A DNA stretch of 58,613 nucleotides, filler included, from an uncultured bacterium (lineage in GTDB: Bacteria; Armatimonadota; Abditibacteriia; Abditibacteriales; Abditibacteriaceae): NCBI GenBank assembly GCA_963843795.1. It is 4 parts of 4 records of this genome, joined end to end, with 100 filler letters (N's around TTAATTAATTAA, not from the genome) between each part and the next. Parts side by side here need not be neighbours in the genome. Positions count along the whole stretch, not along the records: positions 1 to 12,277 come from CAWJLW010000001.1; positions 12,378 to 31,058 come from CAWJLW010000002.1; positions 31,159 to 38,452 come from CAWJLW010000007.1; positions 38,553 to 58,613 come from CAWJLW010000008.1. One strand, 5' to 3'. The notes below the pieces were generated by a model that saw only the letters and a list, made by a program, of their open reading frames with translations, did no database searches and was not told the DNA's origin. Numbering within the stretch: position 1 is the first letter of the stretch; the number at the start of each line of letters is the position of its first letter. The translations under genes were made by a program, and so were the position numbers. This document shows, piece by piece, positions 1 through 58,613 of the stretch.

Positions 1-1
1 C

Positions 2-1201
2 GCGCAGGCCAGTCACATAAGGTCGCGGATCATCGTCGATGTTCTTTTCGCGGTCCAGGTTCATCCACGCGGGCATGACGTAATGCGGCGTCTGGATAAC
101 CCACTCCGCGCCAATCTCGCGAAAATCCTTGAGCACGCCGCCGTAAACTTCTTCTACCTGTTGCGGCGAAAGATAAGCATCGTTGACGAACTCCGAAATG
201 ACGAGGTCGGGGCGCACTGCAAGTACTTGCTCGCGATAATTGCGCGGGCTGCCGGGCGGTTCGTTCAGGTAATTCTGTATAGTGCGTCCACCCCAACCTT
301 GCGTGACCAACTCGATTTTGGCTTTCGGAAAACGCTCCTTCAGGCGAGCCACGAACTGCTGCTGCCACTTCTGCTCCGGCTTCAGGTAGACCGCTTCGGT
401 GACGCTGTCGCCCCATGCCAATATCTTCAAAGGCTCGCCACTGCGCAGCTTGGCCAGAGTCTTGGGCAAGAGCGTTTCCACTGCCGTTGATTGTGGCGAA
501 GCCGCTGCAGGGAACTCGGTCTCGGTAATCGGGAAGATGTGGTTATCGTTCAGCTTGGCGAGGCGACCAAACACCCAAATGTTTGCCAGACGTGTCTCAT
601 CAGCGGCAATCTCTGGAGGATGCGGCACGCCGATTCTCTCCTGACCACTTTTCACGAACACACGCCCGGTGCGTGTGGCGACAACCGAATCGAGACGTCC
701 CACGCCGTGCCTGTAGCTGATGAATACACGGGTGTTCGGGCCGATCTTCTGGTCTGGCAAGCGTCCGATGGTGCCCCACGTGTTGTCGAACTGGTAATCT
801 GTGCCGCGCGTGAAAACTTCGCCACCGGGCACGGCTTTAACCACAACGCTCTGCGTGTCGAGATAATCGAGTGCACTGAGCTCAGGCGCTTGCACGGCGC
901 GCAAAGGTTGGCCCTTGATATAGCCTGGCGCCTTATCATCGAAAAGCGGCAGCGTGTCGTATCGCTCATCCTCCACCTCAACGATGCGGGCGGGTGTGAC
1001 ATCCAGAGTCGTCGGAGTTTGGAGCTTGACCACTGTGTTGCCAACGCGCACCGCACCGCCTTGAACGCGTACCTTCCAGTTGGCCACAATCGAGAACTGT
1101 GGTGACGTTTCCACAGTATTGGCCTCTTTTGCACGGGCGGCAGTTCCGCTTAAAGCAGTCGTGGCCGCGAGCACCGATAGAAGATATGGGAGTTTATGCA
1201 T
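2..1201 (-). CDS. Secreted SGNH/GDSL-family hydrolase (3' end runs off the left edge of the window)
   Basis: Manual translation of the minus strand from ATG at 1201 is open to the window edge: signal peptide MHKLPYLLSVLAATTALSGTAARA, then LKILAWGDSVT (block I GDS), GWGG and EFVND. It is absent from the ORF track because no stop is in the window. Confidence 0.85.
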   Translation of the reverse strand, partial: MHKLPYLLSVLAATTALSGTAARAKEANTVETSPQFSIVANWKVRVQGGAVRVGNTVVKLQTPTTLDVTPARIVEVEDERYDTLPLFDDKAPGYIKGQPLRAVQAPELSALDYLDTQSVVVKAVPGGEVFTRGTDYQFDNTWGTIGRLPDQKIGPNTRVFISYRHGVGRLDSVVATRTGRVFVKSGQERIGVPHPPEIAADETRLANIWVFGRLAKLNDNHIFPITETEFPAAASPQSTAVETLLPKTLAKLRSGEPLKILAWGDSVTEAVYLKPEQKWQQQFVARLKERFPKAKIELVTQGWGGRTIQNYLNEPPGSPRNYREQVLAVRPDLVISEFVNDAYLSPQQVEEVYGGVLKDFREIGAEWVIQTPHYVMPAWMNLDREKNIDDDPRPYVTGLR

Positions 1202-1542
1202 TTTCTTTTCTGAACACCTCATGGTGAACCTCATGGTGAGGTTGATAGCTCGGCAAGTTGTGGCCATCAGTAAACAACAAGCCCCAATTATCTGCACTCG
1301 CAAGGCCGAAGGCAATTCGGGAAATAAGCAGTAAGGAACAGTGTGCCCATAGAATATTTTCCTACCAGCTGGAGACTATTCGCGAAGAACTTGTAACGGG
1401 GCTAAATTGGATTTGATAACCAATCTCATAGAACCCCGAGTTTGAAGGCTTCGGAAATGTGGATTTGATGTTTCATGATAGCGAAACATTCCGCCCAAAT
1501 GTTTCTCCGTCGCGTTTCCCTGACCTGCTATCGTTTTCCGTA

Positions 1543-1560
1543 TGATAACGTCCTTTATCA
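1543..1560. promoter_or_regulatory. Putative tyrosine-recombinase crossover/operator site TGATAA-CGTCCT-TTATCA
   Basis: Inverted 6-bp arms around an asymmetric 6-bp spacer, upstream of the antitoxin-vapC-recombinase operon. The same 14-bp core (ATAAAGGACGTTAT) recurs at 12380-12393. Confidence 0.55.
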
Positions 1561-1692
1561 TTCACGAGAACCATGCTATGATAAAATGAAATCATCCGCC
1601 AAGTCGCACGACAGTGTGGACACGGATTGGGTCATGGGTAGAACTTAGGGACAGAACTTAGGAATAGAACTCAGTAGCAGGAGAACCGCATT

Positions 1693-2037
1693 ATGACATT
1701 GATCATTGACTTCGCTCCCGAAATGGAAACGCGACTCCAGGAAATCGCGGCGCGCCAGGGGCAAGACCCGACCAGCTTTGTCAAAGCTGCCGTTGAGGAA
1801 AAGTTGCAGCGGGCCGCCATGGAGAGCAACGGAACACAGAGCAGTAGCACCAGTGGCACGACCAACGGAAACGGGGCTAACGGAAATGAAGTGGCTCAGA
1901 CGTTGGATCAGATGCTGGCCGGTTTGACGGGCGCCATTCGCAGCCAAGACGGGCGTGGTGGCGGGCGACTTTCCGAAATGAGCGGAGCCGACTTCGGCGA
2001 AGATTTAATGCAGAAGCAAGGGCGAGGCGAGCTGTGA
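1693..2037 (+). CDS. Putative antitoxin (RHH-like N-terminus) of the VapC toxin
   Basis: MTLIIDFAPEMETRLQEIAARQG ribbon-helix-helix-like start; AGGAG RBS; stop overlaps the start of the PIN gene. Confidence 0.7.
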   Translation: MTLIIDFAPEMETRLQEIAARQGQDPTSFVKAAVEEKLQRAAMESNGTQSSSTSGTTNGNGANGNEVAQTLDQMLAGLTGAIRSQDGRGGGRLSEMSGADFGEDLMQKQGRGEL

Positions 2038-2456
2038 CACTGTGCGATACCGGCCCATTGGTCGCGCTGGTCGATTCCGACGACCGGCATCATGCGCGTT
2101 GTCTGGCAGCCTTGCCAAGCTTAACCAGTCCGTTGCTAACGACGTGGCCCTGCCTGACCGAAGCCATGCATTTTTTAGGCAAAGCGCGGGGTTGGGACGC
2201 TCAGTCCGTGCTCTGGCAGTTCGTGCGGCGTGGGGCGTTGCAACTGCATTTTCCAAGTTCCGCTGAAGAGTTGAGTGCCGAAGAATTGCGTATCGAAGCC
2301 CTGATGGGTCAATACCGCGATGCGCCGATGGACTTTGCCGATGCCTCTTTGGTAGCCGCCGCCGAAACGCTCAATCAGCGGCGCATTTTTACGTTGGATC
2401 AACACTTTTACGCGTATCGAATTTATGACCAACACGCTTTTGAAGTCGTTCCCTGA
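2034..2456 (+). CDS. vapC: PIN-domain VapC toxin
   Basis: LCDTGPLVAL...TWPCLTEA...MDFADASLVAAAE...IFTLD: conserved acidic PIN residues. Confidence 0.92.
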   Translation: MTLCDTGPLVALVDSDDRHHARCLAALPSLTSPLLTTWPCLTEAMHFLGKARGWDAQSVLWQFVRRGALQLHFPSSAEELSAEELRIEALMGQYRDAPMDFADASLVAAAETLNQRRIFTLDQHFYAYRIYDQHAFEVVP

Positions 2457-3447
2457 GCGATTCTCCGCAGAGGCGTCCACGGAAATCGTCTCCACTCCCA
2501 ACTCTGCGGGAACGCGCGGCCTGTTACCCGCCCTCATCACCGAAGCCGGGCCGGATGCCGAAGAGCGCTTCTTTGAATTCTTCACCGCCGAGATTCGTAA
2601 TGTCAACACGCGGCGCGCTTACGCCCGTGCGGTGCGCGATTTTCTGCGCTGGTGTGAAACCCATCATTTGACCAGTCTCCGAGAGATTCGCCCGGTCGTC
2701 GTAGCGGCCTATATCGAAGGGCTGACCGGGGAGAAACAGGCGCAGACCGTCAAGCAAAATCTGGCGGCGATTCGGATGCTCTTTAACTGGTTAGTGATCG
2801 GCCAGGTGGTCCCGAGCAATCCGGCGACCTCGGTGCGCGGCCCCAAATACAGCATCAAGAAAGGCAAAACGCCGGTTCTCTCGGCCCAGGACACGCGCTT
2901 ACTGCTCAACAGCATTGATACGAGCGACATCATTGGGCTGCGCGACCGCGCGCTGATCGCGATGATGGTCTATTCGTTTGCGCGCGTGGGCGCGGTCGTG
3001 AAGATGCGCGTTGAAGATTATTACCCCAATGGCAAGCGCTACTGGATACGCCTGCACGAGAAAGGCGGCAAATTTCATGAAGTGCCCGCCCATCACACCG
3101 CCGAGGAATATATGGATGCCTATATCGAGGCAGCGGGCATTGGTGAGGATGAGAAAGGCCCGCTTTTTCGCTCGCGGCCCGGTCATGGCAAAGAGCTTTC
3201 CGGTAAGGCACTCTATACGACCGATGTGTTGCGCATGATCAAGCGACGCGTGGCCAAAGCGGGACTGAGTAAGAAAGTATCGTGCCACACCTTTCGTGCC
3301 ACCGGCATCACGACCTATCTGGAGAATGGTGGCAGCGTGGAGCACGCGCAGCAGATCGCGGCGCACGAGTCGCCCCGCACCACCAAACTTTACGACCGCC
3401 GCAGCGATAACATCAGTCTCGATGAGATCGAACGCATCATTATATAG
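2425..3447 (+). CDS. Tyrosine recombinase/resolvase (XerC-like, plasmid type)
   Basis: SAM-like N-domain (NTRRAYARAVRDF), LRDRALIAMMVYSFARV, EKGGK, HTFRATGIT, AAHESPRTTKLYD catalytic motifs. Confidence 0.93.
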   Translation: MTNTLLKSFPERFSAEASTEIVSTPNSAGTRGLLPALITEAGPDAEERFFEFFTAEIRNVNTRRAYARAVRDFLRWCETHHLTSLREIRPVVVAAYIEGLTGEKQAQTVKQNLAAIRMLFNWLVIGQVVPSNPATSVRGPKYSIKKGKTPVLSAQDTRLLLNSIDTSDIIGLRDRALIAMMVYSFARVGAVVKMRVEDYYPNGKRYWIRLHEKGGKFHEVPAHHTAEEYMDAYIEAAGIGEDEKGPLFRSRPGHGKELSGKALYTTDVLRMIKRRVAKAGLSKKVSCHTFRATGITTYLENGGSVEHAQQIAAHESPRTTKLYDRRSDNISLDEIERIII

Positions 3448-3707
3448 GAGTTATTTAAGCTTTGCGATTGAGTAGGCTGCGACTTGCTGTTTGAGGATGT
3501 CGATAATTTGCTCCTCCTTGAATCGACCTTGTTTCATTGCCATTCTCCTTGATGTTATTTTAGCGGAGAATTCTACGCTGAAACGAGATGATTTATCGGT
3601 AGACTGCTGTTGCACTTGATGGGATGAAATTGGGTAGGAGATGACTAAATCGTTGAGTTTAATCTCGCCTTAAAAAACTCGCGGTATCATCAGGTGCCAT
3701 AAACTCT

Positions 3708-4832
3708 ATGGTATTGAACGATGACCCCAAACTGACGGTGCATCCGCGCTGGCGCGAGATCGTTATCCAAATTGAAAGCGCCATTGAAAGCGGCGAGTTG
3801 AAGCCGGGCACGGCGTTGCCTTCGGAGACGCAACTCGCGCTCGATCACGCGGTCTGTCGTATGACCGCGCACCGAGCCATGACCGATTTGCAGACGCGCG
3901 GTTTGGTGATTCGCAAGCGGCGCACCGGCACCGTCGTGGCAACTCCCGCGCGCGTGCGCACCGGCAATGTCGCGGTATTGTGCTTTGCCATCAGCGATTT
4001 TCCCACGGCGGCGTATTTGGCCGGTCTGCGCGAGGGCCTGAGCCAAAAATTGGGATTGCTCTTGTGCGATACCGGCGAAGACGGCGCGCGCGAAGCCGAT
4101 TTCCTGTGCAGAATGCGCGACGGGGCCGATGCCATCGTGTGTCTGCCGAGCGCTGCTCCAGAAAATAACGCGCTTTTGGAAGAAATCATCGCCTCCCAAA
4201 TTCCGCTACTCTGTCTTGACCGCATGCCCGCCGGTTTGAACGTGGATGCCATCGTGAGCGACAATTATGCTTCCACACTCGAAGCGATGCGCCGTCTGAC
4301 CGCACGCGGACACCGGCGCATCGCGCACCTGACTGATCTGCGGCCCAGCGTTTCTTCAACACAGGAACGTTTGCGTGGGTATCACGACGCGCTCCGCGAA
4401 ATTGGCGAAACCGAGCCGTCGCGCTGGACGCGCTTTTTCACCACTTTTAGTGTCGCGCGCGATCTTTATTATCCACAGTTGGTTCGCGAAGTCCACGACG
4501 CAATTTTAGCTTTGATGCACTCGCCAGAGCCACCGACCGCGCTCTTCTGTTTGCAGGACGCTTACATGGCCGGCGCGCTCGAAGCCTGCGCCCGACTGGG
4601 AATTGCCGTGCCCGACGAGCTGGAAATCATGGCTTTCAACGACTGCCCACCGCAATTTCTGCCGCTCCCCGCGCCCGTGCTTCGCATTGTGCAGCAACCG
4701 CACCAAATGGGCGTCATGGCCGGAAAACGCCTCACTTCAACTTTACAAGGCGCCCATTTACAGGACGCCGACGCGCGCGTCCAAATCACCCATGTGCCCG
4801 CCACCATTCACGATCCGCTCGCCACTACTTGA
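3708..4832 (+). CDS. GntR-HTH/LacI-sensor fusion transcriptional regulator (AraR-like)
   Basis: LPSETQLA...VCRMTAHRAM...GTVV winged HTH followed by a periplasmic-binding-protein-like domain (DN, GHRRIAH, VPDEL). Confidence 0.9.
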   Translation: MVLNDDPKLTVHPRWREIVIQIESAIESGELKPGTALPSETQLALDHAVCRMTAHRAMTDLQTRGLVIRKRRTGTVVATPARVRTGNVAVLCFAISDFPTAAYLAGLREGLSQKLGLLLCDTGEDGAREADFLCRMRDGADAIVCLPSAAPENNALLEEIIASQIPLLCLDRMPAGLNVDAIVSDNYASTLEAMRRLTARGHRRIAHLTDLRPSVSSTQERLRGYHDALREIGETEPSRWTRFFTTFSVARDLYYPQLVREVHDAILALMHSPEPPTALFCLQDAYMAGALEACARLGIAVPDELEIMAFNDCPPQFLPLPAPVLRIVQQPHQMGVMAGKRLTSTLQGAHLQDADARVQITHVPATIHDPLATT

Positions 4833-4928
4833 GGCTCAAATTCATTTGTATAGAGTTTTAATCTAAATTTTATTTGATCTTAAAGTTGGGGGGTTAACCT
4901 TGGAGGTGTTCCTGGAGGAAAAATTTCC

Positions 4929-5630
4929 ATGTTAAAACCCCATTCACTTCGTCGTCGCGCGTTCACCCTTATAGAATTGCTTGTTGTTATCGCCATTATC
5001 GCTATTCTCGCGGCGATTCTGTTTCCCGTCTTTAGCCGGGCGCGCGAGCAGGCGCGCAAGTCTTCGTGCCTTTCCAATCTCAAACAGATGGGACTGGCGA
5101 CGCAGATGTATGTTCAGGATTATGACGAGACTTTGCCGCCTTATTCGGTGGCGACCTCGCCGACCGCTTACTGGCCCAACTTGATCGATCCGTATGTGAA
5201 AAATCGCCAGATGTGGTTTTGCCCGTCCTACGAGCGCTCAGTCACCAATCCTTCGGCTAATGCTTCGACCTATGGCACCAACTACGGCATCATCGGCAAG
5301 AACATCGCCGTCTTTTCGCGTTCGTCAGAACTGCTGCTGTTCGCCGATACCGAAGGCGCTTATGTTGGTTCGGCCTCCAAAAACGCCGGGTGCAACGGCT
5401 TCACCGAAGCGTTTTTGCGCGTTTACGATCCGGTTGATCAGGCGAGTGGAGCGCAGACTTCATGCAAAACTTATTTGCAAACGACGGCGGGCGCCTCGCC
5501 GCGACATCTGGGCGGCAGCAACGTCGTCTTCGTGGATGGTCATGCCAAATGGGTCAAGCAGGATGTTTTGATCAAGCAGGAGACCGTCGCCGATCATCCC
5601 GTCGATATTTACGGTCATTGGGGGCTTTGA
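4929..5630 (+). CDS. DUF1559 prepilin-type N-terminal cleavage/methylation protein with H-X9-DG motif
   Basis: [25 protein letters not shown]...SCLSNLKQ...QDYDE...[17 protein letters not shown]. Confidence 0.92.
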
Positions 5631-5887
5631 ACTTGGGGGCTATAAACCATGCCCTATTCTCGCCGTCGCTTTTTGGATGCGCTGAGCACGACTTTGCTCG
5701 CCGCGTTCCTGAGCCACGCCAATGCGCTCGCTCCCCGCACTCTTCGCGTCGCCTCGGTTTGCGATACCCGGTTTGCGATACCCATAGTAATCTCGAAACC
5801 GAAGGCGAACTGGACGCTAATCTCCATCGCGCCGGGCGGAGCAATCGCTTTCGAGACGCGCTCAGTTGAGCCAACCTCCAAACTTCC

Positions 5888-6829
5888 ATGAAAAAGCTGC
5901 ACTTTACACTGATTTGTGCGGCGCTCTTTTTGGTGCGCTGCAAACCCGTTCAGGCGCAAGCGCCCGACAAACCGTTGCACTTTCTGGTGATAGGCGATTG
6001 GGGTTCGGGCCGTCTGCAGCAAAAAGAAATCGCCGACGCGATGGCGCGCTACGCCCAAACTCATGCCCCAACCGATCCGGTGCGATGGGTGACTTTGGTC
6101 GGCGATAACTTCTACGAAACCGGCGTTTCGAGCGTGAACGACCCGCAGTGGAAGCTCAAGTTCGAGGACGTTTACGACGCCAAGCGTTTGGCGATGCCGT
6201 TTATCGCGGTTTTGGGCAATCACGACTGGGGCCAGAATCCCGCAGCCGAAATTGCCTACGCGGGCGCGCATTCCGGCACGCGCTGGCAGATGGACGGTTT
6301 CTATTTCAAACGCACTTATGGGCAAAATCCTGCCGCGCCGCTCGCCGATTTTTTCTACATCGACACCGATTTGTGGAATTACCATCTCGACCGTTTGGCC
6401 GACGCTCAAATGGCGTGGCTCGAAGACGGTTTGAAGAATTCTAAGGCGCACTGGCAAATCGTCGTCGGCCATCATCCGCTCTTTTCCAACGGCGAACACG
6501 GGCACGACAAAGAGATTCTGGCATTGCGCGAAAAGTTGGCGCCACTCTTTAAGAAATATGGCGTGGACGCGTATTTGTGCGGGCACGAACACGATTTGGA
6601 GCGCAATCAGATCGCCGGTGAACCAACGCTATTTCTAATTTCGGGCGCGGGCGGCAAGCTGCGGCCCAAATCGTTCGATGACTTCGGCCCGTTCTACGCT
6701 TCGAGCGCCGGCTTCGCTTCCATTTCTATCACGCCCGATGCGTTGAGCGGCGAGTTTCTCGACTCCAAACTTCAAACGCTCGACAGTTGGAAAATCCAGC
6801 CCGTTCCGGCGCTCTCGACCGCGCCATGA
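5888..6829 (+). CDS. Secreted metallophosphoesterase (purple/tartrate-resistant acid phosphatase-like)
   Basis: Signal peptide; GDWG, GDNFY, GNHD, GHHP, GHEH motifs. Confidence 0.92.
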   Translation: MKKLHFTLICAALFLVRCKPVQAQAPDKPLHFLVIGDWGSGRLQQKEIADAMARYAQTHAPTDPVRWVTLVGDNFYETGVSSVNDPQWKLKFEDVYDAKRLAMPFIAVLGNHDWGQNPAAEIAYAGAHSGTRWQMDGFYFKRTYGQNPAAPLADFFYIDTDLWNYHLDRLADAQMAWLEDGLKNSKAHWQIVVGHHPLFSNGEHGHDKEILALREKLAPLFKKYGVDAYLCGHEHDLERNQIAGEPTLFLISGAGGKLRPKSFDDFGPFYASSAGFASISITPDALSGEFLDSKLQTLDSWKIQPVPALSTAP

Positions 6830-7072
6830 AATTGATTTTCTTAATGGCTTTGGCGCTGATTTCTCCAGGCCACAAGTCATTCGGTGCGCCGTTGGTGTTG
6901 GTGAAATAACCTTTGCCCAGATGATAAAACACAACTTCGCGGCGTTCTTTCATTGTTAAATTGCTCCTGCAAGTACTTGCGCGCCGATATGTCGTGTCTC
7001 GAAACTTTTTAAAGTTCGTTTACCACGCTGTTAATAATGATTTAGGCACTGTCTCTACAGTCAAGGTGTGTA

Positions 7073-8038
7073 ATGTTGAAAATAAATCTGATCAATAATT
7101 TGCCTTCTGTGCTCCACTCCGTGTGGTACTCCATGTGGCCGTTAGCGATTTTTCTGGGCGTCTCTTTGCTCTCGCGCCCTGTGGTTGCTCAGGAACGGGA
7201 AGCCGTTGGAGCAAATCGGCAATCCGCAAGCAACATCTCTGTGCGCGTGGCGCTACTGTCCGACACGCACAGCACGCGCGGTACTGAGGAAGACCAAGCG
7301 TTGTACAAAGGTCGTTACGAGCGCGTGATAGAAGTTGTCAATGCGGCGCGCGTCGATGTGGTGTTAATCGCGGGCGACCTGACGCAGAGTAGTCGTCCCG
7401 AACAGTTCGCCGATTTCAAAGCGCAAATGCACGGTTTTCAAGCGCCGGTTTTTGTGGTGCCGGGCAACCACGATGTGGGCAGCAAAATCGTAGTCGCGCC
7501 CGATGGCACAAGACAAGGCACCGTCACCGCCACTCGCATCGCGCAATACGAAGCGCAGATGGGGCCGGGCACTTTCGCTTACAAACGGCCCGGTCTGCGC
7601 ATTATCGGCTTCAATTCTCTGCTGTTAGGCAGCGGATTACCTGGTGAAGCAGCGCAGTGGCAGTTTCTGGAAGACGAACTGGCGCGGCCATCGAAAACGC
7701 CGACGCTGCTGCTTTCGCACTTTCCCTTGTTCCTGCAAACACCCGACGAAGCCAGCGACGCATATTGGAACGTCGAACCGCAGCCGCGCCAACGCCTGCT
7801 GCAACTCATCGCACGAGGCGGCGTGAAAGCCGTACTGAGCGGCCACTTGCATCGCCCGCTACAAAACACTTATCAGGGCGTGTTGCATCTCACCACGCCA
7901 CCAGTTTCGTTCGGCCTGCCGCGCGGCGTGCAAGCCCAGGGCTGGACGTTGCTCACCGTTTCGCCTCAAGGCGAAATCACCTGGGGATTTCAACCCCTCA
8001 CAGAAAGCACTCAGGAAAAATCTACCACCCCATCGTAA
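7073..8038 (+). CDS. Secreted calcineurin-like metallophosphoesterase
   Basis: SDTH, AGDL, GNHD, SHFP, GHLH motifs; the true start may be slightly downstream. Confidence 0.88.
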   Translation: MLKINLINNLPSVLHSVWYSMWPLAIFLGVSLLSRPVVAQEREAVGANRQSASNISVRVALLSDTHSTRGTEEDQALYKGRYERVIEVVNAARVDVVLIAGDLTQSSRPEQFADFKAQMHGFQAPVFVVPGNHDVGSKIVVAPDGTRQGTVTATRIAQYEAQMGPGTFAYKRPGLRIIGFNSLLLGSGLPGEAAQWQFLEDELARPSKTPTLLLSHFPLFLQTPDEASDAYWNVEPQPRQRLLQLIARGGVKAVLSGHLHRPLQNTYQGVLHLTTPPVSFGLPRGVQAQGWTLLTVSPQGEITWGFQPLTESTQEKSTTPS

Positions 8039-8047
8039 GGAAAATTT

Positions 8048-8845
8048 ATGAAAACCAAGAATTTAATGAAAACCAAGAATTTAACGCCCCGTGCCCTTCG
8101 CAAGTACTTGCACGGCTTCACCCTCATCGAACTTTTAGTTGTCATCGCTATCATTGCAATCCTCGCGGCGATTTTGTTTCCGGTCTTTGCGCGGGCGCGC
8201 GAAAATGCGCGACGCATTTCGTGTTTGAGCAATTTGAAGCAGATCGGCTTGGGTTTGCAGCAGTATGTGCAGGATTACGATGAGCGTCTGGTGGGCGTGC
8301 GTTACACCAGCACGGGGCCGTATTGGATGGATATTTTGCAGCCGTATCTCAAGAGCGAACAAATTTTTAACTGCCCCTCCAGCGACCTCAAATGGACGGC
8401 GGGCAGTGGCACGGTGAGCTATGCGTATAACGTGATGTATACCAGCGGTGGCACCGCTGGCGATGGCTACGATACCACGCCGCCTTCGGGTTACTTCAAC
8501 ACCGATTGGGGGCTGCACATGGCGCGTATTGAAACGCCCTCAGAAACCGTGCTGTTTGGCGACGGCGGCGGCAGCTACATGGTTTATGCGGCGAGCAAAA
8601 GTTCGGGCACCAGCCAGGCGGTGGCGAATTTGACGCAGCCTTACCCCGCGGGCACCAGTTATCCCAGCATCGGGCGCGTCAGCAGCGCTTCGCAGATATT
8701 TTTGGGACGCCACTTCGAGGGCGCGAATTATGTTTTCGTCGATGGGCACGCCAAATGGCTAAAAATGTCGTCCGCCGCCCAGAAGAATGGCTACGGCGTG
8801 ATGCACGTGTTCACCATTCAAGACGATAAAGATTTGACGCCGTAA
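8048..8845 (+). CDS. Second DUF1559 prepilin-type protein with H-X9-DG motif
   Basis: [41 protein letters not shown]...[17 protein letters not shown]; an 18-bp tandem duplication at the start gives MKTKNL twice. Confidence 0.92.
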
Positions 8846-8867
8846 ACATTTTTGCCGAAAAAACGCT

Positions 8868-10079
8868 ATGAAAACTTCCAACCTCACGCGCCGCCGATTG
8901 TTGCTAACGGCGGCAGCCACGCCCGGCATTATCGCATCGATGCAGAAAGAAAGCGCCTTCGCACAGGACGAAGCGACTGCCGGTGATGAATTCGCTTTTC
9001 CTCTGTTGGGCGATTTACATTTCGACCGACTCGAACATCACGATTTGGAGTGGATGAAAACCGCTTATCCCAACGATATTCGTCAGGTCGAAAACTACAG
9101 CCGCATCACTGCCGAAGTGACGCCAAAGTTGTTCGAGAGCATCAGCGCGACTGTGGCCGATTCGAATCGAACGCCGCAAACCCGCGTGCCGTTCGTGCTC
9201 CACATCGGCGATTTGGTGGAAGGCTTGTGCGGCAGCGAGACACGGGCCAGCCGCCAGAATCAGGACGCCATCGCTTTCGTGCGCGCGGCCCAACTGAACG
9301 CGCCGTTTCTGTTTTGCAAGGGCAATCACGACATCACCGGCCCAGGAGCCAGAGAAGCTTTTGTCAAAGATTTTCTGCCCTTTCTGACGCACGAGGCGGA
9401 AAAAACCGCGCCGTTGCGGACTGCGCCCCTGCAAAACGCGTTTTATGCGCTGGAACATGGCTCGTGTTTGTTCGCGCAGTTCGATGCTTACGACCGTGAA
9501 GACAGTCTGGATTGGCTTGAAACCACACTGGCGCAAAGCAAGGCACACCACAAATTCGTGCTCATTCATCCGCCGGTCGTACCTTATGGCGCGCGCACGA
9601 CGTGGCACATTTACGCCAAGCCCGCAGAAAGTGCCCAACGCGCGCGCCTGCTAAACCTGCTGGGTCGCCATCGCGCCATCGTATTGAGCGGTCATTTGCA
9701 CAAATATAATTTGATGACGCGGCGCACAGACGAAGGCCGTTTCGTGCAGTTGGCGGTGTGCAGCGTGATTCCCAAAGTCGATGAGAAACCGGGCGATATT
9801 CTGCAAGGCGTCGCAGCCTACACGCCCGACCAGATCGCCGTCGAACCGCGTTTCAACCCCGATACCGAAGCCGAGCGACGCGCCATTATTACCGCCGAAG
9901 CGCCCTTCGTCGAAAGCTTTGAATATGCCGATGCGCCCGGCTACGCGGTAATTAAAGTGACGGGTGAGCGCATCATCGCCGAATTTTACCGTGGTGCTGA
10001 GCGCACGCTGTGGAAAACGCGCGACCTCACCGCATTACTGGATGGCAAAGACGGCGTGGTCGCAGAAACCAAACTTTGA
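8868..10079 (+). CDS. Tat-exported metallophosphoesterase
   Basis: LTRRRLL twin-arginine signal; GDLH, IGDL, GNHD, GHLH motifs. Confidence 0.88.
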   Translation: MKTSNLTRRRLLLTAAATPGIIASMQKESAFAQDEATAGDEFAFPLLGDLHFDRLEHHDLEWMKTAYPNDIRQVENYSRITAEVTPKLFESISATVADSNRTPQTRVPFVLHIGDLVEGLCGSETRASRQNQDAIAFVRAAQLNAPFLFCKGNHDITGPGAREAFVKDFLPFLTHEAEKTAPLRTAPLQNAFYALEHGSCLFAQFDAYDREDSLDWLETTLAQSKAHHKFVLIHPPVVPYGARTTWHIYAKPAESAQRARLLNLLGRHRAIVLSGHLHKYNLMTRRTDEGRFVQLAVCSVIPKVDEKPGDILQGVAAYTPDQIAVEPRFNPDTEAERRAIITAEAPFVESFEYADAPGYAVIKVTGERIIAEFYRGAERTLWKTRDLTALLDGKDGVVAETKL

Positions 10080-10090
10080 AAATTTTCACA

Positions 10091-10132
10091 GGCAGAATGC
10101 GCTCTGCAAGTACTTGCAGAGCGCATTCTGCC
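10091..10132. terminator. Perfect 42-bp palindrome/terminator centred on GCAAGTACTTGC
   Basis: GGCAGAATGCGCTCTGCAAGT|ACTTGCAGAGCGCATTCTGCC followed by GTTTTT, 12 bp after the stop at 10079. Confidence 0.75.
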
Positions 10133-10182
10133 GTTTTTACGGCGTTTTTTTTCATCCAGTAACGCGTTAGTGACGCCAACTT

Positions 10183-10220
10183 GGGGCCGGCTCACGAACC
10201 GGCCTTTTCCAAAATGTAAG
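10183..10220 (+). mobile_element. 38-bp Tn3-family terminal inverted repeat facing the ars operon
   Basis: GGGGCCGGCTCACGAACCGGCCTTTTCCAAAATGTAAG: GGGG...TAAG, 38 bp; the first 16 bases match the MITE IR at 12651 with one mismatch. Confidence 0.7.
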
Positions 10221-10294
10221 CAGTGGCGGCAGCAAACATTTCCTCTGGCTCTGCAATCAGAATTTTGGCTTTCATGAGGAAATCGTTCGTGCCT

Positions 10295-10750
10295 TCAAAT
10301 CAGTGGGCAATGCTGCGCACAAAATTCGTGCTCAATATGCTCTTTGATCTGGTCACGGATTTGGCGTGTGGTCGCTAACTTGGCTTCAGGCGTGCCTTGC
10401 AGCGCGGACGGGTCAGCAAAGCCCCAGTGCAACCGCTGCGTTGGGCCGGGAAAAACCGGGCAGCGTTCGGCGCTGGCATCGTCGCAAACCGCAATCACAT
10501 GGGTGAAAATCTGGCTCGATTTCACCACATCGAAAACATGGCGTGGTTGATAGTTGGAGACGTCGATACCATCTTCTTGGAGAACCGCAACCGCCAGCGG
10601 ATTAACAACCGTGCTATGCGTTGGTTTGAGGCCCGCACTCTGCGCTTCGTAACCATCGCCACACAGTTGATTGAGCATCGCTTCGGCGATGACCGAGCGC
10701 GCCGCGTTATGCACGCAGACAAAGAGAACTTTCTTTTTGCGAGAGAGCAT
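10295..10750 (-). CDS. arsC: Thioredoxin-dependent arsenate reductase (LMW-PTP fold)
   Basis: VLFVCVHNAARS, SAG, VCD...CPVFPG, HWGFADP. Confidence 0.92.
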   Translation of the reverse strand: MLSRKKKVLFVCVHNAARSVIAEAMLNQLCGDGYEAQSAGLKPTHSTVVNPLAVAVLQEDGIDVSNYQPRHVFDVVKSSQIFTHVIAVCDDASAERCPVFPGPTQRLHWGFADPSALQGTPEAKLATTRQIRDQIKEHIEHEFCAQHCPLI

Positions 10751-10785
10751 GATGATTTCTCCAAAGCTAAACGTTCAACAACCAA

Positions 10786-11277
10786 TCAGCAGCAGCCGGC
10801 CGGTCCGCAACCGCAACCATTGGCAGGAGCCATTGTCAGCGACAGCGCCGCCGCTTGAGGCGCGGGCACAATGCACAATTCCGGCGCGAGGCAAGCGGTA
10901 TGCTTGGTGGTGAGTTGCAGCGTCACGAACTCAGCGGACACCTCAGCAGCGGCGACGGGATACTGTGAAATTGCGGCGCTTTCGTATTCAATCTCCAAGT
11001 CCAACTCCTCAGCGGGCAAAAACCCCGCTGCACGGCTGAGCACGTCAGCCATTTTGCCCGCTGCGATGCGATGATCTTCGTCCGGCCCGACCCACGCTTG
11101 CAACTGGCAGGTGCGCGTTTCGCGCATGGTGCCGCCGCAGTCGATAAAGGTCTTTTGCACAAAGGCGACTTCGGTAATGTGAAACGAAATCGGCACCGCG
11201 TTTTGATCGGGCAGTGTCAAGCGAAAACCTTTATCGCGGTTGTTTTGCAGAAGTGTCTTAAATTCGGATAGTGTCAT
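10786..11277 (-). CDS. DUF6428-like arsenic-operon protein with Cys-rich tail
   Basis: FHITEV...FIDCGG...QAW...IEYE...KHTACLAPELC...CGCGPAGCC. Confidence 0.8.
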   Translation of the reverse strand: MTLSEFKTLLQNNRDKGFRLTLPDQNAVPISFHITEVAFVQKTFIDCGGTMRETRTCQLQAWVGPDEDHRIAAGKMADVLSRAAGFLPAEELDLEIEYESAAISQYPVAAAEVSAEFVTLQLTTKHTACLAPELCIVPAPQAAALSLTMAPANGCGCGPAGCC

Positions 11278-11969
11278 GTCGAAAATTCCTTTGTGAGTTC
11301 AGTTGTTGGTTCAGGGCCACGCACCAGGCCCAAAGTGGGAACGGCCAGTAAGGCGCCCGCAATCGGGCCGAGAATGTAAAGCCAGAGCGCGCCCAGATGC
11401 AGCGATACCAATGCAGGCGCAACCGAGCGCGCCGGGTTCATAGAAGCGCCGCAAATTGGCCCCGCAAACATTGCTTCCAAACCGATGACGGCTCCAATGA
11501 CAATGCCCGCTGTAATGCCTTTCTCTTTGGCTCCGGTGGAGACACTTAAAATCACCAGCATCAACAGCCAAGTCAAAACGACTTCGAGAATGAAGGATTG
11601 CAGGGCCGCGCCGCTGGGTGCAGTAGCGCCCAGCGTCGGATGCGTGGGAAACAGAACGCGCAGCAGCAGCGAAGCCGCCAGCCCGCCCGACAATTGCGCG
11701 CCAATATAGGGAGCGATGCAGTGGGCATCAAAGCGTTTTGCAACGGCAAAAGCCAAAGTCACAGCCGGATTGAAATGCGCGCCTGACACATCGCCGAAGG
11801 TGTAGATCAACGCCATGACCACCAGCCCGAAAGTCAAAGCCACGCCGGGATGTGTCACCGCGCCGCCCGCTGTGTCGTTGATAACAATCGCCCCCGTTCC
11901 ACAGAAGACGAGGGCAAACGTCCCGAAAAACTCCGACCACAGCTTGGGTTTCATAGTTTTATCGTGCAT
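11274..11969 (-). CDS. MIP/aquaporin arsenite channel (AqpS-like)
   Basis: SGAHFNPAVT and GASMNPARS (two NPA motifs), located within the ars operon; start at 11969 or 11954. Confidence 0.9.
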   Translation of the reverse strand: MHDKTMKPKLWSEFFGTFALVFCGTGAIVINDTAGGAVTHPGVALTFGLVVMALIYTFGDVSGAHFNPAVTLAFAVAKRFDAHCIAPYIGAQLSGGLAASLLLRVLFPTHPTLGATAPSGAALQSFILEVVLTWLLMLVILSVSTGAKEKGITAGIVIGAVIGLEAMFAGPICGASMNPARSVAPALVSLHLGALWLYILGPIAGALLAVPTLGLVRGPEPTTELTKEFST

Positions 11970-12015
11970 CGCAAATATACGATTTAGAAAACAAAATAAC
12001 GATCCAAGATGATGA

Positions 12016-12277
12016 TCATAGATCACCCAGTAAGCTGCGCAGCCGTTCGAGAGTGGCAGGGTTCAGACAGTAACAGGAACGCGGCCCATCCGTTTCCCCT
12101 TGCACCAGCCCCGCCTCTTTAAGCGTTTTGAGATGTTGCGACACCGAACTTTGTGCCAGTGGCAGCACTTCAACGATTTCACCGCAGATGCAAACCCCTT
12201 TTTCTTTGAGAAAACGCACGATGGCCACGCGCGCCGGATGCCCTAACGCCGCAGCAAGGCGCGCAAATTCGGCATCA
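12016..12277 (-). CDS. arsR: ArsR/SmtB repressor (5' end cut by the contig gap)
   Basis: ALGHPARVAI...CICGEIV...LAQSSVSQHLKTLKEAGLV...SCYCL. Confidence 0.9.
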
Positions 12278-12377
12278 NNNNNNNNNNNNNNNNNNNNNNN
12301 NNNNNNNNNNNNNNNNNNNNNTTAATTAATTAANNNNNNNNNNNNNNNNNNNNNNNNNNNNNNNNNNNNNNNNNNNN
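12278..12377. other. Assembly linker (N-run/TTAATTAATTAA/N-run)
   Basis: Six-frame stop spacer within Ns; identical linkers at 31059-31158 and 38453-38552. Confidence 0.97.
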
Positions 12378-12395
12378 ACATAAAGGACGTTATGT
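12378..12395. promoter_or_regulatory. Second putative recombinase site ACATAA-AGGACG-TTATGT at the contig start
   Basis: Inverted arms with the same 6-bp spacer as 1543-1560, in opposite orientation. Confidence 0.55.
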
Positions 12396-12431
12396 GCTGT
12401 TAAAACCCAAGCAGGGGAGTGACATCTGTCA

Positions 12432-12898
12432 TGTCATTTTTGGAATTAAATGGCCCTTTTCCTTTGGCGGTATTTGGCCCTTTGTGCCGCCAGACGAATT
12501 CCGAAACAACAGTGTCCCAAAAACCCGGGTTTTTGGGGCGCACCGCAAGACACGATGAATTGTATCGAAAACGACTGCAAATGTGTCTCGAAAGTCGTCC
12601 CACAATCAAAATTCTAAAACTCCGATTAGAAGTAGTGTTTTGGAATGGTGGGGGTCGGCTCACGAAACGGATTATAAAGCACGTTAAGTGGTTCATCCGC
12701 TAAGTTCGGGGTGTTCAAATACAGAAATAGTGCGCTCAAAAGCCGCAAATTTCAGTTCGCTCCTTCGATATTGCCAGTCCAGGAAACCGGAATAGACTTA
12801 GCGGATGAACCAGTTAGCGTGCTTTATAATCCGTTTCGTGAGCCGACCCCTGGTGTGAAGCCGGAATTTAGAAGGGCCATTTAATTCCAAAAGTGACA
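12432..12898. mobile_element. Non-autonomous element with 27-bp TGTCA...TGACA terminal IRs (IS21-like ends)
   Basis: TGTCATTTTTGGAATTAAATGGCCCTT (12432-12458) versus 12872-12898 reverse complement, 26/27 identical; no transposase and no clear target duplication. Confidence 0.65.
12651..12850. mobile_element. 200-bp Tn3-derived miniature element (TIME/MITE) with 5-bp target duplication
   Basis: 38-bp IR GGGGTCGGCTCACGAAACGGATTATAAAGCACGTTAAG (imperfect IR extends to about 55 bp); TGGTG flanks both sides (12646-12650, 12851-12855). Confidence 0.88.
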
Positions 12899-12941
12899 GA
12901 GTTGAGCGACCGAGCTACAAGGTGAGCTTTCCACAATAAAA

Positions 12942-12980
12942 CTAAAGCCGCCCCAAACTATGAGTTTGGGGCGGCTTTAG
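12942..12980 (-). terminator. Rho-independent terminator ending the metal island transcript
   Basis: CTAAAGCCGCCCCAAACT-atg-AGTTTGGGGCGGCTTTAG stem; the A-run on its left gives a U-tract on the minus strand. Confidence 0.8.
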
Positions 12981-12998
12981 GGCTACTTGGTGGCTGCG

Positions 12999-13127
12999 TT
13001 ATTTCTTGCAGCAGGGCGCGTCCGGCTTACAGCATTCGCCGCTGGGTTTGCAGCAGTCGGCGGCTTGTGCAACAGCACTTAAAGCCAAGACTGACAACAG
13101 ACCCATTAGGGTGAAGAGCTTGCTCAT
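12999..13127 (-). CDS. 42-aa secreted Cys-rich peptide (metallothionein-like)
   Basis: AAGGAGG RBS; MSKLFTLMGLLSVLALSAVAQA signal then ADCCKPSGECCKPDAPCCKK. Confidence 0.75.
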   Translation of the reverse strand: MSKLFTLMGLLSVLALSAVAQAADCCKPSGECCKPDAPCCKK

Positions 13128-13191
13128 GGAATTCCTCCTTTTAAATTGTTCTCGGTACGTGTCACGGGGATGACGAAAGGCAAAGCCCACG

Positions 13192-13623
13192 TCACACCAC
13201 AGGTGGAGCACGACCGGAACGCAAAGGCGGACCATGTCGGGAATGAAAACCGAAAGGTGTCGGTGCGCGATCTATGTCGCGTGCGATGAGTGGCAACCGA
13301 AATGGCGAGGGAAGAATCGCGAGCACAGCCACGCTCTGGTCATTGGGAGTTGCGACAACGAGATGTGTCTGGGCAGCGGTAACGGCCAAAACCTGGCCCG
13401 ATTCGCTTTGGGGGATGATGCCACCTGAAGGCAAAGTCAGAGGGTGACAACAACAACGGGCCGATCCAGCACACGGCTGCGCCATGCCCTCACAGACAAA
13501 GATAGCACTTCCGATGCGCTGGGTCATTGGACACGACCAAGCCGCTGATGGCATCCAGGACGCTAAAAGCGCCAGCAAAGCTATCGTCGCCACGGGAATC
13601 CGTCGCCACCGTATCATAGTCAT
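13192..13623 (-). CDS. DUF2946/CutF-like leader protein with C-terminal RAPP motif
   Basis: Signal peptide, CPM...C...C...CCC, ends HGPPLRSGRAPPVV. Confidence 0.7.
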   Translation of the reverse strand: MTMIRWRRIPVATIALLALLASWMPSAAWSCPMTQRIGSAIFVCEGMAQPCAGSARCCCHPLTLPSGGIIPQSESGQVLAVTAAQTHLVVATPNDQSVAVLAILPSPFRLPLIARDIDRAPTPFGFHSRHGPPLRSGRAPPVV

Positions 13624-13650
13624 AGCAACGCTAACCCAAAACAGCGGTTC

Positions 13651-15872
13651 CTACGACCGTATTTGAAAGCGCAGCAAACGCAGACCGTTGAAAACTACCA
13701 ACAGACTCCCGCCCATATCTGCAAAGACCGCCATCCAAAGCGTCGCGTGTCCGGTCAAGGCGAGAGCGAAAAAGACGATTTTAATACCAATGGCGAGCAC
13801 GATGTTTTGTCTTCAGTACGCGCCCGGTTTGGCGGCTGAGAGCAATGAAGAGTGGCAGCTTGCGAAGATCGTCCTGCATCAGCGCGACATCGGCAGTTTC
13901 AATGGCGGTGTCGGTGCCCGCCGCACCCATCGCAAAGCCAATGCTCGATTTCGCCAACGCTGGCGCGTCGTTGATGCCGTCGCCCACCATGCCCACCGCG
14001 CCATATTGCTTTAACAGTTCGTCTATCGCGGCCAACTTGTCTTCGGGCAGAAGATCGCCTCGCGCGTCGTCAATGCCAACTTTGTTCGCAATAGAGCGCG
14101 CCGTCGTCGCGTTGTCGCCGGTCAACATCACGCTTTTTATGCCCAAATCGTGCAACGCTTTCAGCGCCTCCATGCTGGTTTGGCGCAGCGTGTCGGCCAC
14201 GCCCAGAACCGCGAGAGCTTCTTTGTCGGTGGTCAGCACGACGGTTGTTTTGCCTTGGGATTCGAGCCGTTTCAAAACTTCCTCGACGTGCGGCCCGGCC
14301 ACACCGTTTTCCTGGGCCAGGCGGTGATTGCCGACAAAGTACTTGGTGCCGCCAATCGTGCCTGTCACGCCCCGTCCGGTGAGGCTCTCGAAGCCTTCGA
14401 CCGTCAGCAATTCGCTCGACCTAACAATGCTTTGGGGTCTCACCGCAGCGGTCGAAGCAGTGAACGTCGAATCGACGGGTGTTTGCTCGACTTTTGTCCA
14501 CGCCGCAACAATCGCTGAAGCGACCGGATGCTCCGAGCGCACATCCAAACTCGCTGCCAGTTGTAATAAATCATTGGGCGCTTGGCCGTTCAGCGGAATA
14601 ATATCGGTCACAATTGGCTTGCCGTGCGTGAGCGTGCCCGTTTTGTCGAGAGCGACGACTTTGAGCTGGTGCCCCAATTCGAGATAGACGCCGCCTTTGA
14701 CCAGAATGCCAAGCCGGGCCGCTGCTGCCAGACCGCTCACTACCGTGACCGGAGTGGAAATGACCAGCGCACACGGGCAAGCGATCACCAACATCACGAG
14801 CGCTTTATAAAGCCAGGGCGAAAAAGCCGCGCTGAAAAGCAGCGGTGGCACGACTGCCACCAAAATGGCGAGCAAGACAACAGCGGGTGTGTAATAGCGC
14901 GCAAAATTGTCGATAAAGCGCTGCGTCGGGGCGCGAGCTGCTTGCGCTTGTTGCACGGCGCGGATGATGCGAGCGAGCGTGGTGTTGCCCTTGTTGGCCG
15001 TCACTTCAAACTCAAAGGCACCGCGCTCATTAACGGAACCGGCGAAAACCGCATCGCCCGCTTTCTTTTCGACCGGCATACTTTCGCCAGTAATAGGCGC
15101 TTGATTCACTGAAGACGCGCCTAGGGAAACGGTGCCGTCGAGTGGGATGCGCTCGCCCGGCTTGACGCGCACGGTTTGCCCGATTTGCACCGTGCTGGCC
15201 GGAACTTCGCGCCACTCGCGCATGACGCCTTCTTCGCTTCGCACCGTTGCGGTTTCAGGGGACATTTCCATCAGGCCGCGAATCGCGTTGCGGGCGCGAT
15301 CCAGCGAAAAGGCTTCCACCATTTCGGCGACGCCGAAAAGAAACGTTACCATCGCCGCTTCGGGCCACTGGCCGATGCACATGGCGCCGATGACGGCGAG
15401 CGCCATTAAAAAATTGATGTTGGGTGTCAGGGTTCGCAGCGCTACCATGCCCTTGCGAAGAGTGTCACGCCCACCAGCTACGATGGACAGCAACGCAAGA
15501 GCGAACACTGGCACCGAGGTTTCGCTGGACCCCATCCACGCGACCGCTTCGGCGCCCAGCGCCGCCGCCCCGGAGACTCCTGAAGAGTACTTTGGTCGCC
15601 ACCGAGACGGGGGAGGAATGCGCGTGCTCTTCACCATCATCGAAAGTTTCGGCGTCCGGTGCGGCGGTTTTGAGTCTGGCGCCCATGCCCAGAGAATCCA
15701 GCGCGACGATCAAAGGCGTTTCGTCCGGCAAGCGGTGCGTGATCGTCAGTTGACGCTGCATCACATTGAAGTCCATCGTTGTGATACCGTCAATGGATTT
15801 TAGGCGATTGCGAATGATGCCTTCTTCGGTCGGACAGCACAAATCGGCGACGTAAAAGGTAGATTGTTTCAT
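13651..15872 (-). CDS. cadA: Zn/Cd/Pb P1B-type ATPase (ZntA/CadA-like), two single-base frameshifts in this assembly
   Basis: N-terminal LCCPTEE metal-binding domain, TGES, IACPCAL, DKTGT, SEHP, GDGINDAP. Extra bases at about 15581 and 13810 break the frame; the corrected C-terminus is AVFADMGGSLLVVFNGLRLL. Confidence 0.88.
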
Positions 15873-15883
15873 AAAGGCTTCCT

Positions 15884-18571
15884 TTACTGCTTACTATCGG
15901 GCGTATAGCGCAGCAATCGCAGGGCATTGAAAACAACCAACAAGGTGCTGCCTTCATGGAAAATCACGGCGAGGCTGATACCCGCCAGCCCGAAGAGCGT
16001 CGAAGGCATGAGCAGCGCGATAACCCCCAAGGAAATCCACAAGTTTTGCTGGATGATGGCGCGCGACAGGCGGCTCAAACCGACTGCGAAAGGCAGCTTG
16101 GTCATGTCGTCGGCCATCAGCGCGACATCGGCGGTTTCAAGGGCTACGTCCGTTCCACCTGCGCCCATCGCGATGCCGACCGTTGCCGTCGCCAGTGCGG
16201 GCGCATCGTTCACGCCGTCGCCGACCATGGCGACTTGCCCGTGTTTTTGTAGCAAATCTTTAATCGCTGTCACTTTATCTTCAGGCATCAGGTCGCCACG
16301 AAAATCCGTGACTCCCGCTGTTTGCGCGATTGTTTTGGCAACGCGCGCGTTGTCGCCAGTCAACATGATGAGATTGGGCACGCCCATCGCGCGTAACTTT
16401 TCTAGGGCAGCGCGGCTTTCCGCGCGAATCTCATCGGCCAAAGCCAGCGCGCCCAATACTTGCTCGCCGCGACCCACGATCATGATCGGCTTGCCACTAT
16501 CGCTCCATGCCTGAATTTTGGCCGTTAAATCTTGCGGCACGGCGATATTCGCTTCCTCGAACATCTTCAAATTGCCGATGCGGATCAGCTCGTTTTCGAC
16601 CGTACTCTCTACACCGCGCCCTTGTACGTTCTTCAAATCACCGGCGGCGGGAAGTTCGAGTTTTTCCTCTTGCGCGCGGCGCACAACGGCTTGTGCGAGA
16701 GGATGCGTCGAGCGCGTTTCGACTGCTGCGACCAAACGCAAAAACTCCCGTTCGTCCATGCCAAGAGAAATGATGTCCGAAACCGCAGGTTTGCCGCGCG
16801 TGATGGTGCCAGTCTTGTCCAATGCGATGGCTTGCAGCGTGCCGAGATTTTCCAGATGGACGCCACCTTTGATTAAGACTCCGTTGCGCGCCGCCTGACC
16901 GATTCCCGCCAAAACCGCCGAGGGAGTCGCCAAGGCGAGTGCGCACGGTGAAGCGGCTACCAGAGTACTTAAAGCCCGCAAAATCGCCGCTTTCCAGGTC
17001 AACCACCCCAGCAGCGGTGGTGCAACGGCAGCTAAAACGACGATGCCCAACACGATGGGCACGAAAACAGTTTCAAAGCGGTCGGTGAAACTTTGCGTTG
17101 GGGATTTCTGGCTTTGCGCTTCCTCGACCATTTTGATGACGCGCGACATCGTGGTGTCAGCGGCCAACTTGGTCACTTCAATTTCAAGCGCGCCGTCGCC
17201 GTTGATGCTGCCCGCAAAAACGCCGTCGCCGACATTCTTTTCAACTGGCACGCTTTCGCCGGTAATCGGGCTTTGGTCAATTGCCGAGCGGGCCAGGATG
17301 ATTTTGCCGTCCACTGCCACGCGGTCGCCAGGCCGTACGATGGCAATGTCGCCCACTTGAAGCTGCGCGACCGGCACTTCGATTTCCTGATTATCGCGCC
17401 GCACGAGCGCGACTTTGGGCGTCAGCTTGCCCAGTGCCTCTATCGCATTACGTGCCCGCTCCATCGCGAAATGTTCGAGCGCATGGCCGAATGAGAATAA
17501 GAATAAGAGCAACGCGCCCTCGAACCACTCGCCCAGCGCCGCAGCGCCAACGGCGGCGACCAGCATCAAGAATTCGACGTCGAACTTGCCGCGCAGCACG
17601 GTGGGGACGGTGTGGCGCGCTAAATCCCAGCCACCAGAAATATAGGCCAAGATGTAAATGCCGATGGCAACTGGCGTCGGCAACCCAAAGTATTTTTGTC
17701 CTAAGAATCCAACTCCGGCCAGCAAACCCGACAGCAGCGATTGCGAAAGTTCGGGATTGCGTGCGAACCAGCCCGCGTTCGGATCAACCGCCGCGTGCGA
17801 ATGTCCGGCATGGCCACCTTTTTCCTCGTGCGGCTCATGGCCCTCATCGTCGTGCGCGTGGCCTTCGTGGTCTTCGGGCTCGTGGTCTTCGGGCGCGTGA
17901 CCAGCGTGACCAGCATGGCCCTCATCGTCGTGCGGGTGTCCGGCGTGCCCGTCCGTTTCTTCGTGCGAATGCTCGGTGTGGTCGCCGTGCGGCTCGTGGC
18001 CCTCGTCATCGTGCGGGTGTCCGGCGTGCAGGTCATGCGGCACGCTATCGGGCTGGATGTCGCGGTGTGCGGTGGTTTGTGGCGCGTCGGGAATGCGATA
18101 GCCCATGCCGCGCACTGCCTTCACAATGGCGTCGCGGCTTGTTTGCGTCGAGTCGTATTCGACGCGCATGAGTTCGGCGGCGTAGTTGACCACGACATCC
18201 AAAACTCCATTCACGCGCCGCACGCCGCTTTCGATGTGGGCGACGTTGGTGCCCTGCGCCATGCCCTTAACCGGGATCATTTCATGCCGGTAGCGCGTGG
18301 TAATCTGCACGCCTTCATCGCGCACCATGCGTTCCAAACGCGCGAGTGGCATCAGGTTGGGATCGTAGTGCAAGCACAAAATGGGCTTGCCATTTTTCTG
18401 CTCGACATGAACCTGTGTGATGCCATTCTGCGCGCTCATCTGCTTTTCCAAACGTGAAACGCAGCCATCGCGCGCATCATCCACGCCGGGCAGCACAACC
18501 GGAATTTCCAATTGCAAAATACTTTGGCCGCGCGCGACGGCGTGGGTTTGGACGGCGTGTTTAAGAGACAT
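15884..18571 (-). CDS. P1B-4-type heavy-metal ATPase with HMA-like domains and His-rich linker
   Basis: VAASPCAL (SPC), DKTGT, GDGVNDAP, HEGST; a His/Asp/Glu-rich repeat lies before the first TM helix. Confidence 0.92.
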   Translation of the reverse strand: MSLKHAVQTHAVARGQSILQLEIPVVLPGVDDARDGCVSRLEKQMSAQNGITQVHVEQKNGKPILCLHYDPNLMPLARLERMVRDEGVQITTRYRHEMIPVKGMAQGTNVAHIESGVRRVNGVLDVVVNYAAELMRVEYDSTQTSRDAIVKAVRGMGYRIPDAPQTTAHRDIQPDSVPHDLHAGHPHDDEGHEPHGDHTEHSHEETDGHAGHPHDDEGHAGHAGHAPEDHEPEDHEGHAHDDEGHEPHEEKGGHAGHSHAAVDPNAGWFARNPELSQSLLSGLLAGVGFLGQKYFGLPTPVAIGIYILAYISGGWDLARHTVPTVLRGKFDVEFLMLVAAVGAAALGEWFEGALLLFLFSFGHALEHFAMERARNAIEALGKLTPKVALVRRDNQEIEVPVAQLQVGDIAIVRPGDRVAVDGKIILARSAIDQSPITGESVPVEKNVGDGVFAGSINGDGALEIEVTKLAADTTMSRVIKMVEEAQSQKSPTQSFTDRFETVFVPIVLGIVVLAAVAPPLLGWLTWKAAILRALSTLVAASPCALALATPSAVLAGIGQAARNGVLIKGGVHLENLGTLQAIALDKTGTITRGKPAVSDIISLGMDEREFLRLVAAVETRSTHPLAQAVVRRAQEEKLELPAAGDLKNVQGRGVESTVENELIRIGNLKMFEEANIAVPQDLTAKIQAWSDSGKPIMIVGRGEQVLGALALADEIRAESRAALEKLRAMGVPNLIMLTGDNARVAKTIAQTAGVTDFRGDLMPEDKVTAIKDLLQKHGQVAMVGDGVNDAPALATATVGIAMGAGGTDVALETADVALMADDMTKLPFAVGLSRLSRAIIQQNLWISLGVIALLMPSTLFGLAGISLAVIFHEGSTLLVVFNALRLLRYTPDSKQ
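17793..18040 (-). repeat. Coding repeats giving (GHPHDDEGH)-type His-rich tract
   Basis: Near-identical ~32-bp units at about 17917-17948 and 17998-18029, plus further degenerate copies, all in frame. Confidence 0.8.
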
Positions 18572-18866
18572 CGTGTTCTCCGGTGCGAATCAAAACTGTG
18601 TGCTGGACATCGGTCACGAAAATACGCCCGTCACCGTGCTTGCCGGTGTGGGCGTGAGTTTGAATAGCCGCAAGTACTTGCGGCACCAATTCGTCTGGCA
18701 CCACCAGTTCGATTTTGGAATTGATGTCTGGATTGACGTTGCCGCGCGCCGCATTGGTACAACGCACCTCTGAGGTCATCACGCCCGTCACGCCTTCGAT
18801 ACCGTGTAGCGAACTGAGAACGTGATTGAGCATGAACGGCTGAATGATGGCTTTGATTTCTTTCAT
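18561..18866 (-). CDS. P-II family protein (metal-efflux-associated GlnB-like)
   Basis: MKEIKAIIQPF...KIELVV...AHTGKHGDGRIFV...IRTGE; shortened T-loop. Confidence 0.9.
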   Translation of the reverse strand: MKEIKAIIQPFMLNHVLSSLHGIEGVTGVMTSEVRCTNAARGNVNPDINSKIELVVPDELVPQVLAAIQTHAHTGKHGDGRIFVTDVQHTVLIRTGEHDVS

Positions 18867-19948
18867 GATGTTTCTCCTGCGGCGTGCCCATGCCGATGAT
18901 GGATGTCAGGGAAGTGCGGGTGCGAATGCGTTAGCGGCTCGTGAGTATGTTCGTGTGTGTGCGGCTTGGTCGGGTCAACACCCGCCGCGTGCGCGTGCTG
19001 ATGATGCTCGTCGTGAATATGGCGATGCGAGTGTTGCAGCCGCTCGTGATGATGCGCGTGTTCGTGCTTTTCGGTCAGGTGCAGCCAGACACCGATGACC
19101 ATGAGTCCTCCGGCTGCAACAAAAAGCGCCCCGACCGATTCGCGCAACAAGAGAAGTGACACAAGAGCGCCGACAAAAGGCGCGAGGGAAAAATAGGCGC
19201 CGGTGCGCGCCGTGCCGAGATTGCGCAGTGCGAGAACAAAACAGGCCAGACTCAATCCGTAGCCCAAGAAACCCACTACCAGCGCGCCTGCAAGTACTTG
19301 CAGCGGCGGTAGCGACGCGCCCAACGCCAGCGCGATGGCAAGATTGACGCTGCCAGCCACCAGTCCTTTAATCGCGGCGATTTGAAAAGGATCGCTGGAC
19401 GAGACTTTCTGCGTCAGGTTGTTGTCCACGCCCCAGCACAAACACGCTCCGGCCACCAGAAGCGCGCCACTTGAAAATGCCAATCCCGCGCCCGGCTGCC
19501 ACGACAACAGCAATCCGCCCGCGACAATGGCAACCATGCCCAGCGCGATGCGGCGGTCGAAGTTTTCGCGAAAAACAAACCACGCTAGCAGCGCTGTAAA
19601 GACGCCTTCGAGGTTCAACAAAAGCGAGGCTGTCGCCGCTGCGGTACTGTGTAATCCCAACATCAGCAATACCGGACCAAGCGCGCCACCGAAGAACACT
19701 GCACCCGCTAACCAGCCCCATTGCTCGCGCGGCAGCGATGCTTCGCCCGCACCCAAAGTACTTTGTCGCCGCGCCAATCGCACGAGGGATAAGCCGATGC
19801 CCGAACCGAGATAAAGCAATCCGGCCAGCAGCACCGGCGAAACTTCGCCCAGCAGCAACTTGGCGAAGGGAGTACTCGCACCGAAGAGCGCCGCCGCTAT
19901 AAATGCTATTCCTACTCCCGTGGGAAGGGGCGCTTTGATTTCTTTCAT
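18863..19948 (-). CDS. DMT/EamA transporter with His-rich C-terminal tail
   Basis: About 10 TM helices (LFGASTPFAK, ASLLLNLE, WGVDNNLT, LGTARTGAYF) and tail HEHAHHHERLQHSHRHIHDEHHQH...PDIHHRHGH; RBS supports the ATG at 19948. Confidence 0.9.
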   Translation of the reverse strand: MKEIKAPLPTGVGIAFIAAALFGASTPFAKLLLGEVSPVLLAGLLYLGSGIGLSLVRLARRQSTLGAGEASLPREQWGWLAGAVFFGGALGPVLLMLGLHSTAAATASLLLNLEGVFTALLAWFVFRENFDRRIALGMVAIVAGGLLLSWQPGAGLAFSSGALLVAGACLCWGVDNNLTQKVSSSDPFQIAAIKGLVAGSVNLAIALALGASLPPLQVLAGALVVGFLGYGLSLACFVLALRNLGTARTGAYFSLAPFVGALVSLLLLRESVGALFVAAGGLMVIGVWLHLTEKHEHAHHHERLQHSHRHIHDEHHQHAHAAGVDPTKPHTHEHTHEPLTHSHPHFPDIHHRHGHAAGETS

Positions 19949-20063
19949 GGTGTTTCTCCTCTGTCTTTCACCCGATAAGCAACGCCAGCAGACAACGCCT
20001 GCGGAAGCGGCTGAAGGCGGACGAGGCCGACAAACTGCGCTACCTGGTTCTTCACCGGTGTTT

Positions 20064-21062
20064 TCAATGTTCTCCACCCTTTGGCGTGGAAAAAACAATA
20101 ATCTCCGACTCGTGCGGCGTGTCGCCGTGCTGTTCCCGTTGGTGGCGCATTTCTTCTTCAAACGGTTCGGCGTGAACAATCACATCGGCATTGGGTAACG
20201 CCTGACGAATCGCTTGCTCGATCTCTTCGGCGATGGCGTGCGCCGCGACGAGGGTCAATTCATCAGCGAGCAGAATATGCATATCCACCAGAGGGCGCGA
20301 ACCGGCGCGCCGCGTTCGTAAACGGTGATAGCCCAGCACTCGCTGGTCGCTTTCCAGAATCTGCGCGAGACACGCCGCTTCATCGGTGGGCAGGCTTTCA
20401 TCAAGCAGCGGTCGCAGCGTTTCGCGCAACAGGCGCAGCGCATACACAGCGCCCAGTAGCGTCATCACAGCGGCGACAATCGGGTCGAGGCGCGGCTCTT
20501 TGGTCACGCCTACCAAGACTAACCCGCCCAGCAATCCGACACACGCCAGCAGGTCGCTTTTAAGATGCGTCGCTTCGGCTTCGAGCGCCTGCGAGCCGGT
20601 TTCACGGGCCACCGCATACAAACGACGCGAAACAAACGTGTTGGCAATTACCGCCACGATCAAGGCCGCGATGCCGTAATCGAGACGCGGCATGACCGGA
20701 TGTTGCCAGCGCGACCACGCCGCCGACAGCAAGTAAGCGGCGGTGCCGAGGATGAGAAGCATTTGCGCCATTGAAACCAGATTCTCGAACTTGCCGTGTC
20801 CGTAGGGATGCTCTTCGTCCGGCGGAGCCGCCGCCGCGCGAATCGTCAGCACAATCAACAGCGAAGCCACCACGTCCACGGTGGATTGAAGCCCTTCGGC
20901 CAGCACACTGATGGAACCCGAAGCCAGACCTGCGCTGATTTTGAGTAGCACCAGAAAAATGTTCGACCCCAACGAAAGCCGCGCCGCCGCCTGCTGCCGC
21001 GCCGTCACATCAGAAGCCGTTCCGTTCAGCATCGTTGGGTTTTGTGTTGTTGGAGTGTGCAT
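20064..21062 (-). CDS. Cation diffusion facilitator (FieF-like)
   Basis: PPDEEHPYGHGKFENL, ALEAEATHLKSD, LRTRRAGS, AHAIAEEIE...VIVHAEP; start uncertain. Confidence 0.9.
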   Translation of the reverse strand: MHTPTTQNPTMLNGTASDVTARQQAAARLSLGSNIFLVLLKISAGLASGSISVLAEGLQSTVDVVASLLIVLTIRAAAAPPDEEHPYGHGKFENLVSMAQMLLILGTAAYLLSAAWSRWQHPVMPRLDYGIAALIVAVIANTFVSRRLYAVARETGSQALEAEATHLKSDLLACVGLLGGLVLVGVTKEPRLDPIVAAVMTLLGAVYALRLLRETLRPLLDESLPTDEAACLAQILESDQRVLGYHRLRTRRAGSRPLVDMHILLADELTLVAAHAIAEEIEQAIRQALPNADVIVHAEPFEEEMRHQREQHGDTPHESEIIVFSTPKGGEH

Positions 21063-21154
21063 AAAGTACGGTCGAAATAAGAAATTCCGTTTGGCTGGAT
21101 GAGGGGAGTGTTCGAGCGTATCCAAGCGTTCTGGGCAGCGCAACGAGGCGCGGT

Positions 21155-21388
21155 TTAGCGTCGGCGTTTCCGTCGCTGTTGGCGATTTCCCTCTTTGGGG
21201 TGGCGCGACGTGTCGAGGGGCTGGAGCAGCTTGCCCCATTGCTTCCAGCCGAGACACACCGCGCCAAAGGCGACGGGAATGGAAACGGCGGCTATTTGTC
21301 CCAGCGAAAAGCCCATCAGTTGCATCGGCTTGGCGACTATCACAAGGGCGATGCAAAAGAAGAAAAGTGCGACTTCGATTTTGTGCAT
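21155..21388 (-). CDS. Small hypothetical membrane protein
   Basis: Two hydrophobic segments and a basic tail, co-oriented with the operon. Confidence 0.45.
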   Translation of the reverse strand: MHKIEVALFFFCIALVIVAKPMQLMGFSLGQIAAVSIPVAFGAVCLGWKQWGKLLQPLDTSRHPKEGNRQQRRKRRR

Positions 21389-21507
21389 GATAAAAAAACG
21401 TGCTGCCAACTGCGGCGCAAAAGTACGCCTGATTTCAGGCTTACTTCTGCTATGCCGCCACGCTGCAAGTACTTTGTGAGTACTCACAGCGCGACGGCGC
21501 TCGGTCA

Positions 21508-21846
21508 TTAAACATCGGCTTCGCTCGCGTGCTTGTCACACTCGGCAGCGCATTTTTCGCACGCCGCCGCGCACTGCTTGCAATGCTCGTGGTCGTGCTG
21601 GCTGCACTCCATCGCGCATTCGCGGCAGATGTGAGCGCACAGCTTGGCGAAGTCGCCGTGATGCGCCGAATGGCGCGCCATCGCGCCCAAGGTCGCTTCA
21701 CAAATGGCGGCGCAGTCGAGGCACAGCAACGCGCATTCGACCATATTGCCTTCGCGGATGTCGTGTCCAGCGCAGTGCTGGCACTGGTGCAGGCACTCTT
21801 CGAGCGCCTCAATGCAGCTATCCATTTCGGTGGTTTCGTTTTCCAT
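21508..21846 (-). CDS. Four-helix-bundle Cys-rich copper-storage protein (DUF326/Csp3-like)
   Basis: Repeated CxxxCxxC motifs, H.HEHC.QCA.AC..CA.EC; AGGAGG RBS. Confidence 0.9.
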   Translation of the reverse strand: MENETTEMDSCIEALEECLHQCQHCAGHDIREGNMVECALLCLDCAAICEATLGAMARHSAHHGDFAKLCAHICRECAMECSQHDHEHCKQCAAACEKCAAECDKHASEADV

Positions 21847-21876
21847 TTCTATCACCTCCTCGGTTTCAAAATATCG

Positions 21877-22608
21877 CTAAGCAACCATTCCCAAAATCAG
21901 GAACAGTAGAAAGCCAACAAAAAACATCGCGGTCAAGAGCGGCGATTCGGCTTCTTCGTGCGCTTCGGTCAACAATTCTTCGGTGACTAAAAACATCAAG
22001 GCAGCCAGACCGAACGACAATACCAATTCGAGCCACTCACCACTCAAATGAGCAAACAGCGTCGCGCCGCCGACCGCGCCGACCAAAAACAATAGCGATA
22101 GGCCCGCCACGATAGCGACGTTTTTGCCGCGTGGTGTGCCGCTTCCGTTCAACGAGGAAGCCGTCGCCAGACCCAGCGATAACAATTCGGTCGCCAGCGC
22201 CAAAGTCAGCAAGATGCCTTCTTTGTGTCCCGCCGTGAAGCCGATACCCAGCAACAATCCATCAATCACGATGTCCACACCGACACCAAACAGCAATCTG
22301 GTCGAAACGGCGGCGGCGCTCTTTTCGGAACTGCCATCTTTGGTCTTGCGCTCGTTCCACACGCGCAGTCCCAGCGGAACGGCGACGCCCAAAGCAAAGC
22401 CGATGGCGACTTCGAGCGGGCGATGGCGTTCGACGATGTCGGGCAACAGTTCGACCGCCACGACCGAAAACACCACACCCGCCGCGAAATGCAAAATCGC
22501 GCTACGCCACTGCGCGTTCGGCTCACGCCACGCGGCGATGGCGCCGCCGATGCTCATCGTTGCCACCGGCAACAGCGAAAACAGAAAAATTTGCCAGAAC
22601 AAGTTCAT
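21877..22608 (-). CDS. ZIP-family metal transporter (ZupT-like)
   Basis: HFAAGVVFSVVAVELLP, VDIVIDGLLLGIG, LVTEELLTEAHE. Confidence 0.85.
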   Translation of the reverse strand: MNLFWQIFLFSLLPVATMSIGGAIAAWREPNAQWRSAILHFAAGVVFSVVAVELLPDIVERHRPLEVAIGFALGVAVPLGLRVWNERKTKDGSSEKSAAAVSTRLLFGVGVDIVIDGLLLGIGFTAGHKEGILLTLALATELLSLGLATASSLNGSGTPRGKNVAIVAGLSLLFLVGAVGGATLFAHLSGEWLELVLSFGLAALMFLVTEELLTEAHEEAESPLLTAMFFVGFLLFLILGMVA

Positions 22609-22612
22609 GTGG

Positions 22613-22837
22613 TTAGCGTGCCTTCTGCCGCGAAGCCAGCCAGACGCCCAAACCGATTTCCAGCACGCTCAACCAGCGCGTTACACCAGGTCGCTGCACG
22701 AACTCGCGCATCACGTTTTGATACGATTGTGGCCCTTTTTCCCACAGCCGGTTATGCCGGTCGGGGTCGAGCAGCGCCACTACGCCATCACCAATGAGGA
22801 CGATAGCCAGCGATTCTCTCAACCGTTTGCTTCCCAT
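22613..22837 (-). CDS. Small hypothetical membrane protein
   Basis: RLRESLAIVLIGDGVVALLDP.RH..LW..GP; RBS present; packed between czcA and the ZIP gene. Confidence 0.7.
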   Translation of the reverse strand: MGSKRLRESLAIVLIGDGVVALLDPDRHNRLWEKGPQSYQNVMREFVQRPGVTRWLSVLEIGLGVWLASRQKAR

Positions 22838-22848
22838 AAGTTCCCCTT

Positions 22849-25800
22849 TCAAATTTCCACTTCAACCGCCTCGTCCTTCTCGAACCAGTTATACAGCGTC
22901 GGCAAGACGAATAGCGTCAGCAAAGTACTTGTGATCAGGCCGCCGATAACCACCGTCGCCAGCGGCTTTTGTACATCCGCGCCCGCGCCGTGCGCCAGCG
23001 CCATCGGAATGAAGCCGATGCTCGCTACGGTCGCCGTCATCAAAACCGGACGCAAGCGCGTTTCACAACCGCGCTCCACCGCTTCACGCAACGGCACTCC
23101 CTCGCGGCGCAGTTCGTTGATAAAAGTCACCAAAACCACGCCGTTGAGCACAGCCACGCCGAACAGGGCGATAAAACCGATGCCCGCCGACATCGAGAAC
23201 GCCAGCCCGCGTATCCACAGCGCCAGAATGCCGCCCGTGACCGCGAACGGGATGCCGGTGAAGACCAGAATCGCCTGTTTCAAGCTGCCGAACGTGGTGA
23301 AGAGCAACAGGAAAATTACCGCGAACGTGATCGGCACCACGATCATCAGGCGCGCGCGGCCACTCTGCAACTTCTCGTAGGTGCCGCCGTATTCCAGACG
23401 GTAGCCCGGCGGCAGTTTCACGTTCTGGTCAACGCGTTTTTTCAGCGTTTCCACGACGGTGCCCAGATCGCTGCCGCGCACGTTCATCTGAATCACGTTG
23501 CGGCCCTCGCCGTTTTCGCGCGAGAGTTGAACGGGGCCAACGGTCTCCACGATGTCGGCGAGTTGCCCCATCGGCACGTCGGGGCCACCTGGCGAATGAA
23601 CCAGGATGCGCCCGATGGAGGCGGCATCGGCGCGAAATTCGGGCGCCAGACGCACCACGAGCGGAAAGCGCCGGTTGCCCTCGATTATGGTCGAGGCTTC
23701 TTTGCCGCCCAATGCGATCTCAATTACGTCGTTGACATCGCCGATGCTCAGTCCGTGCCGCGCCACTTCGTCGCGGTTGATCTGAATGTCCAAAAGCGGC
23801 AAACCCGCCGTCGTTTCAACGCTCACGTCCACGGCGCCCGTGACTTGGCGCGCCTGGGCCGCGATTTGGTCGGCAATTTTGCTGCGCACGTCGCGGTCGG
23901 GGCCAAACAGCTTAATGCCGACTTCGCCTCGGATGCCCACGCCCTCGATCAGCTCGTTCATTCGCATCTCGATGGGCTGCGACATCGAAGCGCCCACGCC
24001 TGGCAATCCTTCCAGAACCTCGGACATCTTCTCGACCAACTCTTCTTTGTTGGCCACCTCTTTCCAGCCGTCTTGCGGCTTGAGCGAGACCAGAATATCG
24101 GCCTGCGACACCAGCATCGGATCGGTCGCCAGTTCGGGGCGCCCGATCCGGCTGATGATGGTGTCGATCTCGTTGGGAAACTTCTTTTTGAGTTCGCCTT
24201 CCAAAACCTTCTGACGCTTGACGGTTTCCTCCAGCGAAATGCTCGGCGGGTAAGCGCCCGAAATCGCTATCGAACCTTCGTCCAGTTTGGGAATGAACTC
24301 GCTGCCCAGCAGCGGGAATATCGCCACGCATGCCACGAAAAACGCCGTCGCGCCCGCTGCCGTCAACACGCGATTATTCATCACGCGCTGCAAAACCGGC
24401 ACATAGGCCACGCGCAATTTCTCCAAAACCGGATTGTGCTTTTCCACTTTGACGTTGAGGAACTGCGCGCACAACGCCGGAATCAAGGTCAGCGAAATCA
24501 CGATGGCGCCCAGCAGCGCGATGATCACCGTCTGGCCCATGGGACGGAACATTTTGCCCTCGATGCCGACCAGCGTCAGAATCGGGATGTAGGCCGCGAT
24601 GATGATGAAGGTACCGAAAATCGCCGGTTGCAACACTTCCATCGCCGCCTGAGAAATCAGCCCCTCGCGCTCCGGCTGCGTCAGGTCGCGGCCCATCTCT
24701 TTGCGCCGCTCGCTCAACAATCGGATCGCGTTTTCGACGATAATCACCGCCCCATCTACGATCAATCCAAAGTCAACGGCGCCCAGACTCATCAGGTTGG
24801 CCGAGATTTTGAAGTAGTTCATGCCGATCAAAGCGATCATCATGGCGAGCGGAATCGCGCTCGACACGATGAGGCCCGCGCGCAGTTGCAGCAGGAACAG
24901 GAACAGCACCACGATCACCAGAACGCCGCCTTCGATCAGGTTGCGTTGCGCGGTTCCGATGGCGCGCCCGATCAGCTCGGAGCGGTCGAGAAAGCCGTTG
25001 AGTTCCAGGCCAGGCGGCAAAGTTTTCTTGATCTCCTCAACCTTATCTTTGACCCGATTCACCACGACGCGCCCGTTTTCATCGAGCAGCAAAAGCGTGA
25101 TGGCATAGACCTGTTCGCCCTCACCGTTGCGCGTCAGAGCGCCCTGACGCACCGCCGCGCCAAAGCCGACATCAGCCACGTCGCGGACTTTGACCGGCAC
25201 GCCCTTTTCGGCGCGAATCACGATATTGCGAATATCGTCCAGACTCTTGACCAGACCCGAACCGCGAATTAACTGCTGCTCGGCGCCCTTGACGACGTAG
25301 GCGCCGCCCGCGTTTTGGTTACCGCGTTCGAGCGCCGTCAAGACTTCGCGCACGTCAATATCGCGCGCCGCTAATTTGGCCGGATCAAGCGCGACCTGAT
25401 ACTGTTTGGCCTCGCCGCCAAAGGTGTTGACCTCGGCCAGACCAGGCACGGTTCTCAGCAGGGGCGCGACCTGCCAATCCATGATGGTGCGGCGCTCCAT
25501 CAGCGAATATTCTTTGCCGCTACCAGGCACGTTATCGAGCGAGATATAGTAAATCTCGCCCAATCCGGTCGAAACCGGCGACAGGTCAACGCCCGCTCCT
25601 GCGGGCAGCTCTTCGCGCACTTCGTTGATGCGCTCGTTGACCAGTTGGCGCGCAAAGTAGATGTCCACGTCGTCCTCGAAGATGACGGTGACTTGCGACA
25701 AACCGAACTGCGAGATCGAGCGCGTTTCCATGCGGCGCGGCAGGCTGGACATGGCAATTTCGAGCGGGAAAGTGATTTGCCGTTCGATGTCCTCCGGCCC

Positions 25801-25968
25801 CAGCGAGGGCGCTTTGACGTTGATCTGCACCTGCTTGTTGGTCACGTCGGGCACGGCGTCAATCGGCAATAGCGTCGCTGAATAGGCGCCGTAAATCAGC
25901 AGTAAAATCGCGGCGATGAAGACGAAGACGCGCTGGCGAATCGAGAATTGAAGGATTTTTTCAATCAT
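22849..25968 (-). CDS. czcA: CusA/CzcA heavy-metal RND permease
   Basis: LPIDAVPDVTNKQVQIN, ANLMSLGAVDFGLIVDGAVIIVEN, EGKMFRPM, RLRPVLMTA. Confidence 0.96.
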   Translation of the reverse strand: MIEKILQFSIRQRVFVFIAAILLLIYGAYSATLLPIDAVPDVTNKQVQINVKAPSLGPEDIERQITFPLEIAMSSLPRRMETRSISQFGLSQVTVIFEDDVDIYFARQLVNERINEVREELPAGAGVDLSPVSTGLGEIYYISLDNVPGSGKEYSLMERRTIMDWQVAPLLRTVPGLAEVNTFGGEAKQYQVALDPAKLAARDIDVREVLTALERGNQNAGGAYVVKGAEQQLIRGSGLVKSLDDIRNIVIRAEKGVPVKVRDVADVGFGAAVRQGALTRNGEGEQVYAITLLLLDENGRVVVNRVKDKVEEIKKTLPPGLELNGFLDRSELIGRAIGTAQRNLIEGGVLVIVVLFLFLLQLRAGLIVSSAIPLAMMIALIGMNYFKISANLMSLGAVDFGLIVDGAVIIVENAIRLLSERRKEMGRDLTQPEREGLISQAAMEVLQPAIFGTFIIIAAYIPILTLVGIEGKMFRPMGQTVIIALLGAIVISLTLIPALCAQFLNVKVEKHNPVLEKLRVAYVPVLQRVMNNRVLTAAGATAFFVACVAIFPLLGSEFIPKLDEGSIAISGAYPPSISLEETVKRQKVLEGELKKKFPNEIDTIISRIGRPELATDPMLVSQADILVSLKPQDGWKEVANKEELVEKMSEVLEGLPGVGASMSQPIEMRMNELIEGVGIRGEVGIKLFGPDRDVRSKIADQIAAQARQVTGAVDVSVETTAGLPLLDIQINRDEVARHGLSIGDVNDVIEIALGGKEASTIIEGNRRFPLVVRLAPEFRADAASIGRILVHSPGGPDVPMGQLADIVETVGPVQLSRENGEGRNVIQMNVRGSDLGTVVETLKKRVDQNVKLPPGYRLEYGGTYEKLQSGRARLMIVVPITFAVIFLLLFTTFGSLKQAILVFTGIPFAVTGGILALWIRGLAFSMSAGIGFIALFGVAVLNGVVLVTFINELRREGVPLREAVERGCETRLRPVLMTATVASIGFIPMALAHGAGADVQKPLATVVIGGLITSTLLTLFVLPTLYNWFEKDEAVEVEI

Positions 25969-25970
25969 GA

Positions 25971-28169
25971 TTATTCCTCCGCCAGTTCGCTTTTCATGGC
26001 CTGAGACTTCACCACGAACGCGCCCTGAGTTACAATTTTCTCGCCGGGCTTGAGGCCGCTTTGGATTTCGGTCACGCCGCGCGCCGTCGCGCCGGTTTTT
26101 ACCTCACGCGCCGCAAATTCGTTGGCTTTTCCGGTTGTCACGAAGACCACCGTTTTGTCCTCCATCGTCTGCACCGCATCCGAGGGCACGCTGACGCCGA
26201 GCTTTCCGGTCTGTGCCGCGATTTGGCCGCGCGCGAACATTCCGGGCCGCAGTTGGCCGCGATTATTCAAGATGGCGCGCGCCGTGAGCGTGCGCGTTTC
26301 GGGGTCGAGTTGCGAACCCAAAAAGGTGATGCGTCCGTTGAAGGTGCGACCGGGAAACGCATCGACGGTCGCCGTGACTGGTGCGCCGCTGCGCACGCGC
26401 GCGAAATCTTTTTCGTAAATCGCCGCTTCGACCGCGACCGTATCCAAATTGACAATCGTCATCAACTGCTTATCGGCTTCGATGGTTTCGCCACTTGACA
26501 CATCGCGGCTTTGCACCACGCCGCCCAGCGGCGCACGAATCGGCACGCTGGCGCTGCCATTGGGCGAACTTTTGAACAAAGCCAGAGCCGCGCGCGCCGC
26601 GCGGAGTTCGGCGCGCGCGGCGTTATAGGTACTTTGCGCGGCCTGCACTTGCGCGATGTTGTTGAGGTTCTGCCCCAGAATGCGCTTTTCGCGCGCGTAA
26701 GCGGCATCCGCGACTTCCAGGGTTTGACGCGCTTTGGTCAGCGCGTTCTGGGCGTTCTCCGCCGTGCTTTGCGCCTGAGAAACTTCGCGCCGGTTGGCGA
26801 TGTTTTGTCCAAAAGTCGCCCGTTCACGAGACAGGGCGATGCCCGCCAAACGCACGCTTTCCTGGGCGCGTTTGAGTTCGGCGTTGCGGGTGCGCACATC
26901 GGCCTGCGCCGTCGCCAATGCGCTTTGGGCCGCGCCGATTTCGGCAGTTCCCGCCACGTTCGAAGCCGCCAATTTCTGCTGCCGTTCCAATTCCTGCTGC
27001 GCGGTGGCTTCGTCGGTCTGCGCGGTTTCCAGTCGCGCCGTCGCGGTATCAAACGCCTGCTGCGCCGCTTCCAAATCGCGCTGCGATACCAGACCTTCGG
27101 CAGACAATGATTTGGCGCGCGCAAGATTGGCGCGCGTGGTGGCCACTTCGCTTTGGGCCGCGCCGCGCGAAGAACGCGCCGCGACCAAAGCACGCTGCGC
27201 TTCCTGCACCGGACGCGAAACATAAGCGCCACCGGCAGCGAGTTGGCGGCGGCGTTCGAGTTCCTGCTCCGTCGCTTCGACGCTGGCGCGCGCGTTGGTC
27301 AAAGCGGCTTCGGTGCTGCGTTGGGCTTCGGTGGCCGCTGCGGATTGGGCGCGCGCGGCTTCGAGCGCGGGACTGGCATAAGTGCCCAATTTCGCCTGGC
27401 GTTGCACGTTATCGAGCGTGACGCGCGCTTGACGTAAGGCGCTTTCCTGCGCGCGCACTTCGCCCTGCGCTTCGACTTGCGCCCGCCGCGCCGCTTCAAT
27501 TGGCGCGCGTGCGAAGACACCGGCGCGCGCCTGTTTGGTCACTACATTCAAATTCGATTGCGCGTTGTTGAAACCCGACATCGCCTGCTGATAGGCCGAT
27601 TGGGCTTCGCCGATGGCGCGACTTTCGACGGTCGCAAGTACTTGCCCTTGCGTGACGCGGTCGCCCTGCGACACATTCAGCCGCGTGATGCGGCCCGGCA
27701 CGAGGGAGGCCACGCGCGCCACGCCGTTGGGATCGGTCGCGATCTGTCCGTTGAACGGCACGCCGGTCGCCAGTTGCGAAATTGTCACCGCGCGCACCTG
27801 CAAACCGGCCAGTCGTGCCGATTCGTCGTCGAATTGCACGGTTTGTACGGCGGATGAATCGGCTTCACCTGAGGTATCGGCTTCACCATCAGGCGCGGCG
27901 CTCACCGTCTCTCCGCTTTCACTGCTGGTGGCAATCGTTGCGCTTTCGGGCGCCGAACGGCGACCGATGGCAAAAGCCGCTAAGCCGATGACCAGCGCGC
28001 CAAAAACCAACGGCACTACCGTATTTTTCTTGGGACGCGACACCATCGTCGCTACTTTTGGTGTTGGCGAAGTTTGGGAAGGTAAAGTTTCGAGAGTTGA
28101 AGTTTCGGAAGGCAAAGTTTCGTCTGCGGGCATCGGGTCAAAGGGTGTTTCGGAATGGGGAGAACTCAT
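25971..28169 (-). CDS. czcB: RND periplasmic adaptor with greatly extended alpha-hairpin
   Basis: Lipoyl halves (GRITRLNVSQGDRVTQGQVL; IRAPLGGVV), LDPETRTL...LRPGMFA; about 350 aa of coiled coil between the lipoyl halves. Confidence 0.9.
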   Translation of the reverse strand: MSSPHSETPFDPMPADETLPSETSTLETLPSQTSPTPKVATMVSRPKKNTVVPLVFGALVIGLAAFAIGRRSAPESATIATSSESGETVSAAPDGEADTSGEADSSAVQTVQFDDESARLAGLQVRAVTISQLATGVPFNGQIATDPNGVARVASLVPGRITRLNVSQGDRVTQGQVLATVESRAIGEAQSAYQQAMSGFNNAQSNLNVVTKQARAGVFARAPIEAARRAQVEAQGEVRAQESALRQARVTLDNVQRQAKLGTYASPALEAARAQSAAATEAQRSTEAALTNARASVEATEQELERRRQLAAGGAYVSRPVQEAQRALVAARSSRGAAQSEVATTRANLARAKSLSAEGLVSQRDLEAAQQAFDTATARLETAQTDEATAQQELERQQKLAASNVAGTAEIGAAQSALATAQADVRTRNAELKRAQESVRLAGIALSRERATFGQNIANRREVSQAQSTAENAQNALTKARQTLEVADAAYAREKRILGQNLNNIAQVQAAQSTYNAARAELRAARAALALFKSSPNGSASVPIRAPLGGVVQSRDVSSGETIEADKQLMTIVNLDTVAVEAAIYEKDFARVRSGAPVTATVDAFPGRTFNGRITFLGSQLDPETRTLTARAILNNRGQLRPGMFARGQIAAQTGKLGVSVPSDAVQTMEDKTVVFVTTGKANEFAAREVKTGATARGVTEIQSGLKPGEKIVTQGAFVVKSQAMKSELAEE

Positions 28170-29842
28170 GGTGTTTCACCGCCTTGCGGTGCGATGGGAC
28201 TGGTTTCTGTGGGTGTCGCGCCGAGCGGATTAAGGGGCGCGACCGTATTGGGTGGAATGGTGCCTGCGGGCACGGTGCCCGGCGCGGCGGTTCCAGGTGG
28301 AGCGACGGCACCGATGGGATTAGAAATTTCGCCGGTCAGCGAGGCCGGAAGCGTGGCGCCCAGCGCGCCTTCGAGTGCGGCTTCACCGGTGCGCGTGCCA
28401 ACAAGGGCTTGCAGATATTCGGTTTGCACTTGGCGCAAGGTGCGTTGCGCGTCCAGCACTTCGAGATAAGTCGAAGCGCCCTGCGCGTAACCGATTTGAG
28501 TTTTGCGTAACAAATCGAGCGTTTGCGGCACGATGCTGCTGCGATAGCGTTCGACGGTCTGGCGCTGCTGTTGCAATCGAATCAATGCCTGCTCGACTTG
28601 CGTCGCAGCCTGCTGTTGTAAAAGGGAAATCTGCGCTTCCTGCGCGCGCGCTTCGGCTTCCAAAGCGCGGCGTTCGCGCTTGTTGGAGCCGTAATCGAAG
28701 AGGGGAATCACCACGACGGCACGCAGGGCAGTCGAACTGTTGCCACCGAAAACGCTGCCCCGGCGCGCCTGAATTTCGATGTCGGGCCGCCGCTCGCGTG
28801 CAAGTACTTGCACCTGCGCGCGCCGCGCTTCCAAAACCGCCTGTGCGCCCACGATGTCGGGCCGCTGCAAAGCGCCGGGCAACAATTGAGAGCGTAAGCC
28901 GATCAAATCGCTGCCGACTTGCGAGGAAGCGCCGATAGTCGGCGTTTGCGGCGCCAGCGGAGGCGCAGCGAGGACCGGAACTTGTGGTGCGTTGTCGAGC
29001 GGCGGTGTCGCGGGAATGTTTCCCGGCGCGTTGGTCGCGGGAACGCCAGTAGCGGAAATTCCGGTGGTGTCCAAACGCAGTGGGGCGGAACGCAAACGCA
29101 GTAAATCCGCCAGTCCGGTCGCAAGCGGCAAGGCTACACGCAATGGAGTTTCCGGCGCTTGGCCGACAATCTGATTTAAAGCTGCGCGGCGTGCCAGACG
29201 CTCGGCTTGCGCCGTCGTCAAATCGTTTTGCACGCGCAGCAGTTCCAGATCGGCGCGCTGCACTTGCACGGGCGGCACGTCGCCCAGTTCGGCGCGGCGC
29301 GCGGCGGCATCGCGGAACAATTGCGCCACTTCGACCTGCACTTCGCCCAGCGTTTCGGCTTCCTGTGCGGCGAACAGATTGACGACGGCATTTTTTACCC
29401 CTACGACCAGCGAACGCTCGGCCAAAGTACTTTGGGATTCGGCAGCGCGCAGTTGCGCAGCCGCGACATTGCCGCGTGCGCGGCGTTTGCCGAACAAATC
29501 CAGCGGCTGCGACAGAATAATTTCTTCATCGCGCGCCTGGCGATTGCCGATGCCCGGCACGACTTGCAGAACCGGATTGCCCAGCGCGCGCGCTGCACCA
29601 ACCCGTTCGCGCGCGGCTTCAACGGTTTCGCGGGCAATTGGCAACTGCGGGTTACTTGCGATGGCAAGACGAATTAATTCATCCAGCGCGACTTGAGGTT
29701 CGGATGTGACCGGCGCAGCAACTTCGGCTGCGATTACCGGCACGGGCGGCGTATCTTGCGCCCCTGCGCTTTGTGCCACTGCGGGCACGACGAGAAAAAG
29801 ACTAGCCCACAAAACGGGGCTGCAACGAAATAAGTGAGACAA
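28166..29842 (-). CDS. czcC: TolC-family outer-membrane factor
   Basis: Two OEP repeats (LSQPLDLFGKRRAR; IPLFDYG; YAQGASTYLEVLDAQR); GGAGG RBS before TTG at 29842. Confidence 0.9.
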   Translation of the reverse strand: MSHLFRCSPVLWASLFLVVPAVAQSAGAQDTPPVPVIAAEVAAPVTSEPQVALDELIRLAIASNPQLPIARETVEAARERVGAARALGNPVLQVVPGIGNRQARDEEIILSQPLDLFGKRRARGNVAAAQLRAAESQSTLAERSLVVGVKNAVVNLFAAQEAETLGEVQVEVAQLFRDAAARRAELGDVPPVQVQRADLELLRVQNDLTTAQAERLARRAALNQIVGQAPETPLRVALPLATGLADLLRLRSAPLRLDTTGISATGVPATNAPGNIPATPPLDNAPQVPVLAAPPLAPQTPTIGASSQVGSDLIGLRSQLLPGALQRPDIVGAQAVLEARRAQVQVLARERRPDIEIQARRGSVFGGNSSTALRAVVVIPLFDYGSNKRERRALEAEARAQEAQISLLQQQAATQVEQALIRLQQQRQTVERYRSSIVPQTLDLLRKTQIGYAQGASTYLEVLDAQRTLRQVQTEYLQALVGTRTGEAALEGALGATLPASLTGEISNPIGAVAPPGTAAPGTVPAGTIPPNTVAPLNPLGATPTETSPIAPQGGETP

Positions 29843-29951
29843 GGAAAAACCTCCACATTTTGGCCAAAAAAGGGTGGCATCCGCGAAAAAGCAACGTAAG
29901 CGGACGCGATGAAACGCGCTCCGCAAGAGAAGTGTTGATTGCGGGCGCGAA

Positions 29952-30416
29952 TTAAGCCAAAACGGGAGGAGCGCGAGCGGGAAGGGTGGAACGAAGAAAA
30001 ACGGCGGCGGGCACAACAGGCGGTGGCCCGGCCAATCCGTGCAGACAACCGGACAGCATCACCGTCTGCTGTGTTGTCGGAATGGTAGCGACCATCGCCG
30101 TGAGCGTTACCACCGGGTGTTCAACGGAATGATGCGAGGAGTTGAGAACGGCGGTTTCTGAAAGCAGATCGCAACCATCTGGCGGCGATGGTTGTGTGGG
30201 CGCACAAAGTTGACAGGCACCAAGGCCGTGCGGGCACGCTGCAAGTACTTGCAGCGTGACTTGGCTGGAGCGCGTTAAACCGCCCAGATGAGCCGCGCAA
30301 TTATCGAGCGAATGCGTCAGTAGAACACAGAGGAGGAACACCGCCGCACCCAAAAAACTGCGGCGCGATGTGTACTGTAAAAAAGGAGAAAACTGAATCT
30401 GTGCTTTCATGAGCAA
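29952..30416 (-). CDS. DUF2946/CutF-like leader protein with C-terminal RAPP motif
   Basis: N-terminal hydrophobic segment, CPHGLGACQLC, ends HGLAGPP...LPARAPPVLA directly upstream of czcC. Confidence 0.72.
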   Translation of the reverse strand: MLMKAQIQFSPFLQYTSRRSFLGAAVFLLCVLLTHSLDNCAAHLGGLTRSSQVTLQVLAACPHGLGACQLCAPTQPSPPDGCDLLSETAVLNSSHHSVEHPVVTLTAMVATIPTTQQTVMLSGCLHGLAGPPPVVPAAVFLRSTLPARAPPVLA

Positions 30417-30564
30417 GTGACGACTTCTCTCTATATCTTCCGATATAGCGTAGATGGTGACAAGGCCCGTGCAGCAGCCAATTCGACCTCACTTCTGCAC
30501 TGGGGCCTATTCAGTGTGCTTCTAAAACTTCCTAACAATCCATTTCTCGTGCGTAAGCGGTAAA

Positions 30565-31058
30565 TCAAATTACAATCCGCTCAATTTCATCCAACGTCAC
30601 TTTATCAGGAAGCGGGCTGGACGTATATCGAGCGCCATATCCACCGCCTTCACCTTGGGTTCTCGAATCGGTTTTTAAGAAAATTAGCTTTGCGAAAGTG
30701 GCAACAAAGCCCGGTAAAACGCCGCTCCTATGCTGACTATGGTTCTGAATTTTTGGCGCATTGCTGGAAAAAAGGCGAGGTAAAACGCCGCTCCTATGCT
30801 GACTATGGATGGTGCCTACCAAGACGCACCAACACTTGATCCAAGGTCTGTGCTGCTGCGTCTTGGTTGGTCGCGCCCGTACTCTTCAGGGCGGCGACCC
30901 GCTGCAACTTTTCTTCAACGGCGTCTTTAGATGAAGCGGGCCGGGTCTTGGCCCTGACACGCCGCGACCTCTCGAAGTTGCGTTTCTATTTCGGGGGCGA
31001 AGTCAAGGATCAATCGCATAATCTTGGATTTTATCTTAGCAGGAGTCTCGAGAATGAT
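30565..31058 (-). pseudogene. Degenerate, internally deleted copy of the antitoxin-(vapC)-recombinase module
   Basis: Minus strand from 31019 reads MRLILDFAPEIETQLREVAACQGQDPARFI* (homologue of 1693..2037). 30565-30606 encodes DKVTLDEIERIVI* (recombinase C-terminus). 31028-31058 matches the promoter at 1557-1587. Confidence 0.85.
30713..30808. repeat. Two identical 30-bp direct repeats separated by 36 bp
   Basis: GGTAAAACGCCGCTCCTATGCTGACTATGG at 30713-30742 and 30779-30808. Confidence 0.9.
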
Positions 31059-31158
31059 NNNNNNNNNNNNNNNNNNNNNNNNNNNNNNNNNNNNNNNNNN
31101 NNTTAATTAATTAANNNNNNNNNNNNNNNNNNNNNNNNNNNNNNNNNNNNNNNNNNNN

Positions 31159-31627
31159 CAAGAAACCGGAATTGACTTCCTGACGCGGCATGAAAAAGTG
31201 CCGCTGTAGAAGCCGTAATAGTTGAAGAAATGCGCGGGCACGCGATTGGTGGCCAGAAAGTTAATCAGGCGCGTGTTCCAATCGGTTTCGCCAAAACAGT
31301 AGAAGGCTTCGACATCTTTGATGGGAACCGGACGCTTGGCAATGACACGACGCCCCTCAGGAGAAGGGCTTGCATGAGAAACGCTGGTTTGGTGAGAGAC
31401 AATGTCATTGAGTGCGGGCAAAGTGTACCGTTTAAGATGCTGTGCTCTAAATCCAAGTCGTAATCATCCACCGCCCAATCTTCCAGCACACAACCACTTT
31501 GTGTGGCGGCTTCGGCCAGCGAGCTTTCGTCGGCATCGGTGCGCTCTTCATCGAACTGGTGCAGGTAAACCGTGTTCTGGTGCCTCGCTAAGCGCCCGTT
31601 AGAAAACACGTAATAAGAACGTTTCAT
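31159..31627 (-). CDS. cas1: Type I-B Cas1, 5' part (frameshifted, cut by the gap)
   Basis: MKRSYYVFSNGRLARHQNTV...PIKDVEAFYCFGETDWNTRLINFL...HFFNYYGFYSGTF. Confidence 0.88.
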
Positions 31628-31687
31628 GGTGCCTCTTGCGTCCCGCTTTGACCCTTGCCAAGTACTTGCAAAGGGCTTTATCGTCTT

Positions 31688-31719
31688 AAACCGCGCTGCA
31701 AGTACTTGCAGCGCGGTTT
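31688..31719. repeat. Perfect 32-bp palindrome centred on GCAAGTACTTGC between cas4 and cas1
   Basis: AAACCGCGCTGCAAGT|ACTTGCAGCGCGGTTT; a one-mismatch core copy lies at about 31658. Confidence 0.9.
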
Positions 31720-31727
31720 TAAGGACA

Positions 31728-32262
31728 CTAACTCCAACACAGTTCATAATAGGCGCACTTTTCGCACAAACGCCGGTTGACTAAGCGCGGCGGCGCCTGG
31801 GGTGCGCTGATGATTTGCGCGACACCATCGAGCACTTGTTGGATTTCGGTTTTTGGCTCCAGGCGTGAGTTCGATGGTTTGGGTTTTCTTCAAGAGTGGA
31901 TAGTTAATTTCGCCGCGCGCCTTGACGCCCTTGCGTTTGAGATAAAACAAGTAATAAAGCACCTGCAACCGATGCGCATCATCGAAGGAGCGGCTTTTCT
32001 TGGTTTCGTGAATCACCAGGGTGCCATAGGGTAGAACTTTCGATACGATCCAGTCGATGACAATGCGGTCGTCAATCGCAATCTCTTTTTGCGAACGCGA
32101 ATAGCTGGCTTCGCCCACCATTTTGCCGATTTGCACGTTCTCGTTTTCGCGCTCCATTTCCACCCCGCGCGTAAACAGCCACAACTTGCGCTGGCAAATC
32201 GCGTAATAGTTGACTTGTGTGCCGGTGAAAGTCGGAATGGCCGAACTATTCGAAGTCGTCAT
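31728..32262 (-). CDS. cas4: Cas4 (one frameshift in an A-run near 31852)
   Basis: TGTQVNYYAICQRKLWLF, HETKKS, QVLYYL; the corrected end is RLCEKCAYYELCWS*. Confidence 0.92.
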
Positions 32263-34566
32263 AGTTCTCCACCTCACGCTGCAAGCGTAACCCGTACTTC
32301 AAATCGTAATAATCATCGTTGACCAGCCAAACTTCTTCGCTATCCTCGCCAACTATAATTTGGTGTTTTTCGATAGCGCCGATTCGCTGTGCCATTTCCA
32401 GTTGATAAGCATAGATTTGGACGCCGTGTTTCAACTGCCATTTGCGAAAATCCATACGATTTTTGATTAGCTCAGTAGAACTTTCGCCCGCCAAGAAATT
32501 ATCGACTTTCACGCCGACAAACACGGTTTGCTGTGGTGCGATATCGCGGCTTTTCCAATCGTGGGTTTGTTCGTCATCTTCGTTTTCCAGTTCGGCGTTT
32601 TGAACGATAAGCCAATTATTGACGAAGCTGTTTTCCAGTTTTCGCGCGTTTTCGCGTGCGTTGTGGTCGGAGTTTCTGAGGTCGGGTAAAGGCAGCTTAC
32701 CATTTCGGAAAAATCGCGCGGCGAATATTCGCCTTCCGGCAGCCATTGGTTCGATTGGCGAAGAACATCGGTCAGTTCCCATTTGCCGCCTGCAAAAGCA
32801 CCATACGGCGCGGGATACCATTCGTCTGCGGCTTCTTCGCCGTTGGAATCGGCAACACAACATATAAATCGCCCATGAAATTTTGCGTCCGTCACCACGT
32901 TTTTCAAAGCGTGACAAACGACCGGCGCGTTGCGTCAAGCGGTCAATCGGGCATAAATCGGAGAGCATATTATCGGCGCTGATATTAATGCTCAGTTCAC
33001 CGATTTGCGTCAGAATCGCAACGCCGTTTGCTTAGTCATTTTCCCAAGCTTTTCGACCCATTAGCTTTTCAAGCTTTGTCTCGATGGCGGCTTTATCCGG
33101 CTCACAAAAGCGAGAATGGTAAAGCACGATATTTTCCTCATCGAATTCGCAATCGGCAAACCATTGTCGATAGGCTTGAGCGCGCTCGACGGTGTTGGCA
33201 TAAATAATCAATGGCGCGTCATCGGCGGTAAGTTCGCAAAGCAAGTCGGAAAATCGTCCGGCGTTTGTACGCGGCCTTTCCGATGAATACGACAGCGTTT
33301 GCGATCAATGTCGGAATTGTCTTCGTAAATTTTTTCTGGTTGTGAAGCCCGAAAGCACGTAAAGCTCTCGCGCTGATTCGGGAATCGTCGCGCTCATCAT
33401 CAAAACTGACACTTCAAGTACCTTGCAGTGCGCGAAGAAAACGATCATGTTGCGCTGGGTGAAATCGTCGTAGAAGTCGGCTTCATCAATTACTACACAC
33501 GAGTGTGCCAAACCCCAGAAAATGCCATGATGATCTTCGCGCGCACCGGTCAGCGCGATACACAAATGGTCAATCGTCGTGACTGTAACCGGCGTTTCCA
33601 ACAAGCGTGCCAGTAGCATTTCTTTGATGAAAAGATTGTCGTCGAATTGCTTATCTTTGTCAGCTTTCTCTTGGCAGCTTCTTCGTAAAAACTCGCCGTC
33701 GAATGATACAAGCCGCGCTGACTCATAGTTTTCGGCGATATTGATCGAAAGTGCGTTGGAAGTGAAGCGCGTCGGCATCGCAATCACCAAACGGTCGGCG
33801 CGATGTCTTCGATTTGATGCTGTGCCCACAACAGAGCAGCGTCGGTTTTTCCGGCTCCAGTCGGCGCACGTAGAATCGCAAACGGTTCATCCCACAATTG
33901 CGTGATGATTTCTTGCACACCATGCTTTTGCGAAAGTGGAAATCACAGTTCCATCGGTTTCAACGCTGGTAACGTATCGCCGTTGGCTTTGGCGCTGGCG
34001 CGGCCATCGGCGAGTTGCAGCCACGCGCGCGGGCCGTCGTATTCATAACGCTTGGCCAGTACTTGCGCGAAGCTTTGGTTGTCATCGGCGCGAAATTCAC
34101 TGGATGTAGCTTTAAAGTCTTTCCAAAAAGCGGCGTGCGCTGGGCCGGCCACTCAGTGATTCGTCGTGCAAGCGTTTGCGATGTCGTTCCGAAAGTTTAC
34201 GATGATGTGCCGCCACCGCTGCCCAACACAACGGCGGTAATTCGACGCGCGTTTCTCCATCATCGCCAGCGACGCAATTTCGTGGCGAATTCCAGCGTGC
34301 ATCAAACGCCGGCCACAATTTTTGCCGGTGAGTTGCAATTCTCGGTAATCGCCGCGACAAGCGATTGCCAGCGCGGATGCTATTTGCCTGCATCGTGCCA
34401 GAGCGCGGCTTCATCGAGCAACTGCTCCAAGTCGCGTCCGGTGCGCTGCAAGTACTTGCACGCCGCAAACGGGCGCGCGGCTACCAAATTGGCGGCTTCA
34501 TCGTGCACATCTTGCGTGTGCTGCGCGAGCGTAAAGCCATCGGATTTGAATCTCCAGAATTTCCAT
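32246..34566 (-). pseudogene. cas3: Cas3 HD-nuclease/helicase, multiple frameshifts
   Basis: Fragments: TLAQHTQDV...LWHDAGK (HD), LQLADGRASA, IAMPTRFTSNAL, VTTIDH, VVIDEADFYD, MSAT, YANTVERAQ, YHSRF, SDLCPIDRLTQRAGR. Confidence 0.9.
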
Positions 34567-34605
34567 AATGAAAATCGGGGCGCGCTCTCGCACGCCCCGA
34601 TAAAT

Positions 34606-35539
34606 TCACGCCCCTTTTTCAAAATCTTCGGTGGAAACCAAGTGGTTATTGTTTGGGTCGGGATCAAAAAGTGTGTTTTCGTCCGAACCCAGAAATTCGC
34701 CGGCTTTGTGATAAGCCTCGAAAACACTATCGCCTTCGGCGGAAGTGTCGTCGCCCAGAAAAATTGTGCGCCGCGCGCATCAAGTTCTTTCAAAATGTTG
34801 GCGCGCTCGGCTTCTTCGGCTTTGAAATAACGCGCGGCCTTGCGTGAAAGCGCGTATCCAAAACGATGAGAACGCGTTGCGGCTCGCCCGAAGTCGCATT
34901 GCGCGCTTGCTGCGCGTAATCGGTAAGGCAACTCGTGGCATCTAAGGCCAGACGTACTCGGCGCAAACGCTCATCGGCAGAAATGTGCTTGACGTAATGC
35001 GTGGCGAGATGCAATTCGTTTTCGTAGGTGTATTTCTTGCGGATGCCAACAGTTCCAGTGTCGATGAAAAAATTCATCAACATCGCGTCTTCCTGCGAAT
35101 ACTCGCGCGTCGCCAAAGCTTGGTCGCGCGTGCTGTCCTTATCCTGATTCATTTTCAAGCGCACCAGCAAATCGCGTCCGGTTTCGCTGGGTTCAATCGC
35201 TACGGCAGGAGTGGCCGAAATCGGCGCGGTGCGTCGTCCCGAATAGCTTTCTTTCGAGGTTTGCAGAAAGCCACCCAAATCAGCGCGCAAATCGTTTTCG
35301 ATCACGGTCGTGATGCCATCGCCATTGGCGACGTAAGTGCTACCGCGATTTTCATCGGTCAAATTCAAGCGGTCGATGGCGGAAAACAGCGCTTGACGCT
35401 GCATCTGACCCGAAATATAAACGCGCCCATCAGGACGGCGCTTAATAGACGAAGCGTTGCCCAAAACTTTCTCGCCTCCGTTGGCGATATGATCGCTCAT
35501 CGGCGCGACAATTGTGACCAGAATTCCTTTGATTTCCAT
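34606..35539 (-). CDS. cas7: Type I-PGING Cas7/Csp1 (frameshifted near the C-terminus)
   Basis: IANGGEKVLGNASSIKRRPDGRVYISGQMQR...DLRADLGGF...SGRRTAPISATPA...DYAQQARNATSGEP. Confidence 0.88.
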
Positions 35540-35574
35540 AATTTTCCTTTGTGTAATTGCAGGATCAAAGCAAC

Positions 35575-37258
35575 TTAATCACTCATCACATCTTCGACGT
35601 CATCATCGAGGCTTGGTGCAGCATTCTCTTCTTCTGCTCTCTGGCGCATGCTCTTTTCAGGTTCCCCGGATTTGCGCGGCGCACGCAATCGCATATAAGC
35701 GATGAGCAAATGAGTCGCTTGGGTTTGGTCGATTTCGCCGTTGCGGTCGCGTCCATGAAGCGTTTGGCAACAGCGGGCGCGTCGTCTTGCAGTAAGCGAC
35801 CGCAGCGCGTGGAAATGCGAAACAGCATATCTGCCGCATCTTTGGCGCTCATGGCGGCGCTTTCAAACTCGACCAAAATTTTCGCTTTGGTTTTGGCGAC
35901 TTTCCGCGCCGGTCGTTGACATTAGCTTCGACTTCTCCATCGGCAACGAAATACGCGGTGCGGTTAAGCCATTGTCCCAATTCGCCCGCCGACTGCACAA
36001 TTTCTTTATCCATACCCTTGAAATACTCCTCGAAAAGTGGCCGCAATTCCGGCGGATACTCGGCGCGCGCCGCCAGAAAATCGGCAAATGCGGGCGCGGA
36101 AAAGCTCTGTAAAAAGCGGCTGGTTTGCAAATAAAACAACTGATAAGCGGGCGTATCGTGGCGAATCATCGACCAATCCAAATCGGCGTAAAGTTCGGTG
36201 TCGCGCCACAGCGCATCCACCATTTTCGACAGTTCACCATCGACGCCAAGCCCACAATGTGATTCCCAAACCTCACCTGCGAAATCTTGTCGTAAGACAC
36301 GATATAAAGCGGCTGTTCGGCGATGGCTCCAAATAGCTCCGCGGCCCATTGCGTCTCGTGCGCTTCGTTCGCCCAGCGTCCAATAGCGCCCAGCAAACCA
36401 ACCGCGCCAAAAGTTCCAGCATCGCGCGGCGCGAAAGGATAATTGCCCGAACGTAAACGCGGGCGACGAAATTCCGATTTCGGCGCGGCTTCTTTGGCGG
36501 GCTTTTTCGTGACGCGCGCGGGCTTGTTTTCATCGACAGTCTTCAAATCTTTGAGCTTGGCTTGCATCAAATCGCCGTCGAGTTTGGTGTTCAGATTTGC
36601 TCGAACAGGGCGACGAAATCGCGCAGTTCATCAATCGGCAAATCGGGAATGATGACGGTGTTTTGTCCCGGCCACGCGGCAGGTTTGATTGGCGTCAAAG
36701 TCGTAATCAGCGCGCACGCAGTTTCTAAGAGCGTTCCGTTAGCGCGGTTGAGAATGATCTTTTATTGTTGATTTTTGCCGTCGTAGGCGCAAACAGACGA
36801 CTAAAACTAACACTTTTATCTAACGGCGCTTCCTCTTTGAGCAACGCAAGAATTGAGGTTGCACTTGCGAAAGTTTGCTTAACAGATTTGTCTGTCGTCA
36901 AAATCGTCGGAAACAAATCAATGCCTTTGTTTGCCAGACCCGATGAGCCGACCAGTGTTGTATCAGATGCTAACTCTGCAAATGGAATCGGTGTAAATTG
37001 CAGCAAACGTTGAATCGCCGGCTTATCGCCGGTTCGCATCCGGAAATACTCCAATCCAACTTCAATTGAGTGCAGCAATGCAGTGCGTAAATTGGCTTCG
37101 TTCAACTGCTCAAGATTCAAGCGAGCCTGTAACATTGCCACCGCCAAACCATAACGCGTGTAAGGATGCGTTAATGGCAAATCGAGCGGCGTCTCTGATA
37201 TGTTCGGAGCGTTTGGAGCAGAGATTTCGATGCCGTCAAATAGCGTCAGTTCGGTCAT
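35575..37258 (-). pseudogene. cas8: Type I-PGING large subunit Cas8/Csp2, multiple frameshifts
   Basis: Lies between cas5 and cas7; motifs HPYTRYGLA, FAPTTAKINN, RPRLRSGNYPFAP, LGQWLNRTAYFVA, LVEFESA. Confidence 0.8.
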
Positions 37259-37918
37259 TGAGCCACCTCCCATTTCGCATCTATCCAACCTTCGCTGGAG
37301 CCAAGATACAATGGCGCTGCGGTTCGTTAATTGCCGCTGCATTTATTTGCGCCATCGCCTCCGAAGTTTCGAGCTTATATTTGTAAACCCCCTTCGGCAC
37401 GATATATTCGCGCACCGTAGGAGAAACATAATATTGTGGAAAGTGAGATAAATGGCGAGTGGTGTCAATCTTTGCCCAATCCATTTGAGCATCATTCAAA
37501 ATTCCAATAATGCTACTGTCGTGGTTGCGGCTACCTTTTGCATGGCGCTCGTCCTGATGTTTGAGATGTTGTGACCACAAATCATCGTAGTGCATCGCAT
37601 CAGGAATATGTCGATTCGCCATGCGAACGTGCCATTGCAACACACTACCGAAACCAACACCACTGCGCTGTGCGGCTTGATTATGGCGACGGGCCGATTA
37701 CTTTTCAACAACGCATCACGCTCTTTGACCGAAATATGCCAGCCAAGCGCGTTTTCCAGCATTGCCAGCAACATTCCATCGGTCGGCTCTGGCTGGCTGC
37801 AATAGTACTTGCCCGGCATCTTCGCCACCATCGAAAGCGGTGCAAGTGCATCAACAATCAGTAGCGCGCGCGCCGAGTAGTCTGGCGCTTCTCGTAAAAG
37901 AGATAAATCGAGTTTCAA
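37255..37918 (-). pseudogene. cas5: Type I-PGING Cas5p, frameshifted
   Basis: LDLSLL...LAPLSMVAKMPGKYY...MLENALGWHI; YDDLWSQ; FPQYYVSPTVREY; PLYLGSSEGWID; TTG start with AGGAG RBS. Confidence 0.85.
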
Positions 37919-38110
37919 AGCAAACTCCTCGTAGCTTTTAGTAGCGGCATTATACACGAAAATCATTTGTTACAATATCGTAGGATTCCAGTTATGATTT
38001 AGTACTGCAGGCGACGGCATTGAAACACGATCTTGTAGCAGGAAGTAACGTATTTCATCAGTTTTCTAATCGAACCGCGCCTGCTGCTCTTATTTTTGAC
38101 AAAGGTGGTG

Positions 38111-38452
38111 ATGAATTTTGGATTGTGGGGGCGACTGGTCGGGCAAAGCGGACAGAGATGAACTTTTGGTTTTTGGCTTTGCCGCTTCGCACGATGCGCA
38201 ATCTTGGAGCGAAGAACAGTGCCCTGCAATTCGACATCGACTGGGAATGAGGCAACGCGCGGAGTTTCATGCACGCGAAATGAGCGAAGCGGAAATTCTG
38301 TTCTATCTGCAAACGGCCCGCGATGCGGGTGTTATCATGGGTGCCGTGGTTTTGAAAAAGCCCTTGCCAACTGATGCGGAGGCGTTGACGAACTTCACCT
38401 GTGCGGTCGCGGCGCAAAACTTTTTTCGCGTTTTCCTCTTGCGCTACCCTGT
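38111..38452 (+). CDS. DUF3800-like (RNase H-like) protein, partial, divergent from the cas operon
   Basis: Removing one G from the G5 run gives MNFGLWGDWSG (DxSG motif)...EFHA; RBS AAGGTGG; cut by the gap. Confidence 0.5.
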
Positions 38453-38552
38453 NNNNNNNNNNNNNNNNNNNNNNNNNNNNNNNNNNNNNNNNNNNNTTAA
38501 TTAATTAANNNNNNNNNNNNNNNNNNNNNNNNNNNNNNNNNNNNNNNNNNNN

Positions 38553-39798
38553 TGAAGTACTTGGTGAATGTTCCTTTACAATATGGCGCGAGCGAATCAT
38601 CTGGGCAGCTTGAAGAAGGTGATCCACGTTTCATACGAATAACGGATATCCGTGAGGACGGAAGTTTGCGCGATGACAGTTTCTGTTCGCTCCCTGCTGA
38701 AATTGCTGCGCCTTTTATGTTGGAAGATGGAGATTTACTTTTCGCTCGCAGCGGTGCTACAGTAGGCAAATCATTTATGTATCGAAGTGAATTTGGAGCT
38801 GCTTGTTTTGCGGGATATCTAATCAGGGCTAATATCAATAAGACAAACGCAGAACCGAAATTCATTAATTATTTCACAAGTTCTTGTTTTTATTGGGAGT
38901 GGCTTGCCAGCAACTCGATTCAATCCACAATTCAAAATGTAAACGCAGAAAAATATAATTCTTTATCAATTCCATTTCCCTCATTAGATGAGCAACGCGC
39001 CATCGCCGCGTATCTCGACCGCGAAACGGCGCGGCTGGATACGTTGATTGCCAAGCAGCAACGCTTGATCGAACTGTCGCTGGAAAAGCGTCGCGCGCTG
39101 ATTGGTCACGTCGTCACGCGCGGGCTGGACGAAACCGCGCCGCTCAAAGATTCCGGCGTCGAATGGCTGGGCCAAGTGCCGGAACATTGGACACACGCGG
39201 CAATAAAACACATTGTTTCGACGTCTGTCACGGATGGGCCACACGAAACACCGGAATTTATAGACGATGGAGTTCCGTTCCTTTCGGCAGAGGCTGTCAA
39301 GAATAACGCGTTGGACTTTAATCGGAAGCGTGGCTACATCTCTGAGCAATTAAACGAAATCTACAAACAGAAATGCCAACCACAGTTGCATGATATTTTG
39401 ATGGTCAAATCAGGTAACACAACGGGAAATTTGGCCATCGTAAAAACAGAGAAACTGTTTGCAATTTGGTCACCTTTGGCTTTGATACGATGCAACAGCC
39501 AAGCGTATCCACAATTTGTTTTTTATTTCATGCAATCAGGATATTTCCAATCCATTGTCGCTTTATCTTGTAGTTACGGAACACAGCCTAATATTGGCAT
39601 GGGAGTAATTGAAAACTTATCTGTCACGCTTCCGCCAATTCACGAGCAACGCGCAATCTTGAATATCTCGACCGCGAAACCGCCAAAATCGACACGCTGA
39701 TCGCCAAAGCGCGGCGCGCCATCGAATTGATGAAAGAGCATCGCAGCGCGCTCATTGCCGCCGCCGTCACCGGTCAAATCGACGTGCGCGCGGCGTGA
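38553..39798 (+). CDS. hsdS: Type I R-M specificity subunit (5'-truncated; frameshift near 39660)
   Basis: Two TRDs with PSLDEQRAIAAYLDRETARLD...DSGVEWLGQVPEHW; the end after the shift is EHRSALIAAAVTGQIDVRAA*. Confidence 0.93.
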
Positions 39799-39920
39799 AT
39801 GAGGCGCTGCAAGTACCTGCCACGACAAGCGGCGATATTATACGTCATTGACGCACCGCAAAACATTCGCAATGCGACCGCAATGCGCCAATGACAGAGT
39901 TTTTGCGGTTAAATGGAGCC

Positions 39921-42900
39921 ATGAAATCGCACACCGAGCAAAAGTTTGAAGACGAGATCGTCGAATATCTCAGCGCGCACGACTGGCATCTGGGCCACAA
40001 CACGGGCTATTCGCGCGAACTGGCGTTGTATCTTCCCGATGTGGAAGCGTGGCTGCAAGCAAACCCAGCCCGATCAATGGGCCAAAATCGAGAAAACGCA
40101 GGGCGCAAACACCCTGCAAGTACTTGCCAGTGCGTCTGGCGCAATCGCTCGATCAGAACGGCCCGCTGCACGTTTTGCGCAACGGCTTCAAACACATCAA
40201 CGCGCAGTTCGCGATGTGCCAGTGGCAGCCGGAAAACACTCTCAATCCGACCACGCTCGAACGCTTTGCTCAGGTGCGCTGTACCGTGATGCGTCAGGTG
40301 CGTTATTCGCTGCACAACGAAAATAGCATCGACTTGGTGTTTTTCGTCAACGGCATTCCGACCGCAACGCTGGAACTCAAAACCGATTTCACCCAGACCG
40401 TGCAGGATGCCATCCGGCAATATAAGCACGACCGCCCGCCGCGCGACCCCAAAGCCAACGCCGATGAGCCGTTGCTCGCTTTCAACCGGCGCGCTCTGGT
40501 GCATTTCGCCACCAGCAGCCACGAAGTCCACATGACGACGCGGCTCGAAGGCCCGAAAACCCGCTTTCTGCCCTTCAATCAGGGCCACGATGAAGGCGCG
40601 GGCAATCCGCCCAACCCCGATGGCTACGCGACTTCGTATTTGTGGGAGCAAGTACTTGCGCGCGACACCTGGCTCGATATTCTGCGCCGCTTCGCGCACA
40701 GCGAAACCAAAACTTCGACCGATGCTCAGGGCAAAACCACGACGCGCCAAAGCCTGATTTTTCCGCGCTACCACCAGTGGCAAGCCGTCACGCAGTCTAG
40801 TCGAAGCCGCGCGCAAGGAAGGCGCGGGCCACAATTATCTGATTCAACATTCGGCGGGTTCGGGCAAAAGCAACTCGATCGCCTGGCTCGCGCACCGTCT
40901 GGCCTCCTTGCACGATGCCCAAGGCGCGGCGCGCGTTTTCGATTCGGTGATCGTGGTCACAGATCGCAACGTGCTCGATAGCCAGTTGCAAGAAACCATT
41001 TATCAGTTCGATCACAAAAGCGGCGTCGTGGTCGGCATCAGCGAAAAAGGCGGCTCCAAGTCGTCGCAGTTGGCCACAGCACTGGCCAACAACACGCCGA
41101 TCATCATCGTCACGCTGCAAACTTTCCCCTTTGTGCTCGAAGCCATCAAGCAACAAAGCTCGCTCAAAGCGCGCCGTTTCGCCGTCATCGCCGACGAAGC
41201 CCACTCCTCACAAAGCGGAGCCGCTGCCAGTGGATTGGCGCAAGTTCTTGCCAGCGAGACCAACGAAGACGGCGTGCCGATCGGTGTCGAAGATGTGATG
41301 ACGGCCAACATGGAAGACCGCGCCAAACATCACAACGTGTCGTATTTCGCTTTCACCGCGACGCCCAAGCCGCGCACGCTGGAACGCTTTGGCCGCGTGC
41401 CCGACCCGACACAGCCACCTTCGAAAACCAACGCGCCCGCAGCGTTTCACGTCTATTCGATGCGTCAGGCCATCGAAGAAGAATTCATTCTGGATGTGCT
41501 GGAAAACTTCACGCCCTACAAAATGGCTTTCAGATTGGTTCACGACGGGCAGGATTACGACGATGATGAAGTCGATCAATCGCGCGCGCTCAAATCTCTC
41601 ATGCGCTGGGTGCGTTTGCACCCGCACAACATCAGCCAGAAAGTGCAAATCATCGTCGAGCACTTTCGCAGCAACGTGGCCGCGCTTCTCGATGGCCGCG
41701 CCAAAGCGATGGTCGTCACCGATTCGCGCCAGGCTGCCGTGCGCTACAAGCTGGCCATCGACAAATACATCAAAGAGCAGGGCTATAATCTGGGCACACT
41801 GGTGGCGTTTTCGGGCGAAGTCAACGATAGCCAAAGTGGGCCGCAAGCGTTTTCGGAAAGTAACATGAACGCGAACTTGAAAGGCCGCGATATTCGCACC
41901 GCCTTCAACAGCGATGAGTTTCAAATCTTGCTGGTCGCCAACAAGTTTCAAACCGGCTTCGATCAACCGTTGCTGTGCGCGATGTATGTCGATAAACGGC
42001 TCGATGGCATCACCGCCGTGCAAACTCTGTCGCGCCTCAATCGCATCTATCCCGGCAAAGAAACCACCTATGTTCTGGATTTCGTCAACGAGCCGCAAGA
42101 CATTCTCGACGCCTTTTTGCCCTATTACAAAACCGCGCAACTGAGCGGCGTCAGCGACCCCAACCAAATCCACGACACTCCAAGGCAAGCTCGATCTGTC
42201 GCAAATCTACACCGACGAGGAAGTCGAACAGTTCGCCCAGGCATTCTACACGCCCCGCACCCGACAAGCCGCACTGCAAGCCGCTATCTCGCCCGCTGTC
42301 AATCGCTTCCGCACGCGCTGGAAAACCGCCCAAGACGCGGAGGACAAAAAAACTCTCGACGAACTGATACTCTTCCGCAAAGATTTGGCGACCTTTGTGC
42401 GGATGTATGATTTTCTTTCGCAGATCATCAACTACGGCGATACCGCGCTCGAAAGTCGCAACATCTTTTATCGCCACCTGCTGCCCCAGCTCAAAACCGA
42501 GAATCTGGACGAAGCCATCGACTTATCCAAAGTGCAGCTCAGCCACTACAAGCTTAAAGACAGCGGACAGCGCAATCTGGGTTTGAACGGCTCCAGCGAC
42601 GAAGCGCTGCTCGATCCGGCAACGGCTGCCGGTTCGGGCATGGCCCAAGACCCGGCCAAAGCACACCTCAAAGAGATCATCGCGCGCATGAACGACGTGT
42701 TCGAAGGCGAAGTCTCCGAAGCCGACGCGCTCACCTTTGCCCTTGGCGTGCGGGATAAGATGCTGGAAAACACGGATTTGCAACGGCAGGCCCGCCACAA
42801 TACCAAAGAACAATTCGAGCTGGGCGACTTCCGCACCGCGCTCGAAGATGCGGTGATTGACAGCTTGGACAATTATCAGGATAAAGCCGGTCAGGTGCTA

Positions 42901-42990
42901 AGCAACGACAAAACCCGCGCCGCTTTCACCAAAATGATGCTCGATATGGTGTACGAACCCCTAAAGCAACGCAGCAGCACTGCGCCGTGA
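39921..42990 (+). pseudogene. hsdR: Type I R-M restriction subunit, several frameshifts
   Basis: IDLVFFVNGIPTATLELK, FLPFNQG, QHSAGSGKSNSI, VVTDRNVLD, IADEAHSSQ, FTATPK, NKFQTGFDQP, QTLSRLNR split over several frames. Confidence 0.93.
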
Positions 42991-43138
42991 AAACGTTTTA
43001 ACAACTACAGATTTCGTGGCAATAATTAGCGGGAAGTAATTTTTCCGACCAGTCGCGCAATGGGTAATCGCCTCTGCGTGGGCACCCGTTGAGAATCATC
43101 TACCGACCCCGCAAGGGGGGGGGCTCAAACCCGAAAAA

Positions 43139-43374
43139 GTGCGTGGTTTTGCGGGGTCAAAACGCCCTTTTGTTCACGCAAAACCACGCACCGGAAAGAG
43201 TCTAAACCCCTGAAATCTGTGGGGTTCTATGGGGTCGAAACGTCCTTTTACCCGGACAAAACTGCGCATTCTGCTCCCCGTTTCAAGTGCAGAAAATTGG
43301 ACTTTGGGAGGGATGTGAACCCCAAAGGTGCGTCATTTTGCGGCGTTTTGCGGCGTTTTGTGGCGTTTTGCGGC
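43139..43374. repeat. Non-coding repeat cluster (15-bp IR, 19-bp DR pair, 10-bp tandem)
   Basis: GTGCGTGGTTTTGCG 43139-43153 / 43177-43191; GGGGTCRAAACGYCCTTTT at 43153 and 43231; about 4 copies of TTTTGCGGCG at 43337-43374. Confidence 0.8.
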
Positions 43375-43449
43375 TTCGTTTCATCATTGATGCGCGCGAG
43401 AGCAGCTTCAAATTAACCCTGCTGTTCTCTCCCTGCGTAGATCAAAAAA

Positions 43450-43479
43450 AACGCCGCTGCAAGTACTTGCAGCGGCGTT
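43450..43479. repeat. Perfect 30-bp palindrome centred on GCAAGTACTTGC (REP-like)
   Basis: AACGCCGCTGCAAGT|ACTTGCAGCGGCGTT; a near-identical inverted copy is at 50190-50224. Confidence 0.9.
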
Positions 43480-43621
43480 GGCCAGATCGAATTGAATGTG
43501 ACACTTCAAACGCCACACTTCAATTATAACGCCCGGACGACAATCAGGAAACGTTGCCACCCGCCCTCTATTGAAGCGGTTCCAATTACAAAACTTGCAG
43601 CACCGTTTTACAATAAAGGCT

Positions 43622-43900
43622 ATGAGCGAACAAATTCCTGATGCCGTGCGCGCATATCTGAGCGCTATCGGTAGCAAAAAGACGGAAGCAAAAATGAAAT
43701 CGGCGCGCGCCAACTTAGCGCTTGGCCCAGCATCACGTCGGCGCGATCCGTTGGAATTGCCTTGCACTTGTGGCGGTGGCGACGTGTTGAAAGTGAAGGC
43801 GTATAAAACGACATGCCCGCGCGTGCGCTTGCTTTATCAACGCGAGCGCACGGCGCAACAGCGGGCTGAAAAAGTGGCGCAAGTCGCAGCGGCCAAATGA
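43622..43900 (+). CDS. Small basic hypothetical protein (CxC...C), phage/plasmid-like
   Basis: YLSAIGSKKTEAKMKSARAN...PCTCGGG...TTCPR. Confidence 0.6.
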   Translation: MSEQIPDAVRAYLSAIGSKKTEAKMKSARANLALGPASRRRDPLELPCTCGGGDVLKVKAYKTTCPRVRLLYQRERTAQQRAEKVAQVAAAK

Positions 43901-44279
43901 AGCTGCAAGTTACTTGCAAGGCCAAAATCGGCGATTAATAGCAAAGCCTGTGACCGCTGCACAGCATGAACCGACAAAACAAGTGACCCCACGAAGGAAT
44001 GAGCTTATGACCCGACGTTTAAAATTTTCACCCGAACTGGAAAAGCGGCTGCAAGTTACTTGCAGCGCGCAGTAGCACCAGTTTGGCGCGGCACGAATGC
44101 GCGCGGACTGGCTTTGGCTCAGTGTGGTGTTTGCGTGCGTGTGGTGTTTGGCAGTCGTGAGGCGCATTATTTGAAACGGCGCTGCAAGTCCAACGACTTG
44201 TCGTACTGGCAGGACGAAAAACTGGCCTGATTGTCTGCTATGTTTGTAGTCTGTTGTATTATTGATTACAATTATATGC

Positions 44280-44564
44280 ATGATCGTCTCGTTTAAATCC
44301 AAGCCGCTACGCAAGTTGTTTGAAGAAGGCGATTCTGCCGGTATCCATCCGCAATGGAAAATGAAATTACGGGTACGCATGGCCCGGCTGGACGCGGCCA
44401 CAACAATTGCTGAAATGGACGTTGCAGGCTGGAATTTGCACGAACTGACGGGCAATCGCAAAGGCGAATGGAGCGTGAAAGTCACGGCCAACGTGCGCCT
44501 GACTTTCGGCTTCGATGATGAGGAAAACGAAGCCTACGACGTGGACGTAGAAGATTACCACTGA
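44280..44564 (+). CDS. higB: HigB (RelE/ParE-family) toxin
   Basis: MIVSFKSKPLRKLFEEGD...WNLHELTGNRKGEWSVKVTANVRLTF...DYH. Confidence 0.93.
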   Translation: MIVSFKSKPLRKLFEEGDSAGIHPQWKMKLRVRMARLDAATTIAEMDVAGWNLHELTGNRKGEWSVKVTANVRLTFGFDDEENEAYDVDVEDYH

Positions 44565-44630
44565 AGGGCAACTCGTGAAGCGAACGGTGAAGCAACCCGT
44601 GAGACGACCAAGTGAGGCGATGAAGCAACT

Positions 44631-44963
44631 ATGAGTAGAGATTACAAGAACCGCGAGGAACAGTTGATGCGGCGCACGGCGCGCCCGTTGACGCCCGGAC
44701 AGGTGGCAGCGGAGATGACCGAGGAACTCGGCCTGACTCAGACCGAGTTGGCACGGCGCCTGGGTGTGTCGCGCGTCACGGTGAACGAATTGTTTAACAA
44801 TCACCGTTCGCTCACACCAGACATGGCACAGCGACTGGGCCGCTTTTTTGGCGATGGAGCCGCCATCTGGTTGAAGATGCAGGCGACCGTCGATTTATGG
44901 GATGCGCTGCACATGGACGATGCGCCCTATCAGGAGATCGAGCCATTCAAAATAGCTGCCTGA
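44631..44963 (+). CDS. higA: HigA antitoxin (HTH-XRE)
   Basis: TPGQV...LTQTELARRLGVSRVTVNEL...LTPDMAQRLGRFFG...WLKMQ. Confidence 0.93.
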   Translation: MSRDYKNREEQLMRRTARPLTPGQVAAEMTEELGLTQTELARRLGVSRVTVNELFNNHRSLTPDMAQRLGRFFGDGAAIWLKMQATVDLWDALHMDDAPYQEIEPFKIAA

Positions 44964-45180
44964 AAGTGCATGACAGAATTTTTGCAGGGCCAAAACGCCA
45001 TGATCAACGAAAAAGACAAGGAAATAACGCCCGACGAATTGACCGCGGAAATCGTTTGCGATGGCGCGCCATGTCCGGCGTGCTGTGGCGGCTGTGAGTT
45101 TGTCGCCGTCGATCTCTGGCAATGAGAAAACTGTAGCGCGGTTGTGAGCGCGCAGCAGATCATGGAAGGGCCAAACTGCT

Positions 45181-45914
45181 ATGAGCGATGAAAACGCGAG
45201 CGATGAAGATTGGGTTTCCGTGGCAGAGGCGGCGGCGCTAATGAAGGTATCGCCGCGCACAGTGCGACGACGTTGCGAAGCGGGCGAAATTATCGCCGAA
45301 CTCGAAGCCAGCGAAAACGGGACGGGCGGGCTTGCGTGGCGCATTGATGCGACCAGCATCGCAGTCGTAGGAAATGTAGAAAATGACCGCGCGGCCAAGC
45401 GAACGGACACCAATCAAGCACAAAATCAGACCGCGCGGACAAAAACGATGGCCGCGCGGACAGGCGCGCGGCCAAGCGGACGGACAGAGGCAGACGGTCA
45501 AATGTGGGCGGTTCTGGTGGCAGAAAAAGACGCGCGCATTGACGACTTGCGGGAGCAATTGGAAGCGGCGCGCGAGAAGCAGCAGCGCGTTTGCAGATTG
45601 AAGCGGCCAACCGCGCTTTATCGGAAACCAATGCTTCACTACGTGAGGCGCTCAAAATGTCGCATCGCGCCTTGAATGAAGGCGCGGCCAAACCCGTGGA
45701 ATTCGACGGGAATAGCGATGTGCAAGTACTTGCAGGGGAGCAAAGCGGCGCGCCGACAGTGGGCGAATTGCGGGCGCAACGTAACGCAAACGATACAATG
45801 ATGCCCGACGCAGCGAACGCGCGAAATATGGAAAGTCCGGCGCGACAGCGACCGGTCAGCAAAGATGAAAAAGGTTTGCGCGGCTTTTTGCTTCGATTGT
45901 TGAAATCAGCATGA
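45181..45914 (+). CDS. Excisionase-like HTH plus coiled-coil protein (frameshift near 45590)
   Basis: WVSVAEAAALMKVSPRTVRRRC...WRI; EKDARIDDLREQL continues in ORF 45591..45914, ending KGLRGFLLRLLK. Confidence 0.7.
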
Positions 45915-46381
45915 CCAAAAATGAGGAGAGCAAAGGAATGAGCGAATTTATAGCACGAGATTTACAGGGACAGAGCGCGCCAGCCCCAGCCCGCACACCA
46001 ACCAAAAACGGTGTGCGTACTGCTTACTGCCATGCCCCGTCCTGCCCAGAGCGTCTGGGATATTGGAATGAGAGAAAAGCCTTTTGCCCAAGTGAAGGCT
46101 ATCGCTTTCGGCCAGAAAGCGGCATTTTTCGCAAAAGCTCACGATCTGCGGCACGGCACTCTGAAGAGTCTAGTCGCGGATCATTTATGGGGGGAACATT
46201 TCCCGGAGCGGCCAAACTTGCCAAAAAGGTTCGTCGCCAAAGACAACACTCCTTGAATCGGACTTACTCTCCTTGGTCTGGCAATTTGAAAATGATTTGT
46301 AGCCAGTGCAAACGATGCTCGGTTATAATTCAAAAAGCGGAAGAGAATCTATGTAAAATAGAGGTGTATCCGTACGAGTAA
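45911..46381 (+). CDS. Hypothetical protein with Cys motifs
   Basis: CHAPSC and CSQC motifs; start overlaps the previous stop. Confidence 0.5.
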   Translation: MTKNEESKGMSEFIARDLQGQSAPAPARTPTKNGVRTAYCHAPSCPERLGYWNERKAFCPSEGYRFRPESGIFRKSSRSAARHSEESSRGSFMGGTFPGAAKLAKKVRRQRQHSLNRTYSPWSGNLKMICSQCKRCSVIIQKAEENLCKIEVYPYE

Positions 46382-46797
46382 TCACTCGCAAAAATTGAAT
46401 AGAGAAGAGCCAACCCCGGCTTCTAATTGTGGCATTTTCTGCATTTGCTTTGTTTCTTTGAAATGGGCGAGAGCAGGTTTTGTCACAGCCGAAAGTGGGG
46501 AAGTTCTTCAAGCGCCGCCACAAAAAAGCGCCCGCGTTTCCCTGATCGTTGCGACAAAAGCCTTGCTTTTAAAGCAGAACGATCAAAGACGCGGGCGCTT
46601 TTCGTTTTATAGGAGCTTTTTGCCAGAGCCGGGAAAGCCGCCGTAAACGCGATTTTGAAGGAAGCAACAGCAGAAGGACGCAGCTCAAATTAGATAAGTC
46701 ACCAGCTCATAGACGCCAAAAAACCCTCGGTCGGCTAACCGAGGGCAAAGGCTTGAGCGGGCGGCTCAAATTTCGCAACCTGAACGGAGGCTGCACA

Positions 46798-49503
46798 ATG
46801 AATTTTGACGCATCACAGCCAGTTTCGCAACCGAAGGCCCACACCAACGGCCACGCCACAGCCACCAAAATACCGCCGCAGGTCCAATTGGTAACATCGC
46901 GCGACCTATTAGAAGCGCACGGCAACAGCCAGCAGAATGGTAAAGCGCAAGTACTTGCAGCACCGGCAACCACAACCCAAAACGGCCACGTTACGGCGCA
47001 AGATCGCGCCGAAAGTGAACCCTACTTCAATGCTGATGCGATGCGAACCGGCACACTGAAGCCAGATCACCGCGAAAAGCTCAAAGCTGAATCCGGCCTC
47101 AGCGATGAAGCCATTAATGCGCGTGGTTATTGGACGTGCGAAGAAGGTGGCAAAGCTACCCTAAAGTACTTGGGCTTGTCCGCCGATTTGGGCAGATGTC
47201 TCATCATACCGCTATGGAACCATCGCGGCGAACGTGCCGGACACATCGCGCGGCTCGACAATCCCATCAAAGGCAAGCCCAAATATCGCTTTCCCAAAGG
47301 TGCAACCAATGTTTTGGATGTGAACCCACTGGTGCGCGGCTTATTGGACGACCCGAACGTTCCGCTTCTCGTCACCGAAGGAGCCAAGACCGCCGATTCT
47401 GCCAACTCGCGCGGTCTGTGCTGCATCAATCTCAACGGCGTGTATGGGTTTCGTGGTACCAACGACAAAGGCGGTATCGCAACGCTGGCCGCGCTCAACG
47501 AAATAGTTTTCACCGGCAAAAAGCCCAGCGGCGAAAAATTTGGGCGCGTGGTGTATGTGACTTTCGATTCCGATGTGACCGTGAATCCCAAAGTCGAAAA
47601 GGCGTTGCGCAACTTTTCCGCAGTGTCTGCCAGTCGCGGCGCGATTGTCAAAATCGTGACTTTTGAAGCGGCGGCCAACGGCGACAAAACCGGTATGGAC
47701 GAATTTTTCGCTCGCGATGGCGGCACCGTTGAAAAGTTGTTTTCGATGGCGCGCGACTTAGAAAGCGAAAGTGAACGCAAGCGCCGCCAAGCCAGCGATA
47801 AGGATAAAAATCCCTACACCATCGAAGGTGGTTGCATCGTGATGCAAACCGAGCGCGCATTTGGCGCTGGAACGGTAATAGTTGCCGATTTCGCGGCGCA
47901 TATCACTGAGGAGATCATCAGTGAAAATGGCGAGCGGATGTATTGCATCGAAGGAAAAACACGCTATGGCGATGCGATCAAAGTCGATATTGAAGCCAAG
48001 ACCTTTGATGACGATTACACACTCAAACGACAAATGGGCGCGGCGGCGGGCGCGCGTGCCGCCATTAGAGCAGGCGCGGCCAAACATATTGGCCCTGCGA
48101 TCAAACTGCTGAGTACAAGCGAGCGGCGCATTACTAAGCGCTTTGATCGCACCGGTTGGCACGATGAAAAATTCTTGATACCAGGTCGCATCCGTGATGG
48201 GCAGCAAATCGTTCTACCCGACGACTTGCCCTATTTCATCGACCCCGCAGCGCAATTGGGCTTGGGACTGGAAGCACTGGAAGCACTTATCGAAGCACAG
48301 GAAATCCAGGCGACGGCACCTTTGCTGGCGGCCTACCTTCAAGCACCATTTGCGCCCAGAGCGGCCTTCAAGAAGCGATACGCAGTTGCTGCAATAGGAC
48401 GAACAGGCACATTCAAAACCACTGTTAACCAACTGCTTATGTCCATCTATGGGCCTAAATTCGCAGATGATGAATATCTGACGCGTTGGGGCGAAGGTGC
48501 AACACGCAATGCCATTCTAAAGCAGGGAACCTACTGCCACGATATGCCCTCGATTACGGACAATTTTAAACCCAATATCGGACGGGCAGGCGATTTTGCG
48601 GCGCTGGTGAACAGCATTGTCGAAGGCGGCGAAAAGAAGCGGCTCGATAGCAACTCCGACTTAAAAGCGTCCAAGTCTATCCGCACCGTGCCAATCTTTA
48701 CCGGTGAGGATATTCCCGATGATGACCCGGCTACATTAGCACGCGTGTTAATTATCCCATTTCCAGTTTTCGGGCAGCGGATGAACCGCAACCTATCCAA
48801 AGCGCAAGTAAGCGCGCACCATTTATGCGCGGTTGGTGGCGCTTGGCTGGATTGGCTGGAAAGCGATGAAGGCGCGATTATCGCCAACCGAGCAGGACAG
48901 ATGTTTGGGGACCGGCGCGACGCTTGGGCGCAAGTTCTCTACAATCACAACAACGACACACAAAATGCCTTTCGCATCGCTTCAAACTTGGCCACCAACG
49001 AGCTGACGTGGTGGGCCATGCGCCACTGCCCAGTACTTGCCCAAATTGCTGAGAAGTTCAGTGATGCGCACGCGAAAGGCTTACTGGAAATTTCTAAGGC
49101 GATGGCAGCCAATACTGCCGAATCGTTGGAAGCGTCGCGCTACCTATCTGCAATTCGTGAATTGCTCGCCAGTGGAAAATGTATTCTCCTCAACCGCCAC
49201 GCCTCAATCTCGGACAGTGGAAAAAATGGCAGCGTGATCGGATATGAGGACGACAACGGAGCCTACATTCTCCCCGGCGTAGCACGCGCAGAAATTGAAA
49301 AGAATTTGGGAAAGGATAGGTTGGGCGGTGTTACTGATCGTACCATTTACGATCAGCTAAAACAGTTGGATGCAATTCAAAGTAGTGAGGAAGGTCGAAA
49401 AACACAAAAGATTCGCATCCCCTGTGGGCGAACCCAAAGAGTTCTTCATCTGAAGGAATTGGCGCTGAACGAAAACAAATTGCATGGAGACAACGATGAG
49501 TAA
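46798..49503 (+). CDS. DUF3854 (Toprim-like) primase fused to a helicase-like domain; phage-satellite/plasmid replication protein
   Basis: ESGLSDE.I.ARG, KPKYRFPKG, LLVTEGAKTAD, VYVTFDSDV, KTGMDEF; C-terminal GRTGTFKT P-loop; GGAGG RBS before ATG 46798. Confidence 0.85.
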   Translation: MNFDASQPVSQPKAHTNGHATATKIPPQVQLVTSRDLLEAHGNSQQNGKAQVLAAPATTTQNGHVTAQDRAESEPYFNADAMRTGTLKPDHREKLKAESGLSDEAINARGYWTCEEGGKATLKYLGLSADLGRCLIIPLWNHRGERAGHIARLDNPIKGKPKYRFPKGATNVLDVNPLVRGLLDDPNVPLLVTEGAKTADSANSRGLCCINLNGVYGFRGTNDKGGIATLAALNEIVFTGKKPSGEKFGRVVYVTFDSDVTVNPKVEKALRNFSAVSASRGAIVKIVTFEAAANGDKTGMDEFFARDGGTVEKLFSMARDLESESERKRRQASDKDKNPYTIEGGCIVMQTERAFGAGTVIVADFAAHITEEIISENGERMYCIEGKTRYGDAIKVDIEAKTFDDDYTLKRQMGAAAGARAAIRAGAAKHIGPAIKLLSTSERRITKRFDRTGWHDEKFLIPGRIRDGQQIVLPDDLPYFIDPAAQLGLGLEALEALIEAQEIQATAPLLAAYLQAPFAPRAAFKKRYAVAAIGRTGTFKTTVNQLLMSIYGPKFADDEYLTRWGEGATRNAILKQGTYCHDMPSITDNFKPNIGRAGDFAALVNSIVEGGEKKRLDSNSDLKASKSIRTVPIFTGEDIPDDDPATLARVLIIPFPVFGQRMNRNLSKAQVSAHHLCAVGGAWLDWLESDEGAIIANRAGQMFGDRRDAWAQVLYNHNNDTQNAFRIASNLATNELTWWAMRHCPVLAQIAEKFSDAHAKGLLEISKAMAANTAESLEASRYLSAIRELLASGKCILLNRHASISDSGKNGSVIGYEDDNGAYILPGVARAEIEKNLGKDRLGGVTDRTIYDQLKQLDAIQSSEEGRKTQKIRIPCGRTQRVLHLKELALNENKLHGDNDE

Positions 49504-50164
49504 TCAAGATTCGATTCTCCCACCTCTGCCGCTCTTTGTTTTCCACGATGAGCAGCGCATTGTTCCCGGCGTTGTTCCCGCTTGTTCCCGGAAGCGAAAT
49601 TACACTCCGGGAACAAGCGGGAACAAAATGGCCAATGATACTCACGTTTTTTCCGAAAAAATACAAAATGTTCCCGCTGTTCCCGCAAAAAAATGCATAC
49701 AAGCTACGTTACGAGAAAACTGCGAAAAAGCCTTTATTTGTTCTGAATATAGCAAAGAAGAAGAAATTTCCGACCATTCCTTTTTTTTTGCGGGAACAGC
49801 GGGAACAGAGCACAAAACCGCACCCGCAAGTACTTGCAGCACCCTGAAACGCATTGTTCTCCCATCTCCTACCCTCGCCCAGTGGGAAGGCATGAACGCC
49901 CGCACGTATTCCGCCGCTGCTCTGCTGCGACAGCGACTTGTGGCGTCGGGCTTCGATCTGCGCGTATCGCGTGAGGCGGGCGCGCTGCGCTTCGACGAGC
50001 CGCGCCTGCTCATTGAATACCAGAGCATCGCGCCCGACGATTGGAACGCGATTTTTAAATATCGCACCGAGCTTTTCCACCAGCTTGGCCCGCCCACGCC
50101 GCACATTGCAGAGTTTGACGCGGGCGCCGCCTACACCGCCGCGCCTTCAAACGCATCCGCATAA
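49496..50164 (+). CDS. Hypothetical protein reading through the iteron cluster
   Basis: Start overlaps the primase stop; VPAVPA repeats derive from the iterons; the C-terminus resembles small primase-associated domains. Confidence 0.45.
   Translation: MSNQDSILPPLPLFVFHDEQRIVPGVVPACSRKRNYTPGTSGNKMANDTHVFSEKIQNVPAVPAKKCIQATLRENCEKAFICSEYSKEEEISDHSFFFAGTAGTEHKTAPASTCSTLKRIVLPSPTLAQWEGMNARTYSAAALLRQRLVASGFDLRVSREAGALRFDEPRLLIEYQSIAPDDWNAIFKYRTELFHQLGPPTPHIAEFDAGAAYTAAPSNASA
49561..49807. promoter_or_regulatory. Putative P4-like replication origin: nine TGTTCCCG octamers in both orientations
   Basis: TGTTCCCG at 49561, 49573, 49583, 49669, 49678; CGGGAACA at 49608, 49618, 49791, 49800; AT-rich spacers. 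Confidence 0.7.
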
Positions 50165-50255
50165 TTTCCCGTCACAAGACAATCTGAATTGGCCAACGCC
50201 GCTGCGAGTACTTGCAGCGGCGTTTTGCGTTTTTCAGGACGAGATCACAGGACAA

Positions 50256-50510
50256 ATGATGAAACCCAACTTTGCAACCTACGCCCGCACCCAGCACAGC
50301 AACCCAACGGACAGCAGCCCCGCCGACCGCGCCCAACGCACAGCGCTCGACAAATCCCAGCTCGCCGACGAGCTGGCCAGCACACGCGAGGCGCTCATCA
50401 ATCAACTCGAAACCGACTGCGACTTTGCGCGCAGGACAACAATCCTCGACGACGATCAAATAATCGCGGCGATTACGATTGTCAAAGCGCGCATCGCCGC
50501 GCGCGGTTGA
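50256..50510 (+). CDS. Small hypothetical protein
   Basis: ATG after AGGA; helical ~84-aa product. Confidence 0.45.
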   Translation: MMKPNFATYARTQHSNPTDSSPADRAQRTALDKSQLADELASTREALINQLETDCDFARRTTILDDDQIIAAITIVKARIAARG

Positions 50511-50600
50511 TGAAGCGTGAAGCCAGACTCGAAGCCCAGGACGAGGTGCACCAGAGCAGCCAGCAACCGGCAGCGCGCCCGCCAGCCACGCACAATACAT

Positions 50601-50650
50601 AGTTTGCACAAAGGGCGCTGCAAGTACTTGCAGCGCCCTTTGTGCAAACT
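50601..50650. repeat. Perfect 50-bp palindrome centred on GCAAGTACTTGC
   Basis: AGTTTGCACAAAGGGCGCTGCAAGT|ACTTGCAGCGCCCTTTGTGCAAACT. Confidence 0.93.
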
Positions 50651-50743
50651 GAAGAGTGGAATTATTTTGTCCAACGACACACAAAAATTCGAGTCAAGCA
50701 GTAAGGAAATGAGGGTCAAGCTGGAAAAAGGAGCTGAACAAAG

Positions 50744-51022
50744 ATGATCAAATCACTTCACAACGACGGTTTTTACCTGGACGAAGACCACCATCTGATC
50801 AAAGCGAAAGGTGGCACTGAATACGCTTATATTGCTCGTTGGCAAGCGTGGAAAAGCCAGCCGACGGGCCACGCCATCAGCGCCCCATCAGCACCCCATC
50901 AGCACTGTCTCCAGAACAGGCGACTCGGGAAAAAGAGTTGGCAGACCTTCGCCACCAGATCCACGGCAATTAAAAGCTGTAGATCTGGCTTTACCAGCAT
51001 GGTCAAACTCCGCCCACGCTAA
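50744..51022 (+). CDS. Hypothetical protein
   Basis: AAGGAG RBS; no recognisable motif. Confidence 0.35.
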   Translation: MIKSLHNDGFYLDEDHHLIKAKGGTEYAYIARWQAWKSQPTGHAISAPSAPHQHCLQNRRLGKKSWQTFATRSTAIKSCRSGFTSMVKLRPR

Positions 51023-51144
51023 AATTGTGAGCAATTGGTTTCTGGTCGTTTTGCAAGATATCACGTATCCAATAATTGCGAACCTTCTTACAAGCCAGTA
51101 TATTGAGATGTTGTGGTCCCAATACAAAACGGGCAATCAAATCC

Positions 51145-51432
51145 ATGAGCGAAACAGCCAAGAATACAGAAAACAGCCAAAATAACGGCCAGGCCGAAAC
51201 AGTAGAGGCAGTACGCTGGACACAGCGCGCTGTGCCCGAACTCACCTGCCTGCGCTGTGGTTACAAGTGGCTACCACGCAATCTTAATCGATTGCCGAAG
51301 CAGTGCCCAAAGTGCCTGACGAAACTGTGGAACAAGCTGCGCACCTATCAGCTGCAAGGCAAACCGGCACCGGCGCTCAAGCGACAGACCGAGCAGCAAA
51401 AGAGAAACGCGATCAAAAGCGGCGACAAGTGA
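51145..51432 (+). CDS. Small zinc-ribbon protein
   Basis: CLRCGYKWLPR...PKQCPKCLTKLWN. Confidence 0.65.
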   Translation: MSETAKNTENSQNNGQAETVEAVRWTQRAVPELTCLRCGYKWLPRNLNRLPKQCPKCLTKLWNKLRTYQLQGKPAPALKRQTEQQKRNAIKSGDK

Positions 51433-51596
51433 AAAGCGGGCAAAGTGAACTCTGCTCGTCTCGAAGCCGAAGCGCCTTGTTTGACAAAATAATTATCCCG
51501 TCAGAAATCCGAGGAAAAAATCAAGCTAAGTTGGCAATCTGCTGCGCCATCACGCAGCGCCCCACCAACTTGCGAGAAGCTTGACGAACTGTAGCT

Positions 51597-52262
51597 ATGA
51601 TTATCGCAGTCATCAACCAAAAAGGCGGCGTGGGCAAGACGACGACGACGATCAACCTCGGCGCGGCGCTGGCTGAGGGCGGGCGCAAAGTCCTTTTGCT
51701 CGACCTTGACACAACACAACAAAGCCTGATGCGTCAGACGGCCACCCTTGACGCGCACTTTGCCGCTTGCGAGATGCTGCCCTGCTCGGCCAAGTCGCTG
51801 CCCGCTGAACTGAAGAAGCACCGCAAAGGTACCCGTGATTTCGACCAGACATTGGTATTGCTCGATTGTCCGCCGACGTTGGGCGGCGAAGTGGCCGCCG
51901 CGCTGAAAATCGCTGATATGGCGTTGGTGCCGTTGCAGCCGGAACTGCCTGCGCTTGAAGGCTTGGCCTCGCTGCACAAGACGCTGGATGCGGCGCGCGC
52001 CGTCAATCCGAATTTGGCGATGCGCCTGCTCATCACCATGTCGGATGCGCGCGACCCCAACTGCGCGGCCATTGAAGCGCAGGTACGCGCGCTTTTCCCC
52101 GACGAAGTATTATCACCGGCTATCAATCGCAGTCCCGTTTTCGGGCGCGCCGTGTTGGAAGGAACCAGCGTTTTGCACACCTCGCCGCGGAGTCACGGCG
52201 CGCACGCTTATCGCGCGGCGGCGGGCGAACTAATGGAATGGGAGGCCGCTCATGCGCGCTAA
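51597..52262 (+). CDS. parA: ParA partition ATPase
   Basis: NQKGGVGKTTT deviant Walker A, LLDLD, LLDCPP. Confidence 0.95.
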   Translation: MIIAVINQKGGVGKTTTTINLGAALAEGGRKVLLLDLDTTQQSLMRQTATLDAHFAACEMLPCSAKSLPAELKKHRKGTRDFDQTLVLLDCPPTLGGEVAAALKIADMALVPLQPELPALEGLASLHKTLDAARAVNPNLAMRLLITMSDARDPNCAAIEAQVRALFPDEVLSPAINRSPVFGRAVLEGTSVLHTSPRSHGAHAYRAAAGELMEWEAAHAR

Positions 52263-53328
52263 AAAAACATCTGCTGTGCCGACCAAGAAGCGCGGCGCAG
52301 ACGAAACCCTTGTCAACGCACGGTTGCGCGAATTGTTTCCCGTCGCGGCCACCAGAGCCGAAGCCAAACAGAGCGGCGAGCGCGAAGTCTCGGGCAGCTT
52401 CAAAATGCTGACACACGACCGCATCACGGTGCGCCCGCAGGTGCGCCGCACCTTCCCCGAAGCCGACATGGACGAACTGCGCGCCAGCATCCGCGAAATC
52501 CGCGCACAAAACGGTGGCATCGAAGGCAGCGGAGTACTCCAAGCCCTGCTCGTGTCGCCGTTGCACGACGAAAGCGGCGCGATCACCACCTACCGACTCA
52601 TCGCTGGAGAGAGACGCTTCCGCGTCACCCAAGCCGAAGAAGTGCCCGAAGTGCCGTGCATTGTCATTCCCGAAGCAAGCGAATCGGTTGTCCGTCTGAT
52701 GCAACTGACCGAGAATGCCCAACGTACACCGCCGCCCGCTCTCGATGAGGCGCTGGCCATCCGCGACACCATGCAGGAACTGGACTTGTCGTTACGCGAT
52801 ATGGCGCGCATGATGGGCAAATCTCTAGGCTACGTCACAGAGCGCGTTAGCCTTTTGAAAATGAGAGAGGACGTGCAGGACATGGTGTTCGCGCGCGCGA
52901 ACACTTTGCGCCACGCGCGGCTAATTCATCCCATCCAAGACGAAGATTTACGACGAGTGCTTATTGCCGCCGTGATTGAGGACGAAGTTGGTGAGCGCGA
53001 AATTCAGCGCCGCATCGAAGCTGCCGCCAATCCATTGGGTAACACCGTTTCAGAGGAGGTGTTCGCGCGCGCGAACACTCACAGCGAGGGCAGCAAAAGC
53101 CCAAGTAAGGGACAGGAAACATCCTCCAAGCATGCGAATGATGAAGAGGGTTCCACCACCTCGTCCGACCCGTTGCTATCCGCTTTGCGCCCCGCCGTCG
53201 CCTTTGCTACCGAGTTCGGGCGTCAGGTACAAACGCTCCAAATGACGCGCGAATACCGACAGGCGGTGGAAAAGGAATTGGAGATTCTGGAAACCGAGGT
53301 CGCCCGCATCCGAAAGAAGTTGGGCTGA
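52252..53328 (+). CDS. parB: ParB/RepB/Spo0J partition protein
   Basis: QVRRTF...GVLQALLV...LIAGERRFR...LTENAQR, followed by an HTH. Confidence 0.93.
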   Translation: MRAKKTSAVPTKKRGADETLVNARLRELFPVAATRAEAKQSGEREVSGSFKMLTHDRITVRPQVRRTFPEADMDELRASIREIRAQNGGIEGSGVLQALLVSPLHDESGAITTYRLIAGERRFRVTQAEEVPEVPCIVIPEASESVVRLMQLTENAQRTPPPALDEALAIRDTMQELDLSLRDMARMMGKSLGYVTERVSLLKMREDVQDMVFARANTLRHARLIHPIQDEDLRRVLIAAVIEDEVGEREIQRRIEAAANPLGNTVSEEVFARANTHSEGSKSPSKGQETSSKHANDEEGSTTSSDPLLSALRPAVAFATEFGRQVQTLQMTREYRQAVEKELEILETEVARIRKKLG

Positions 53329-53374
53329 GAGCCAGTGCATCAAAGGTGTTCGCGCGCGCGAACACCTTTGATGC
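52885..53374. promoter_or_regulatory. Three copies of a 20-bp palindrome, candidate parS
   Basis: GTGTTCGCGCGCGCGAACAC at 52885-52904, 53059-53078 and 53346-53365; the last extends to a 38-bp palindrome (53337-53374). Confidence 0.75.
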
Positions 53375-53378
53375 GAAA

Positions 53379-53509
53379 GAATAGTGCTACTTGACGGAAG
53401 AAAAGGGGCCGGAATAGTGCTACTTGACGGAAGGAATAGTGCTACTTGACGGAAGAAAAGGGGCCGGAATAGTGCTACTTGACGGAAGGAATAGTGCTAC
53501 TTGACGGAA
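53379..53509 (+). repeat. Five 21-bp plasmid iterons (oriV)
   Basis: GAATAGTGCTACTTGACGGAA at 53379, 53412, 53434, 53467, 53489 (spacing 33/22/33/22), followed by an AT-rich tract and repA. Confidence 0.9.
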
Positions 53510-53703
53510 ATGGGTTCGCCAGAAACCCTTGTTGTATAAGGTTTTCTAGCGTTTTTGAGGCTGCGTAACAACAGTTGTAACTTTCTTTTACTTTAACAAC
53601 AACAGTAACTCGCGCATGCGCGCGAAGCGACCACACTGCCAGTAATTGCACAGCAATGTACTGACAGCACAATGTTGTTGCTTTTGGATTTTTGGAGAAC
53701 GTC

Positions 53704-55203
53704 ATGAAGCGCAACCAACTAGCACAAGCCAAAACCGCATCAAGCATTGGAGCAGACATCCTCAACACCGAAACCATTCGCACCGGAAAGGACGAACTCA
53801 ACCTGATCGAACATCCGTTCGCTTCAATGTGGGATAAGGAGGCTCATGATGCCGTTATCCATCACGAGTGGGAAGCACGCCATCCCGTTACTGGAAAAAC
53901 TGTGAAAGCCTCATGGCGTGTTGCTGGAGATCCTGAAAGGGGTTTGCCGAAACCTAACGATGAGCGAGTTTATTTGGTCCTGTTGGAGTTGACCCGCGAA
54001 GCTCACTTCCAAAGCCAAACGATTTATTTCACACGTTATGACCTCATCAGGCGCTTGAACTGGACACACAACGACAAAAGCTACCAAATGCTATCCGATG
54101 CTTTCAAGCGACTACAAAGCGTCAAAATCCAAGCCGAAAACGCCTTTTGGGAGCCACGCGCCAAATCATTCCGCAACGTCGGTTTCAGCATCATTGATAA
54201 CTTCGATATTCTCAATGAAAAGCCGGGACGCAAATCCAAGAAGAACGAGCAAACAGAACTTCCCATGTCGTATTTTCGCTGGAACGACGTGATGTTCCAG
54301 TCTTTTCAAGCCGGATATATGCGAACGCTCGATCTGGGGCTGGCGCTTTCGCTCAAAGGTGACATCGCGCTGCGGCTCTATCGCTATCTCGACAAAAAAG
54401 TCTACGACGGGCGCAGCCGCTTTGAAATCGAACTCGGAGCGCTGTGCGAGCGGCATTTGGGTATGAGAGCGGCGCGCTACCCCTCCAAACACAAGGAAAG
54501 GCTCAAAGGCGCTCATGATGAGCTTATAGGCCGAGGTGTTTTGCAAAGCGTTTCTTACGAGCCGATGAAAAGCAAGAAGGCCGAAAAGGTTTGTTACTTA
54601 TTTCCCTTGAAAACACTTGCTTTGCCCAAAGCAGAACACGACCATTTGCCAGTGGAGCCAAGGAGCGAAGCGCCGCCCAAAGCCAGTCCCACGTCCGATC
54701 CGCTGCAACGGATGCTGGACTTGAAAATTTCGCCCGAAGTCGCGCGCGACCTGCTGGCCAGTACTTCGATAGAGGCGCTGAGGCTTCAACTCGACTGCCT
54801 GCGAGACCGCAGAGCCAAAGACCCCGCCGCCGTTTTCGTCAAAGCGGTGCGCGAAGGATGGGAACCGCCTGCCAAGTATTTTGAGCGCGTAGAGTCCGCA
54901 GAACGCGCTCAAAATGCCAAGACCGTAGCAGAGGCTAAAAAGCGCGCGAAAGCTGCCCAAGAAGCCGACAAGCGCCAAGAAAAGGTATCACAGGATCAAG
55001 AAGCGGTGACGCTGGAGCAGATGTGGGAGAAAATGGACACCCGTACGCAGGGTCAGTTGGAAAAACAAGTGCGCGAAAAATTGGAAGCGAGCGAGTTTTT
55101 ACGAGCGCGGATGCAAGCGGGCAAGCTAACGCCACAAAGCCCCGACTGGGTGAAAACTCGACATGATTTGCTGCGCGCAATACTGAGCAAGAGTTCGTGG
55201 TGA
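53704..55203 (+). CDS. repA: Plasmid replication initiator protein A
   Basis: GKDELNLIEHPF...GLP...VYLVLL...FTRYDL...ALRLYRYLDKK; located directly after parAB and the iterons. Confidence 0.88.
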   Translation: MKRNQLAQAKTASSIGADILNTETIRTGKDELNLIEHPFASMWDKEAHDAVIHHEWEARHPVTGKTVKASWRVAGDPERGLPKPNDERVYLVLLELTREAHFQSQTIYFTRYDLIRRLNWTHNDKSYQMLSDAFKRLQSVKIQAENAFWEPRAKSFRNVGFSIIDNFDILNEKPGRKSKKNEQTELPMSYFRWNDVMFQSFQAGYMRTLDLGLALSLKGDIALRLYRYLDKKVYDGRSRFEIELGALCERHLGMRAARYPSKHKERLKGAHDELIGRGVLQSVSYEPMKSKKAEKVCYLFPLKTLALPKAEHDHLPVEPRSEAPPKASPTSDPLQRMLDLKISPEVARDLLASTSIEALRLQLDCLRDRRAKDPAAVFVKAVREGWEPPAKYFERVESAERAQNAKTVAEAKKRAKAAQEADKRQEKVSQDQEAVTLEQMWEKMDTRTQGQLEKQVREKLEASEFLRARMQAGKLTPQSPDWVKTRHDLLRAILSKSSW

Positions 55204-55347
55204 GACGGGCTAGCCAAATATTCGCCGGACGAGAACAATCAAAGCCTTCTCAGGTTCAGAAGAGTTATGAAATTTCTTTCTACACTCTGGTTTGCGCCGC
55301 CAAGATGCTGTTACAAAAATAAATTGCGTCTGCCTCCACAATTCTAA

Positions 55348-55660
55348 GAAGCTGTTTGGAACTCATGCAAGTCTTTTGAGCAGGATGCGAGAAAGCTCAA
55401 TCCACACCAATGACTAGCTGTGAGCGATGCAGCCTTCGTAATCACGCACCAGACGACGATAAGCCGAAATCCAAGCGAAGGTGCGCTCGATGACCCAGCG
55501 CCGCTTTTGCAAAACAAAGCCGCTTTAGTGTTTGTCTTTGGCGACGACTTGCAAAATCACGCCGCGCTTTTGTTGACACCACGCAATAGCTTCGGCTTTG
55601 TAACCAGCATCCACCCAAATGCGCCGCAACTTTTTGGTGACACCGTGGCGTCGTCCCATT
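55348..55660 (-). pseudogene. IS5-family transposase 3' remnant with one terminal IR
   Basis: Minus strand [24 protein letters not shown]...HS*SLVWIELSRILLKRLA* with an internal stop; end GAAGCTGTTTGGAA at 55348; the 55660 boundary is approximate. Confidence 0.85.
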
Positions 55661-55704
55661 TGGCGGCATACCAATCTCTCTACTTTAGAATGAGAGCTAC
55701 TTGG

Positions 55705-55795
55705 GTGTCAGGTCAAACCGGCATGAAGAAGCACGTTCAGGTTCTCGAATGGGCGGGGCTCGTCGTCACGCACAAGGTCGGATGGGTGAGAACCG
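55705..55795 (+). pseudogene. ArsR-family HTH fragment
   Basis: TGMKKHVQVLEWAGLVVTHKVGWVRT resembles the ArsR recognition helix and wing; no start or end. Confidence 0.55.
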
Positions 55796-55882
55796 AGAAC
55801 CTGCCAGCCTGGGAAAAGTGGCCTCAAGGCGGAGGACGACCTGACAAGCCTTGGCGCAATTTAGGGACTGTACATGTTGGTG

Positions 55883-56443
55883 TCAAGCCAGAGCCCAAGT
55901 GTCACCGGTGATATTGACGCGGGAGTTGCCTTCCAACTGCTGGAGCGCGGATTCGATCCGTGAGCGGACATTGATCCCTGTTTGTTTGAAGCCCAACAAA
56001 CGCGCTGTTTGATTTAACAACTCTTCTTGTGATAGTGCGTAGCAATCACGAACACACAGATAGGCCGCCTGGGCAATTTCCTCAATTGCAATGTCCTCGA
56101 TTGGCCTGGGACCAGTGTTAGGCATCGGCACACGGACCGGTGGAAGATCCATATTTGTTGGCCATAGAAAATCACCACGACGCTCCAGTAAGGAACATGC
56201 CTCGGCGTGGTCCGCGGCCTCCTCAACAATTGCCAGCAGCTTCTTGCCGACTTTGCTGATGCCCCAAGCGGCCACTAGCTTTCGGGCAGCGACTGTAACA
56301 CGGACCGGGCCTTCGGCTTTCACGATCTTCAGCAGGGCCATCTCCACTGCGACACTCTGCCATTGTGCAGGATCGTACAGATTAGTTGATGTCCCATGAT
56401 AGAATAAAACACACTCCTGATACCAGACTGTTCCTGCCACCAA
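55883..56443 (-). pseudogene. C-terminal winged-helix fragment of a DUF3320/DUF4011-type helicase
   Basis: IVKAEGPV...AWGISKVG...GDFLW...RPIEDIAIEEI...TARLLGFKQTG; the upstream part is replaced by IS3. Confidence 0.65.
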
Positions 56444-56478
56444 TCCTGCCGAAGTGCTTGAAGAGGTCTTTGGCGGTT

Positions 56479-57142
56479 TGCATTGTTCCCCAATTGGAGT
56501 GAACAGTTAAAGAGACTCTGTGAAGCCCTCTTTCTGTTGCATTTTTTCCCGGTATTGCCGGGGCGAGAGCATTCCCAACGCCGAGTGCGGCGCGCGCTGA
56601 TTGTAGTCCTCAAACCAGCCCGGCACCTGCTGCAAAACCGAGTGTGCATCCCACAGCAAGGCACCTTCGACATAATCCCGCTTGAGCGTACGGACAAACG
56701 CTTCGCTCATACCATTCGATTGCGGACTGTAAGCCGGTGTGGTGATCAGCTCCAGTCCCAACTGCTCGGCCACGATAACCGTCCTAAGCGCCGTATAAAT
56801 GCCTCCGTTGTCTGAAAGCCACTGTACTGGCTCATTAGGTTTTCCGGCTTCAAAGCGAGCACAAACCGCTTGTCGCATCAGCTGTTGGATGTCAGTGCCC
56901 AGCAGATCACGCGCTACGCCCACATACGCTAGCGCCTCACGATCATGGCAGTCTAAAGCAAAAGCAATCTGCACCAGTTCGCCATTCCAGCAACGAATCT
57001 CCAGACCATCGCTGCACCAGCGCTCATTCGAACCATCGCGGATAATACGTCCCAGATGAGGTCGTCCGTTGCACCTGCGGTTCTTGGTGGGCAGTTGCAG
57101 GTTGTGCATCTTCATCACCCGCCGAATGCGCTTCTTGTTATA
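56479..57142 (-). mobile_element. Truncated IS3-family (IS2-like) element: orfB 3' part plus right IR
   Basis: WCSDGLEIRCWNGE...LDCHDRE...LSDNG...SPQSNGMSEAF...PHSALG (56507..57118); the IR ends ...GGGGAACAATGCA at 56479. Confidence 0.9.
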
Positions 57143-58043
57143 GAACCTGTTTGCAATTATTTTAGGCTAAGCGTCGCAAGATAAGTCGGATGGCGCAAAT
57201 CCGTATTTTGGCTTCGCTTGTTCGTAGCAAGCCTTCGCAGTTTTTCCACAAGACGCGGCACTGGTTGATCCAGGCATTTGCTCTTTCGACGACCCAACGT
57301 TGTTTGATCACGACAAAGCCTTGTTTTGCCGGTTTCGCCTGTTTGGATGCTGCCTTCTGCGACGGCGTTGGTTTCTCTGCCAACTTGATGGTGATTCGTT
57401 GTAACAGCAGTGGCTCGACTTGCTTTACCTGCTGTTCCAAATAATTTTTGTGATAACCGTTATCAAGCAGGATCGTTAAGCTGTGTTCAGGTGGCAGTTG
57501 CAGAAAATACTCTTGGTTTTTCCTGATGATCGCCAGCAACCCGTCGTCGTCGCTGATATTGGCGGGTGTGCAATGCACGAAGTGCACATTGCTCAATATG
57601 TCCACCAGCAAATGCCGCTTGATGCCGTTCGTCGCCTTATACCAGCAATAGCCTTTGGTTTCCACATTGGCCGTGTCCGTATTCTTGGCGCACATCGAGT
57701 CCCCGATCAACAAGCTCGGTGTGCGGTTTTTTTGACGGCTTCGCGCTCGCGCTGCGTCAACTCACGCAGGACCCTTTCCCATGTGCCGTCAAGTTGCCAC
57801 CGTCGAAACTGCGAGTAAACGGTTTGCCAGTTGGGGAAGTCAGTGGGCAGGTCACGCCACTGACAGCCGTTCTTAAGCTGATACAAAATCGCGTTGACAA
57901 TCAAGTGGCGCGAAACCACGGAACCCCGTGTTTTACTTTGCGGCAAGAGTTGTTCTAAAACCTCGAATTGCGGCACGGTTAAATCGCTGCTGTAAGCCAT
58001 AAACACAGTAAATAGGGTTGCTTGTTTAATTGCAAACAGGTTC
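57143..58043 (-). mobile_element. Complete IS5-family element, two ORFs joined by an A7 frameshift site
   Basis: Perfect 17-bp TIR GAACCTGTTTGCAATTA flanked by TA. orfA 57707..58000 (YSSDLT...GCQWRDLP) and orfB 57162..57713 (IGDS, GIKRHLLVD, DNGY, RWVVER); A7 at 57727-57733. Confidence 0.93.
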
Positions 58044-58562
58044 TATAATAGGGATGCTCTCGATCAAGCGCTTGGCTTCTTCGCCACTGAGGACGGGCGT
58101 CTTGCCCAGCGTGACGACGTGCTTGGGCCCGCGCACACTCAGCGCGGGATTCGAGGGCATGATCTGACCGATCACCAGATAATCAAAGAGCCGCCGCAAA
58201 GCCGCTAATTCGACCTTCACGGTTTGCACGCCATTGGGGCCGCGCCGCGCTTTTTCTTCCTTGATATAAGCGGCCACCACGACCGGCCCGATTTGCTCCA
58301 GGTCGTGCAAGCCGCGCCCATCGCACCAGCGAAAGAAGTTCCCCACCGCGCGGTAGTAAGTGGCGCGCGTATTGTCGTTCTCGATCTCGGCGGCAAAAAA
58401 CTCCAGGAATCGTCTTGATGCGCTTTGGCCCTGGCGAGCGATGTGAGCCGGAAGAAACTGCGCCACTTCATCGACAGTCACCATCGCCGACTCCTGGGCG
58501 GCGGTTGGCACAAGTTCACTTTCTGGGTCAAGGGGTTCTTTGTCGAATGGAGTTTTGGTCAT
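58044..58562 (-). pseudogene. Second tyrosine recombinase paralogue truncated by IS5
   Basis: RRFLEFFAAEIENDNTRATY...QTVKVELAALRRLFDYLVIGQIMPSNPALSVRGPKH...GKTPVL matches the N-terminal half of 2425..3447; the catalytic domain is absent. Confidence 0.9.
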
Positions 58563-58613
58563 GGCATCCTCACAGTGAAAATCTGAGTTTTAGCTTACCC
58601 TGTTTTTAACCAC

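Follow-up and report, generated by a model that had tools for sequence, protein, structure and literature searches.

A 12-bp Palindrome Iterated Throughout a Soil Abditibacteriaceae Genome as a Possible Uptake or Recombination Tag

The Palindrome in the Window

The window, i.e., the whole stretch of 58,613 nucleotides analysed here, comes from four contigs of a soil bacterium of the Abditibacteriaceae (genome G000) and contains 18 exact copies of the 12-bp palindrome GCAAGTACTTGC, hereafter the word, a term also used for its counterpart in a relative. All 18 have been found where the initial annotation had placed them, and they occur on every contig, as it had described (C1 4, C2 5, C7 2, C8 7). 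When up to one mismatch is allowed, 23 matches are counted, a number reached by none of 100 dinucleotide shuffles (mean 0.07). About 11 of the 18 exact copies are coding, eight in Pfam-matched open reading frames (ORFs) and three more according to a home-made gene caller. One lies inside an SGNH/GDSL-like ORF (219..230 in 2-1315, minus strand) and one in a DUF1559 prepilin-like gene, where it is read in the frame K-Y-L (8100..8111). The frame Q-V-L-A is used in a small ORF (18670..18681 in 18561-18866, minus strand), an EamA/DMT gene (19290..19301), an HlyD/CzcB-like gene (27634..27645, hairpin not significant, z -1.85), an outer-membrane efflux, CzcC-like gene (28800..28811), a small ORF of a primase-bearing element (45722..45733) and a DUF3854 primase-like gene (46947..46958). 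Two copies share a type I HsdR ORF (40116..40127 and 40648..40659 in 40049-40981, plus strand), one falls in a fragmented CRISPR-cas region with uncertain frame (34448..34459), and one in an unannotated ORF or spacer (49826..49837). Further copies are intergenic (6969..6980), probably intergenic (30241..30252), or intergenic within an extended palindrome (43459..43470). The remaining three occupy the apex of predicted hairpins, namely a terminator-like 19-bp hairpin that follows a phosphoesterase gene and carries a T tail (10091..10132, copy at 10106-10117; -38 kcal/mol, z -9.6), a second one at 31683..31726 (copy at 31698-31709), and a perfect 24-bp hairpin at 50600..50651 (copy at 50620-50631; -44 kcal/mol, z -10.6). 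The following 8 kb (50651..58613), where a plasmid-type replicon has its ParA, ParB, RepA and IS genes, are free of copies.

The six one-off variants listed initially have proved to be of three kinds. One-mismatch copies are present at 31658..31669, 39809..39820 (commonest variant class, 127 in the genome) and 50204..50215, while those at 43905..43917 and 44051..44063 belong to a 13-bp form with a central insertion, 66 of which occur in the genome. The sixth, at 21465..21485, has two mismatches; its right half equals the dialect of the same genus and is directly followed by the GAGTACTC core of another genus. Two one-mismatch copies, at 34055..34066 and 41240..41251, were missing from that list.

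Genome-Wide Excess and Placement

Genome-wide, the count is 2,567 copies (~2,600, one per 1.7 kb), whereas an order-4 model in which the word was masked predicts 0.08; such a comparison with a Markov null had been proposed as a check. So extreme an excess of a 9-12 bp word is a property of DUS and USS; uptake sequences have been established in two proteobacterial families. The copies cover the chromosome uniformly. An assembly artefact, named initially as what could undo the motif, does not account for the repeat: independent metagenome contigs at 67-83% identity bear the same word, partly at orthologous positions. Read support has been sought in public runs: four contain pieces of the strain at 99% or more, all of which map outside the copies, and no RNA run with the strain was among those listed. 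A GTDB scan for two copies at most 30 bp apart has returned 17 loci, which carry only 2-3 copies each, so that no further word-rich representative has emerged. In searches of open full text, GCAAGTACTTGC has given no paper and no description of the word has been found; the three 10-mer cores do not occur in the papers listed for them, and Abditibacteria are not mentioned in the listed papers, though a k-mer table in a subscription paper or bioRxiv supplement may contain the word.

According to the home-made gene caller, which misses some genes, 1,757 of the 2,567 copies (~68%) are intergenic, 799 genic and 11 on gene edges; the initial statement that most copies lie inside genes is thus right for the window but not for the genome. 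The proposed constraint at the DNA level has been confirmed, with motif codons in 561 of 944 QVL tripeptides versus 3.6 expected from codon usage and similar results for the KYL and AST frames. As the initial annotation held, the repeat is a genome-wide word of the HIP1/uptake-sequence kind, constrained at the DNA level. The 799 coding copies have rewritten protein sequence, as the tetrapeptide QVLA occurs 573 times versus a median of 37 for its permutations. They are located in variable protein stretches, where most have arisen without indels; a gap is nearby at 35 of 127 aligned coding sites versus a background of ~11% (2.5 times). Intergenic copies often form the tip of terminator-like hairpins with covarying stems, and both the stem sequences and the flanks of the word are variable.

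Dialects, Phased Arms and Spacing

The motif had been called lineage-wide, which does not hold for the exact 12-mer (at most three copies per genome in 60 relatives, none in the same-genus genome) but does for a set of dialects that is family-wide. Ten of 27 family genomes have such a word at a density of 0.6-1.2 per kb; of the six dialects, four are palindromes built around AGTACT and two are non-palindromic. The words of seven of the ten contain GTAC, and CAGCCACG is without it. Absence in the other 17 has been judged from three whole-genome patterns and samples of 6-107 kb, so other words may be present there. In G006, about 70% of the non-palindromic words stand in tight inverted pairs (112 pairs, in a single orientation, among 326 words), and this word equals the Hin-USS at eight of nine bases.

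The element is bigger than the 12 bp noted initially, with phased arms flanking the word. On either side, AA/TT steps recur in a 10.5-bp phase to about 50 bp, i.e., for 4-5 turns each, at coding copies too; this phasing is far above the genome's own periodicity and persists in copies without the first tract. In G000 and G009, GC minima lie at distances of 16, 26, 36-37 and 47 bp from the GTAC dyad; those at 16, 26 and 36-37 bp recur in G001 and, for one side, also in G006. The arms are likely bendable DNA, and the word has the symmetric, phased arms of about 130 bp that mark strong gyrase sites.

Copies of GCAAGTACTTGC tend not to occur within about 1 kb of one another; in the CAGCCACG clade, such avoidance is limited to copies on the same strand. 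Close pairs in G007 comprise 72 same-strand and 139 opposite ones (permuted mean 102, p<=0.0002), those in G016 15 versus 32 (p=0.008). The single words of G006 show no such effect (14 same, 15 opposite), and the half-sites of G000 show a reverse trend (30 same-strand versus 16 opposite). Chi sites are polar, and polarity with replication, judged against the weak local GC skew, is absent from three genomes (206:208, 75:81, 163:163). In genes with one flanking copy, near and far halves differ only as 80 versus 99. The word is scarce in foreign DNA, long copy-free stretches being compositionally atypical or plasmid-type. Three phage or satellite contigs of the lineage, each picked because it holds two copies, have 1.3-1.8 words per kb; a clear lytic phage of this host has not been found in viral scans.

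A Possible Tag for DNA Uptake or Recombination

The best explanation, which we favor tentatively, is that GCAAGTACTTGC works as a tag in DNA uptake or in recombination, comparable to DUS/USS or HIP1. The word resembles DUS and USS in its thousands of copies at about one per kb and its family-level dialects (PMC3630211, PMC12616744, PMC7811141, PMC1939737), and also in permissive coding positions, terminator inverted pairs, A/T-rich flanks, competence genes and absent replication polarity. In particular, density and dialects recall the DUS dialects reported for Neisseriaceae and the 1-kb spacing reported for Haemophilus USS (PMC3630211, PMC7811141), the inverted pairs of G006 are arranged as DUS are in terminators, and the A/T tracts that lie one turn and two turns away from the core resemble the USS flanks described in PMC12616744. 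The 8/9 match to Hin-USS, the variable and mostly indel-free coding positions, the atypical copy-free stretches and the density on the three phage or satellite contigs point in the same direction. As with DUS and USS, relatives have dialects, inverted pairs stand in terminators and the word is rare in foreign DNA. The word is likely a species-specific "self" tag for DNA uptake or recombination.

Under such a scheme, a hypothetical DNA-bending receptor would read the word at DNA uptake or during processing for homologous recombination. The unit read may be a one-way word close to AAGTACTTGC or to the complement of it. In the palindrome, two such words would overlap at AGTACT, and a single site would thereby tag both strands; overlapping dyad pairs have been described for the DUS of S. 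muelleri (PMC3630211). A second same-strand copy within about 1 kb would add little, which could produce the observed spacing. Biased uptake or recombination would spread the word, and cheap intergenic copies may later have been co-opted as tips of terminator hairpins.

A competence set is encoded (ComEC, DprA, ComEA, PilB/PilT-type ATPases, pilin cluster), though pilC and pilD are frameshifted in the assembly. Since 15 of 173 orthologues are frameshifted likewise, these are likely assembly errors, but may reflect gene decay. ComEC is present in 30 of 31 class genomes regardless of the word, which speaks against the uptake tag. A quick tree had suggested fast evolution of ComEC in word-bearing lines, an idea dropped because pairwise identity is 41-57% throughout. 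The receptor has not been found: 45 regex-picked prepilin-like matches include no basic mature pilin domain, and a ComP_DUS search of five genomes was blank, as was its control. Further difficulties are the strand-specific spacing of the CAGCCACG clade, as USS uptake has been reported to be orientation-independent (PMC1939737), the missing strand effect in G006 and its reversal for G000 half-sites, and arms reaching beyond the two tracts described for USS. Compared with DUS and USS as reported in these sources, the word belongs to another phylum, is palindromic in four of six dialects, has symmetric, longer arms and, in one clade, strand-specific spacing, and lacks a detectable counterpart in many family members.

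Six dialects, palindromic and one-way, together with word-less close relatives open the question of the reader to comparison, in which the gene that tracks the word, by its presence or its sequence, would be the reader; to our knowledge, no reader of HIP1 has become known in three decades. DUS, USS and HIP1 can be examined at once for two new constraints, namely strand-specific spacing and phased arms. The word also alters the proteome and can assign contigs and phages to host species.

Methylation and Mismatch Repair

The initial annotation had suggested a search for a co-distributed orphan methyltransferase, and a conserved one of the beta class has been found in nine of the ten word-bearing genomes and in 22 of 31 genomes overall; G016 has a word, and no match to the enzyme has been found in it. 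Its target is probably GTAC, as suggested by GTAC depletion (observed/expected 0-0.4) in word-less relatives with the same enzyme, a correlation among related genomes. Leptospira LomA has been rejected as a link, as it methylates CTAG. In G000, CGATCG is under-represented (0.2 of expected) and a C5 methyltransferase has not been found.

The word shares with HIP1 and alternative HIPs a high iteration of a palindrome within and between genes at about one per kb (PMC4390886, PMC5861425, 10.1101/2024.09.10.611283, PMC13756078); it may also share a conserved orphan methyltransferase that acts on the core. It is not HIP1 itself (GCGATCGC, cyanobacteria), being another word in another phylum; HIP1 is described as 8 bp long and phylum-wide, whereas the word has 12 bp, varies between species, is in some cases non-palindromic, is mostly intergenic here and occurs in G000 without a C5 methyltransferase. 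For the uptake tag, it is relevant that methylated HIP1 has been reported to raise transformation in Synechococcus (10.1101/2024.09.10.611283), given the GTAC in seven of ten words.

Elhai's HIP model would instead make the word a strand signal for mismatch repair, which we consider unlikely. The methyltransferase would mark the parental strand at the word, a postulated nickase would cut the newly made one, and each strand would come to have about one site per kilobase through biased repair or selection. In the model, sites saturate at close to one per 1,000 nt, each strand being treated separately (PMC4390886), which fits the 1-kb exclusion and the same-strand-only avoidance in G007 and G016. 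The methyltransferase in 22 of 31 genomes fits as well, and so do the 12 copies found even in the 21 kb of the ribosomal protein operon. Also in line with the model, the MutL endonuclease motif has N or C instead of its first Asp, a residue with a catalytic role, in all 21 class genomes examined, but this change is class-wide and independent of words. The nickase MutH of the Dam/MutH system has not been found in any of five genomes, while the control was detected in E. coli. Near-absence of GTAC in word-less relatives sharing the enzyme, the word of G016, the GTAC-free CAGCCACG and the correlative basis of the methylation target also count against this model, which predicts neither arms phased to 50 bp nor a high density in phage DNA.

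Chromosome Architecture and Other Readings

The phased arms invite a different, rather doubtful reading, a site of chromosome architecture at which the dyad would be bound, and about 100-130 bp wrapped or bent, by a sequence-specific protein or by gyrase plus an adaptor, once per gene-sized interval. The 10.5-bp AA/TT peaks on both sides, at coding copies and copies without the first tract alike, the GC minima shared by G000 and G009 and partly by G001 and G006, and the uniform coverage agree with it. The reported E. coli gyrase motif is symmetric over 130 bp with a period of 10.75 (PMC6379681), strong gyrase sites likewise being dyad-symmetric elements of 100-130 bp with helically phased arms (PMC6379681, PMC12324340, PMC13284261), and the G000 word has the bases that gyrase is reported to prefer for cleavage, -4G/+8C, -2A/+6T and +1G/+4C (PMC12324340), for which chance is 1 in 64 in a palindrome. 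The words of G001 and G009 violate -4G, however, and that of G009 also -2A. Gyrase motifs are degenerate in these reports, whereas the word has a strict consensus and species dialects; the DNA-gate region of GyrA is nearly invariant in 21 genomes, independent of dialect, and the GyrA/ParC family has a single gene in all 29 genomes with a match. A histone fold has not been found in five genomes, and neither same-strand-only spacing nor the lack of a detectable word in 17 of the 27 family genomes is easily reconciled with this reading.

Another conceivable, if improbable, scenario is that Abditibacteriaceae, having lost AddAB, evolved a new sequence-directed genome-maintenance machine that wraps about 100 bp at the species word and works on one strand, in one direction, with a site per strand every 1-2 kb. 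If so, the family would show how palindromic words and one-way words are exchanged for one another, and would account for the HIP1-like words of other phyla.

It is quite unlikely that the word acts as a Chi-like stop or loading signal in double-strand break repair, with a helicase-nuclease replacing AddAB as reader. In genus g2, an AddA-like protein is present in ten of ten word-less genomes and none of three word-bearing ones, and AddAB has not been found in any of the ten word-bearing genomes. The g2 contrast represents one clade, however, and the AddA match is also missing in seven word-less family genomes. A reader travelling from random breaks would require each orientation on its own and would allow protection for phage DNA. 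One-way reading, a likeness to Chi, is suggested in the CAGCCACG clade. Nevertheless, the word-bearing genomes are without a detected RecBCD or AddAB, the cognate enzymes of Chi (PMC5101192), NurA has not been found in g1 and g2, replication polarity is absent (206 versus 208), the words are mostly palindromic, and a single-strand reader leaves the phased arms unexplained.

A main role as intrinsic terminator tip or RNA element is very improbable and largely refuted. In convergent spacers, the word is found in 196 of the 243 strong hairpins, a long stem together with a U tract is seen at 63% of the 296 convergent copies, and stems covary; yet 51% of divergent spacers also bear the word, among divergent copies just 10% look like terminators and among 300 coding ones 1%, the copies of the ribosomal operon are mostly stemless, and 390 of 435 words in G007 are coding, on both strands.

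REP-like repeats spread by a tyrosine transposase are scarcely credible: one RAYT-like gene exists and gaps at coding copies are 2.5 times background, but the word is not part of a conserved 20-40 bp unit with a GTAG or CGTC foot beside a RAYT gene, an Rfam search of the window was blank, the stems and flanks of the word vary freely, most coding copies are colinear with orthologues, and the RAYT-like gene has separate GTAG-type repeats on its flanks, 18 of which occur in the genome.

Abundance and Authenticity of the Word

The 12-bp palindrome with the AGTACT core (the word) has been recovered at all 18 window positions reported in the initial annotation, together with five one-mismatch copies, a count that no shuffled sequence came near. 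The proposed iteration holds genome-wide, as the 4.30-Mb assembly (11 contigs, four of them forming the window) contains 2,567 exact copies (a mean interval of 1,675 bp, with copies on every contig), against 0.08 expected from an order-4 Markov model with the word masked, and a further 506 one-mismatch copies. Along the 3.6-Mb contig the density is even (47–83 copies per 100 kb) except at both ends. A single T or A inserted at the centre gives a 13-bp form with 66 copies, 53 of them intergenic, and the copies at window positions 43905 and 44051 are of this form; other internal duplications are found 0–3 times each, and the 13-bp form is absent from 220 kb of a related metagenome set. Placement of the source organism in Abditibacteriaceae follows from its orphan methyltransferase, which shares 77% identity with a protein attributed to Abditibacterium utsteinense.

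Scanning metagenomes for paired copies has yielded 57 loci, 16 of which constitute this related set (∼70% identity to the genome under study where aligned, 97 exact copies in 220 kb); two short contigs of 83% identity also carry the word. In orthologous genes of the set, the AGTACT core is common to eight of 15 sites and five of 15 are identical, and in the same-genus genome G001 three of eight cores are shared, with G001's own flanks. An assembly artefact has been ruled out by these copies in related metagenome contigs, partly at orthologous positions. In the assembly, 15 of the 173 orthologues examined are frameshifted, which weakens the gene calls and leaves the word counts unaffected.

Placement and Spacing

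By a home-made gene caller (3,528 genes, 86% coding), 1,757 copies are intergenic, 799 genic and 11 on gene edges, so that the earlier impression of most copies lying inside genes fails genome-wide. The constraint at DNA level suggested at the same time is confirmed: coding copies occupy all three reading frames (501, 164, 134), and 561 of 944 QVL peptides are encoded by the word's codons, with 3.6 expected. These copies are located in variable protein stretches (local identity 0.2–0.6 vs. 0.6–0.67 overall), and 92 of 127 aligned coding sites have no gap nearby. Intergenic copies lie at a median of 28 bp downstream of a stop codon, many forming the tip of a hairpin with a variable, covarying stem, and in convergent spacers the word is present in 196 of 243 strong hairpins. 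Since 51% of divergent spacers contain a copy and the ribosomal protein operon holds 12 copies in 21 kb, most without stems, transcription termination is a secondary role.

The word is present in 1,414 of 2,516 spacers, in 1,270 of them exactly once and nearly independently of spacer length. For genes below 2 kb, the coding density is 0.35 per kb if neither flank has a copy and 0.07–0.12 if both do; the difference is small for longer genes (0.28 vs. 0.22). The pair density amounts to 0.5–0.7 of random below 1 kb and to 1.0 beyond, and the spacing effect survives within-gene randomisation (mean distance 1,429 observed vs. 1,313 randomised, sd 29). Half-sites and the 13-bp form fall preferentially within gaps between copies. 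The longest copy-free stretches measure 26–33 kb, and two of four are clearly atypical in composition, one at 63% GC; a 33-kb island at C6:3590136–3623414 (63% GC) encodes a secretion ATPase and lacks the word. No copy lies in the window's ParAB-RepA region. At 31159–38452 and 38553–43000 of the window, the CRISPR-cas genes (Cas4, Cas7-like) are fragmented and a type I restriction system is split, breaks that may be assembly errors.

Dialects Across the Family

The exact 12-mer is not the lineage-wide motif it had been taken for, occurring at most three times in each of 60 relatives; instead, 10 of 27 family genomes bear the word in dialects, called from whole-genome counts and sampled stretches. 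G001 uses CAAAGTACTTTG (AAGTACTT count 2,725, control 48), and G009, G015 and G019 use TCGAGTACTCGA, with a looser CGAGTACTCG in G012 (AGTACT 2,813–4,733). Non-palindromic, one-way dialects are AAGTACGGTCGAA in G006 and CAGCCACG in G007, G016 and G018 (1,328–1,773 per strand, controls 140–170). As GCAGCCAC and GCAAGTAC match in five of eight bases without gaps, words of different dialects may share an origin. Many word-less family genomes strongly avoid AGTACT (1–126 copies in genera g2 and g5); AGTACT and GTAC are extremely avoided in G005, G008, G011, G022, G026 and others of these genera, AGTACT being left with 1–5 sites in 4–6 Mb. On the metal-resistance contig C2 (window 12378–31058, including 21465–21485), other dialects' words, seven AAGTACTTTG, two GAGTACTC and two AGTACGGTCG in 18.7 kb, suggest passage through related species.

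Strand Specificity and Phased Arms

In 420 kb of G007, word pairs 60–750 bp apart comprise 72 in the same and 139 in opposite orientation (permutation mean for same orientation 102, sd 7; p ≤ 0.0002), and same-strand avoidance is absent for six control 7-mers. G016, of the same clade, has given 15 vs. 32 (p = 0.008); the effect has not been seen in single words of G006 (14 same, 15 opposite) or half-sites of the genome under study (30 same, 16 opposite). In G006, 224 of 326 words stand in tight inverted pairs, and one-side-perfect sites in the genome under study exceed what independent decay would yield. Words occur on either strand, in genes as well as in spacers, and no polarity with GC skew has been found. 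A one-way word would be required on each strand, and palindromes and inverted pairs would provide both at one place.

AA/TT steps peak ∼8, 19, 29 and 40 bp from each word edge with a period of 10.5, fade past 50–60 bp, and are alike around coding and non-coding copies. Copies without the first tract keep the second peak (24% vs. 10% in the trough), at a background autocorrelation below 0.01. These arms exceed the shuffled null on both sides in G009, G007 and G016 and clearly on one side in G006, are marginal in G001 and the metagenome set, and are concordant in phase relative to the GTAC dyad in the genome under study, G001 and G009. Such phasing suggests that the reader would bend or wrap duplex DNA.

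Candidate Genes and Possible Function

The word resembles the DNA uptake sequences (DUS/USS) and cyanobacterial HIP1 in behaviour, but the tests applied place it in neither class. We tentatively favor a DNA uptake or recombination tag. Gene correlations bearing on function rest on few events, because members of one clade do not count as independent. Competence genes are present, but their occurrence does not distinguish genomes with a word from those without, and a ComP search has given no usable match in five genomes, its control being blank too. A type IV pilus cluster (C6:383001–403000) comprises pilB, pilT, pilC, pilD, four prepilin-like genes, a PilX-like gene and a 1,048-aa protein, with pilC, pilD and the adjoining ftsK split in this assembly.

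Spacing alone cannot separate uptake from repair, since Elhai's repair model for HIP (PMC4390886) also predicts saturation near 1 kb. A mismatch-repair signal appears unlikely; no MutH has been found in five genomes. In 21 of 21 class genomes examined, N or C replaces the first Asp of the MutL endonuclease motif (C6:899299–901179 in the genome under study; loci L489–L508). Similarly doubtful is a DNA-wrapping or gyrase site, given that GyrA is constant across dialects. The 29 genomes with a match have only one GyrA/ParC-family gene apiece, with no separate topoisomerase IV found; a histone fold was looked for in five genomes and not found, and a NurA search gave no usable match. A Chi-like signal is improbable. 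The AddA/AddB-like pair occurs in 10 of 10 word-less g2 genomes and in 0 of the 10 word-bearing family genomes, but an AddA match is also missing in seven word-less genomes. Any remaining reading is very improbable, and spread by the RAYT gene is opposed by that gene's own separate repeats. This RAYT-like tyrosine transposase (C6:751700–752520) has inverted GTAG-type repeats on both sides, their core occurring 18 times in the genome.

The genome under study encodes one beta-class methyltransferase (closest solved relative M.RsrI) and no C5 methyltransferase. The beta-class orphan occurs in 22 of 31 class genomes; GTAC is depleted to 0–0.4 of expected in word-less genomes possessing it and retained at 0.70–0.91 in G010, G021 and G023, which lack it, G016 and G002 being exceptions.

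Mobile Elements and Foreign Contigs

Three mobile-element contigs (primase, helicase or tape-measure genes) contain 17, 10 and 19 copies in 12.0, 7.5 and 10.7 kb. Viral contigs L361, L405, L342 and L368 (38–43% GC), which form a phage group nearly devoid of similarity to the genome under study, carry a 14-bp form, mostly GTGCAAGTACTTGCAC or near it, at ∼0.35 per kb. The 12-mer lies within 37-bp tandem repeats on L053 and L061, 43–44% GC contigs without similarity to that genome. Segatella, Prevotella and Paraprevotella contigs (L002, L003, L005, L006, L009, L011, L012, L014) share a 34-bp span that holds two copies separated by 10 bp, probably one small element.
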